Shown here one piece after another: positions 1 to 64,000 of a stretch of 64,000 bases of DNA (its first letter is position 1; every line of letters begins with the position of its first letter). Source of the stretch: Haliotis rufescens. Taxonomy: Eukaryota. The DNA lies in NCBI RefSeq assembly GCF_023055435.1, contig NW_025964235.1, forward strand, positions 930,001 to 994,000, in the 5' to 3' direction. The translations under genes and the position numbers were made by a program. The notes under the pieces are model-generated. The model ran no database searches. It was not told the DNA's origin and was given only the letters and a program-made list of their open reading frames with translations.

Positions 1-149
1 CTGCTTGTTTACTTTCCTGGTGTAAATGTCACATGACCTCGTCCAAATTTAAAACTATGGAAACAAGTATAAAGGGTCATTTCTTATAGAAAACTTAATG
101 CTTGTTGAGAACTTCTGTCTTTGTAGTTTTTATGACATGAAAGATAAAG

Positions 150-347
150 CTTGTCGTATGAGGCGACTAACGGGATCGGGTGGTCAGGCTCGCCGACTTG
201 GTTGACGCATGTCATCGTATCCCAAATTGCGTGGATCGATGCTTATGATGTCATCACTGGTTTGTCTGGTCCAGACTCGATTATTTACAGACCGCCATCA
301 TATAGCTGGAATATTGCTGAGTGCGGCGTAAAACAACAAACAAACAA
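150..347 (+). mobile_element. SINE family 2, 5'-truncated
   Basis: Core gaggcgactaacgggatcgggtggtcaggctcg..gacttggttgac..tctggtccagactcgattatttacagaccgcc with (aaac)n tail; recurs at 3760, 22462, 23140 and 62718. Confidence 0.8.
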
Positions 348-456
348 GACAAACAATTCTTGCACATTACAAGCTGGAAATATCCTGATAGGCCACATCT
401 GGAGACAATGTCAATATAGGCCAATGTTTTTATCTGTTTCAGTATTTTACAGATGG

Positions 457-2376
457 TTATTTCCTTTGGATATCATACACACATACACGATCCTTTCCCG
501 CAACACATAGCAGACCCTTGTCAGTAGTAACAAGGCACTTGGGGTTTTTCAAGCCGTCAGATGTGGTTCTGTACTGTAGAACACTCTCACCACTTTTATT
601 GTACGCACGCAGACCTCCCCAGATATAGTCAGCTACAAATATTGTTCCATCCTCTACCACACAAGTGCCATTTGGTTTCCAGCCAGGACTAGAGCCCCGC
701 CATCTTAATCTTCCTTTGGCGGATAAAATGGTGACACTCCCGCTTCCCCATTCACTGAGGATGATGTCCGCTGACGGACTGAGCGACAGAGCCGCAAGGG
801 GAAAATGTACCTGAAAGTAAACAAATGTTCGCTGAGTTCCATCCAAATTATAGAGATAAAGTCCTTTCACTCCAGGAATATTTCCCACAACATACCCAAC
901 TCTCTCAGAAGCAGCAAGGCAATATGTGAAGCATTGACTTTCATCGGGTTTCTCTTTATCAACTTGGATCTTCTCCTTTAGACACCCAGATGCTGTTATC
1001 AACCAAAGACAGTTTCCACTGATGGCTCGTATCTCATCCCCAGCAGCAGAAACAGCAAATGGATTAAATCCCTCAAAGATGATTTCTCGCTGTAAGTCAC
1101 CACGAGTGTTCAGGACTTTAAGCTTCTTGTTGGCTCTATCTGAGAGTATCAGTCCGATCCTAGAGCTGTAGGTCATATCTTTGATGTCAGGTTTTTTCAT
1201 ATCATGTTTTGACTTCCCACTGAAGACACTTCTCAGTGCAGGTGTGGTGTATATGCTCTTCTGGGAAGTTCCATGAGTTAACACAACATCCGATGATTTG
1301 CCACCTTTTGGGGAACTTATCTGAGAAACAACTTGACAGTGCTTTTCTTGCTCAACCTGGTTTGGTCTAATCCCAGGCAGCAGGCTCTGTATTGTCTGTA
1401 GTCTCTCTATGATCACTGTTTCCAGCATCACCACTTCATAGTCCTTGCCCTTCTCTAGGATGCGCCCACAGAAGTCAACACAACTGCTTGCCACAGCTTT
1501 CTGGCACACAACCTTCTCCAACTTGCTCTCCTGTTCCTTTACTGCAAATTTCCAGTCATCATTAACTTTTTTCAATAACTCACATTTTCTGGCATTTATT
1601 ACAGCAATTTCTTGTTGAGCGTTATCTTCAATTAAACGTTTCTTTGCTTCCTTTTTCGCTTTGCCTGCTTTTACCAAGGACAATATATTCTGCTCTTGAA
1701 CCTTTATTGTTGTCATGTCTTCTCTAATGGTTTCCACCAAACACTTCATTGTTGATTGGAGCTGGTGTGCAGCTTCAGCTATTGGTTGAATGGTATGACC
1801 CTTGTGACCAATTACAACACATGATATGCAGGCCGGCTGACAGCACGATTGACAAAGGTACACCACATCTTTTTCCTTGTGGTGCTGGCAGGGAATCCTC
1901 TGCAACTGTCTAAGTTTTGCGTCATATTTCCCTTGTCTGATTTCTATCAGAGGTACTGTCTGGTGGTGGAGTGTTAGAGAGGAAGCAGTGTGCCCACCAG
2001 AACAGGAGGAACAGAGGTAATCTCCACAGTGTAGACATCTCCTTAATGCTGGTGAGACACTGTTATGTAGACCACATGGTGTGCATTCATCCTTCTTCAC
2101 TGCCTTAAATTCGACCAGCCGTGTGAGTCCACTGATAAAGACATTTTGGTTGAGGCAACTTGTCTCTTCTGGAAAGGGTTCCCGACACTGGGGGCAGAGT
2201 GCAGGGCTGTTGCCAGACTGACATGATTCCATACAGGTGGATATGCACTTGAAACAGAACGTATGCAGGCAAGGTAGGATTCTGGGATCTTTGAACACCT
2301 CGAGGCAGACACCACAAGTCAGAAAATCATCTCGATGTGTATTGACGACCGATTGATCTGGTACTGAGGCTGCCAT
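457..2376 (-). CDS. TRIM-family E3 ubiquitin ligase (RING-Bbox1-Bbox2-coiled coil-NHL-like propeller), paralog 1, 639 aa, single coding exon
   Basis: C3HC4 RING (CGVC..LPCLHTFCFKC..CPQC), B-box1 (CTPC..CLHC..CSSC..H..H), B-box2 (CQHH..CQSC..CISC..H..H), K/E/Q-rich coiled coil, C-terminal repeats such as SDRANKKLKV and PNGTCVVEDGTIFVADY. Kozak context ACCATGG; splice acceptor 5 nt upstream of the ATG. Confidence 0.93.
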   Translation of the reverse strand: MAASVPDQSVVNTHRDDFLTCGVCLEVFKDPRILPCLHTFCFKCISTCMESCQSGNSPALCPQCREPFPEETSCLNQNVFISGLTRLVEFKAVKKDECTPCGLHNSVSPALRRCLHCGDYLCSSCSGGHTASSLTLHHQTVPLIEIRQGKYDAKLRQLQRIPCQHHKEKDVVYLCQSCCQPACISCVVIGHKGHTIQPIAEAAHQLQSTMKCLVETIREDMTTIKVQEQNILSLVKAGKAKKEAKKRLIEDNAQQEIAVINARKCELLKKVNDDWKFAVKEQESKLEKVVCQKAVASSCVDFCGRILEKGKDYEVVMLETVIIERLQTIQSLLPGIRPNQVEQEKHCQVVSQISSPKGGKSSDVVLTHGTSQKSIYTTPALRSVFSGKSKHDMKKPDIKDMTYSSRIGLILSDRANKKLKVLNTRGDLQREIIFEGFNPFAVSAAGDEIRAISGNCLWLITASGCLKEKIQVDKEKPDESQCFTYCLAASERVGYVVGNIPGVKGLYLYNLDGTQRTFVYFQVHFPLAALSLSPSADIILSEWGSGSVTILSAKGRLRWRGSSPGWKPNGTCVVEDGTIFVADYIWGGLRAYNKSGESVLQYRTTSDGLKNPKCLVTTDKGLLCVAGKDRVCVYDIQRK

Positions 2377-2426
2377 GGTAGCTTAAAATACAAACAAAGC
2401 ACATTGAACCATTTTACATCTACTTT

Positions 2427-2600
2427 GAGAGTGAGTGAGTGCGTTGGATTTAATGCCGCTTTTAACAGTATTCCAGTTATATCACGGCGTGTCAGCTTAA
2501 TCTGGGATGAAATCCCGAAGTGATGCGGTCTCAAACGTTTACGACTTCGGTGAAACCCACGAGCACGGTAATGGTGCTGACAAACCTAGAAACATAATCG
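2427..2600 (-). mobile_element. 5'-truncated copy of the X/Y SINE family
   Basis: (gagt)n tail followed by ttaatgccgcttttaacagtattccagttatatcacggcgtgtcagcttaat...gacaaacctagaaacataatcg, matching 25575-25745. Confidence 0.85.
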
Positions 2601-2684
2601 CCACGTTATGTGCACTATTTGTACACTACAGTGTTTTCGGGACGACCACCTTCGTATAACGTGGCGGATCTTTACACATTCAAT

Positions 2685-2835
2685 AGAGGTTATCACGCGA
2701 GTGTGTTTGGGGATGGTACATATCCTGCATTATGAATAAACATTGTACTTGGCGAGCCTTGGCGAGCTAAATACAGTGTTTATTCCTAATACAAGGACAT
2801 GTACCATCCCCAAATACACAAGCGTGATAACCTCT
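2685..2835. mobile_element. Imperfect palindrome (MITE-like foldback), ~63-bp arms
   Basis: agaggttatcacgcgagtgtgtttggggatggtacat.. versus ..atgtaccatccccaaatacacaagcgtgataacctct; the loop contains cttggcgagc twice. Confidence 0.75.
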
Positions 2836-3759
2836 TTATCATATTATGTCATTCTTTAATTCTGTGCTTGAAAATCGCTTTCCCTCTCTCACAAACATTA
2901 CCGAAACATTGCAGGTGCACATTAATATTTATTACGTCACAGGGTAAGTGATGTGTTAGTCGGACAGTGGCCAATATAGTTCAAACTGAAATTTGGTTCT
3001 TTTTCAGTTGCGAAGCAACATATACGCAAAACAACAATTGTTTTCACTTGCCTCTCGCGGCAATCCAACGGTCTGTCCGCTAGAGTAACTGCCCTTTGTC
3101 AAAGGGAAGCTTCTCTAACCCTAGTCTATACGACGTCACGGTCACGTTCAGACGTTGTTGACAGTCGGCCTGTCCTGTCATAACTTTACGAAGTGCAGTC
3201 AGATGTACACACAGCGACAAAACGAGACAAGGTAACAATTCAAACATATTTCGGCCAAATACAACTATTTTAATTTGTGGAAAAGGTTCCAAGCCACAGA
3301 GGTATACAAGCACATAAAGAAGTCCCAACTTGACCTTTGATATTTGCATCTCTATCCGCATATGACCCCAACGGATATCGTTTTTATCCGTTGGCTTTAT
3401 CCTGCGGAGAAACCTACCCATTATATGATATGTCATTGATAATAAGTAATATCTGCCCAAAACAGAGTCGATTGTACGATTCTGGCTACATCATGAGTAT
3501 ATGTATATGAATCACTATCAAATAGTGATGATACCAGGTGTCCGCTACAAGATGAAAGTATCCTGCCCTAACGGTGGCACCCGTCACAAACACCTGCAAA
3601 GGCAAATCAATTGTTCACCTGAAAAAGCACGGGAACAAATGTTAGAAGTCAAATCATGGATTTGCATAAGACATCATTTTTGTAAATGATACGTCACATT
3701 TAGAAATATTTTCAAAGGTTTACTAAGGTTTTGGATGTTGATCAAACAACTATTCTATG

Positions 3760-3925
3760 AATGGTGGATCGGGTGGTCAGGCTTGTTGACTTGGTTGATG
3801 AATGTCATAGTTTGCATAGATCGATGCACATGGTGTCAATCCCTGGATTGTCTAGTCCAAACTATTATTTACAGACCGCCGTCATATAACTGGAATATTG
3901 ATGAGTGCGAAACAAACAAACAAAC
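3760..3925 (+). mobile_element. SINE family 2 copy
   Basis: ggatcgggtggtcaggct..tttacagaccgccgtcatata..(aaac)n. Confidence 0.75.
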
Positions 3926-5717
3926 TTTGGCCTTACATCAGTAAAGTAAGTGATTCAGGCCGATCATGTGATTGTGCAGCACACAACGATTCTTCTCTAT
4001 TTGGCCTACTTCTCTTTCAGCTCGGTCTCGGTACATACGACGATATAGAATTGTGTAATTAATACTTGAGTACAAAGGCTGACAGGGCGCGGTTAGGTTG
4101 ACACCACAGTATCAGTTGTCCCAATCTGATTCACTGTATCAGCCTTATACACCTGCTATCTCAAGGCGATTATTCCTGGAACGAGTGGACCAATGAAACT
4201 GAAGCTATCATAAATGATACATTATAGTGCAGGGTGATTTGTACTTTCGTTGGCATTTTCTCTCAAGTTGGAGTGTTAGATGAAAGGCCTGGTATGTATC
4301 ATGGAACTGTTCTGGGTGAACAATACCTTCCAAATGACGTGCTGGTTTTCTTGGGGAATTAGTCAGCAAAGAGCCAGAGTCACAGGAGACTAATCACAAT
4401 TTTATTTACAAGAACAATTAACAATTTTCAATATACTTAGATAATAACTGTGCCACAGAGAGTCAGTAGACACTCTCGGGTGCGGGAGAGAGGTCTGCTT
4501 GGTTAGAGAGTCAAACCCCTACTCTGCTAAAACTGAGCTACAGTATGTATTTAACAAAGATTTGAACAATAAAAAGGAATAGGATTGGTTGATACACGAT
4601 TGGTTGTGCCCTATGCTAAATGGATGGCTAGACAGAGAGGAATACTTAATCCTGTTAATCCTGTTGGACTGGCACTAATCTGTTTGACATATTTACTGGA
4701 TGCTTTGGAAAGAGATTATGGTGTCACTATAGACGAGGTTGTGTTGGGGCTAATCCTTAATGCACTATAAACAAGCTTGTATGGGGGCTAATCCTTAATG
4801 CACTAAAGACGAGCTTGTATGGGGGCTAATCCTTAATGAGTCTAAATTGCTGAATGTTATTCTAATATAGGTGATGACAGATTTACTTAAATAAAATAGT
4901 TCAAGGTAATCTGTTAGACTATGTAGACATATCTTTTGTCTGGAAGATGGGATCTTGATACCTTAGGCTAGCATTTATCTAAAAGCATCTAATCTATTAA
5001 ACTATGTAGACGTAACTCTTGTCTTATTGAATAGTATGTCTAGATGCGCTCCCATTACCTTAGGCTAGCATCTATCTAAAAAGCTATAACTGAAACTACT
5101 GATATTTTATATATACATTTTACCTGATGATAAATATTACTTGCTAAACTATAATTATATGAAATGATGTATAAATATTACACCATGATAACTCATAAAA
5201 GCACTTGATGTGGATCTAATTATTATAGGATAACTTAGTATAAATGTTATCCCATTATATATGTCTCGGCCTTTTTTAAATTTCGACTTTGAAAATTTCA
5301 CCTGTGCGCTTTTATGAGAACTTGAGACCAAAGGCTCCATCAGCAGTAAATATAAGAAGTCAATGCCGGAGAATATCAGTCTTGATTATCCGGCGAAGCA
5401 GGTTCGATTGGGCTCCAAGCAAAATAGAGGTGATAATTGTATGAATGGATACCATATATCCTGACCCTACACGATGGCTTCAACAAATAGAGACACAAGA
5501 TGGTACTAACTATTGATTCATATGATGTCATACAAAGAATCACGTAGTTTGCATAAGAACAGCACGTGAAATAGCAATAAAAATTGTTGCTCAAAAGCGA
5601 AGAAATAATCTTAGTATTTTAATGGTGTTATCAGATATTTTCTTCTCATTGTTCAGTTGTTCATATGTATGAGATGAACCGGAAGGAAAAGCATCGTCAT
5701 CATATTGCCACCATGTG

Positions 5718-5948
5718 TACTGTAACGTGAAGCTAACTTTGTGTAACGTGAGGTTCAGTATGTGTAACGTGAAGAGTGTTATGTGCAATGTCAAATCTGT
5801 GTAACGTGGAGTGACGTATGTGTAACGTGAAGAGTGTTATGTGCAATGTCAAATCTGTGTAACGTGGAGTGACGTATGTGTAACGTGAAGAGTGTTATGT
5901 GCAATGTCAAATCTGTGTAACGTGGAGTGACGTATGTGTAACGTGAAG
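5718..5948. repeat. 58-bp tandem repeat, ~3 copies, built on tgtaacgtg
   Basis: tgtaacgtgaagagtgttatgtgcaatgtcaaatctgtgtaacgtggagtgacgtatg repeated. Confidence 0.9.
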
Positions 5949-6214
5949 CAAGTCCACGTGACGTGAGATGTGCATGGAACTGTGCATGTAGTGATGTGGT
6001 ATCCTCACTATTTGATAGTGATTCATACCGAGTGAGTGGTGCTCACAAGCTTAGAAATCCAGTTTTTGGGACCAGATTGGGAAAGTGTCTTCCATAACGA
6101 AATGAACGCCTTAGGGCTATTGGCATACTTCAAACTGGTAGAACTGGTATCACTATGTTCAATGTTCTCAGTCTGTGAATTGCACACTTTTGGGTAGGCT
6201 TCTTCAGACACAGA

Positions 6215-6720
6215 AGGTCAAAGATGGGCCTCGCAAAGGCGTCTTAAGTCAACATCACAAGTCCAGGATCGATTATTCACAAACCATGCTTCAAGAATCG
6301 AGCCCAAACAGCCAGTTAAATCACTGTTCACTTGCGCCAGGCCACCAGAGTTACTAAACGGACGATTAGAAATCGCCTTCATGCAGCTAATCTGCATGCT
6401 CCGTGACCACATGTTGAACCACCACCAACACTATATGATCACTGTGACTGCCAGAACGCTACTGCATGTTGTTCGCGGAAGGGTCAATGGACAGTACTAA
6501 CGAGACAACACACTGGCGCTAGTCCGGATCCGTGTTTGTTCTTTCAAGCTGATAACATCATTTAGTTCACTTAACTGGCCACCTGGCATTACTAGAATGC
6601 AATGGCCTGAACTTTCCCCCATGGAGCACGTCTGGGACTTGATCGGGAGGCGTATGCGCCGACGGCAAAGGCCACATACTAGCTTAGCGGAACCTTGGCC
6701 AGTAGACAAGACCCCATCAA
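6215..6720 (+). pseudogene. Decayed Tc1/mariner transposase
   Basis: Fragments translate to VVRGRVNGQY*RDNTL, FFQADN and ELSPMEHVWDLIGRR, matching Tc1 'FQQDNA' and 'SPDLNPIEHVWD'; frameshifts and stops. Confidence 0.75.
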
Positions 6721-7084
6721 ATTGTCACTGGTAGATTGAATCGGACCGTGCCACGCATTTTAAAGCATTTTTGTACCAATCGTTTGGACATGAGTCACCT
6801 CAAACGTTCACTGTTTTACTGCACACCCCTGTCGTCTTCCTTGGTTGTTTGCATCCTTACACTACACCGTCATGTTCTGCTGATTGTCATGTTACACCTA
6901 GCCCTTCCGTTTTCTTATCCATTCATTTCCATCACTCGATATTTCTTTGTATTTCTGTAATCTTCTGTTATTTTCGAATATCCCTTACCTTTCGGGAGAG
7001 TACATATTCTACAATTACACATTTTAAATATCTTTCTTCCCTTGCAACCACTTGAAACACATATCAGAGATACAGCAACAAGAT

Positions 7085-9043
7085 TCATATTCGATAAACA
7101 TTCACAATTCCCTTCTTATCACTAACAAACAGGAGCCCATCTTCATCAACAGCTACATAAGATGGATTCATTAAGCCATCACACGCAGTGCTGTGATCTA
7201 TAGTGTTTGTACCATCAGGGCTGTAGACGCACACACCACCCCAGTCATAATCCGCTACAAAAATAGTTCCATGAGTAGAGACACAGTTTCCATTTGGGTT
7301 CCAACCAGATTCATATTTCTCACTCCGCCATTTGTCAAGACCTTCCTTAGACAGTAATCTCAGACTGCCACTTCCCCATTCACTGATGACTACGTCCCCT
7401 GCTGGAGTGACTGAGAGAGATGCGAGGGGAGGTCTCGTGCGGCAGTTGACGTACCTGGTGAAGGTGCCGTCCAGGCCATACAGCCGGAGTCTGTTGTCAC
7501 CAGGAGTATTACCAACCACGAATCCCACGTGTTCTGCTGCAGCGAGACTGTAAGTGAAGGGAAGACTTTCATATGTTTTATTTTTATTCAACTGTATTCT
7601 GGTCTTCATTCTACCTTCTGATGTGAAGATGAGTAGGAAATTCTCACTGACAGATCCAATGATGTTACCGGCAACAGCAACATCAAATGGTTCAAACATG
7701 TCACACGTGATTTCTCGACGTAATTCCCCATTGGAATTGAAGACTTTTATTTTTTTATTGGCTAAGTCTGACAGGACAAGTCCAATATTTAAACCATATG
7801 CCATTCCTTTGATGTCAGGCATCTTCAAATCAGATTTATTTCTTGTATTAAACTTTCTCTGAAATTTGAGCACGCTCTTTTTTGCAGTGCCTTTCGATTC
7901 AAGTTGACCACGAACAGCAGTTTGAGAATTATGATTGCCATCATGCGTCTCTTCTGACTTCAGGTAACTGGTTACTTGTTTGTTCGTGTAAGCCTCATCA
8001 TTTTCGACCATCCTGTCATCCTGTTGAAGAATGTTCTCAGAAAGCAACCTTTGGTCTTTAAGTTGTTGCAGCCTCCTAGTCACCATGGGTTCCATCATCA
8101 TCAACTCAGCATCTTTGGCCTTCTCCAGGATGTGGTCACAGAAGTCCACGCAGCTGCCCATCACACCCTTCTGTTGCAACACTTTCTGCAGCATGGTTTC
8201 CTGTTCCTTCTGGTCAGCTTCCATTTCATCTGTCAGCTTTTTCAATGAAACACTTTTCCTTGAATGTACTTCGTCAATCTCACGTTTTGCATTTTGTTTA
8301 ATAAGTCGTTCCTTTATTTCTTTCTTCGATTCGAGATCATTGTTCAAAGATAACAGTTCATTTTCTTGTTTTGAAATCTCCTGAAAATCTTCATGAACAG
8401 CTTGAACCTTTTCCTTAATCACGGACCTAATGCACTGTACAGCTTCTGCGATCGGCTGCATGCGGTGGTCCCTGTGGCTGATCAGAACACAGGATATACA
8501 ATGAGGCTGAGAGCAGGTTTGACAGAAGTATTCCACATGCTTGTCCTGGTGCTGCTGGCACATGACTTTCTGCAACTCTCTGAGCCTTGTATCGTGTTTT
8601 CCTTCTTGTAGGTCGACGAGAGTAACAATCTGGTGTCCCAGTGTTTGCGAGGAAGCATTGTGACCTAGAGAGCAAGCTGAACAAAGGAAATCGCCACAGT
8701 CGAGACATTTTCTCTCTGCTCTGGAGGTTTTGTCACGCAGACTGCAAGGGGTGCATTTACACACTGTGGAAGTTCTACATTTCACTAACTCTGTGAGGCC
8801 ATTAATAAAATAGTTGCTTTTTGCAAAACCGTTTTCTTCAGGAAAGGGTTCACGGCACTCTGGACAGAGCAGGGGTCTGTGAGAAGACTTCAAAGATTTA
8901 GTATGGATGCATAGGCACTTGAAACAAAAAGTATGGAGGCAAGGCAGGATTCTGGGATCTGTGAACACCTCGAGGCAGATACCACAGGTCAGGAAGTCAT
9001 CTTGCAGAGAATCAGTCACTGACTGACATGGTAATGCAGCCAT
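7085..9043 (-). CDS. TRIM-family E3 ligase paralog 2, 652 aa from MAALPCQ (ORF-track start at 9082 probably intronic)
   Basis: Same domain order and motifs (DFLTCGICLEVFTDPRILPCLHTFC; SEWGSGS; GTIFVADYDWGG). The ATG at 9043 aligns with the starts of the other paralogs and follows ttattttcAG|agatc. Confidence 0.92.
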   Translation of the reverse strand: MAALPCQSVTDSLQDDFLTCGICLEVFTDPRILPCLHTFCFKCLCIHTKSLKSSHRPLLCPECREPFPEENGFAKSNYFINGLTELVKCRTSTVCKCTPCSLRDKTSRAERKCLDCGDFLCSACSLGHNASSQTLGHQIVTLVDLQEGKHDTRLRELQKVMCQQHQDKHVEYFCQTCSQPHCISCVLISHRDHRMQPIAEAVQCIRSVIKEKVQAVHEDFQEISKQENELLSLNNDLESKKEIKERLIKQNAKREIDEVHSRKSVSLKKLTDEMEADQKEQETMLQKVLQQKGVMGSCVDFCDHILEKAKDAELMMMEPMVTRRLQQLKDQRLLSENILQQDDRMVENDEAYTNKQVTSYLKSEETHDGNHNSQTAVRGQLESKGTAKKSVLKFQRKFNTRNKSDLKMPDIKGMAYGLNIGLVLSDLANKKIKVFNSNGELRREITCDMFEPFDVAVAGNIIGSVSENFLLIFTSEGRMKTRIQLNKNKTYESLPFTYSLAAAEHVGFVVGNTPGDNRLRLYGLDGTFTRYVNCRTRPPLASLSVTPAGDVVISEWGSGSLRLLSKEGLDKWRSEKYESGWNPNGNCVSTHGTIFVADYDWGGVCVYSPDGTNTIDHSTACDGLMNPSYVAVDEDGLLFVSDKKGIVNVYRI

Positions 9044-9404
9044 GATCTCTGAAAATAAGGAACGTTCCTGAAGAACATGCAACAGTATATTTTTGTATAT
9101 TTATATTGAACAAAAAGTTCAAATGTGAAATGTCTTTGCAGTTTGACCCTTGACACGTCTTTGTCCATGCCAACATGCATGCTTTCAAAGAAAACCTGAC
9201 ACAGTAAATAACAGCACAATAATGTGTATTAAGGAAAGCATTTGTCACTTAACGTGGTGACCATAGATATCGTTACACCACTATCTGTAAAAGGTCAGGA
9301 CAATTTGTCAAAATTGAAAGCGAATGTCACTTTGAATTAAGTGAGAAAACAAAATGTGAAATGATGGACTTTTGAAATTTTGGGACATGACATTTAGACA
9401 AGAA

Positions 9405-9660
9405 TTACCCATCCCCATGGGCACCAATCCTGCTCCCCTCCTTACTATTTCTTTATGCAAATGAGAAATTCAGGTATATCAATTCTTCTTTATTCCGAGC
9501 AATATTCCAGCTTTTTGAGGTATAGTGAAGCATGCTCCTTCTACGAAGATTCCAAATAGAGTAATATGACTTATCAAAAGTTGTTTGATCAGGGTTACAT
9601 CATTCAAGGCCTGATTAAGGCTTTCAAAAGTGTTACAGTAGACATGTGGAAGACATTGAC
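9405..9660 (+). pseudogene. Decayed Penelope-like reverse transcriptase fragment
   Basis: IPMGTNPAPLL..FLYANEKFRY..SNIPA..QGY resembles PLE RT motifs GIPMGTNCAP and FRYIDD. Confidence 0.65.
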
Positions 9661-10254
9661 CCATCAGTGGGGACGGATTCATTAATATATGCTCATGATT
9701 CATTTGGAATCGTACGTCGACTTTGCTTTTGGCAAATATTCCATATTCCATATATTCCTCTAAAGTTATGGCATCAAGTACTGATTAATAAAGACATGTT
9801 CACTGCACATACAGTGGGCTCAGTGAGCTAAACTATAAGCTACGCACAACGCATGCTACTCATTTACAGCAGCCCACAGAAATCAAAACTGTTATATTTT
9901 TCAGCCCTAGAACACCTTTCATAAATGAACCTTTTGACACAGTCTAGTAGACTTTGACTAAATACTAATATTCCCCATCGAACATGTAATTGGTAGCTTA
10001 TGAAACTCCAGTGACAGCTGACCTCAGTGAGTTAAAGTACTGGTCACATAATGGTCTACATATGGCTTAAAGGATCGTATGAATGTAAATTGAAGACGTC
10101 AACGCCGGAGAATATCTGTGTAATCACATTCCATTTTGGGTAAAAGGGAAATTCAGGTTCAGAAGTAAAAGGCAGACTAGGTAACAGAATGAAAGAAATG
10201 TGGCTGTAAGCATGTACAAAGTCAAAGGTTGTGGGGTCTTTCACCAGCTCTTAC

Positions 10255-11490
10255 AAGCATGGCATATTTAGGACCTATCCTGCCCAGGAATTACCACGGG
10301 GAGTTAAGCATGGCGTATTGGGGACCTATCCTGCCAAGGAGCTCCCACGGGGAGCTAAGCATGGCGTATTGGGGACCTATCCTGCCCAGGAGCTCCCACG
10401 GGGAGCTAAGCATGGCGTATTGGGGACCTATCCTTCCCAGGAATTCCCACGGGGAGCTAAGCATGGCGTATTGGGGACCTATCCTGCCCAGGAGCTCCCA
10501 CGGGGAGCTAAGCATGGCGTATTGGGGACCTATCCTGCCCAGGAGCTCCCACGGGGAGCTAAGCATGGCGTATTGGGGACCTATCCTGCCCAGGAATTCC
10601 CACGGGGAGCTAAGCATGGCGTATTGGGGACCTATCCTGCCCAGGAGCTCCCACGGGGAGCTAAGCATGGCGTATTGGGGACCTATCCTGCCCAGGAGCT
10701 CCCACGGGGAGCTAAGCATGGCGTATTGGGGACCTATCCTGCCCAGGAATTCCCACGGGGAGCTAAGCATGGCGTACAGGGGACCTATCCTGCCCAGGAG
10801 CTCCCACGGGGAGTTAAGCATGGCGTATTGGGGACCTATCCTGCCCAGGATCTCCCACGGGGAGCTAAGCATGGCGTATTGGGGACCTATCCTGCCCAGG
10901 AATTCCCACGGGGAGCTAAGCATGGCGTATTGGGGACCTATCCTGCCCAGGAGCTCCCACGGGGAGCTAAGCATGGCGTATTGGGGACCTATCCTGCCCA
11001 GGAATTCCCACGGGGAGCTAAGCATGGCGTATTGGGGACCTATCCTGCCCAGGAGCTCCCACGGGGAGCTAAGCATGGCGTATTGGGGACCTATCCTGCC
11101 CAGGAGCTCCCACGGGGAGCTAAGCATGGCGTATTGGGGACCTATCCTGCCAAGACGCTCCCACGGGGAGCTAAGCATGGCGTATTGGGGACCTATCCTG
11201 CCCAGGAGCTCCCACGGGGAGCTAAGCATGGCGTATTGGGGACCTATCCTGCCAAGGAGCTCCCACGGGGAGCTAAGCATGGCGTATTGGGGACCTATCC
11301 TGCCAAGGAGCTCCCACGGGGAGCTAAGCATGGCGTATTGGGGACCTATCCTGCCAAGAAACTCCCACGGTGAGCTAAGCATGGCGGATTGGGGACCTAT
11401 CCTGTGCAGGAATCCCCAAAGTGAGACATGGATGGCGTGTTGGGAACCTGTCCTGCTCATCAATCCGCAAAGGGAGACACGCATGGGATT
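10255..11490. repeat. 51-bp minisatellite, ~22 regular copies plus ~2 diverged
   Basis: Unit aagcatggcgtattggggacctatcctgcccaggagctcccacggggagct; internal hairpin AGCTCCC-acg-GGGAGCT. Confidence 0.97.
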
Positions 11491-11689
11491 CTGTGGACTT
11501 TGAACCACGCACGTCAAGTTTCTTAAGAAGAATTTGTGTTACAGAAACAGACATATCTGATGTAATCAAGAGTCTCCATGTAAACAAGACACGTGGGACA
11601 CAAATTATTAATATGTATTACAGATTCAATCAGCAAACCATTTTGTCTATTGTTTAGTAAATCAGTGTCAACTGGTCTGTATGCTCCAT

Positions 11690-11842
11690 GTGGAAAGAGG
11701 CCATTGTAATGTCACTTAACAAGAAAGGTAACAGAACGCTTGCGTCTAACTATCGTCCAGTGTCGCTAATTGTTTGCACGATAATTGAAAAAGTAGTTTT
11801 AAAGTATATGTCCAATTACTTTCTTGATATGAGATAACTTAA
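11690..11842 (+). pseudogene. CR1/L2-type LINE ORF2 fragment (N-terminal RT)
   Basis: WKEAIVMSLNKKGNRTLASNYRPVSL..IEKVV. Confidence 0.8.
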
Positions 11843-11849
11843 AGGATAA

Positions 11850-13402
11850 CATACCATATCCTTTAAGTTTGCGAAACAGCCATAATATACCATATCCTTT
11901 AAGCTTGCACAACAGCCATAATATACCATATCCTTTAAGTTTGCAAAACAGCCATAGTATACCATATCCTTTAAGTTTGCGAAACAGCCATAGTATACGA
12001 TATCCTTTAAGTTTGCACAACAGCCATAATATACCATATCCTTTAAGTTTGCACAACAGCCATAATATACCATATCCTTTAAGCTTGCACAACAGCCATA
12101 ATATACCATATCCTTTAAGTTTGCAAAACAGCCATAGTATACCATATCCTTTAAGTTTGCGAAACAGCCATAGTATACGATATCCTTTAAGTTTGCACAA
12201 CAGCCATAATATACCATATCCTTTAAGTTTGCACAACAGCCATAATATACCATATCCTTTAAGTTTGCACAACAGCCATAATATACCATATCCTTTAAGT
12301 TTGCACAACAGCCATAATATACCATATCCTTTAAGTTTGCACAACAGCCATAGTATACGATATCCTTTAAGTTTGCACAACAGCCATAATATACCATATC
12401 CTTTAAGTTTGCAAAACAGCCATAGTATACCATATCCTTCAAGTTTGCACAACAGCCATAGTATACCATATCCTTTAAGTTTGCACAACAGCCATAATAT
12501 ACCATATCCTTTAAGTTTGCACAACAGCCATAGTATACCATATCCTTCAAGTTTGCGAAACAGCCATAGTATACCATATCCTTTAAGTTTGCGAAACAGC
12601 CATAGTATACCATATCCTTTAAGTTTGCACAACAGCCATAATATACCATATCCTTTAAGTTTGCACAACAGCCATAATATACCATATCCTTTAAGTTTGC
12701 ACAACAGCCATAGTATACTATATCCTTTAAGTTTGCACAACAGCCATAATATACCATATCCTTTAAGTTTGCGAAACAGCCATAGTATACCATATCCTTT
12801 AAGTTTGCGAAACAGCCATAGTATACCATATCCTTTAAGTTTGCGAAACAGCCATAGTATACCATACCCTTTAAGTTTGCAAAACAGCCATAGTATACCA
12901 TATCCTTTAAGTTTGCACAACAGCCATAGTATACCATATCCTTTAAGTTTGCAAAACAGCCATAGTATACCATATCCTTCAAGTTTGCGAAACAGCCATA
13001 GTATACCATATCCTTTAAGTTTGCACAACAGCCATAGTATACCATATCCTTTAAGTTTGCAAAACAGCCATAGTATACCATATCCTTCAAGTTTGCACAA
13101 CAGCCATAGTATACCATATCATTTAAGCTTGCACAACAGCCATAATATACCATATCCTTTAAGTTTGCACAACAGCCATAATATACCATATCCTTTAAGC
13201 TTGCACAACAGCCATAATATACCATATCCTTTAAGCTTGCACAACAGCCATAATATACCATATCCTTTAAGCTTGCACAACAGCCATAATATACCATATC
13301 CTTTAAGCTTGCACAACAGCCATAATATACCATATCCTTCAAGCTTGCACAACAGCCATAATATACCATATCCTTCAAGCTTGCACAACAGCCATATTAT
13401 AC
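11850..13402. repeat. 36-bp minisatellite, ~43 copies
   Basis: Unit ataccatatcctttaagtttgcacaacagccataat; about 1.5 further units at 16503-16560. Confidence 0.97.
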
Positions 13403-16400
13403 AAATACATTAATTTCTTGAAACAGAACATGATATTTTTGTTTGTTTAATCACAAGAACCAGGGGGCACTTAAGCTGCTGAGTTAGCATATATATATTT
13501 GTAAGAGAATGTTATCTTTTGAAAAAGGAATAGGGCACATATACGTACATTGACAATTCTTGCAGTTCTGTTCTGTTGGAGAAAAGTACATGGAAATATC
13601 CTACCTTATGTATTTTTTCAGGGTTCTCACCAATAAAATAATAATTAGTGTGGCAGGACTTTCCATGTTTGATGCAGTATGCTCTCGTGTGCTTGACAGT
13701 GACACTCATGCATGTCCCCCAAAGGAACATGAACCATTGTGAAATGTGATCAACAGGTTTTCGTCTTCAGTCAATGTAATGTACAAAATTTCAAATAAAT
13801 GCAGATCATCACCAGCTTTGGATCTGACATACTTGATCATTTTGATGGGTTTCTGAATATACAGTCGGTATAGGTCCTTATGTTCTTTGTGTCTCAGCCT
13901 TCTGGGGGGAATGAAAAGAAATGTCCCTGTATACATGATTACCTTTGTCAGATGTATTTTGTCCTGTCAGCCACACCCCCTGACTTTATGTCACCTTATG
14001 TTGTTAATTTTTGCATACATGTACTGCTGCAAACCTGTTTTCCCTTGTATATGCAATCACAGTATCAAATTTCATCAGCTGGTGTGTCACAAGTTCCTCA
14101 GTGATGTGTATAAAAAGTGCCTTTGCCATCATGAAACAAGAAATGCCAAAAACAAAAGCATTTGCAATAAAGAAACCCACATTTGTCCTTCCTTGAATAA
14201 TCTTAGGTTTAGTGCTTGAAATTTTCAGTGTCATAAATCATTATTGTCTAAATTTCATAAGGATTTTTCTTTGATGGACCAACGTCAAACCATCTGACAG
14301 AAAAGGATTATAACTTTAAAAGCCCTCATTTCTGAGGTGTCCATATTTTTAAGATTTGTTTATACTTTTAGGACAAAACATAAGCCATCTTCCTGAGCTT
14401 GGTTACGTAAACAAATACTTGTTTAAAATGTGAAATGGAATTCCACTGATTAGAAATCTTTTTTTATCCCATTGTTCTACGAAATCCATTTAAAATGTGC
14501 TTTTTGTAAGTAAAATGTCTTGAGAGTTTGTACCCAAACAGGTACCGGTATGTGCTTTTGTGCCCAGAATATTTTTGTATTACAGTTTTGTAGTTTCAAA
14601 CTTACACTTTGCTTTTTGTATGAAAAAGTTAATTCATTATCACTTTTCTGTCAAAATACTAGATCTACAATTAACTTACGGTTTACGAATTTACTGGCCT
14701 CCTCTCCAGTGACAAGAATATATTACTTTCCTGTCACAATCAATCAATTTGAGTTGTGCCAATGTGGACTGACTTCACACAAGGACCAGGTACATTTAGG
14801 TTAGTCATATTATGAACTTGATGAAATGTTTTATCATTTTGTTCAGCTCATTGTTTGCAATAAACATGAAAAAATATAATATGATCAAACAGATTTAGTT
14901 TAGTTTTCTTGGGTACAAAATCACCAAATACTTTGGGTACAAAATCACATAGGCCCTACATTCATCCAGTCTACGTGAGTACCTACTTTCATCCGTTCTG
15001 AAGATTGGGGAGGGGGAGTAAACGTTTTAAAAACAATCCTTAATATTCTAAAAAGTCCTTCTTTCAATGAAAGACCAATAACAATATTCTGTTGTTATTA
15101 TAATTGCATATCAATATGTTATCTCGCTCTCCGCTGCCGTCGTTTTCAGAAAATATTTTTCAAAGATAAGATAAGATAAGATAAGATAGTATTTTATTTG
15201 CGTGTCACGCAGTATAAAAATACATACATTCAAAGTACAAGACAAAATATATAATATACCACCCGGCCGGTTGGCCTATGAGACACGAGAGATAAAAAAA
15301 TAGCTCAGTTTTATATGAAGAGATTATGTAAGTATCGTTTAGTGAGATACTTGTGGATCAGAAGTGCACTACTTACAATGCAAGTTGAAATTTTCTTCTT
15401 TTATACATAGCAGTAGCAACTGCGGCTAGGGGAATAGCTAGACTGTCATTCTGCATAACATATATAAATTGGTCTTCTGGGGTTAAACTTCTTAGACAAG
15501 TATGTATTGTAAAAAACAAATGAGAATAGTCATATCGTAGATCAAATCACCGAGCATGGAATCCTTTACGGTTCCGGATTTAGACTTACAAATTTGATTT
15601 TACGCATCGGCGGCAGTCACGAATAAATATCGAACAAATAGGAGTTGCTAGATAGTTAACAGTTGTCGAAAAATAGTAAACTATGTATTTTCTTTTGAAT
15701 TTGAATTTATTTCGGATTTTTTTTATGATAGCTTACCAACTTTTGCATATTTTGCTTCGATGTGTCATGCGGTACGTGCTTCCGGTTTCAGAAATGATAG
15801 CTAAAATTGCAAGTATTTGATTATTTTTCGTAAACTGCATTTAAATCATTTGCAAACTCTATAAAAATGAGATATGTTTTTACACAGATTTATACATGCT
15901 TGTCAATAATTCTAGAAAATTAAGTTAGATGAAACAAAATTATTGTAATAGTCTTACGGGATCACTGTGCATGTGGAGTTGTTTGTTTACCGCCGTTGCC
16001 ATGATCGTACAAGTTCCATCCAATCGATGATGTTACGATTCAGATTGCTTTTGTTTATAATTAATAACATCGAAATTTGCTAATTTTTAGAAATTAAGGA
16101 ACCTGAGTGTTTTTCTTTCGTCAGCAAACAGTAAATTATGATCGAATGTGATAAATGATCACATTATAAAGAAAATATCGGACTGCATGCCGATCAACGT
16201 GAAGTGCCAAAAGTCAACAATGGCCGTTTCTGGTAGTTGTGTGCCGAGAAGTTTTGCCGAAACTTTTTAAACCCGCGATATTTTCTTTTTGAGGTAAATA
16301 CACAACTGAAAGTTTTGATATTGAGCAAGCTGAGCATTTATGCATGTCATACGTAATTTTAATGTTACGCAAAGCCTTCTTGGTTAATAGAATAGTTTTG

Positions 16401-16734
16401 TTTGTGGGTGTCCTTATGCTATTCGCCTGTCGAACTGGTTGGACGGTAGCAACACGGCTAGTGACACACTCTGTCGAACTGGTTCGACAGTAGCGTTGAG
16501 AGCTTTAAGTTTTCTAAACAGCCATATTATACCACATCCTTTTAGATTGCACAACAGCAATACACGATCACACATCACAACATACAAATCCTCTCATTTA
16601 TCTAAAGCACAACAAACATTGTGATAGAGTTCAATGTGTTGATGAACAGTGGGATGTCCAGATTGGAAGTCTGGCTTATACAATAGCTTATTATCAAGAT
16701 GGTAATTTGACATACACTTAAACTACTCTTTCAA

Positions 16735-17480
16735 ATATCTTGTAACGTGTTAAACTGGCTGGAAAGTTATTTAGACCATAAACATCAAAAGGTATTTTTA
16801 AAAGGGGCATTGTTAAGTCCTCAATATTTGACAGCTGCAGTGCCACAACGCTCGGTCCTGGGGCCTTTCGTATCTATTATATATTTTAATGATATTGCGG
16901 ATCGTCTTGACAAGGTTGTTTGCAGATGAAACTTCTCTGGGTACATCTTCTTCTGGGCATCATATCATAGAAATCATGTTGAAAAGAAATCTTGACTACA
17001 TAAACAATTGGACTAAAACTTGGCTTATATGATACAGTCCAGACAAAACGGAAGCGATTCTGTGGAAGGAGCTAATTCAAACTTGAGATTGATAATTGAC
17101 TCTAAAGAAATACAAACTGTAACAGCTCATAAGCATCTCTTCGGGTGGTAAATTGTCCAATCATAGTAATAATTTGATTAAACCCACTGCAAAAATGATT
17201 AAATACATGCGAAACTTAAAGCATACGCTAAATAAAAAGATTCTTACCACAATTTATATCATTTTCATACATCCGCATCTTGAATATACTTGTGAGATAT
17301 TGGTTGGTTGTTCGATAGAACTAAAGGAAAAACTTGAAAACCCCAGTTTGAGGCAGCTCGTAAAGCTACGGGGTTACCCAAATATGCCCCCCGGTATGCA
17401 CTCTATTTTGGAACGGGTTGAAACACACGTACAGAAAGAAGAACGTACCGCTAGCTTTGCTTGTTTAATAAAATTAACAA
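16735..17480 (+). pseudogene. CR1/L2-type LINE ORF2 fragment (RT core and downstream)
   Basis: LNWLESYL..QKV..AVPQRSVLGP..IYFNDI, then (F)ADET in another frame, and IYIIFIHPHLEY. Confidence 0.85.
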
Positions 17481-17736
17481 CTATGTAACCAAATACTGAG
17501 GATTAATTATCAGTGTACAAGGTAAGAAACGCACGAAATAGACCAATAATTATGTCTATAAGTATATCACCTACACCAAAAAAAATAAATACGCGTAAAA
17601 CTCTTTCCTGATGCTTCTCTCTGTCTTCTGTACACATTTAAAGTATAACATAATATATCGCTAATCATGTAAATAATGTGGGAGGGGGCTATATAAAATT
17701 CCAATTGTGTCCAATCCATTTCTTTGTGAAACAAAT

Positions 17737-18232
17737 CAAGCATGGGGTACTGGGGACCTAGCCTGCTCAGGAAACCCCACAGGGAGACAAGCATGGGGTA
17801 CTGGGGACCTAGCCTGCTCAGGAAAGCCCACAGGGAGACAAGCGTGGGGTACGCGGGACCTAGCCTGCTCAGGAAAGCCCACAGGGAGACAAGCATGGGG
17901 TAATGGGGACCTAGCCTGCTCAGGAAAGCCCACAGGGAGACAAGCATGGGGTAATGGGGGCCGATCCTGCCCAGGAAAGCCCACAGGGAGAAACGCATGG
18001 GGTAATGGGGACCGATCCTGCCCAGGAAAGCCCACAGGGAGAAACGCATGGGGTAATGGGGAACGATCCTGCTCAGGAAAGCCCACAGGGAGACAAGCAT
18101 TGGGTAATGGGGACCGATCCTGCTCAGGAAAGCCCACAGGGAGACAAGCATGGGGTAATGGGGACCTAGCCTGCTCAGGAAAGCCCACAGGGAGACAAGC
18201 ATGGGGTAATGGGGACCGATCCTGCCCAGGAA
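17737..18232. repeat. 51-bp minisatellite, ~10 copies, related to the 10255 array
   Basis: Unit aagcatggggtaatggggacctagcctgctcaggaaagcccacagggagac. Confidence 0.95.
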
Positions 18233-19036
18233 TTCCTTTGGGTAGATAAGTATGGAGCTCCCGGGACCTTACAATGTAATAGTGTAGAAGTGACCTTGTG
18301 AACCAGTATTGGGTACTGGTGACCTCATTATGAACAAGCACCGTTTTTTTCTCAAAAAAGTTTCAATCGATCCATAATGTGTATTTTGCAACATGATCTA
18401 CATCGTTAATGGCGGAACATGATGTCTTCACAAACTCAAAACCCAATATCAATGATAATCTTTCCATATCATTTTACCCATGTGGTGGACTCGGTCAGGG
18501 TAGATCCCCTGTATTTCTTGCCTGTCGTAAAGACCAGCAAACCACATGGAGGGTGGATGGTCAGGCTCTGTGACTTGTCTCAATGTGGCATTGGATAACT
18601 ATGTTGTTTTTTCTTTGTTGATGATAAGATTATTTAGAAAACCCTTTTTCATCAATAATGTATTTTTCGTTAATATTTTCTCTATACATTTACTATTCAA
18701 CGACGGATCAGCAACAAAATCCTAAAACTTTGCTGAAATGGAATATGACAGCCGAGGCGACCATATTTAATGTACTACGTTTATAACGAACAAGCTGTTA
18801 ACGAACTGACGGATATAACGNNNNNNNNNNNNNNNNNNNNNNNNNNNNNNNNNNNNNNNNNNNNNNNNNNNNNNNNNNNNNNNNNNNNNNNNNNNNNNNN
18901 NNNNNNNNNNNNNNNNNNNNNNNNNNNNNNNNNNNNNNNNNNNNNNNNNNNNNNNNNNNNNNNNNNNNNNNNNNNNNNNNNNNNNNNNNNNNNNACCAAA
19001 ACACATAAATATTAATGGAAAACACGTAAGCGTGAT

Positions 19037-21290
19037 GTGTTTATAGGAAGTACAACATCCTTCAACGAGCTTATCGATCTTTTATCTTTTGATTTCAATC
19101 TTGCCCTCGAAAAAATTGTTAATGTTGTCCTTTGTGCCGCTGACTGTATGAAGGTACCTTTTGTTAAAAGTTCACCCCGAAATACGGGGTTTTATAATAG
19201 TGAATGCAGACGAGCAAAACGGGAGGCAAGGCGATACATGAGGAAATTCAAAGAGATGAAATCTAACGAAAATGAGTTAATCTTTTGTAAAATGAGAAAC
19301 AAGTATAAACATGTTTGCAGAACAGCAAAATCAAATTATCAATTTATGACACGAACAAAACTAAAGCTATCTCTATCTGATTCAACCACATTTTGGAAAG
19401 AGTTACGGAGTATATCAGGTCGTAGGGAAACAAAGAATAACATAAGTAAAGAGTGCTGGTTTGATCATTTTACAAACGTTTTTCAGTGTACAGATGTATT
19501 ACATGCTGAAGTCGAATGTCAATGTCATGAAGATTTTATACTTTATGAGATTGACCAGTGTATTTTGGAGTCGCCCATTACCGACTCAGAAATCCACAAG
19601 GCTATACATCGTTTAAAGAATGGCAAATCCCCTGGTGTTGATGACGTGGTCATTGAAATGTTAAAATGTTGTGAAAATGTAATAACTCCTTTCCTACGAA
19701 ATTTGTTCAATAAGTTATTTGATTCTGGATTATTTCCTGAGAACTGGACGAAAGCTATCATCCTTCCACTACATAAGAAAGGTAACAAAAACTTAAGTGT
19801 CTTAAACTCTAGACTTACAATCTGGGCTAATATAAGAAGTAAACTACCCGAGACACAAGCAGGGTTTAGACAGGGATATTCTCCTGCTGATCACATATTC
19901 ACGTTGAATGCAATTGTTAACAAATGTTTATCGAAAAGAAAATGGAAATTATACGTTGCTTTTGTGGATTTTAAAAAAGCGTTTGATTCAGTAAATCACC
20001 TTAAGCTATGGGAGTGTCTGAACGATGTAGGCTTGGGTGGAAAGATGATGAGAGCACTTAAGGGAATCTATGCCTCCGTGAAAGCGTGTGTGAGATGTAA
20101 TGATAACATTTATACAGAATATTTTGATTGTCCTAACGGAGTTAAACAAGCCCTCTATTATTTTCCTGTTTCATCAATCAACTGTCAAATGATGTTTCAT
20201 CACATGGGAAACACGGCGTACAACTATTTCCAGACTTGTTTGAAATATTATTATTATTGTTTGCCGATGATGTTATTCTTGTCTCTGACACAGCAACTGG
20301 TTTACAGAACCAACTTAATATTCTTGAAAAGTTTGCAGATTCACACGGATTAACGGTAAATTTAGATAAAACGAGTGTTGTTGTATTTAGACGAGGAGGG
20401 CGGTTATCTGTTCATGAGAAATGGTTCTATAAAGGCAATCGCCAACTCCTACAGATATCTTGGGTTTGTATTCTTATATACATCAAAGATGAACCAGTGT
20501 GTTTCAGATCTAGCATCAAGGGGTAAATCGAGCTTTAATGGAAATATTTCGCAATCTACGGAAGATTGGTTTTGTTGACACTTCAGTTTTCTATAAAATA
20601 TTTGATACTCAGATTCAACCTATTCTTTTACATGGTGCGGAAATGTGGGGTGTAGAAAAATTAGAACAAGTGCATATTATGGCTTGTAAGAAGTTTCTTA
20701 ACGTTGGTTTGCAAACTCCAAATGCTATTGTGTATGCGGTCAGTACATGTAAATGCTATGTGTCGTTCTGTAAAGTATAGGCTAAAAGTGATTAAAATGG
20801 ACGAAGATGGGATACCAAGAAAATCTTGTAATACGCTTGTATATAACGACAAGTGTGGTCGTCATAACTATGCTTCTTCTATTCGTTCCATATTATTTTC
20901 TCACGGATTCGGAGTAGTTTGGCTCAGTCATGCTGTTGGCGACAACATGAATAGTTTTTAAAACGTTTTGATAAATATGTTCTACCAATCATGGAATAGT
21001 ACTATCAAGGCTAGTTCTAGGTACATCCTGTATAAAGAGTTTAAAAGTATCCTGGAAAAAGAAAAATTCCTTTCTATTATTACTGAAATAGAGTATCGCA
21101 ATGTTATGATAAGTCTTAGAGCCGGGCTACTAAGACTTAAGGTAAACGAAGGTAGATGGGCTGACATTGATTTACGCTTACGGCTCTGCCCCATATGTAA
21201 AACAAGTACAGAGAATGAATATCATTTTACTTTAGAATGTGAATATTACAACGATATTAGACAACTGTATTTACAAACAACTTTTTGCCA
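19037..21290 (+). pseudogene. Frameshifted non-LTR retrotransposon ORF2 (RTEX/L2-like reverse transcriptase)
   Basis: KSPGVD, PLHKKG, QAGFR, DHIFTL, AFVDFKKAFDSV, GVKQ, LLFADD, YRYLG, QPILLHGAEMWG and C-terminal CPIC..ENEYHF..C spread over several frames. Confidence 0.9.
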
Positions 21291-21467
21291 CAATATAACG
21301 AACTCCGGTTCCAACGAACTAAAATTAGTGGTCCATTTAGGTCGTTATAACCGCAGTTTACTGTTATGACAGTCAACAAGCAATGGCCTTGACATCTCTG
21401 CAAACGTCATACCTTCATAACAGCAGTTGTGCCAGAGACGAAGGTTGTCGGACATATGTACACACAC

Positions 21468-22334
21468 TAGGGCTTCCACGAGTCCATATTTTTGGACTCG
21501 AGTACCTGAGGGGTGAAAATAGGACGTCCTTTAAGAATATTGGTTAATTAGATCAAAATTGCCATCTTAAAGTATTAAAACATGTTATAAGTATAATTGA
21601 ACTGCACTGAAATGTAAATAGAGAGCGTCTACGGAACTTGTTTATCTGTCAAAGTGTACGGAAGTGTTCAGTGTTAATGTTTGCTTGTAACTGCACTAAT
21701 CTTAATCACGACCTTCAAAAACATAACGTCACGTCTACAAATACTACAATACATATTGAACACAAACCAAGTTTTTTTCTGACGATCAGCGTTTCATTCG
21801 ACACCTGCCAACAAGCACGAACAATAATTCGCAGGAAGAAAATCGATAATGTGCATCACGTGACATACACGTATACATAGCTGCTGGGCTGCTAGACTAA
21901 GGCCGCTAAATATTGAAATGAAGTACTATAAGTTCATTCATTCATGAGTTAGTCACGTTTTTAAACTGTACCAAACTGTCGACCTGTCGCTTGGTTTGTA
22001 AGCACTGAAAAAGCACATATATATCAGCTAATCAGTTGTTAATCTGTGTAATTATACACTTGGCATTTGAGTCGGAGCAAAGAAGCAATAATTAAAAACA
22101 ATAATTACGTCTATTTTATGTGACATTCTCAATTGTTCTAATGTACATCTACTTTCTACAAAGAATACATTATTCAAACAATATTTTTTGAAGCTTTAAT
22201 CAATATATTGATGAACAATTGAACATTGAAACAGAGTGATCTCCCCTTATCAAGTACTCGAGTCCTTGATAACGGACTTGGGTCCCAGTAAAACCGACCC
22301 GGCCCCGAGTACTCGAGTACTCGTTGAAGCCCTA
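21468..22334. mobile_element. Non-autonomous hAT-type DNA transposon (867 bp)
   Basis: TIR TAGGGCTTC(C/A)ACGAGT at both ends; 8-bp TSD acacacac at 21460-21467 and 22335-22342. Confidence 0.85.
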
Positions 22335-22357
22335 ACACACACTCAACCACCCGGGCC

Positions 22358-22470
22358 TGCAGTAAAGATTTGGTCTTCATTGCAGTAAAGATTTGGTCTT
22401 CATTGCAGTAAAGATTTGGTCTTCATTGCAGTAAAGATTTGGTCTTCATTGCAGTAAAGATGTGGTCTTC
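22358..22470. repeat. 23-bp tandem repeat, ~5 copies, abutting the head of the adjacent SINE
   Basis: tgcagtaaagatttggtcttcat repeated. Confidence 0.9.
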
Positions 22471-22660
22471 AGCAACCCATGGTAAGAGGTGACTAACGGG
22501 ATCGGGTGGTCAGACCTGCTGACTTATTGATGCACGTCAATGTGTCCCAATTGCGTAGATCGAAGATCATGATGTCAATCACTGGAATGTCTGGTCCAGA
22601 TTCGATCATTTACAGACCGCCGTCATATAGCTAAGCGGGGCGTAAAACAGCGAACAAACA
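22462..22660 (+). mobile_element. SINE family 2 copy
   Basis: ggtcttcagcaacccatg..gactaacgggatcgggtggtcag..tacagaccgccgtcatatagct. Confidence 0.75.
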
Positions 22661-23139
22661 CTCACCCTCTGGTCACACCCTCCTCGGCAGTGCAGTTTGT
22701 CTAGCTTTTGTTGGCGAGAACCAGCGAATAAAAATCTATCTCAAATGCAACGTCAGGATTCATTGCCTCTCAGCCGACTCGCTTGGCCCATCAACCCAGC
22801 GAGTAGATTAACTAAATTCGACAGGCTCCGACGTATTTAATCAGTATCTGTTAGTGTGCAGGGTTGACGTTCCATGCATGAGTCATGCTAATCCTAGGGC
22901 CAGGGTATACAGTACAGATACATACCTGAGAGTGTTAACCCCAAATCCTAGGTAACGCGATAGTCGCGATCTAGTCCATAGTTCACAGCAATGTACGAAC
23001 TCACATTCAGTTGTAGTTGCACATCGATTTCTATGCCACGCTACTCCACCAATCTTTCCACGTAGTGAAGCGATGTAAGGGCGATAACTCTAATACCCGG
23101 AAGTTGTTGCGAAGTGTTTTGTGTGAGGAGTGAGTGTGT

Positions 23140-23312
23140 TTGTTGTTTCGGATATTTCACGACAAATAATCGAGTCTGGGCAAAAATATACAGTTGACGT
23201 CGGGCTACGATGACAAGCAATCAGCCAAGTCGTCAAACCTGAACACAGGATCCATTAAGTGACCTTTGCAACAAACTGTTCTGGGGGATCATGTTTAACC
23301 TTGATCCCACGG
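23140..23312 (-). mobile_element. Degenerate SINE family 2 copy
   Basis: aaataatcgagtctgg..caatcagccaagtc..cctga..gatcc resembles the reverse complement of 150-347. Confidence 0.5.
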
Positions 23313-24639
23313 TGTGGTGCATGGCTACAAAACGTCCGGACACGTATATAATGGTAATTGAAGACATACCATATTTAAACGGGTCATCACCCACAATCCA
23401 GAAACAGGAGATATAATGAACACGTCGAAAGTTTAATCGCAGGGACTTGAGGGCCGCTTGTAATCCAGTTATCACAATATGTTGTTGGGGCAATTCTTAA
23501 ACTAATTGATACATTCTCTAAATTCGGATGCATTCATCAAACGTTATACTATAATTCAATACTATAATGCCACAGTCGCTGTCATTTAGATTTATCACAG
23601 TTGAGAAATAATTAGTAACAGTAAAAGAAATGTAGTAGGCCGGGTATCTCAATTAAAACTCGTGTACTACTTTACTTGGATGTCACAGGTCTGGCTATCT
23701 ACCTGGAGAATAACTTTACTTGAATTCAACACGTCAGACTAACTCCCTGAAAAGAATATCTTCACTTAGATGTCACATGTCCGCCCATTTCTTCCCAGAT
23801 AATCTTTTTACTTAGAAGCCGCATATATGCCGATCTACCAGGAGAAATTGTTTCGACTTAGGTAAGTATATTAGTATGAGGCCGGTAAATTGACATTGAA
23901 ATTTAGATTGTAAGCATTGGAAAGCTGTAACTTGTTGTGAACTCGTGAACTGGAACAACAGGTTCGTTTGCAGTTCTATATGGAGCATCTTATGCTCGCT
24001 GCAACGATAGTATGTTGGTCTCGATAAGCTTAGTCTCCTTAGAGAGAGTCGACTGTACTCCCGGGCAATATCCCAACAAGGCCGCGGAAAGTGACACCGA
24101 TGTCTATCTGCAAAGCTAATGTGTATTACATGTCATACTGATAACCCTACCTGCCTTATCTGGCTGGTGCACACCATAGTTTTGCTCACATAGCTCCTGC
24201 ACGTTACGTACACCTACTTACCTGGGCTGATGTTGCTGTAATGTTGAAGGGAGGTGGTGACCAAGCCTTATGAGAAACTGCTTACATCGTCTTACATTGT
24301 TACTGACGAAACTGTGACGGGTATGGGCAGTAGAGTAGACGAGAATGGACACATGAACTAAGAAATCTAACACGTGAACGCTGAGCTATGAATGCTAATA
24401 CTTCGTAACCCAGTACTAACATGTACAGTGAAACATGATCTAACTCTCGACTAGGGTGCAGTTGTATGAAGCAACCTAAGCGCTACGACTGTCTTAAGTC
24501 TGTGTCAGGTATGGGTGTCACGATCGCCTTAGTGGAGACCACCCTGGTGGACTGCCGTATCTAAACACACTGCATGAATATGGTGCACACCTCTATCTAA
24601 TTAGCACATGTACGTTATACGTGTAATATTCTGATACCT

Positions 24640-24723
24640 ACATCACTTCGGGGTTTCGTCCTATGTGATATCACTGGAATACTTTTCATTACGGGGTTAA
24701 ACCCAACATACTCACTCACTCTC
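24640..24723 (+). mobile_element. 3' fragment of a related SINE
   Basis: catcacttcggggtttc..gtgatatcactggaatact..ggggttaaaccc..(actc)n tail. Confidence 0.55.
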
Positions 24724-24797
24724 TCCATAAGCATAATTCACCCTGTTCTTTTTCGGTCTCCTGACAATTATGTTGAAACAGTGGTAGTCTACTGTTC

Positions 24798-24895
24798 AGT
24801 GTGCGTGTGTATTTGTATGTATATGCATGCACGCGCGTACCGGCGTGCGTGCGTGCGTGCGTGCGTGCATATGTGTGCGTGTGCGTGTGTGTGTT
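24798..24895. repeat. (CGTG)n/(TG)n microsatellite
   Basis: Seen directly. Confidence 0.85.
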
Positions 24896-25574
24896 CGTTC
24901 GACAATGTTATTGCGGATGCATTGTCTCGAGTTGTTTGAATGTGATCAGTTCTGACTACAAACATGATTTGCATATTTTGTAAACATTTATCTTATTCAA
25001 CATGTATAACATGTATTATTATGTTCTGTACTTGGCAAAGTTTGTCCTCACGATGTTAAAACTTTCTTTCTCGGAAGGGGGAGATCGCTATATGGCAGTG
25101 TATTTCATTGTTGAACAATGATTGTAACTGTGTTACATTGTAGAGATTCGGCAGACGCTCATTGTACATGTATTGTGTTTGGGCATTGATTAGTCGTCAG
25201 GAATGTGATACCGTTTCATCTTAGCAGTCGTCAGGAAGTTACTATGCTTTGATGCGAGTGTGGTGTGTAAACTTCCGGTATACCGCGGACGGTGATAGAA
25301 TGTTGTGGAGAATTCTGTCATGTTCTGGCACCTTAAGCTTTCGACTGGTTAGAGCACTGTGTGTAACATCCCAGTGGCTGGGGAGGTTATATATGTAGTT
25401 GGGCAAGAGCGTGTTTGCGTATCCCTCACACATGCTATCACATACGCATTTTCATCACGCCCAGACCAGTTTTCATGTTAGGATCGCTCATCATCCCTGA
25501 TATCACTGAAGCTTTAATATTATTACTACCACTGACTTTTGCTATTACCACTGTATTTTTGTATTTAATACTGA

Positions 25575-25855
25575 GTGAGTGAGTGAGTTTGGTTTAACGC
25601 CGCTTTTAACAGTATTTCAGTTATATCACGGCGTGTCAGCTTAATGTGGGAGGAAAGCCCGAAGTAATGCAGGTCTCAGACGTTTACCACTTCGGTGAAA
25701 CCCACGAGCACGGATACGGTGCTGACAAACCTAGAAACATAATCGGGGCGAACCGGGATTCGAACCTACAATCATAGGTTTCTGGCGTGCCCAAGGGAAG
25801 GCAACTCTGCACAGCGAATCGCGGCGCCTTAGACGACTGGGCCACCCGTGCCCCC
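25575..25855 (-). mobile_element. Full-length tRNA-derived SINE 'X' (left boundary of the triplication)
   Basis: Minus strand starts GGGGGCACGGGTGGCCCAGTCGTCTAAGGCGC (A box), has B box GGTTCGAATCC and an (ACTC)n tail; 14-bp TSD gtattt(a/t)atactga at 25561-25574 and 25856-25869. Confidence 0.88.
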
Positions 25856-26104
25856 GTATTTTATACTGACAACTACCATTTATTGCCATTGAATATTGTA
25901 TAACCACGCATTGTTTACTGCCATTGTAATCGCTGTGCAGTAATTTGTGTTCATATGTAAATTCAGTGAATTTTGTGGATCGTTTGTTGGTTTCACACTA
26001 AGTTCTTTTACGTACAGATTTCTGGATAAACATATTGTTTTCAATTTGGGAATCGACACGTAATGATATGAATCGGAATTTCTGCTCGGATTGTCAAAAC
26101 AAGG

Positions 26105-26345
26105 TAATTTGGCCAAGAAGTTTAAGTTCAGGTATATCGATGATCTGATATCGTTCAATCCATCAATCAGCCAATTCCCTTCCACTGAGTTACCCATCTA
26201 AACTAGAAACCAGTGAGACTGCTGAATCTGTTTCATATTTAAATATATGCATGAAATTTCAGAACCACAAAACACTCACCACGAGGCTGCATGACTGGAG
26301 GGATGACTTCAACTTTCGACTAGTAAACGTTCCCTTTATGGAAAG
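26105..26345 (+). pseudogene. Penelope-like RT remnant (copies at ~37410-37640 and ~51060-51275)
   Basis: FRYIDDLISFN..YPSKLE..SVSYL..TRLHDWRDDFNFRLVN(F)PFM matches PLE motifs FRYIDD and LYDKRDDFNF.IVNFPF. Confidence 0.8.
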
Positions 26346-26710
26346 GGTATTGTCGCATTTATTTATATGCTAAGCACAATTAGAGACGTTCGTGATGTGT
26401 TTCTCCAGGCACTTCAAATATGACTCTCAAGTTGCTGCCATCGTCACTTGGGCAGACAATACATTCATCTACTTCCAGATTTGCAGCATACCCACGTAGA
26501 CGCGGAGACGTTGATTTACCGTGACATTGCGTCAGCGTTATTTGCGGTTAAACAAAACTGTTTCATGGGCACCTGATAGCTAAACAGTCATTATGCGCTG
26601 TTCACATTAGAAAACAACACACAACACGTGTGTGAGTATCATGGTCCGAAGAAGCACTCAATCATCTGGTCTAGATTCGATTACTCACAGACTGACGTCA
26701 TATCTACTGC

Positions 26711-26872
26711 CGACAACACATATGGGATCTCGACAACACACATGGGAACTCGACAACACATATGGGAACTCGACAATACATATGGGAACTCGACAACACA
26801 TATGGGAACTCGACAACACATATGGAAACTCGACAACACATATGGGAACTCGAACAACACATATGGAAACTG
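26711..26872. repeat. 20/21-bp minisatellite (unit B 38004-38244, unit C 51636-51757)
   Basis: Unit cgacaacacatatgggaact. Confidence 0.95.
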
Positions 26873-26989
26873 GTGAAATAAAAATGAAGATGTAATGACA
26901 ATAAATGTCTGAAAAATTTATTTCGGTTGTGTAGATCAATATCATGCACGACACCTTGATGGTATAATGTTGATTAACTTGTGCATGAT

Positions 26990-27300
26990 TGCCCTTGGCA
27001 TTGCCCGCCATTACGCCCGAAGAGCTACCCAGACTGGGATCAACGTATCGCTGCCCAGTCTAATATCCATTCATAATAACGAAATCAGTTCGCTTGCCAT
27101 GTGTGATACTTTCCCCATACCGATCATGGTCAAGAATTGTTGCCTTGGCCAATCCCAATCTTTGCCGGCTGTGGTAAGCTGTAATGGTCACACCCTTCAC
27201 AGGACGCCTTGCTTTCAGGCGGGCTGCACAGAGTCAGCTTTTATCTGTAGAGTCGCATTCCTGTTATTGTACGGAATCCACTATTGACAGCAGATTTCAA
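26990..27300 (-). pseudogene. Possible decayed Tc1 transposase fragment (also in B and C)
   Basis: Minus strand gives ARLKARRPVKGVTITAYHSRQRLGLAK, like Tc1 'L.ARRP..G..LT..HR..RL.WA'. Confidence 0.5.
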
Positions 27301-27340
27301 TCTATTGCGTGGCATAATGTAATGAGACGATCTTATCCAG

Positions 27341-27920
27341 GTGACACATCATGTCAATCTCCTCATTGACACGTCATGTCAATCTCCTGATTGACACGTC
27401 ATGCCAATCTCATTAGTGACACGTGATGTCAATCTCCTCATTCACACGTCATTTCATTCTCCTTAGTGACACGTCATGTCAGTCTCCTTAGTGACACGTC
27501 ATGTCATTCTCCTCATTGACACATCATGTCAATCTCCTTAGTGACACGTCATGTCATTCTCCTTAGCGACACGTCATGTCAATCTCCTTAGTGACACGTC
27601 ATGTCATTCTCCTTATTGACACGTCATGTAATTCTCCTTAGTGACACGTCATGTCAATCTCCTTAGTGACACGTCATGTCATTCTCATTGACACGTCATG
27701 CCAATCTCCTTAGTGACACGTCATGTCAATCTCCTTAGTGACACGTCATGCCAATCTCCTGAGTGAGACGTCATGTCATTCTCCTCATTGACACATCATG
27801 CCGATCTCCTTAGTGACACGTCATGTCAATCTCCTCATTTACACGTCATGCCAATCTCCTTAGTGACACGTCATGTCAATCTCCTCATTGACACGTCATG
27901 TCAATGTCCTTAGTGACAAG
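27341..27920. repeat. 25-bp minisatellite downstream of the TRIM stop (unit B 38816-39668, unit C 52321-52798)
   Basis: Unit tgacacgtcatgtcaatctccttag. Confidence 0.95.
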
Positions 27921-28280
27921 TCCGGAAAATTATATATTCATTAAGATTAACTTCTGGTCCTGATCGCAAATAACATAAATTTACAAACTTGCTTTACAGA
28001 ATCATTTGTAATCAGTATAACGCCATGAAGGGATGCGTAAAAACCCAGGAAGAATGTGAGAAATCTGTTGTCGAAATAGGAAATTCCATATGCAACAGAT
28101 ATAACAGAACTATTTTTACCACCAATATTTCCCTTTCCTTGAAATCCACTGTCAATGAACAATCCCGAGCTACTTAAAAATGCTGATGTGTATATTCGCC
28201 ACGTTGTTCTCAAGAAAACATTCCACTGATAATATGAATAAAATGGAGCTTAATGCTTCTCAACTGTTTGCTTCATAGCT

Positions 28281-30197
28281 TCATACGGTGTATTTATTTA
28301 TCCCATCTTTAGCATCAATCACATACAGTGATCCCTCCTCATCGAAAGCAACATGACTGGGACAATGCAGCCCATCACGTTTTGTTTTGTACTGAAGACA
28401 TTTTTTACCACTTGAGCTATAAACGCGGACTCCTCCCAAATGGTAGTCCGCAGCGAAAATGGTTCCATCACGTGACACACAAGTCCCATTGGGTTTCCAC
28501 CCAGTATCATATTCCCTACTGCTCCACCTGTCCTTCCCTCCACTTGATAGGACTCTTAGACTTCCACTTCCCCATTCACTCATGACTATATCCCCTTCAG
28601 GGGTGACTGACAGAGACGCCAGGGGGAACCGGATGCTGCAGTCTAAATACTTCTTCAGCGTGCCATCCAGGTTGTAGACGTGAAATCTTTTGTCACCAGG
28701 AATATTGCCAACCACAATCCCAACATCGTCAGACGCAGCTAGACTGTATGTGAAGGGTAGACCTTCATCTGGTTTATTCTTGTTCAGTTTGACCTTTGTT
28801 CGTAGATGACCCTTTAAAGTGAAAATACACAAATAATTCTCACTGACCACAGCAATGATGTCCCCAGCAACAGCAATTGCACGGGGATAGAATCCATCCA
28901 CGGTGATTTCTTGTTTCAACTTACCACAAGAGTTGATCATCTTGACCTTTTTATTGGCTAGATCTGATATCAACAGCCCAGCACCGAAACTGTATGCCGT
29001 TCCTTTGATGTTAGGGTTCTTTGTATCACCTTTAAATTTTGCAGAAAATGTTCTTTGGAATTTCATATTGTATCTCGATGGAATAGATATGGTCTGTGAT
29101 ACACTGGCTTCACTCTGTGTTGTCTGCTTTTTGTCCTGTTTCTCGTTCTGTTCATCATCCTTTGCAACAGTCAATGCATCCGTCTTGTGAATAGCCATGG
29201 CATGTCCTTTGAGCTGTTGGAGTCTGTCCACAATGGTCGTCTTCAGCATCAGTAACTCGTCATCCTTGCCTGTCTCCAGGATGCTGTCACAGAAGTCAAC
29301 ACAACTGCCAATCCTATTTTTCTGTTGCGAGAGTTCTTGTAACATGGTGTTGTGTTCCTTCTCTATTTCTTTCGTTTCAGTGGAAAGTTTTCTCAGTGAA
29401 TCGTGTTGTCTGCTTTTTATTATGGCAATTTCTCGTTCCGCAGTTTCTTCAATGCGAGATGTTTTTAATTCTCTCTTTTTTTTTAATGCTTTTGTCAAAG
29501 ATAAGATACTCATTTCTTGTTTGGAAACTTCCTTGAATTCTTTGCGAATGATCTCAACCTTAGACTTCATCATTGACTTCAAAAAGCTTACAGCTTCTGT
29601 GATAGGTTGAGTGTTGTGGTCCTTGTGGAGAAAAATAACGCATGCTATACAGACTGGTAAATGACAAGATTGGCAAAAGTATTCCACATCTTTGTCCTGG
29701 TGCTGTTGACATTGAATTCTCTGTAACTGTCTGAACGTTTCATCATGCAGTCCTTCCCTGAGGTCTCCTAAAGAAACAATCTGATGGCCATGTGTTTGGG
29801 TTGAAGCATTGTGTCCATCGGAACAGTCTGTACAGAGGCCATCGCCGCAGTTGAGACACTTCATTTCTGCTGGGGAGGATCGTCCTTTCAACCCACATGG
29901 CGTGCATTGCATTGACTTGGCTGTCTTAGATCTTACAAGTTCAGCGAGTCCATTGATGAAGAAATTATTCTTGAAGGAATCTGCCTCAACTGAAATTGGT
30001 TCTCGACACTCTGGACAGAGTGCTGGTCTTTGTTCAGACTGATGTGACTCTGTGCGCGCGCATATGCACCTAAAGCAGAAGGAATGGAGGCAGGGCAGGA
30101 TTCTGGCATCTGTGATCAATTCTTGACAGATGCCACAAGTCAGGAAGTCATTGTGGTGTAAATCAACAACTGATCGATCTGGTAACGTTCCGGCCAT
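28281..30197 (-). CDS. TRIM-family E3 ligase paralog 3 (unit A), 638 aa
   Basis: Intact ORF with RING, two B-boxes, coiled coil and NHL-like repeats; acceptor tttctttttttcAG|ccaagATG. Confidence 0.93.
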   Translation of the reverse strand: MAGTLPDRSVVDLHHNDFLTCGICQELITDARILPCLHSFCFRCICARTESHQSEQRPALCPECREPISVEADSFKNNFFINGLAELVRSKTAKSMQCTPCGLKGRSSPAEMKCLNCGDGLCTDCSDGHNASTQTHGHQIVSLGDLREGLHDETFRQLQRIQCQQHQDKDVEYFCQSCHLPVCIACVIFLHKDHNTQPITEAVSFLKSMMKSKVEIIRKEFKEVSKQEMSILSLTKALKKKRELKTSRIEETAEREIAIIKSRQHDSLRKLSTETKEIEKEHNTMLQELSQQKNRIGSCVDFCDSILETGKDDELLMLKTTIVDRLQQLKGHAMAIHKTDALTVAKDDEQNEKQDKKQTTQSEASVSQTISIPSRYNMKFQRTFSAKFKGDTKNPNIKGTAYSFGAGLLISDLANKKVKMINSCGKLKQEITVDGFYPRAIAVAGDIIAVVSENYLCIFTLKGHLRTKVKLNKNKPDEGLPFTYSLAASDDVGIVVGNIPGDKRFHVYNLDGTLKKYLDCSIRFPLASLSVTPEGDIVMSEWGSGSLRVLSSGGKDRWSSREYDTGWKPNGTCVSRDGTIFAADYHLGGVRVYSSSGKKCLQYKTKRDGLHCPSHVAFDEEGSLYVIDAKDGINKYTV

Positions 30198-31081
30198 CTT
30201 GGCTGAAAAAAAGAAACATATTTCAATAGAAAGTTGTCTCTATGATGTCAGACTGAAATATTAAGAGACATTGTTTGTGGTCATTGTGGATTGGTTTGGT
30301 ATATACTGGCGGGAAAGAGTATCTGCTTCATATACAGTGGTGTAAATGCTACGTTATTTAAAAAAAACACCAAAAACCCAAATATCATATTTGGTCATTT
30401 GTCTGATCAAAGTATTATCAAAACCCATACCAGGTAACAGAAGACAGAGGGACACGCCCCAAAATAGTGGTAGTGATACAACTTAATTAACAATGTCAAT
30501 ATCGGATCTGACCACCACTTGCGTTGATACATGCGAGGCAGCGGCAGTGTACTGAATACACCAAATGATTAAAAACAGCCTGGGTGATGTTGTTCGAAGT
30601 GCCAACCAAATATTGGCCCATCTGAGTGGGCCCTCACTGGCTGGTTCTGATCTTGTCGTAGGCGTCAATCCATCTCATCCCAGGCATGTACAAAGTGGGG
30701 GAGAGGTCTGGAGGAACATCCGACCATGACAGTACAGCAATGTCATGCTGCCTCAAAAAGCCTATTACAACATGTGCAAAACATGGGCGGGCATTATCCT
30801 GCTACAACGAGACGCTACGTCCCTACATTTGCACAAACGGTAGGACGGTGCATTGATAGATGCATTCAGAATAAATATATTTTTATGAAGCACAGTTTCT
30901 TTTTTTCCGTCAGTATATTTACTATTGTGTTCAGACAGACTCTTAATAAGGAGTGTGCGTGTCTGCAACCAAATCAAAAACCAGCATTTCACTTTTACAG
31001 GTCAGACTTAACTCATACCAACATATAAGATGAGTGAGCATAAGATATATGGATGAACAACTTCTTTATTACAATAAGAAA

Positions 31082-31119
31082 CAACGTTTCGGTGTAGGTT
31101 CTAACACCGTTATCAAGCA
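31082..31119 (-). ncRNA. Penelope-type minimal hammerhead-like motif (same sequence in C 55671-55708; 11-nt deletion in B near 42575)
   Basis: Minus strand GC UUGAUAA C GGUGU-uagaaccu-ACACC GAAAC GUU G, followed by AAUAAA; stem I is weak. Confidence 0.45.
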
Positions 31120-32191
31120 AGTGAGTATAGTTGACAAGTATATATACAGGTTGCAGGCAGTTTTTATACAGTAGAGTAGATATCAGATGTAGATAATAGA
31201 GTAGATATCAGATGTAGATGATAGAGTAGATATCAGATGTAGCTACACTGGAGTGGAGAAGCTTGTTATGTACATCTTATCCTTAGTACTCAAACTTCAA
31301 TACCTCAAAGAAACATATAAGATGGTTGTCAGCAAGACTCTTGGTAGGGTATTGCTTTCCTTATATACAGCGTATACACGACAGAATTTGGGATTCCTGA
31401 CCAATAATTCACCAATTTTGGTTTTTGAGTGAGTTAGTCCGTCATCTCGGTTTAATGCCGGGCTGAAAAGTATTTTAGTTAGCAAGGCGTTTCAGTTGAC
31501 AAGCCAAGGGACATGATTAGGTTGAAGTTGGGATTTCAATGGACCCTTGCGTGGCAAAGACAGACACCCCGCTGAGAGAATTGCGTTGCCACAGAGACAT
31601 GCGTAGGGGTGTTTCCATGGGGAGCGTCTCCGACCCACCTCCACACTATTGACTATAGTGTGTGTTGCACAGCTCTGTTGACTGTTATGAAGCCTCCAGA
31701 CAGAAGTGTGCAATATCCACCATCATAAATCCATCTCATGTTACGTACAAAGTAACATGTTACGTACCCAGTAACATGTATATACATGTCACNNNNNNNN
31801 NNNNNNNNNNNNNNNNNNNNNNNNNNNNNNNNNNNNNNNNNNNNNNNNNNNNNNNNNNNNNNNNNNNNNNNNNNNNNNNNNNNNNNNNNNNNNNNNNNNN
31901 NNNNNNNNNNNNNNNNNNNNNNNNGACACACAGTCACACTACATGCATGTTCTCGCCTACCTGCTCCATCGATCGTCCTAACATAAGGGATACGTCGAAA
32001 ACTCTTACTCTGAAGGCGGCTGATACGTGACTAGGCAGTCACGTGACTATGCTGTTGCATTATGTGCTTTGATACAATCAGACTAACTAGAGAGATAGTA
32101 ACTAGCGAGATAAATTAGAGATTTTACAATGGTAACACATGAATACACAATGCCATTATGAATACACAATGCCATTTAGAAAGTGGTCAAA

Positions 32192-32354
32192 TGTAACACG
32201 TTATATTTGGGATAACACTTTCATAGTAAAGCACAGATTCTCGTACTTTTCTTGGGTTGAGTCCCGTCCGGGATTCGAACCCACTCAGCCAAGAAAAGTA
32301 CGAGAATCTGTTCTTTACTAAGAAAGTGTTATCCCAAATATAACATTTGTTACA
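32192..32354. mobile_element. Foldback element with ~70-bp arms and a B-box-containing loop (unit B 43695-43859, unit C 56823-56987)
   Basis: TGTAACA..gttatatttgggataacactttc..gagt / actc..gaaagtgttatcccaaatataac..TGTTACA; loop cccgtccgggattcgaaccc. Confidence 0.85.
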
Positions 32355-32747
32355 ATTGGTAGTGGTGGTATTTTGTAATAGATACAAGAAGTATTACTAT
32401 TTTTTCGGGTGTTCAAGAGACTTGAGCAATATGTGACACAAGTAAAAGGGTACTACGTCAGGCTAACATTTCAGATAATAGGATCATTGGGATGACTAAA
32501 AAAGGCATAATGCGTGTTCGGTTATGTCAAAAAGCCACCAAGAGTTACTGCCCTTTTGGAGGGGGTAGGACACGCACATTTCCAGGACATTCAGTACGAG
32601 GCAACAAAGTCGCAGGGCTGAATATCCAAAGGAATCAATGATCAAGACAAGAAAATGTAATTTGGAAACCAATATCAGCAGCAAACAAAACCAACTTACA
32701 GGTGTACTACAGCCATTAAAACGTTCATGATGGAGTGGCTGCACGGT

Positions 32748-33595
32748 TAGGTTGAGGTGGTTGTGAGGGTAGGGATTGTATAAGGTGGGGTGGTTGTGAG
32801 GGTAGGGTTTGTATAGGTTTTGGGTGGCTGTACGGGTAGTGTTTGTATAAGGTGGGGTTACTGTGAGGGTAGGGTTTGTATGAGTTGGGGTGACTGTGAG
32901 GGTAGGGTCTGTATAGGTTGGAGGCTGTGAGGGTGGTGTTTGTATGAGGTGGGGTGGCTGTGAGGGTGGGGTTTGTATGAGGTGGGGTGGCTGAGAGGGT
33001 GGGGTTTGTATGAGGTGGGGTGGCTGTGAGGGTAGGGTTTGTATGAGGTGGGGTGGCTGAGAGGGTAGGGTTTGTATGAGGTGGGGTGGCTGTGAGGGTA
33101 GGGTTGTATGAGGTGGGGTGGCTGAGAGGGTGGGGTTGTATGAGGTGGGGTGGCTGAGAGGGTAGGGTTTGTATGAGGTGGGGTGGCTGAGAGGGTGGGG
33201 TTGTATGAGGTGGGGTGGCTGTGAGGGTGGGGTTTGTATGAGGTGGGGTGGCTGAGAGGGTGGGGTTGTATGAGGTGGGGTGGCTGTGAGGGTGGGGTTT
33301 GTATGAGGTGGGGTTTGTATGAGGTGGGGTGGCTGAGAAGGTGGGGTTTGTATGATGTGGGGTGGTTGTGGGTGTAGGGTGTGTATGAGGTGGGGTGGCT
33401 GTGAGGCTGGGGTTTGTATAGGTTGGAGGCTCTGAGGGTCGGGTTGGTAAGGGTTAGGGTGGCTATGAGGGTTGGGTTTGCATGACTTGGGATAGCCGTG
33501 GGGGTAGGGTTTGTTTGAGGTGGAGTGGTTGTGGGGGTTGGGTTTGTATGAGGTGGAGTGGTTGTGGGGGTTGGGTTTGTATGAGGTGGGGAGGC
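32748..33595. repeat. G-rich 33-bp minisatellite, unit A (~0.85 kb)
   Basis: Unit gagggtggggtttgtatgaggtggggtggctgt. Confidence 0.93.
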
Positions 33596-33619
33596 TAGAC
33601 TGAAACTGACATTTCTACA

Positions 33620-34135
33620 ATCACTTACTTCGTCAAAGCTTAATCAGATGTCCTAGCGACATAATCACTTACCATTTACTTAGCAACATTAGATTTCCAC
33701 AACTCTACGACAGTGTTGATCAAGCTCATACCAGCTTCCCGGTTACTCTGCCGGTATCATTGCGATAGTTTTGAGAGCTCCGCCAACGGAGGAGGCTTGA
33801 GTGTAAACGTGTAATCACTTCCTGTAAGGGAGCANNNNNNNNNNNNNNNNNNNNNNNNNNNNNNNNNNNNNNNNNNNNNNNNNNNNNNNNNNNNNNNNNN
33901 NNNNNNNNNNNNNNNNNNNNNNNNNNNNNNNNNNNNNNNNNNNNNNNNNNNNNNNNNNNNNNNNNNNNNNNNNNNNNNNNNNNNAGTTTTAAAATATATA
34001 AAAAAACGAAAACTGTTTTCCTTGGACATTTGTCTGCGAGAAATAGCACATTATTTTTCCTACGCTGCGATGCAAATGTAATTTCTTCCAGTAAAGAAAG
34101 GAGCTTGATTATTTTTTCCCCATGAAAATCCCCTC
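33620..34135 (-). promoter_or_regulatory. Candidate non-coding exon 1 and promoter of the triplicated TRIM (unit B ~47390-48000, unit C ~57670-58126)
   Basis: Two minus-strand GTAAGT donors (33623-33628, 33667-33672), ETS-like CAGGAAGTG (33816-33824), IRF-like AAAACGAAAACT (34003-34014), kB-like GGGGATTTTC (34124-34133). Motif-level evidence only. Confidence 0.4.
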
Positions 34136-34199
34136 AATCCCATCCCTACTGAGAATCAAATGATTGCTCCCTAACTACATATATGACAGTTATTTTAAT

Positions 34200-34320
34200 G
34201 CGGGAGGCTGGCGGTTCGAACCCCACATGGGTAGATTGTGTGAATTCTTTATTATGTCCCCCGTCTTGATATTGCTGTAAATATTGCTACAAGCGGCGTA
34301 TTACCCAACTCACTCAACTC
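34200..34320 (+). mobile_element. Short tRNA-derived SINE family 3 remnant (copies at ~48066-48170 and ~58192-58312)
   Basis: B box ggttcgaacccc, then acatgggta..gatattgctg..aatattgcta..gcggcgta and an (actc) tail. Confidence 0.65.
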
Positions 34321-34699
34321 CCAGAATCACTTAGGAGGTGTATTAAACACTTAAATTTAGATAGATTAAATCTATAGAGATTAAATGAACAACATATGTT
34401 AAAATATCATAAATATAAACCCGAAGGGACAATGAGTAACTATATTATGTTTGAGTGTGTATTTCCAGGATGTGCTGAAGCACAACTGAATGTCTACGTC
34501 AGGATCCCTGAACACACTATTCACAATCACGTCTTGTATCAATACGTCAACAAGAACCAGATAACAGGACATAGAACATTAGGTACTAAAATCATTCTAT
34601 CAGAACGTGTACGTGGAACACAGGATAGGACACAGAACATTAGATATTGTCATCTGTCAGATTGTAACTTAAAAACGTAGAATAGGACAGACTACATCA

Positions 34700-36072
34700 A
34701 ATAATGTCATCTATCAGAAGAATAGGACATGGAACATTAAATAATGTCATCTATCGGAATGTAACTAAAGGACGTGGAATAGGACATAGAACATCAAATA
34801 ATGTCATCTATTTCGGACATAGAACATTAAATAATGTCATCTATTTCGGACATAGAACCTTTAATAATGTCATCTATTTCGGACATAGAACCTTTAATAA
34901 TGTCATCTATTTCTGACATAGAACATTAAATAATGTCATCTATTTCGGACATAGAACATCAAATAATGTCATCTATTTCGGACATAGAACATCAAATAAT
35001 GTCATCTATTTCTGACATAGAACCTTTAATAATGTCATCTATTTCGGACATAGAACCTTTAATAATGTCATCTATTTCTGACATAGAACATTAAATAATG
35101 TCATCTATTTCGGACATAGAACATCAAATAATGTCATCTATTTCGGACATAGAACATCAAGTAATGTCATCTATTTCGGACATAGAACCTTTAATAATGT
35201 CATCTATTTCGGACATAGAACCTTTAATAATGTCATCTATTTCGGACATATAACATCAAATAATGTCATCTATTTCGGACATAGAACATCAAATGATGTC
35301 ATCTATTCAGGACATCGAACATCAAATAATGTCATCTTTTTCGGACATAGAACATTAAATAATGTCATCTATTTCGGACATAGAACATTAAATAATGTCA
35401 TCTATTTCTGACATAGAACATTAAATAATGTCATCTATTTCGGACATAGAACATCAAATAATGTCATCTATTTCGGACATAGAACATCAAATAATGTCAT
35501 CTATTTCGGACATAGAACATCAGATAATGTCATCTATTTCGGACATAGAACATCAAATGATGTCATCTATTCAGGACATCGAACATTAAATAATGTCATC
35601 TATTTCAGACATCGAACATTAAATAATGTCATCTATTTCGGACATAGAACAACAAATGATCTCATCTATTCAGGACATCGAACATTAAATAATGTCATCT
35701 ATTCAGGACATAGAACATCAAATGATCTCATCTATTCAGGACATCGAACATTAAATAGTGTCATCTATTTCGGACATCGAACATTAAATAATGTCATCTA
35801 TTTCAGACATCGAACATTAAATAATGTCATCTATTCAGGACATCGAACATTAAATAATGTCATCTATTCAGGACATAGAACATCAAATGATGTCATCTAT
35901 TCAGGACATCGAACATTAAATAATGACATCTATTAAGGACATTAAACATTAAATAATGTCATCTATTCAGGACATTAAACATTAAATAATGTCATCTATT
36001 CGGGACATAGAACATCAAATGATGTCATCTATTCAGGACATCGAACATTAAATAATGTCATCTATTTAGGAC
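34700..36072. repeat. 33-bp AT-rich minisatellite (unit B 48548-49720, unit C 58677-59120)
   Basis: Unit aataatgtcatctatttcggacatagaacatca. Confidence 0.95.
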
Positions 36073-50538: not shown

Positions 50539-50818
50539 GTGAGTGAGTGAGTTGGGTTTAACGCCGCTTTTAACAGTATTCCAGTTATATCGAGGCGTGT
50601 CAGCTTAATGTGGGAGGAAAGCCCGAAGTAATGCAGGTCTCAGACGTTTACCACTTTTACCACGTTTACCCACGAGCACGGGTACGGTGCTGACAAACCT
50701 AGAAACATAATCGGGGCGAACCGGGATTCGAACATACAATCATAGGTTTCTGGCGTGCCCAAGGCAACTCTGCACAGCGAATTGCCGCGCCTTAGACGAC
50801 TGGGCCACCCGTGCCCCC
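50539..50818 (-). mobile_element. Chimeric junction SINE (B/C boundary)
   Basis: Left flank gacagcgacatgtga (50524-50538), right flank gtattttatactga (50819-50832). Confidence 0.88.
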
Positions 50819-52869
50819 GTATTTTATACTGACAACTGCCATTTATTGCCATTGAATATTGGACTACCACTCTATTGTTTATCGCCCTTGTAATCGCCGT
50901 GCAGTAATTTGTGTGGATATGTAAATTCAGTGAATTTGTGTTTCACACTAAGTTCATTTACGTACAGATTTCTGGATAAACATATTGTTTCAATTTGAGA
51001 ATCGACACGTAATAATAAGAATAGGAATTTCTGCTCTGATTGTCAAAACAAGGTAATTTGGCCAAGAAGTTAAAGTTCAGGTATATCGATGATCTGATAT
51101 CGTTAAATCCATCAATCAGCCAATACCCTTCCACTGAGTTACCCATCATAACTAGAAACCAGTGAGACTGCTGAATCTGTTTCATATTTAGATGTATGCA
51201 TGACATTTCAGAACCACAAAACACTCTCCACGAGGCTGCATGAATAGCGGGATGACTTCAACTTTCCCTTTATGGAAAGGGTATTGTCGCATTTATTTAT
51301 ATGATAAGCCCAATTACAGACGTTCGTGATGTGTTTCTCCAGGCTCTTCAAATATGACTCTCAAGCTGCTGCCGTCGTCACTTGGGCAGACAATACATTC
51401 ATCTATTTCCAGATTTGCAGCATACTCACGACCCGTAGACGCTGATTTACCGTGACATGGCGTAAGCGTTATTTGCGGTTAAACAAAACTGTTTCATGGG
51501 CACCTGATAGCTAAACAGTTATTGTGAGCTGTTCACATTAAAAAAACAACACGTGTGTGAGTATCATGGTCCGAAGAAGCACTCAATCATCTGGTCTAGA
51601 TTCGATTACTCACAGACTGCCGTCATATCTACTGCCGACAACACATATGGGAACTCGACAACACATATGGGAACTCGACAACACATATGGGAACTCGACA
51701 ACACATATGGGAACTCGACAACACATATGGGAACTCGAACAACACATATGGGAACTGGTGAAATGAAAATGAAGATGTAATGACAATAAATGTCTGTAAA
51801 ATTTATTTCGGGAGTGTAGATCAATATCTGTATCCACCATGTCGGGCGACACATGCACGACTCCTTGATGGTATACTGTTGATTAACTTGCACATGGTTG
51901 CCCTTGGTATTGGACGCCATTACGCCTGAAGAGCTGCCCAAACTGGGGTCAACGTATCGCTGCCCAGTCAGTTCGCTTGTCATGTGTGATACTGCCCCCA
52001 TACCGACCATGGTCAAGAATTGTTGCCCTGGCCAATCCCAATCTTTGCCGCCTGTGGTAAGCTGTAATGGTCACACCCTTCACAGGACGCCTTGCTTTCA
52101 GGCGGGCTGCACAGAGTCAGTTTTTATCTGTAGAATCGCATTCCTGTTATTGTACGGAATCCACTATTGACAGCAGATTTCAATCTATTGCGTGGCATAA
52201 TGTAATGAGACGATCTTATCCAGGTGTCGTATTTTTAGGCCTGCCACGTCCAGGTCTCATTGTAACCCTCTCCGTTTGACGGTACTTGTCTCACAGAAAT
52301 TACACATTTTTATTTGCCAAACATGTCATTCTCCTCATTGACATGTCATGCAAATCTCCTTAGTGACACGTCATGTCAATCTCCTCATTGACACATCATG
52401 TCAATGTCCTTAGTGACACATCATGTCAATCTCCTCATTGACACGTCATGCCAATCTCCTTAGTGACACGTCATGCCAATCTCCTCATTGACACGTCATG
52501 CCAATCTCCTTAGTGACACGTCATGCCAATCTCCTCATTGACACGTCATGTCAATCTCCTCATTGACACGTCATGTCAATCTCCTTAGTGACACGTCATG
52601 CCAATCTCCTCATTGACACGTCATGTCAAACTCCTCATTGACACGTCATGTCAATGTCCATAGTGACACGTCATGTCAATCTCTTTACTGACACGTCATG
52701 TCAATCTCCTTAGTGACACGTCATGTCAATCTCCTCATTGACACGTCATGCCAATCTCCTTAGTGACACGTCATGTCAATCTCCTTAGTGACACGTCACG
52801 TTGTTCTCAAGAAAACATTCCACTGATAATATGAATGAAATGGAGCTTAAAGCTTCTCAACTGTTTGCT

Positions 52870-54786
52870 TCATACGGTGTATTTATTTATCCTATCTTTA
52901 GCATCAATCACATAGAGTGATCCCTCCTCATCGAAAGCAACATGACTGGGATAATGCAGCCCATCACGTATTGTTTTGTACTGAAGACATTTTTTACCAC
53001 TTGAGCTATAAACGAGGACTCCTCCCCAATCGTAGTCCGCAACGAAAATGGTTCCATCACGTGACACACAAGTCCCATTGGGTTTCCACCCAGTATCATA
53101 TTCCCAACTGCTCCACCTGTCCTTCCCTCCACTTGATAGGACTCTTAGACTTCCACTTCCCCATTCACTCATGACTATATCCCCTTCAGGGGTGACGGAC
53201 AGGGACGCCAGGGGGAACCGGATGCTGCAGTCTATATACCTCTTCATCGTGCCCTCCAGGTTGTAGACGTGAAGTCTTTTGTCACCAGGAATATTGCCAA
53301 CCACAATCCCAACATCGTCAGACGCAGCTAGACTGTATGTGAAGGGTAGACCTTCGTCTGGTTTAGTCTTGTTCAGTTTGACCTTTGTTCGTAGATGACC
53401 CTTTAAAGTGAAAATACACAAATAATTCTCACTGACCACAACAATGATGTCCCCAGCAACAGCAATTGCACGGGGATAGAATCCATCCACGGTGATTTCT
53501 TGTTTCAACTTACCACAAGAGTTGATCATCTTGACCTTTCTATTGGCTAGATCTGATATCAACAGCCCAGCACCGAAACTGTATGCCGTTCCTTTGATGT
53601 TAGGGTTCTTTGTATCACCTTTAGATTTTGCAGAAAATGTTCTTTGGAATTTCATATTGTATCTTGATGGAATAGATCTGGTCTGTGCTTCACTGGCTTC
53701 ACTCTGTGTTGTCTGCTTTTTGTCCTGTTTCTCGTTCTGTTCATCATCCTTTGCAACAGTCAATGCATCCGTCTTGTGAATAGCCATGGCATGTCCTTTG
53801 AGCTGTTGGAGTCTGTCCATAATGGTCGTCTTCAGCATCAGTAACTCGTCATCCTTGCCTGTCTCCAGGATGCTGTCACAGAAGTCGACACAACTGCCAA
53901 TCCTATTTTTCTGTTGCGAGAGTTCTTGTAACATGGTGCTGTGTTCCTTCTCTATTTCTTTCATTTCAGTGGAAAGTTTTCTCAGTGAATCGTGTTGTCT
54001 GCTTTTTATTTTTGCAATTTCTCGTTCCGCATTTTCTTCAATGCGAGATGTCTCTAATTCTCTTTTTTGTTTTAATGCTTTTGTCAAAGATAAGATACTC
54101 ATTTCTTGTTTGGAAACTTCCTTGAATTCTTTGCGAATGATCTCAACCTTAGACTTCATCATTGACTTCAAATGGCTTACAGTTTCTGTGATAGGTTGAG
54201 TGTTGTGGTCCTTGTGGAGAAGAATAACGCATGCTATACAGACTGGTAAATGACAAGATTGGCAAAAGTATTCCACATCTTTGTCCTGGTGCTGTTGACA
54301 TTGAATTCTCTGTGACTTTCTGAACGTTTCATCATGCAGTCCTCCCCTGAGGTCTGCTACAGAAACAATCTGATGACAATGTGTTTGGGTTGAAGCATTG
54401 TGTCCATCGGAACAGTCTGTACAGAGGCCATCGCCGCAGTTGAGACACTTCATTTCTGCTGGGGAGGATCGTCCTTTCAACCCACATGGCGTGCATTGCA
54501 TTGACTTGGCTGTCTTAGATCTTACAAGTTCAGCGAGTCCATTGATGAAGAAATTATTCTTGAAGGAATCTGCCTCAACTGAAATTGGTTCTCGACACTC
54601 TGGACAGAGTGCTGGTCTTTGTTCAGACTGATGTGACTCTGTGCGCGCGCATATGCACCTAAAGCAGAAGGAATGGAGGCAGGGCAGGATTCTGGCATCT
54701 GTGATCAATTCTTGACAGATGCCACAAGTCAGGAAGTCATTGTGGTGTAAATCAACAACTGATCGATCTGGTAACGTTCCGGCCAT
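52870..54786 (-). CDS. TRIM-family E3 ligase paralog 5 (unit C), 638 aa
   Basis: Intact ORF colinear with paralogs 3 and 4; A-like RING, mostly B-like downstream. Confidence 0.93.
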   Translation of the reverse strand: MAGTLPDRSVVDLHHNDFLTCGICQELITDARILPCLHSFCFRCICARTESHQSEQRPALCPECREPISVEADSFKNNFFINGLAELVRSKTAKSMQCTPCGLKGRSSPAEMKCLNCGDGLCTDCSDGHNASTQTHCHQIVSVADLRGGLHDETFRKSQRIQCQQHQDKDVEYFCQSCHLPVCIACVILLHKDHNTQPITETVSHLKSMMKSKVEIIRKEFKEVSKQEMSILSLTKALKQKRELETSRIEENAEREIAKIKSRQHDSLRKLSTEMKEIEKEHSTMLQELSQQKNRIGSCVDFCDSILETGKDDELLMLKTTIMDRLQQLKGHAMAIHKTDALTVAKDDEQNEKQDKKQTTQSEASEAQTRSIPSRYNMKFQRTFSAKSKGDTKNPNIKGTAYSFGAGLLISDLANRKVKMINSCGKLKQEITVDGFYPRAIAVAGDIIVVVSENYLCIFTLKGHLRTKVKLNKTKPDEGLPFTYSLAASDDVGIVVGNIPGDKRLHVYNLEGTMKRYIDCSIRFPLASLSVTPEGDIVMSEWGSGSLRVLSSGGKDRWSSWEYDTGWKPNGTCVSRDGTIFVADYDWGGVLVYSSSGKKCLQYKTIRDGLHYPSHVAFDEEGSLYVIDAKDRINKYTV

Positions 54787-56378
54787 CTTGGCTGAAAAAA
54801 AGAAACATATTTCAATAGAAAGTTGTCTCTATGATGTCAGACTGAAATATTAAGAGACATTGTTTGCGGTCATTGTTGATTGGTTTGGTATATACTGGCG
54901 GGAAAGAGTATCTGCTTCATATTCAGTGGTGTAAATGCTACGTTATTTAAAAAAAACACCAAAAACCCAAATATCATATTTGGTCATTTGTCTGATCAAA
55001 GTATTATCAAAACCCATACCAGGTAACAGAAGACAGAGGGACACGCCCCAAAATAGTGGTAGTGATACAACTTAATTAACAATGTCAATATCGGATCTGA
55101 CCACCACTTGCGTTGATACATGCGAGGCAGCGGCAGTGTACTGAATACACCAAATGATTAAAAACAGCCTGGGTGATGTTGTTCGAAGTGCCAACCAAAT
55201 ATTGGCCCATCTGAGTGGGCCCTCACTGGCTGGTTCTGATCTTGTCGTAGGCGTCAATCCATCTCATCCCAGGCATGTACAAAGTGGGGGAGAGGTCTGG
55301 AGGAACATCCGACCATGACAGTACAGCAATGTCATGCTGCCTCAAAAAGCCTATTACAACATGTGCAAAACATGGGCGGGCATTATCCTGCTACAACGAG
55401 ACGCTACGTCCCTACATTTGCACAAACGGTAGGACGGTGCATTGATAGATGCATTCAGAATAAATATATTTTTATGAAGCACAGTTTCTTTTTTTCCGTC
55501 AGTATATTTACTATTGTGTTCAGACAGACTCTTAATAAGGAGTGTGCGTGTCTGCAACCAAATCAAAAACCAGCATTTCACTTTTACAGGTCAGACTTAA
55601 CTCATACCAACATATAAGATGAGTGAGCATAAGATATATGGATGAACAACTTCTTTATTACAATAAGAAACAACGTTTCGGTGTAGGTTCTAACACCGTT
55701 ATCAAGCAAGTGAGTATAGTTGACAAGTATATATACAGGTTGCAGGCAGTTTTTATACAGTAGAGTAGATATCAGATGTAGATAATAGAGTAGATATCAG
55801 ATGTAGATAATAGAGTAGATATCAGATGTAGCTACACTGGAGTGGAGAAGCTTGTTATGTACATCTTATCCTTAGTACTCAAACTTCAATACCTCAAAGA
55901 AACATATAAGATGGTTGTCAGCAAGACTCTTGGTAGGGTATTGCTTTCCTTATATACAGCGTATACACGACAGAATTTGGGATTCCTGACCAATAATCTA
56001 TTCACCAATTTTGGTTTTTGAGTGAGTTAGTCCGTCATCTCGGTTTAATGCCGGGCTGAAAAGTATTTTAGTTAGCAAGGCGTTTCAGTTGACAAGCCAA
56101 GGGACATGATTAGGTTGAAGTTGGGATTTCAATGGACCCTTGCGTGGCAAAGACAGACACCCCGCTGAGAGAATTGCGTTGCCACAATTGCGTAGGGGTG
56201 TTTCCATGGGGAGCGTCTCCGACCCTCCACACTATTGACTATAGTGTGTGTTGCACAGCTCTGTTGACTGTTATGAAGCCTCCAGACAGACATGTCACAA
56301 CACTGACCCCGATAAAAGGACAGCTGTAGCGTATGTGGTAGCCTCTCTCCCCCCCCCCCCCTCTCTCTCTCTCGCACG

Positions 56379-56423
<45 letters not shown>

Positions 56424-57397
56424 TATGAATGGAATACCGACCCGACACACAGTCACACCACATGCATGTTCTCGCCTACCTGCTCCATCCATCGTCCTAA
56501 CATAAGAGATACGTCGAAAACTCTTACTCTGAAGGCGGCTGATAAGTGACTCGGCAGTCTCGTGACTATGCTGTTGCATTATGTGCTTTGATACAATCAG
56601 ACGTCACCGCCCTGAGTATGCTCGTATGCCAGTCACATGAGAGAACTGAACAAGAGCGACATTGATACAAGTAATCTGTAGGTGTTACCGTCACGATGGT
56701 TGATGCGAGATGTTCCCGTATAAAACAATATAACTAGCGAGATAAATTAGAGATTTTACAATGGTAACACATGAATACACAATGCCATTATGAATACACA
56801 ATTCCTTTTAGAAGTGGTCAAATGTAACAAATGTTATATTTGGGATAACACTTTCTTAGTAAAGTACAGATTCTCGTACTTTTCTTGGGTTGAGTCCCGT
56901 CCGGGATTCGAACCCACTCAGCTAAGAAAAGTACGAGAATCTGTACTTTACTAAGAAAGTGTCATCCCAAATATAACATTTGTTACAAATGGTAACACAG
57001 CCGATATAAATCAGGAATTCTAAGGCATACAATTGTATTTAGTGGTGGCATTTCCTAATAGATACAAGAAGTATTTACTATATCTGTGAATGTTCAAGAG
57101 ACTTGAGCAATATGTGACACTAGTAAAAGGGTACTGCGTCAGGCTAACATTTCAGATAATATGATCATGGGCTGACTGAAAAGGCATAATGCGTGTTCTG
57201 TTATGTCAATAAGCCACCAAGAGTTACTGCCCTTAAGGAGGAAGTAAGACACGCACATTTCCAGGACATTCAGTACGAGACAACAAAGTCGTAGGGCTGA
57301 ATATCCAAAGGAATCAATGAGCAGGACAAAACCAACTTCCAGGTGTACTACAGCCATTGAAACGTTCATGATGGAATGGAGTGTCTGTGGCTGCACG

Positions 57398-57644
57398 GTT
57401 AGGTTGAGGTGGTTGTGGGGGTAGGGTTGGTATAGGTTAGGGCGGCTATGAGGGTGGGGTTTGCATGACTTGGGATAGCCGTGGGGGTAGGGTTTGTTTG
57501 AGGTGGAGTGGTTGTGGGGGTAGGGTTTGTTTGAGGTGGAGTGACTGTGAGGGTAGGGTTTGTTTGAGGTGGAGTGGTTGTGGGGGTTGGGTTTGTATGA
57601 GGTGGAGTGGTTGTGGGGGTTGGGTTTGTATGAGGTGGGGAGGC
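57398..57644. repeat. G-rich minisatellite, unit C (~0.25 kb)
   Basis: Only the diverged edge units remain. Confidence 0.9.
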
Positions 57645-57920
57645 TAGACTGAAACTGACGTTTCTACAATCACTTACTTCGTCAAAGCTTAATCAGATAT
57701 ACTAGCGACATAATCACTTACCATTTACTTAGCAACATTAGATTTCCCCAACTCTACGACAGTGTTGATCAAGCTCATACCAGCTTTCCGGTTACTCTGC
57801 CAGTATCATTGCGATAGTATAGAGAGCTCCGCCAACGGAGGAGGCTTGAGTGTAAACGTGTAATCACTTCCTGTAAGGGAGCAATCATTTCATATTCGTG
57901 TGTGTGGTGTGGTGTGGTGT

Positions 57921-57957
<37 letters not shown>

Positions 57958-59938
57958 TTTTGGGTACTCCAATATTAGTTTTAAAATATGAAAAAAAACG
58001 AAAACTGTTTTCCTTGGACATTTGTCTGCGAGAAATAGCACATTATTTTTCCTACGCTGCGATGCAAATGTAATTTCTTCCAGTAAAGAAAGGAGCTTGA
58101 TTATTTTTTCCCCCATGAAAATCCCCTCAATCCCAACCCTACTGAGAATCAAATGATTGCTCCCTAACTACATATATGACAGTTATTTTAATGCGGGAGG
58201 CTGGTGGTTCGAACCCCACATGGGTAGATTGTGTGAATTCTTTATTATGTCCCCCGTCTTGATAGTGCTGTAAATATTGCTACAAGCGGCGTATTACCCA
58301 ACTCACTCAACTCCAGGAATCACTTAGGAGGTGTATTAAACACTTAAATTTACTTAAAGTAGAGATTAAATGAACAACATATAGTATAAATATAAACCCG
58401 AAGGGACAATGAGTAAGTATATTATGTTTGAGTGTGTATTTCCAGGATGTGCTGAAGCACAACTGAATGTCTACGTCAGGATCCCTGAACACACTATTCA
58501 CAATCATGTCTTGTATCAATACGTCAACAAGAAACAGATAACAGGACATAGAACATTAGGTACTAAAATCATTCTATCAGAACGTGTACATGGAACACAG
58601 GATAGGACACAGAACATTAAATATTGTCATCTGTCAGATTGTAACTTAAAAACGTAGAATAGGACAGACTACATAAAATAATGTCATCTATCAGAATGTA
58701 ACTAAAGGACATGGAATAGGACATAGAACATCAAATGATGTCATCTATTCAGGACATCGAACATTAAATAATGTCATCTATTTCGGACATAGAACATCAA
58801 ATGATGTCATCTATTCAGGACATCGAACATCAAATAATGTCATCTATTCAGGACATCGAACATCAAATAATGTCATCTATTTCGGACATAGAACATCAAA
58901 TGATGTCATCTATTCAGGACATCGAACATCAAATAATGTCATCTATTTCGGACATAGAACATCAAATGATGTCATCTATTCAGGACATCGAACATTAAAT
59001 AATGTCATCTATTTAGGACATCGAACATTAAATAATGTCATCTATTCAGGACATAGAACATCAAATAATGTCATCTATTCAGGACATCGAAAAATTAAAT
59101 AATGTCATCTATTTAGGACGTGGTAATTCCAACGTTGTATTTTGACAATGTAAGGTATTAAGTCATCCTGTTAGCTTTGTGTAGACAGACACTGATGTGT
59201 GTCTTGCAGTTAACAGTAATTATGATGCGTCAACCCACCATTAGCATACATCTTTAACAAGCCAGCTCCCCACGCGGTGCGCAGCCATCGCTTGGATCTT
59301 CATCTCTACCTCGTGACATCATTATGAATGTTTTCATTAATTAACACTCACTAATAACGACGATGCTTTCCACTTCACATCATTAGTCAAAGGATGCAGA
59401 TGTTCTTTCTCCCACGTGCTGTTTGTTTTCATGGTAGGATTTATGCTTATTATCTTTCAAGTGAAAAACAAATACTAATTAAATATTCAAGTACTCCAGA
59501 CGTCATTACCGCGTGCGGATATTGTTGTCGCTTGCTGAAATTGGAAGATGGCACATTAATCAGTGGAGGGAGGGCTGCTGCAACAAGAACACAAGAAGAA
59601 GACTAACTGATTGAAAGCATCCAGAGTGGTTGGAACATACATTGCTTCGTTAACAACTTCTGGAAGTCGCGTGGTACATACAGACGCACAACCGTTATGC
59701 CGTCAGACACGTGTCAGTCATTGTCAGTCACACACTAAGCCACATGCCTGCATATCCATGCCTAGTTGGTCAATAAACAACCGTTGTAATCTTTATATTA
59801 ACGATTTGGAAATCGACGGCATCGTCGCAGTCGGTACAAAGACGAGTCGAGTGAAAACATTTGAAAGCAGAAACACCATCGGCGATTGCGGAGCACGAGC
59901 AGCACGTGCGCCCGTCTCGCGCTGACAGCGACATGTGA

Positions 59939-60227
59939 GTGAGTGGGTGGGTTGGGTTTAACGCCGCTTTTAACAGTATTCCAGTTATATCGCGGCGTGT
60001 CAGCTTAATGTGGGAGGAAAGCCCGAGGTGATGCAGGTCTCGGACGTTTACCACTTCGGTGAAACCCACGGATATGGTGCTGACAAACCTAGAAACATAA
60101 TCGGGGCGAACCGGGATTCGAACCCAAAATCATAGGTTTCTGGCGTGTCCAATGGACGCAACTCTGCACAACGAATCGCGGCGCCTTAGACTGGGCCGCG
60201 CCTTAGACTGGGCCGCCCGTGCCCCCC
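59939..60227 (-). mobile_element. Full-length tRNA-derived SINE 'Y' (right boundary of the triplication)
   Basis: Same family; perfect 15-bp TSD gacagcgacatgtga at 59924-59938 and 60228-60242. Confidence 0.88.
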
Positions 60228-60452
60228 GACAGCGACATGTGACGGACATCCAAACATTACTGCTGTGTGAGCCCACCGGGCACCACGGTGGTCAGGACAC
60301 GCTGATGTCAAGTCAACAATATATGATAACACTATATCAGTATGAGCGTCTGAGGGAGCATTGTACACCTGGTCGTATGTCAGCGTCCGCCCTCCCCACA
60401 CGGACAAAACTGTGGAGGACGAGGAGACACACATCACAACGATCGCTTCGAG

Positions 60453-60454
<2 letters not shown>

Positions 60455-60490
<36 letters not shown>

Positions 60491-60491
60491 T

Positions 60492-60537
<46 letters not shown>
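60455..60537. repeat. (TG)n microsatellite (others at 43231-43331, 56348-56422, 57898-57957)
   Basis: Seen directly. Confidence 0.95.
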
Positions 60538-60538
<1 letters not shown>

Positions 60539-60991
60539 CGTGTGCACAGTAAGACGTTTCTGTTTGTCGTCAGCAATCGTGTTTGAATAATGGAACTATG
60601 CTTGTCGTATCATTCGCTTTATTTTATCTTTTTCGGGATTTGTTATTTTTCTCATTACTAACTGTCCTTATCCTGGTAACGAGTATATTGATTAAGCTCA
60701 ATCAGTCCTTGTTTACTTTGTTCGGCAGAACAAAATCAGCAATGCGGGGATATCAATTTCAGATCCATTGATTGTTCAGACATACTATCCACCAGACCAG
60801 ACTGCATAATCACGTTGTTATCAACAGACCTAGGATGAACGTTTTTTGCATTATTATTTGTTAAGCTCGGAATTATGGTATACGATGTTATTTGTTTTGT
60901 TGAAGCATGCGACTGATTCATTAGTCATGTATTTGTCTCTGCTCATCTAGGGTAATAACCCTGCGTCATACGTCCGCTGGTTGTCCCGAAC

Positions 60992-61153
60992 TGAGGTGAG
61001 GTGAGGTGAGGTGAGGTGAGGTGAGGTGAGGTGAGGTGAGGTGGAGTTCAACGTCGCGTCCAAGATAATTGCGCTTGTTTTAGCCCCTTAATGTCGACCA
61101 CCTTTTAACGTCTTTTGGTATGACGCGGCCGGGGATCGAACCCGGACCTTCCG
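60992..61153 (-). mobile_element. SINE fragment with (CTCAC)n tail
   Basis: (gtgag)n 60992-61043, then tttggtatgacgcggccggggatcgaaccc (reverse B box GGTTCGATCCC). Confidence 0.6.
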
Positions 61154-61189
61154 GTGAGTGGTACAGGATTGGTATGTAGACAGGTGGAC

Positions 61190-61400
61190 CTGATGTCTTA
61201 GGCACCATAATTCAATGTGCAGAGTTGTGTCACAGGCAGAACTTTACGGTCGTGGGTTCGAATCCTAGATTCGACCTGATTATGATCATTGGTGTGTCAG
61301 CACCATGCCCGTGTTCGTGGGTTGTTCCAAAGTGGTGAACGTCTAAGATCGGCATGGCCTCGGACTGCCTGACACGCCGTGATGTTCCCAGTGTACTCTT
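61190..61400 (+). mobile_element. Diverged copy of the X/Y SINE family
   Basis: tgtgcagagttg..gggttcgaatcc..gtcagcacc..cgtgttcgtggg..tgacacgccgtgat aligns with the reverse complement of SINE X. Confidence 0.65.
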
Positions 61401-62717
61401 CAGTCAGTCCCCTGGTTATTGACACAGGGAACCCACTGGGGAACATACTTATCATGGAATCATATTTATACCATTACTCGACCTTTTATGCAAGTGTAAT
61501 GTAAAGAATTGTCTATCCGAAAAAGCCCATATCCACGTACATATTTGCCTACACCGACTTCGTATTGTCAGATCTGCATTTCACCTTCAACCATGAAAGT
61601 GTTTCAAGCGCTCCTTTTCAGCGAGTCTCCCTTCGGAATTAAAATCAAAACCATTTCACCTGCTCTATTTGGTGGACTTATTACCGTCCTTATCTCTGTT
61701 GCACTCTGTCCGCTTCATCATACTGTTTGCCTAACAGCTTGGCAGGCTTTTATCACTATATCCCGTCGCGCTTGCTAACGCTGCGTCACTTCGTCATCAG
61801 CGCCAGCCTTGTACATCATTGCGGACAGAGCGGCCGCCCGTGTATAGTGCACCAACAATCAACAGTTATGAAAGATATATGTGTCCGTGATTCCACGACG
61901 AGCTGGAGCAACCTTACATTAACGGTATTAATTGTCTTTTATTTATCGCAATATGACATAAAGTATTTAGGTGATTGAAGCTGGCGGGTAATGTTACATT
62001 CGATTGGTAGCATATGCTCGCAAACAAAGTGTGTTAGTACACCCTGATGGAATTAAATCTGGGTTTGATGTATCTTCACAAATTCAGGGACGTCTCCATA
62101 GAAATTCATTATCATGATCCATTCACAACGCGCAGGAACACACCTAGCGCAAGGGCAATGAGCGATGATTCTTTATAGATATTATTCAGGGAGAGTGCTC
62201 GCGAGCAGCTGTGAAGCGACAACCGGATGTGTAGCGTAATGACTCATCACCTCCAGCGATGACAGCGTACACTGAAACAAGCGAACGCAACCAGTGTGAC
62301 GACAAGGAATGACCTTCACCTCGGTGTGTTGACGGTGGTCCTGGGGTGGCTGTACCCGCCTCTGGTTGGCCCCGCCACGAAAGACAGAGTGATAAAGGAG
62401 GATATGGTCCGCTTCAAATTGGATATAAAAAACGCTGAAGGATTTCATTATCCAACATCTTCAAGACACAAGACGTCACGGTGTTTATAAGTAGGCGACG
62501 TATGAACGTTAAGGGTTACCTAGGAAGGACAGTGTTACGTCTACATGATACCTTCCAACCTGCGGTTTTAGAAGACTTCAAAGCAACCAGATACCCACTA
62601 GGCAAATCAGAAGTAACTTTGTTTGCAGGACAATGAGGACACGAAGCACCGATTGTTCCCTGCCTTTGGCTCTGCTGGTGACTCTTTGGACGTGCGGACC
62701 TGACGTTGACGGTAATG

Positions 62718-62935
62718 TTTGTTTTGTTTGTTTGTTTGTTTGTTGTTTTACGCCGCGCTCAGCATTATTCCTTTCTTTACGACAATGATTCGTGGCATGA
62801 ACATCGATCTACGCAATCGGGATACGATGACATGCATCAACCAAGTCATCTATCCTGACCGCCCGATCCCATTAGTCGCCTCTTACGACAAGCATGGTTT
62901 GCTTAAGACCAATTCTAACCCGGATCTTCACGGGT
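62718..62935 (-). mobile_element. SINE family 2 copy
   Basis: (tttg)n tail, cctgaccgcccgatcccattagtcgcctcttacgacaagcatgg..aattctaacccggatcttcac. Confidence 0.78.
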
Positions 62936-63494
62936 CGACAGTAATGTAGTATGATTCTTTCATACGGTATGAGTGTGTGGGTGTTTGGTGAGACTATTAC
63001 GAATTCGTAAGGCAGGGTTTCGAGCGAAATTGGCCGAGAAATAAGTTCTATTTTTTTTAAAATCACACACACTTAATAGTAAAGGCTGTCATCGAGGGCT
63101 TCCGAAAGACTTCCAGAGATCTAGAAATGCCACCCTTACATATTTCTCCCTAAACGTAAAGTATCACACGCATACCAATCGTCAGACGACAGTACAGTGT
63201 CCATCAATGCATAAATCTACACGATAGTGTCGTTATTTCCAATGAAAACTTTCTACTTTCTACTGAACATATTTGTTGCGTGAAAAGTTTGCAGGATTAT
63301 GAACTTTATGCATGCAGGTTATATTTCGGCCCAACCAAATACGTGTTACATGCACTCTTTCGTCACAAGCAGAGCAGACGTCATCAGCCAGCTGTGGTGT
63401 TTTTCTCTTTGATTCTTGCTGATTTTATGTGTTGCGAAACCTTTCTAGAGATTTGACAATCCGACGCCTTTGGATATTCCGACCCCACAGTACA

Positions 63495-63801
63495 CCGCCC
63501 GGTGGCCTAGCGCTTGTTGTTTAGACATTACCTCGCCAGATGACCTAGCGCTGGTTGCTGGTACATTTCCCCGCCAGGTTGCCTAGCACTGGCTGCTGGT
63601 ACATTACGCCACCAGGTAGCCTAGCGCTGGTTGCTGGTACATTACACCGCCAGGTGGCCTAGCGCTGGTTGCTGGTACATTACGCCACCAGGTAGCCTAG
63701 CGCTGGTTGCTGGTACATTACGCCACTAGGTGACCTAGCGCTGGTTGCTGGTACATTACGCCACCAGGTGGCCTAGCGCTGGTTGCTGCTACATTACGCC
63801 C
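63495..63801. repeat. 38-bp minisatellite, ~8 copies
   Basis: Unit ccaggtagcctagcgctggttgctggtacattacgcca. Confidence 0.93.
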
Positions 63802-64000
63802 TTGAGCTTGTTGAAACTCCTTGAAGTCCTTGATGCTGGACTACCTCGCAGACAAAGTCGATGTGAAATTTGGAGATGTTCCCCTCCCGGCTGATGTGTT
63901 TCTTTGAGCGTACGAGTCACCTTTTCTTCTGGGGTTGGCAAAATCAATAATAGGTAATTTAGCCAAGACGTTAAACTTCAGCTTCAGTATTTTCTCGACA

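What the first reader, a model, noticed from the sequence alone, without database searches (positions are those of the whole stretch)
457..54786. Five-gene cluster of single-coding-exon TRIM56-like ligases with two evolutionary ages: candidate expanding innate-immune array
Seen: five intact co-oriented ORFs of RING-B1-B2-CC-linker-propeller with no filamin domain; two diverged and three near-identical, all intact although the surrounding transposon ORFs are decayed. Established: vertebrate TRIM56 and TRIM32 combine RBCC with NHL-type repeats in one coding exon, TRIM56 is antiviral, and tandemly expanded TRIMs (TRIM5, finTRIMs) are restriction factors. Inference: a lineage-specific invertebrate array that uses an NHL-like propeller rather than PRY-SPRY as the recognition module.
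Basis: partly seen in the sequence, partly recalled or inferred. Interest (0 to 1): 0.75.

Follow-up and report, generated by a model that had tools for sequence, protein, structure and literature searches.

The report
Abalone TRIM-NHL ubiquitin-ligase gene cluster
Five intact ubiquitin-ligase genes of the TRIM-NHL kind lie in a row in an abalone genome, three of them recent near-identical copies that are transcribed as a group; this is an ordinary lineage-specific gene-family expansion, and its proposed immune role is untested.

Summary
Five co-oriented minus-strand ORFs of 638-652 aa encode RING, B-box1, B-box2, coiled coil, a short disordered linker and a six-bladed NHL propeller, with no filamin domain. 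None overlaps an N gap.

The genome is an abalone (Haliotis). RefSeq already calls these genes "TRIM56-like".

- **Ages:** three old lineages (T1, T2, T3-5) each have orthologs in other Haliotis species and show purifying selection (dN/dS about 0.2-0.27). T3, T4 and T5 are 97.5-97.9% identical copies inside an 11.5-13 kb tandem unit rich in minisatellites.
- **Young copies:** they have no indel in the CDS, against 9 indel events in the adjacent intron. Their amino-acid change is not distinguishable from neutral (47 nonsynonymous to 17 synonymous sites). The clustering of differences in the last blades is matched by synonymous sites, so there is no sign of diversifying selection.
- **Expression:** transcript contigs from four runs show spliced expression of the T3-5 group.
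- **Additions:** a sixth, broken member lies about 8.6 kb outside the window. Each young copy sits on its own gap-bounded block, so copy number rests on scaffolding.
- **Untested:** an immune role, and orthology to vertebrate TRIM56.

The scan had already noted another TRIM-NHL array elsewhere in this genome (s1-816315).

The parts
457..2376 (-). T1 coding exon (639 aa plus stop): RING, B-box1, B-box2, coiled coil, linker, NHL propeller
   Evidence: Ortholog in H. cracherodii is 94% identical (P0074).
2377..2383 (-). T1 splice acceptor: AG at 2383-2382, then 5 nt before the ATG
   Evidence: upstream sequence. The RefSeq isoform P0075 joins an upstream exon here in frame.
7085..9043 (-). T2 coding exon (652 aa plus stop), same architecture; acceptor AG 5 nt before the ATG at 9043
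   Evidence: P0003 (652 aa) is the window's own protein. Its H. cracherodii ortholog is P0071.
21412..21455 (-). Coding part of an upstream exon used by RefSeq isoform X1 of T1 (MSDNLRLWHNCCYE), followed by donor GTATGA. It lies upstream of T2.
   Evidence: Known from the RefSeq model only; not checked with reads.
19037..20353 (+). Truncated reverse-transcriptase ORF (retroelement fragment) beside an N gap
   Evidence: RVT_1 E=7.7e-9, profile positions 21-130 of 205.
28281..30197 (-). T3 coding exon (638 aa plus stop), young copy
33673..33698 (-). 3' end of the 5' exon of the T3 unit (homolog of 47442-47467)
   Evidence: (exact match of the transcript's loose end).
39747..41663 (-). T4 coding exon (638 aa plus stop), young copy; the exon starts at 41668 behind an AG acceptor
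   Evidence: Transcript contigs cover 39700-41669 and stop there.
47442..47467 (-). 3' end of the 5' exon of the T4 unit, followed by donor GTAAGT at 47441-47436
52870..54786 (-). T5 coding exon (638 aa plus stop), young copy
   Evidence: The transcript contig of run X5 carries mostly T5-type letters.
57722..57747 (-). 3' end of the 5' exon of the T5 unit
56490..56579 (-). Alternative upstream exon used by RefSeq model P0070, with homologs at 43341-43472 and 31961-32081
   Evidence: No contig lay on the T4 homolog.
28197..31704 (.). Core of the tandem duplication unit, matching 39663-43168 and 52794-56290 at 97.3-97.9%
44280..47365 (.). 33-bp G-rich minisatellite inside the 5' intron of T4. 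Shorter arrays lie at 32756-33596, with related sequence at 56731-57645. Its length differences account for part of the difference in unit length.
   Evidence: Part of it is translated in RefSeq model P0070.
38816..39667 (.). 25-bp minisatellite starting about 80 bp behind the T4 stop codon; also at 27341-27922 and 52322-52798

Best explanation
This is a small abalone-specific clade of TRIM-NHL RING E3 ubiquitin ligases. It belongs to Marin's subfamily C, the group that holds TRIM2/3/32/45/56/71.

**Inferred mechanism.** Each protein would work as TRIMs do. The RING recruits a charged E2. The B-boxes and the antiparallel coiled coil give a dimer. The six-bladed NHL propeller, on a roughly 45-residue disordered tether, selects the target, which may be a protein or an RNA.

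**Locus history.** An ancestral gene already had one coding exon and a splice acceptor 5 nt before the ATG. It duplicated in tandem before the abalone radiation into at least four lineages: T0 (now a pseudogene), T1, T2 and T3. The survivors were then kept under purifying selection as 1:1 orthologs. Around the time the window's species (red abalone, as inferred below) and H. cracherodii (black abalone) separated, an 11.5-13 kb unit holding T3 was triplicated. This probably happened by unequal crossing-over between its minisatellite-rich flanks, and the copies have since exchanged sequence.

**State of the young copies.** They are kept open and the group is transcribed and spliced. Their amino-acid changes accumulate at about the neutral rate.

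**Shown versus inferred.** Shown: domain architecture, fold, ages, selection regime, splicing and expression of the young group. Inferred: E3 activity, dimerisation, what the propeller binds, and the duplication mechanism.
For: **Architecture.**
- Pfam finds RING and two B-boxes in 5 of 5 proteins and no filamin.
- All 24 presumed zinc ligands are invariant in the five paralogs (the ligand pattern is recalled, not from a call).
- PDB sequence matches: TRIM3 B-box-coiled coil 3.3e-21, TRIM28 RBCC 2.8e-16, TRIM56 RING 2.7e-15, TRIM2 RING 1.1e-14, TRIM2/3 NHL 1e-11 to 3e-10.
- The AlphaFold2 model of T4 residues 340-638 has mean pLDDT 88 and 24 strands, which makes six blades. Residues 340-373 are below pLDDT 50.
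- The top Foldseek matches in the PDB are the NHL domains of TRIM2, TRIM3, TRIM71/LIN-41, Thin, Mei-P26 and Brat (E 1.6e-16 to 1e-12, TM 0.69-0.79).

**Lineage restriction.**
- In the window's own genome the clade is the five genes plus one broken copy. The next paralogs are 23-31% identical.
- Outside Haliotis the best matches are 30-36% identical: Gigantopelta and unnamed ENA proteins.

**Tree of 34 rows.**
- The Haliotis clade has support 100/100.
- Three orthogroups have support 100/100: T1 with H. cracherodii and H. rubra; T2 with H. cracherodii and H. asinina; T3-5 with H. cracherodii and H. asinina.

**Selection.**
- Old paralogs have dN/dS 0.20-0.27.
- Young copies have 0 indels in 1917 bp of CDS against 9 distinct indel events in about 1500 bp of adjacent intron. 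The chance of this under equal rates is P=6e-4.

**Sequence exchange.**
- The U3-U5 intron differs by 0.40% while the CDS differs by 2.45%.
- At 14 sites the H. cracherodii protein shares its residue with differing subsets of T3-5.

**Expression.**
- In 4 of 4 runs the contigs cover 39700-41669 and stop at the acceptor.
- They leave the intron bins 41732-41858, 41986-42112 and 42875-43500 empty in all four runs. Apart from a short high-depth element near 42500-42750, only one run touches each of the few other covered intron bins.
- In run X1 a contig continues in letters that match exactly the exon ending at 47442, before a GTAAGT donor.
Against: - No ubiquitination, binding or expression-pattern data exist for these proteins, so the mechanism is by homology only.
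- Pfam's NHL model reaches its cut-off in only 2 of 5 proteins.
- The grouping of T3, T4 and T5 to the exclusion of the H. cracherodii protein is weakly supported (92/67). The order of duplication and speciation is therefore open.
- Each young copy lies on its own gap-bounded block, so the number and order of units depend on scaffolding.
- Transcript contigs carry mixed T3-type and T5-type letters. Expression of each single copy, T4 above all, is not shown.
- Near-neutral change in the young copies is also what a mix of purifying and positive selection would give.
Confidence: 0.7

Rival explanations
1. First reader's reading. The array is an expanding innate-immune (antiviral) restriction or sensor system. 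New copies are retained because the NHL propeller diversifies to follow pathogens, as PRY-SPRY does in TRIM5 and the finTRIMs.
For: - There is a recent tandem triplication.
- Gene-wide dN/dS in the young copies is 0.55-1.0.
- Amino-acid differences are enriched in residues 505-638: 19 of 46, p=0.0014.
- The architecture equals that of antiviral, RNA-binding TRIM56 (passages of PMC11768893).
- A mussel transcript annotated TRIM56 rises after poly I:C (passages of PMC7773633).
Against: - Synonymous sites cluster in residues 505-638 in the same proportion: 7 of 17 against 19 of 47, Fisher p=1.0.
- The ratio of nonsynonymous to synonymous variable sites is 47:17 against a neutral 3.68:1, p=0.29.
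- Loops on the face classed as 'top' are not more variable than the rest: 9 of 77 against 15 of 182, p=0.48.
- The old lineages are stable 1:1 orthologs.
- No induction data could be obtained. The mussel and oyster genes are not orthologs of these.
Confidence: 0.25
2. The three near-identical copies are partly an assembly artefact: allelic or collapsed-repeat contigs scaffolded in tandem. On this reading the true locus has one or two T3-type genes.
For: - T3, T4 and T5 each sit on a separate block bounded by N gaps.
- Two gaps lie at homologous positions of successive units.
- The 2-2.5% divergence is in the range of allelic difference in a heterozygous marine invertebrate (recalled, not tested).
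- H. cracherodii RefSeq has a single protein in the 90% cluster.
Against: - There are three distinct sequences in one assembly, and a diploid has at most two alleles per locus.
- The units differ in minisatellite length and spacing (11,466 and 13,123 bp).
- No further copy lies elsewhere in the 615 contigs.
- Run X1 shows at least two forms side by side at 41221 and 41253.
Confidence: 0.15
3. The proteins are endogenous post-transcriptional regulators. On this reading the propeller binds cellular mRNAs, as in Brat, Mei-P26 and LIN-41, with roles in development or tissue homeostasis rather than defence.
For: - The closest solved folds include the RNA-binding NHL domains of LIN-41, Brat and Mei-P26.
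- The propeller carries net charge +5 to +8 in T1 and T3-5.
- Long-term purifying selection and 1:1 orthology fit a fixed ligand.
Against: - T2's propeller has net charge -2.
- The clade is confined to abalones and their near relatives, unlike the conserved developmental TRIM-NHLs.
- No surface electrostatics or RNA-binding residues could be examined.
- TRIM2 and TRIM3, the best structural matches, are known mainly for protein partners (passages of PMC9634614).
Confidence: 0.25

Closest known systems
Vertebrate TRIM56
   Same: - It has the same order of parts: RING, B-box1, B-box2, coiled coil, disordered region, C-terminal NHL(-like) propeller, and no filamin (passages of PMC11768893).
- Its RING is among the best PDB sequence matches (5jw7_B, E=2.7e-15).
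- RefSeq labels these genes 'TRIM56-like'.
   Different: - The linker here is about 45 residues, while human TRIM56 has 755 aa with a long disordered region.
- The propeller here is a clear NHL fold by structure search.
- The TRIM2 RING scores the same (1.1e-14).
- Sister clades are labelled TRIM45-like and TRIM2-like.
- Orthology could not be tested: no full-length vertebrate TRIM56 sequence was returned by any search.
- The antiviral function is unknown here.
TRIM32 / Drosophila Thin (Abba)
   Same: - It is an RBCC plus NHL protein without filamin.
- The Thin NHL is among the top structural matches (6xg7, E=1.5e-13).
- The single coding exon of TRIM32 is recalled, not checked here.
   Different: - TRIM32 has one B-box (recalled). 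The proteins here have B-box1 and B-box2.
- There is no evidence of orthology.
TRIM2 / TRIM3 / TRIM71 (class VII TRIM-NHL)
   Same: - They give the best sequence and fold matches for the B-box-coiled coil and the NHL.
- They belong to the same subfamily C in Marin 2012 (passages of PMC3503706).
   Different: - They carry a filamin/Ig domain before the NHL. Here there is no Pfam hit in 5 of 5 proteins and no room for one, with about 45 residues between coiled coil and propeller.
- In the tree the filamin-bearing proteins taken as outgroup did not form one clade: three cnidarian/ENA ones grouped apart, while the fourth (P0010) fell on a long branch inside the unresolved filamin-less group.
TRIM5 / finTRIM-type tandem immune arrays
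   Same: These are also recent tandem duplicates of a TRIM gene with a C-terminal recognition domain.
   Different: - Their recognition domain is PRY-SPRY, not NHL.
- Their hallmark, an excess of nonsynonymous change on the recognition surface, was tested here and not found.
Lophotrochozoan and echinoderm RBCC(-NHL) expansions, including another array in this same genome
   Same: - The nearest ESM-Atlas clusters are mollusc, brachiopod and echinoderm RBCC clusters of 50-159 members.
- The first look at the window's own genome gave 1035 candidates.
- B-box and RING orthogroups are among the families expanded in bivalves (table fragment of PMC8382680).
- The scan noted a larger TRIM-NHL array elsewhere in this genome (s1-816315).
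   Different: - This clade is small: five genes and one pseudogene.
- It is sequence-distinct, with at most 31% identity to other paralogs in the genome.
- It shows no fast-changing propeller face.

Membership tests
TRIM / RBCC family | N-terminal C3HC4 RING with all zinc ligands | tested here: met
   The Pfam RING models are above cut-off in 5 of 5. C21, C24, C36, H38, C41, C44, C61 and C64 are invariant in the five paralogs (ligand roles are assigned from the recalled pattern).
TRIM / RBCC family | One or two B-boxes directly after the RING | tested here: met
   zf-B_box matches two stretches in 5 of 5 (E 6e-9 to 1.7e-8). ANCHR-like B-box matches residues 97-140 in 4 of 5. The eight Cys/His of each box are invariant.
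TRIM / RBCC family | Coiled coil after the B-boxes | tested here: met
   Sequence matches run through the coiled coil of solved TRIMs: TRIM3 161-334 (3.3e-21), TRIM28 20-326 (2.8e-16), TRIM25 18-308 (2.1e-13). The full-length protein was not modelled.
TRIM-NHL (Marin subfamily C) | C-terminal six-bladed NHL beta-propeller | tested here: met
   The AlphaFold2 model has pLDDT 88 and 24 strands. The top Foldseek PDB matches are TRIM2/3/71, Thin, Mei-P26 and Brat NHL domains with probability 1.00. Pfam NHL reaches its cut-off in only 2 of 5.
Class VII TRIM-NHL in the strict sense (TRIM2/3/71) | Filamin/Ig domain between coiled coil and NHL | tested here: not met
   PF00630 is found in 0 of 5. Only about 45 residues, modelled as disordered, lie between the coiled coil and the first strand.
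Vertebrate TRIM56 orthogroup | Domain order RING-B1-B2-CC-disordered region-NHL-like | tested here: met
   compared with passages of PMC11768893.
Vertebrate TRIM56 orthogroup | Phylogenetic placement with vertebrate TRIM56 rather than TRIM2/3/32/45/71 | not testable with these tools
   No full-length vertebrate subfamily-C sequence was returned. The TRIM56 RING and the TRIM2 RING score alike. Related invertebrate clades carry three different '-like' names.
Vertebrate TRIM56 orthogroup | Virus- or interferon-type induction and antiviral activity | not testable with these tools
Diversifying immune TRIM arrays (TRIM5 / finTRIM type) | Recent tandem duplication | tested here: met
   Three units are 97-98% identical, subject to the scaffolding caveat.
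Diversifying immune TRIM arrays (TRIM5 / finTRIM type) | Excess nonsynonymous change concentrated on the recognition surface | tested here: not met
   The nonsynonymous to synonymous count is 47:17, not above neutral (p=0.29). Regional clustering is shared by synonymous sites (Fisher p=1.0). Loops on the face classed as 'top' do not differ from the rest (p=0.48). Power is low, with 64 variable sites.
Diversifying immune TRIM arrays (TRIM5 / finTRIM type) | Copy number differs between close species | tested here: inconclusive
   The 90% cluster holds one H. cracherodii RefSeq protein against three copies here. This rests on annotation only, and the tree support for a species-specific triplication is 92/67.

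The most novel reading that the evidence does not exclude
The locus may work as a cassette system. Complete TRIM-NHL coding exons all begin 5 nt before their ATG behind an acceptor in the same phase. They could therefore be spliced alternatively to upstream exons that lie beyond a neighbouring paralog.

Three annotation facts point this way:
- The RefSeq T1 isoform starts at an exon upstream of T2.
- The H. cracherodii T2 and T1 orthologs are annotated as isoforms X1 and X2 of one gene.
- A RefSeq model runs from T5 into T4.

If this is real, one promoter could give a choice among different propellers. Combined with the recent triplication, that would be a new way for an invertebrate to vary an RNA- or protein-recognising E3 ligase, possibly in defence.
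Probability: 0.1. Interest if true: 0.6.

Novelty: new member of a known kind. Interest (0 to 1): 0.3.

Why it matters
If the reading holds, this adds one well-delimited example to the known picture of large lineage-specific TRIM expansions in molluscs. It has four old lineages and one very young triplication.

- It is useful as a clean case for dating duplication, gene conversion and the early fate of TRIM duplicates.
- It is a caution on two counts. RefSeq's 'TRIM56-like' label is not an orthology statement. One RefSeq model (1756 aa) fuses two copies through a translated minisatellite.
- It would matter more if paralog-specific expression data showed induction by pathogens, or if the shared-upstream-exon models proved real.

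Tried and rejected
**Diversifying selection on the propeller.** I tested it three ways: pairwise dN/dS by domain, nonsynonymous against synonymous clustering, and top-loop against bottom-loop and strand classes taken from the model's secondary structure. None showed a signal. The loop classes are crude, because no coordinates were available to scripts.

**A super-conserved binding face.** I also tested for this and did not find it: invariant residues are 16 of 77 in loops classed as 'top' against 34 of 182 in the rest, p=0.73.

**Transposon ORFs around the genes.** Of eight intergenic ORFs scanned, one is a truncated reverse transcriptase, six have no Pfam match, and one (inside a 33-bp minisatellite) has only below-cut-off matches. 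The long ORFs at 10229-13413 are minisatellite by-products.

**Literature.**
- Searches for abalone with TRIM and NHL (6 papers), tripartite motif with mollusc, expansion and NHL (0 papers), TRIM56 with Haliotis (5 papers) and Haliotis with tripartite motif (17 papers) gave nothing on this cluster. I judged this from titles and abstract starts only.
- (TRIM-NHL, invertebrate) gave nothing useful.
- Supplementary tables of abalone challenge transcriptomes, which I could not see, may list these genes.

**Vertebrate TRIM56, TRIM32 and TRIM45.** I ran no further search on fetching these sequences. The first search returned none, and the word filter made success unlikely. Orthology therefore stayed untested.

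**T1 and T2.** Their expression and the shared upstream exon stayed unchecked, because the single read-laying run went to the T4 unit.

**DNA depth.** It was not examined, for the same reason.

Full report
**What is in the window**

One search lists 12 ORFs of at least 250 aa. Five of them are the co-oriented minus-strand ORFs of the finding:
- T1 at 457-2376
- T2 at 7085-9082, with its first ATG at 9043
- T3 at 28281-30197
- T4 at 39747-41663
- T5 at 52870-54786

They translate without interruption. The four N gaps (18821-18994, 31793-31924, 33835-33984, 47683-47856) touch none of them, so the question of frame across a gap does not arise for the coding sequences.

The gaps matter in another way. 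T3, T4 and T5 each lie on a separate gap-bounded block, and two gaps sit at homologous places of successive repeat units. The number and order of the young units therefore rest on scaffolding.

**Domain architecture**

Pfam gives these results:
- RING models are above cut-off in 5 of 5.
- B-box is found in two stretches in 5 of 5.
- NHL repeats are borderline, at 17.7-22.3 bits against a cut-off of 20. Two of 5 reach it.
- Filamin is found in 0 of 5.

The five proteins align end to end. All eight Cys/His of the RING and of each B-box are invariant; I assigned the ligand roles from the recalled consensus.

The PDB sequence search matches several solved TRIMs:
- TRIM3 B-box-coiled coil, 3.3e-21
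- TRIM28 RBCC, 2.8e-16
- TRIM56 RING, 2.7e-15
- TRIM2 RING, 1.1e-14
- TRIM2 and TRIM3 NHL domains, 1e-11 to 3e-10

An AlphaFold2 model of T4 residues 340-638, built on a 33-row alignment, has mean pLDDT 88 and pTM 0.84. It has 24 strands, which makes six four-stranded blades. Residues 340-373 are disordered.

Foldseek against the PDB puts the NHL domains of TRIM2, TRIM3, TRIM71/LIN-41, Thin, Mei-P26 and Brat on top (E 1.6e-16 to about 1e-12, TM 0.69-0.79). About 45 residues lie between coiled coil and propeller, which leaves no room for a filamin domain.

**Organism and annotation**

- The best database match is an H. cracherodii protein at 94% identity, named 'E3 ubiquitin-protein ligase TRIM56-like'.
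- Proteins identical to the window's ORFs sit on a 3,194,372-base contig. That is the length of the window's contig, and it also bears proteins named for Haliotis rufescens. I take the window to be from that species or a very close relative.
- One RefSeq model (P0070, 1756 aa, 'uncharacterized protein') is a chain. It joins an upstream exon at 56490-56579, all of T5, about 1.3 kb of a translated 33-bp minisatellite (44101-45432), and all of T4.

**Gene structure**

All five coding exons are preceded by a pyrimidine tract and an AG exactly 5 nt before the ATG.

Contigs of four runs were laid on 39700-43500. The runs are recorded only as 'RNA?'. In 4 of 4 runs:
- the contigs cover 39700-41669 and end at that acceptor;
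- intron bins 41732-41858, 41986-42112 and 42875-43500 are empty. Apart from a short high-depth element near 42500-42750, only one run touches each of the few other covered intron bins.

In run X1 the contig continues in 25 letters that match exactly at 33674-33698, 47443-47467 and 57723-57747. That is one place per repeat unit, each followed by a consensus donor; at T4 the junction reads G|GTAAGT at 47442/47441.

This pattern is what spliced RNA gives, so the T3-5 group is transcribed from a 5' exon 2.9-5.8 kb upstream of each coding exon.

The letters of the contigs are mostly T5-type in run X5: 13 T5-only, 14 shared by T3 and T5, and 1 T3-only, out of the 28 listed differences. They are mixed T3- and T5-type in the other runs. 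Thirty further rows were not shown. Expression of each single copy, T4 in particular, is therefore not shown.

**Upstream exon of T1**

RefSeq's longer T1 isoform (P0075) starts with 14 residues encoded at 21412-21455, followed by a GTATGA donor. That exon lies upstream of T2. In H. cracherodii the T2 and T1 orthologs are named isoforms X1 and X2 with consecutive accession numbers. I could not check this with reads.

**Extent of the clade**

In the window's own genome the protein search found the following:
- the five genes;
- three pieces of a sixth copy at C457:919546-921411;
- otherwise only paralogs of 23-31% identity.

In total there were 45 matches at E<=1e-10 and 1035 first-look candidates, of which 69 were scored.

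The sixth copy (T0) is broken into at least five frame pieces and carries a small internal duplication in the RING region. It is closest (50-62%) to an unnamed 672-aa protein, P0006.

The exhaustive representative search found 11,756 proteins at E<=0.001 but only 103 at E<=1e-30. After the abalone proteins, identity drops to 30-36%. Those named are from Gigantopelta ('TRIM56-like', 'TRIM45-like'), Pecten and Lingula ('TRIM2-like').

The ESM Atlas neighbours are mollusc, brachiopod and echinoderm RBCC clusters with a variety of '-like' names.

**Phylogeny**

The tree has 34 rows: the five window ORFs plus 29 proteins that I chose from the 230 held. It was built with LG+G4.
- The abalone clade has support 100/100.
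- Its sister group is Gigantopelta plus ENA proteins (100/99).
- Three orthogroups have support 100/100:
  - T1 with H. cracherodii and H. rubra
  - T2 with H. cracherodii and H. asinina
  - T3-5 with H. cracherodii and H. asinina
- T3, T4 and T5 group apart from the H. cracherodii protein with only 92/67 support.

At 14 sites that protein shares its residue with differing subsets of the three copies. The triplication is thus about as old as the split of those two species, but which came first is not resolved.

**The young units**

Self-comparison shows a core of about 3.5 kb at 97.3-97.9% identity: 28197-31704 matches 39663-43168 and 52794-56290. It lies within units spaced 11,466 and 13,123 bp apart.

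The rest of each unit is largely minisatellite:
- a 25-bp array about 80 bp behind each stop codon;
- a G-rich 33-bp array inside the 5' intron, far longer in the T4 unit;
- an AT-rich 33-bp array upstream.

Within the core the CDS has 0 indels in all three comparisons. The adjacent 1.5 kb of intron has 3, 6 and 9 pairwise indel events, which makes 9 distinct events. Under equal rates the chance of none in the CDS is 6e-4. The open frames have therefore been kept by selection.

The U3-U5 intron differs by only 0.40% while their CDS differs by 2.45%. Synonymous sites are included in that difference (dS 0.025). The copies are therefore mosaics, as gene conversion or unequal exchange would produce.

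**Selection**

Old paralogs have dN/dS 0.20-0.27, with dS near saturation.

Identity by domain shows that the propeller is no more diverged than the enzymatic half:

| Domain | Between paralogs | Between distant abalone species |
|---|---|---|
| NHL propeller | 49-57% | 74-78% |
| RING | 57-59% | 67-73% |
| B-boxes | 54-60% | not listed here |
| Coiled coil | 43-46% | 60-70% |

Among T3-5 there are 47 nonsynonymous and 17 synonymous variable sites. The neutral expectation is 3.68:1, and the difference is not significant (p=0.29).

Amino-acid differences are enriched in residues 505-638: 19 of 46, p=0.0014. However, synonymous sites show the same enrichment: 7 of 17, Fisher p=1.0. That points to regional differences in ancestry rather than selection on the protein.

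I classed propeller residues as strand, top loop or bottom loop from the model. The top loops are neither more variable (9 of 77 against 15 of 182, p=0.48) nor more invariant (p=0.73) than the rest.

With only 64 variable sites the power is low. Even so, nothing here shows a diversifying recognition surface.

**Comparison with what is known**

- Marin 2012 (PMC3503706, passages) places TRIM2, 3, 32, 45, 56 and 71 in one subfamily C. The varying RefSeq labels in this clade and its sisters all fall in that subfamily.
- Human TRIM56 has the same order of parts, with a longer disordered region. Its NHL-like domain binds RNA and host proteins (PMC11768893 and PMC9634614, passages).
- Genes annotated as TRIM in bivalves respond to poly I:C or are associated with herpesvirus resistance (PMC7773633 and PMC9437489, passages). 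B-box and RING orthogroups are expanded in bivalves (PMC8382680, table fragment). None of these is an ortholog of the genes here.
- The scan itself has already noted a much larger TRIM-NHL array elsewhere in this genome (s1-816315). I did not test that note.

**Verdict**

The genes are real, the young T3-5 group is expressed, and the genes are lineage-specific TRIM-NHL ligases. The label 'TRIM56-like' describes the architecture, not a tested orthology. The immune-array reading remains a hypothesis. The tests possible here do not support it, and induction data would be needed to decide.

Noticed in passing
window 44101-45432 (minus strand) and protein P0070: A 1756-aa RefSeq model chains T5 and T4 through part of the 33-bp G-rich minisatellite, translated as PPHTNPTLTAT-like repeats. 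It is probably an annotation artefact or a read-through transcript.
   Followed up: partly
window 10255-11411, 11846-13402, 17737-18232: Minisatellites of 51, 36 and 51 bp have periods divisible by three. This gives 380-520-aa ORFs on both strands that are not genes. The two 51-bp arrays are about 79% alike.
   Followed up: partly
L001 7546-9646 (G000:C457:919546-921646), minus strand: A sixth family member is broken into at least five frame pieces. The stretch after the RING's first half is tandemly duplicated (three similar ORF starts at 9264-9646). It is closest to the unnamed protein P0006 (50-62%).
   Followed up: partly
window 42506-42550: A stretch of about 45 nt in the T4 intron occurs inside many unrelated transcript contigs, at summed depths of 475-2175 in all four runs. 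It looks like a short dispersed repeat that is transcribed elsewhere.
   Followed up: no
window 47520-47682 (minus strand): A direct duplication of about 79 bp lies immediately upstream of the T4 5' exon and runs up to the N gap. It could be part of the promoter.
   Followed up: no
window 19037-20353: A truncated reverse-transcriptase ORF (RVT_1 profile positions 21-130 of 205) lies directly beside the N gap at 18821-18994.
   Followed up: partly
T3-5 against H. cracherodii P0001, residues 4-92: Ten of the 17 residues at which the H. cracherodii protein differs from all three window copies lie in the RING region. That region is 87-89% identical, against 94-97% elsewhere.
   Followed up: no
window 28281-30197 (T3): T3 alone carries changes in the otherwise conserved FVADYDWGG stretch (V582A, D586H, W587L) and L505F. 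T3 and T5 share P31A in the RING. This may be early decay of T3.
   Followed up: partly

What the first reader, a model, noticed from the sequence alone, without database searches (positions are those of the whole stretch)
25561..60242. Swapped target-site duplications record SINE-SINE recombination that triplicated a whole TRIM gene
Seen: four same-orientation SINEs of one family bound three units. Outer SINE X is flanked on both sides by gtattt(a/t)atactga and outer SINE Y on both sides by gacagcgacatgtga. Both inner SINEs have Y's left flank and X's right flank. Established: non-allelic homologous recombination between two independent SINE insertions (as with Alu-Alu) yields exactly such chimeric elements. 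Inference: the ancestral locus was X-[TRIM gene]-Y. The inner SINEs share ttgggttt and attccag with Y but gaagtaatg with X, which places the crossover within roughly the leftmost 90 nt. The locus should behave as a copy-number accordion, including a reciprocal zero-copy allele.
Basis: partly seen in the sequence, partly recalled or inferred. Interest (0 to 1): 0.88.

Follow-up and report, generated by a model that had tools for sequence, protein, structure and literature searches.

The report
SINE-bounded triplication of abalone TRIM gene
In the red abalone genome, two separately inserted copies of a short mobile element (SINE) recombined with each other, and this duplicated and later triplicated a complete, intact TRIM-NHL ubiquitin-ligase gene; the footprints are very clean, but the mechanism is the familiar one known from human Alu elements.

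Summary
Four same-orientation SINEs of one abundant family bound three tandem units of 9.1-13.4 kb.

- **Flanks:** outer SINE X and outer SINE Y each have their own 14-16 nt target-site duplication. Both inner SINEs have Y's left flank and X's right flank, and no duplication of their own.
- **X is a real insertion:** five paralogous copies of an older repeat run unbroken through X's insertion site.
- **Inner SINEs are real DNA:** they share three derived changes absent from X, Y and 29 other family members. So they descend from one real chimeric element and are not an assembly mis-join.
- **Copy number and content:** the unit occurs only three times in the genome, all here. Units differ by 2-4%, and each carries an intact 638-aa RING/B-box/coiled-coil/NHL-propeller gene.
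- **Later history:** relationships among the units are mosaic, which indicates later exchanges between them.

Best reading: a homology-mediated SINE-SINE unequal exchange, followed by unit-unit exchange. This is the abalone (Haliotis rufescens) equivalent of Alu/Alu-mediated duplication, so a new member of a known kind.

Copy-number polymorphism remains untested. The scan held no earlier equivalent finding.

The parts
25089..25574 (.). Left half of an older interspersed repeat, ending in X's left target-site duplication (25561-25574). It occurs once in the window.
25575..25855 (-). Outer SINE X (281 nt). Its (TCAC)n tail lies at the low-coordinate end.
   Evidence: It is 96-97% identical to many genomic copies. 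It has its own 14-nt target-site duplication.
25856..36891 (.). Unit 1 (11,036 nt including two N runs). It starts with X's right target-site duplication (25856-25869) and the right half of the older repeat (to about 26069). It ends with a Y-left-type flank (36877-36891).
28281..30197 (-). TRIM-NHL gene copy 1, an intact single-exon ORF of 638 aa.
   Evidence: The exact protein is present in RefSeq for Haliotis rufescens.
36892..37167 (-). Inner chimeric SINE 1. It has Y's left flank and X's right flank and no target-site duplication of its own.
37168..50538 (.). Unit 2 (13,371 nt including one N run). It has the longest minisatellite arrays.
39747..41663 (-). TRIM-NHL gene copy 2, an intact ORF of 638 aa.
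50539..50818 (-). Inner chimeric SINE 2. It has Y's left flank and X's right flank and no target-site duplication of its own.
50819..59938 (.). Unit 3 (9,120 nt, no N run). It ends with Y's left target-site duplication (59924-59938).
52870..54786 (-). TRIM-NHL gene copy 3, an intact ORF of 638 aa.
59939..60227 (-). Outer SINE Y (289 nt). It is the most diverged of the four, with a 6-nt deletion and a 14-nt internal duplication.
60228..60242 (.). Y's right target-site duplication, followed by a flank that occurs once in the genome.

Best explanation
The ancestral red-abalone locus held one TRIM-NHL gene lying between two independent, same-orientation insertions of one SINE family, X and Y. A homology-mediated unequal exchange paired Y on one chromatid or homologue with X on the other. 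The crossover fell in the tail-proximal ~90 nt of the element. This produced X-unit-chimera-unit-Y. The chimera kept Y's left flank and X's right flank.

The single chimera then acquired three changes of its own. After that, a second unequal exchange between the now 9-13 kb homologous units (less likely between the chimera and an outer SINE) gave three units and two copies of the chimera. Further gene conversion or unequal exchange made the units mosaic, and the internal minisatellites changed length.

All three gene copies stayed intact and are diverging at the protein level.

**Shown:** the flank swap, the missing target-site duplications, the empty site for X, the X-like right part of the chimeras, the shared derived changes, the mosaicism and the intact ORFs.

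**Inferred:** the enzymology (meiotic crossing-over versus replication or annealing pathways), the order of the later events, and present-day copy-number variation.
For: - **Flank motifs** are at exactly the predicted 4+4 positions. The alignment shows in-register, full-length inner elements.
- **Flanks:** the outside flanks occur once, and the inner flanks are homologous to Y-left and X-right over hundreds of nt.
- **Target-site duplications:** 27/29 other family copies plus X and Y have their own, while the inner two have none.
- **Empty site for X:** five paralogous copies of an older repeat align uninterrupted from about 485 nt left to about 200 nt right of X's insertion point, with one copy of the duplicated motif.
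- **Polarised sites:** the inner SINEs share X's minority states at 25666, 25717 and 25767. They lack all nine Y-private changes to the right of 25662.
- **Shared derived changes:** the inner SINEs share a 9-nt replacement at 25691-25699, a 4-5-nt deletion at 25796-25800 and a C>T at 25820. None of these is in X, Y or the 29 other copies. An assembler joining X and Y reads could not have produced them.
- **Copy number:** the unit is present three times in the 1.33-Gb assembly, all at this locus. Each outside flank is present once.
- **Divergence:** units differ by 1.8-5.7% in unique segments and in the copy number of all four minisatellites.
- **Assembly quality (PMC9709998):** 50.8x HiFi coverage with a mean read length of 15 kb, longer than a unit, and 1.37% heterozygosity.
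- **Mosaicism:** site patterns are clustered, with 114 runs against 166 +/- 7 in shuffles and 0 of 10,000 shuffles as low.
Against: - No read-level or second-individual evidence could be obtained. The copy number of three rests on one haploid assembly.
- The left part of the chimeras carries only ancestral family states, so a Y-derived segment inside the element is not positively shown. The exchange could lie at the very tail.
- At site 25714, X and Y share A while both chimeras have the family's G.
- Site 25628 differs between the two chimeras.
- A block at 30368-31154 where units 1 and 3 agree against unit 2 is not predicted by one simple second crossover.
- Y has no paralogous empty site to test.
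Confidence: 0.8

Rival explanations
1. The substrates and product are the same, but the pathway is replicative or annealing-based. A template switch between the two SINEs during replication (FoSTeS/MMBIR), or a related homology-annealing repair, produced the duplication rather than a RAD51-type unequal crossover.
For: - The tract of near-identity available at the junction is short: at most about 91 nt, and 26-33 nt of perfect identity as the sequences stand now.
- In human genomes most homology-driven TE-mediated rearrangements have junction homology too short for classical NAHR, and these alternative pathways are proposed for them (PMC9675761).
Against: - Nothing in the sequence distinguishes the pathways.
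- There are no templated insertions or added complexity at the junctions. The chimeras are in register.
- The later mosaic exchanges between units show that ordinary homologous exchange operates at this locus.
Confidence: 0.12
2. The assembly overstates the copy number. The real haplotype carries two units and one chimeric SINE, and the assembler added a third unit from the other haplotype.
For: - The genome is highly heterozygous at 1.37%, and the primary assembly is one output of a partially phased dual assembly.
- No reads could be examined.
- Abalone genomes have regions where the two haplotype assemblies align poorly (PMC12627906).
Against: - The three units are about equally diverged from each other at 2-4%, above mean heterozygosity.
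- Each of the two chimeras has private changes.
- Minisatellite lengths differ in all three units.
- HiFi reads of about 15 kb span whole units.
- No extra haplotig copy of the unit or its flanks exists elsewhere in the assembly.
- Even if this rival were true, at least one chimeric SINE and one duplication would remain real.
Confidence: 0.05
3. The duplication was non-homologous (end-joining), and its two breakpoints happen to coincide with SINE ends. The inner SINE would then be a whole copy of X (or of Y) and not a recombinant.
For: In the left ~90 nt the inner SINEs show no derived state private to Y, so they could be X-derived throughout.
Against: - It needs both breakpoints to fall exactly at the equivalent ends of two homologous elements 9-13 kb apart, leaving an in-register, full-length element. 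That is very unlikely without homology.
- A whole-Y copy is excluded by nine Y-private changes absent from the inner SINEs and by three minority states the inner SINEs share with X.
Confidence: 0.03

Closest known systems
Alu/Alu-mediated rearrangements and TE-mediated rearrangements in human genomes, including duplications and multi-copy amplifications flanked by homologous TEs (PMC6071635; PMC9675761)
   Same: - Two same-orientation SINEs of one family, each with its own target-site duplication.
- The junction carries an in-register chimeric element with mismatched flanks.
- The product is a tandem duplication that can amplify further.
   Different: - The host is a vetigastropod mollusc.
- The SINE is an unrelated ~280-nt element with a (TCAC)n tail, not a 7SL-derived dimer.
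- The amplified segment is a complete 9-13 kb gene unit, far longer than the ~1 kb median of human TE-mediated duplications.
- The event is old enough (2-4% divergence) to show later evolution of the chimera.
Alu recombination-mediated deletion (PMC2041999)
   Same: It is the reciprocal product of the same exchange: a single chimeric element with the left flank of one parent and the right flank of the other.
   Different: Here the gain product is seen. The deletion allele (X-left flank, SINE, Y-right flank) was not found in the primary assembly and remains a prediction.
TRIM-NHL proteins (TRIM2, TRIM3, TRIM71/LIN-41, Brat, Mei-P26)
   Same: - RING and B-box are matched by Pfam.
- The model has a ~110-residue helix and a six-bladed NHL propeller.
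- The propeller superposes on solved TRIM2, TRIM3 and TRIM71 NHL domains with target TM-score 0.77-0.81.
   Different: - Only 15-20% identity to those NHL domains.
- No filamin domain.
- Intronless coding sequence.
- Member of a lineage-specific tandem cluster. RefSeq calls it TRIM56-like.
- The biochemical function is untested.

Membership tests
Homology-driven TE-mediated tandem duplication (Alu/Alu-type) | Two elements of one family in direct orientation bound the ancestral segment. | tested here: met
   X and Y have the same orientation and belong to the same family (257 matches, 17 mismatches and 3 gap events between them).
Homology-driven TE-mediated tandem duplication (Alu/Alu-type) | Each parental element is an independent insertion with its own target-site duplication. 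| tested here: met
   14 nt for X (1 mismatch) and 15-16 nt for Y. The empty site for X is confirmed in five paralogous repeat copies. For Y there is no paralogue to test.
Homology-driven TE-mediated tandem duplication (Alu/Alu-type) | The junction element lacks matching duplications and carries the left flank of the distal parent and the right flank of the proximal parent. | tested here: met
   for both inner SINEs.
Homology-driven TE-mediated tandem duplication (Alu/Alu-type) | The junction element is a full-length, in-register chimera whose sequence switches from one parent to the other. | tested here: inconclusive
   The element is in register and full length. The right ~190 nt is clearly X-type. 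The left ~90 nt carries only ancestral states, so a Y-derived part inside the element is not positively shown.
Homology-driven TE-mediated tandem duplication (Alu/Alu-type) | The structure is present in the DNA of the organism (reads or a second assembly). | not testable with these tools
The only indirect support is the derived changes private to the chimeras and the HiFi read length.
SINE (short, non-autonomous, LINE-mobilised retroposon) | Short element, high copy number, simple-repeat 3' tail, variable target-site duplications. | tested here: met
   The element is about 280 nt. There were at least 3,464 first-look candidates, and the 39 scored matches other than X itself were 96-97% identical. 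The tail is (TCAC)n, with 9-16 nt duplications in 27/29 copies.
SINE (short, non-autonomous, LINE-mobilised retroposon) | Head derived from a tRNA with pol III A and B boxes. | tested here: not met
   By eye the head has tRNA-like D-arm and T-arm motifs. ARAGORN calls nothing, even with relaxed settings, and Rfam gives no match at E<=1. So 'tRNA-derived' remains a lead. It is not the Haliotis MESC SINE, which ends in (CACCT)n.
TRIM-NHL E3 ligase | N-terminal RING finger. | tested here: met
   PF13445 scores 26.0 bits (cut-off 25.2) and PF00097 scores 23.0 bits (cut-off 21). The Cys/His ligands are invariant in 12 homologues.
TRIM-NHL E3 ligase | B-box zinc finger(s). | tested here: met
   PF00643 scores 36.3 bits (cut-off 24.1) over two stretches.
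TRIM-NHL E3 ligase | Coiled coil after the B-box. | tested here: met
   The AlphaFold2 model has a continuous helix at residues 199-309 followed by a helix at 312-345, with pLDDT of 76-90 over 201-300. Dimerisation was not tested.
TRIM-NHL E3 ligase | C-terminal six-bladed NHL beta-propeller. | tested here: met
   Pfam NHL scores 19.1 bits, just under the 20-bit cut-off. The model's residues 379-637 are all-beta, with pLDDT mostly above 90. They match TRIM2/TRIM3/TRIM71 NHL crystal structures at E 4e-17 to 1e-15 and target TM-score 0.77-0.81.

The most novel reading that the evidence does not exclude
The locus is a live copy-number accordion in red abalone. Haplotypes with zero, one, two, three or more units would segregate today, seeded by the SINE pair and driven onward by unit-unit exchange. 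The amplified TRIM-NHL copies would be diversifying under selection in the last propeller blades. That would be an invertebrate counterpart of the fast-evolving vertebrate antiviral TRIM clusters, with the founding molecular event still readable at nucleotide resolution.
Probability: 0.3. Interest if true: 0.55.

Novelty: new member of a known kind. Interest (0 to 1): 0.4.

Why it matters
Lineage-specific expansion of TRIM and other innate-immunity gene families is a hallmark of mollusc genomes, but the molecular events that start such tandem arrays are rarely visible.

Here the founding event can be read base by base: two SINE insertions, one exchange between them, then amplification by exchange between the new units. 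It shows that a young, abundant abalone SINE family supplies recombination substrates in the way Alu does in primates.

It also gives a concrete, PCR-testable structural-variant locus in a species of conservation and aquaculture interest. Three intact, protein-diverging copies sit in red abalone, where the black abalone annotation has one.

The mechanism itself is textbook, so the value is as a clean documented case and not as a new principle.

Tried and rejected
- **Read-level tests.** I did not try to get round either. Read depth, junction-spanning reads, expression of the three copies and the other haplotype are therefore all untested.
- **tRNA origin of the SINE head.** ARAGORN and Rfam at E<=1 gave nothing.
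- **Naming the SINE.** The Haliotis MESC SINEs described in PMC4758252 end in (CACCT)n and contain (CA)n, so they are not this family. The family name was left undetermined.
Rejected as evidence because both are the ancestral family states.
- **A simple two-step history** (one SINE-SINE exchange plus one unit-unit crossover). This predicts that unit 2 resembles unit 3 on the left and unit 1 on the right. The observed pattern is a finer mosaic with a block where units 1 and 3 agree against unit 2, so more exchanges are needed.
- **Segment 31925-32700 of unit 1.** It aligned poorly next to the N run (about 10% apparent distance) and was left out of the divergence and runs statistics.
- **Deletion allele or extra haplotig.** None was found in the primary assembly.
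- **Earlier notes of the scan.** They held no equivalent case.
Full report
**Source.** The window is G000:C457:930001-994000 of a 1.33-Gb, 615-contig assembly. The exact protein of the first TRIM copy is a RefSeq protein on a 3.19-Mb record that also encodes a named Haliotis rufescens (red abalone) protein. The size and scaffold number match the published HiFi/Omni-C primary assembly. That paper reports 50.8x HiFi coverage, a mean read length of 15 kb, 1.37% heterozygosity and 154 gaps genome-wide (PMC9709998).

**The observation.**
The X-type is at 25561, 25856, 37168 and 50819. The Y-type is at 36877, 50524, 59924 and 60228.
- An alignment of the four elements with flanks shows four ~280-nt elements of one family in one orientation: X at 25575-25855, in1 at 36892-37167, in2 at 50539-50818 and Y at 59939-60227.
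- X is flanked on both sides by its 14-nt motif (one mismatch), and Y by its 15-16-nt motif. Both inner elements have Y's left flank and X's right flank.
- Homology ends at the elements. The 600 nt left of X and right of Y occur once in the window. The 300 nt left of in1, in2 and Y are 96-98% alike, and the 300 nt right of X, in1 and in2 are 88-90% alike.

**Are these real SINE insertions?**
- The element is very abundant: at least 3,464 first-look candidates, with the 39 scored matches other than X itself 96-97% identical.
- In 27 of 29 other copies I found a private 9-16-nt target-site duplication abutting the (GTGA)n end and the other end. X and Y behave the same way, while the two inner elements have none under the same criterion.
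- X sits inside an older interspersed repeat. Five other genomic copies of that repeat align without interruption from about 485 nt left to about 200 nt right of X's insertion point, and they contain the duplicated motif once.
- So X's left flank and the start of the unit were once contiguous. The sequence to the right of both inner SINEs begins in the middle of a repeat whose left half exists only to the left of X.
- Y has no paralogous site to test.

**Which parent do the inner SINEs resemble?** I polarised every site at which the four differ against 29 other family members.
X alone is derived there, so sharing them with Y carries no information.
- The informative sites are three family-polymorphic positions (25666, 25717, 25767) where X and both inner SINEs share the minority state and Y has the majority state.
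- In addition there are nine Y-private events to the right of 25662, including a 6-nt deletion and a 14-nt duplication, and both inner SINEs lack all of them.
- So the right ~190 nt of the inner SINEs is X-type, and the exchange lies between the tail and 25666, a span of about 91 nt.
- Two sites do not fit simply. At 25714, X and Y share A while both inner SINEs have the family's G. At 25628, in1 has X's state and in2 has Y's, in a CpG context.

**One chimera, later copied.** The inner SINEs share three derived events found in neither parent nor in any of the 29 other copies: a 9-nt replacement at 25691-25699, a 4-5-nt deletion at 25796-25800 and a C>T at 25820. Each also has two or three private changes. 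They are therefore copies of a single chimeric element that existed for some time before the second amplification. They also cannot be the product of an assembler joining X reads to Y reads.

**The units.**
- Unit 1 is 25856-36891, unit 2 is 37168-50538 and unit 3 is 50819-59938, giving 11.0, 13.4 and 9.1 kb.
- They differ in the copy number of four internal minisatellites. The values for units 1/2/3 are 8/12/6 for the 20-bp array, 23/34/19 for the 25-bp array, about 25/95/7 for the first 33-bp array and 39/33/12 for the second.
- They differ by 1.8-5.7% in unique segments.
- The unit is found three times in the whole assembly, all here. Each outer flank is found once. So there is no stray haplotig and no deletion allele in the primary assembly.
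- Which unit is the odd one out changes in blocks along the unit: 114 runs against 166 +/- 7 in shuffles, with none of 10,000 shuffles as low. One block, at 30368-31154, has units 1 and 3 agreeing against unit 2.
- One SINE-SINE exchange plus one unit-unit crossover does not explain this pattern. Further conversion or exchange among units is needed.

**The N runs.**
- They lie inside units, at 31793-31924, 33835-33984 and 47683-47856. The nearest run is about 1.6 kb from an ORF and about 2.7 kb from a SINE junction.
- For the runs at 33835-33984 and 47683-47856, sequence on both sides is collinear with gap-free unit 3, which has a (GT)n microsatellite at that place.
- For the run at 31793-31924, the right side is collinear from the first base after it. 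The 88 nt immediately left of it did not align to the other units, but sequence beyond that does. Unit 3 has (CA)n at that place.
- With 154 gaps in the whole assembly, the runs are more likely masked stretches than gaps. I did not fill them and nothing here depends on them.

**The gene.**
- Each unit holds one intact single-exon ORF of 638 aa on the minus strand: 28281-30197, 39747-41663 and 52870-54786.
- Pfam finds RING and B-box above threshold and NHL just below it.
- An AlphaFold2 model has mean pLDDT 74.6, with the propeller mostly above 90. It shows RING, B-box, a 110-residue helix and a 24-strand C-terminal domain.
- That C-terminal domain matches solved TRIM2, TRIM3 and TRIM71 NHL propellers at target TM-score 0.77-0.81.
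- The copies differ at 27-36 residues, with dS 0.022-0.034 and dN/dS of 0.55, 1.00 and 0.93.
- Of the 46 variable residues, 19 fall in the last 140 aa (p = 0.004).
- The closest protein elsewhere is a single H. cracherodii (black abalone) protein, 93.3-93.6% identical to each copy. It is the only non-rufescens member of the 90% cluster.
- Seventeen residues separate the H. cracherodii protein from all three copies, while each copy has 8-13 private changes. This fits amplification after the split from black abalone, but it depends on annotation and could also reflect concerted evolution.

**Mechanism and comparison.**
- The anatomy is that of homology-driven TE-mediated duplication as described for Alu: direct-orientation parents, an in-register chimeric element and mismatched flanks. 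Multi-copy amplifications flanked by homologous TEs are also described for Alu (PMC9675761; PMC6071635). The reciprocal product is known as Alu recombination-mediated deletion (PMC2041999).
- Whether the first exchange was a meiotic crossover or a replication or annealing event cannot be told from the sequence.
- I therefore file this as a new member of a known kind. It is a clean, nucleotide-resolved example in a mollusc that affects a complete gene of an expanding family.

**Limits.** No reads, no second haplotype and no orthologous DNA could be examined. The copy number of three and any present-day polymorphism rest on one assembly, plus the argument from chimera-private mutations and read length.

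Noticed in passing
window 39747-54786 (protein P0035): The RefSeq model LOC124140732 (1,756 aa) joins the unit-3 ORF (aa 36-672, 100% identical) to the unit-2 ORF (aa 1119-1756, 100% identical). The 446 Pro/Thr-rich residues between them have an 11-aa period, that is, a translation of the 33-bp minisatellite. This is probably a read-through annotation artefact.
   Followed up: partly
window 457-2376 and 7085-9082, minus strand: Two older, intact TRIM-NHL paralogues (639 and 665 aa, 47-53% identical to the triplicated gene) lie on the same strand. The triplication therefore sits inside an older tandem TRIM cluster.
   Followed up: partly
window 2431-2600: A partial copy (171 nt, 91% identity) of the same SINE family, in the same orientation, lies just upstream of the first older TRIM paralogue.
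   Followed up: no
window 28281-28700 (residues 499-638 of each copy): Amino-acid differences among the three copies are enriched in the last 140 residues of the NHL propeller: 19 of 46 variable sites, binomial p = 0.004. dN/dS is near 1 for two of the three pairs.
   Followed up: partly
window 10255-11456, 11846-13402, 17636-18232, 63487-63800: Large minisatellites with periods of 51, 36, 51 and 38 bp. They create long spurious ORFs in several frames.
   Followed up: no
window 19037-20353 and 20968-21369, plus strand: A fragment of a non-LTR retrotransposon with a reverse-transcriptase domain (PF00078, E 8e-9). It lies next to the N run at 18821-18994.
   Followed up: no
L002 and L006 (G000:C556, about 31.70 and 31.82 Mb): Two copies of the SINE lie 122 kb apart and have the same 16-nt target-site duplication and the same flanks. 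They therefore lie within a larger segmental duplication that post-dates the insertion.
   Followed up: no
L022 and L026: Two further family copies lack a detectable target-site duplication. They could be decayed copies or other recombination products.
   Followed up: no
window 25714 and 25628 (and the equivalent sites in the other SINEs): Two sites do not fit a simple chimera. At 25714, X and Y share A while both inner SINEs have the family's G. At 25628, in1 matches X and in2 matches Y.
   Followed up: partly
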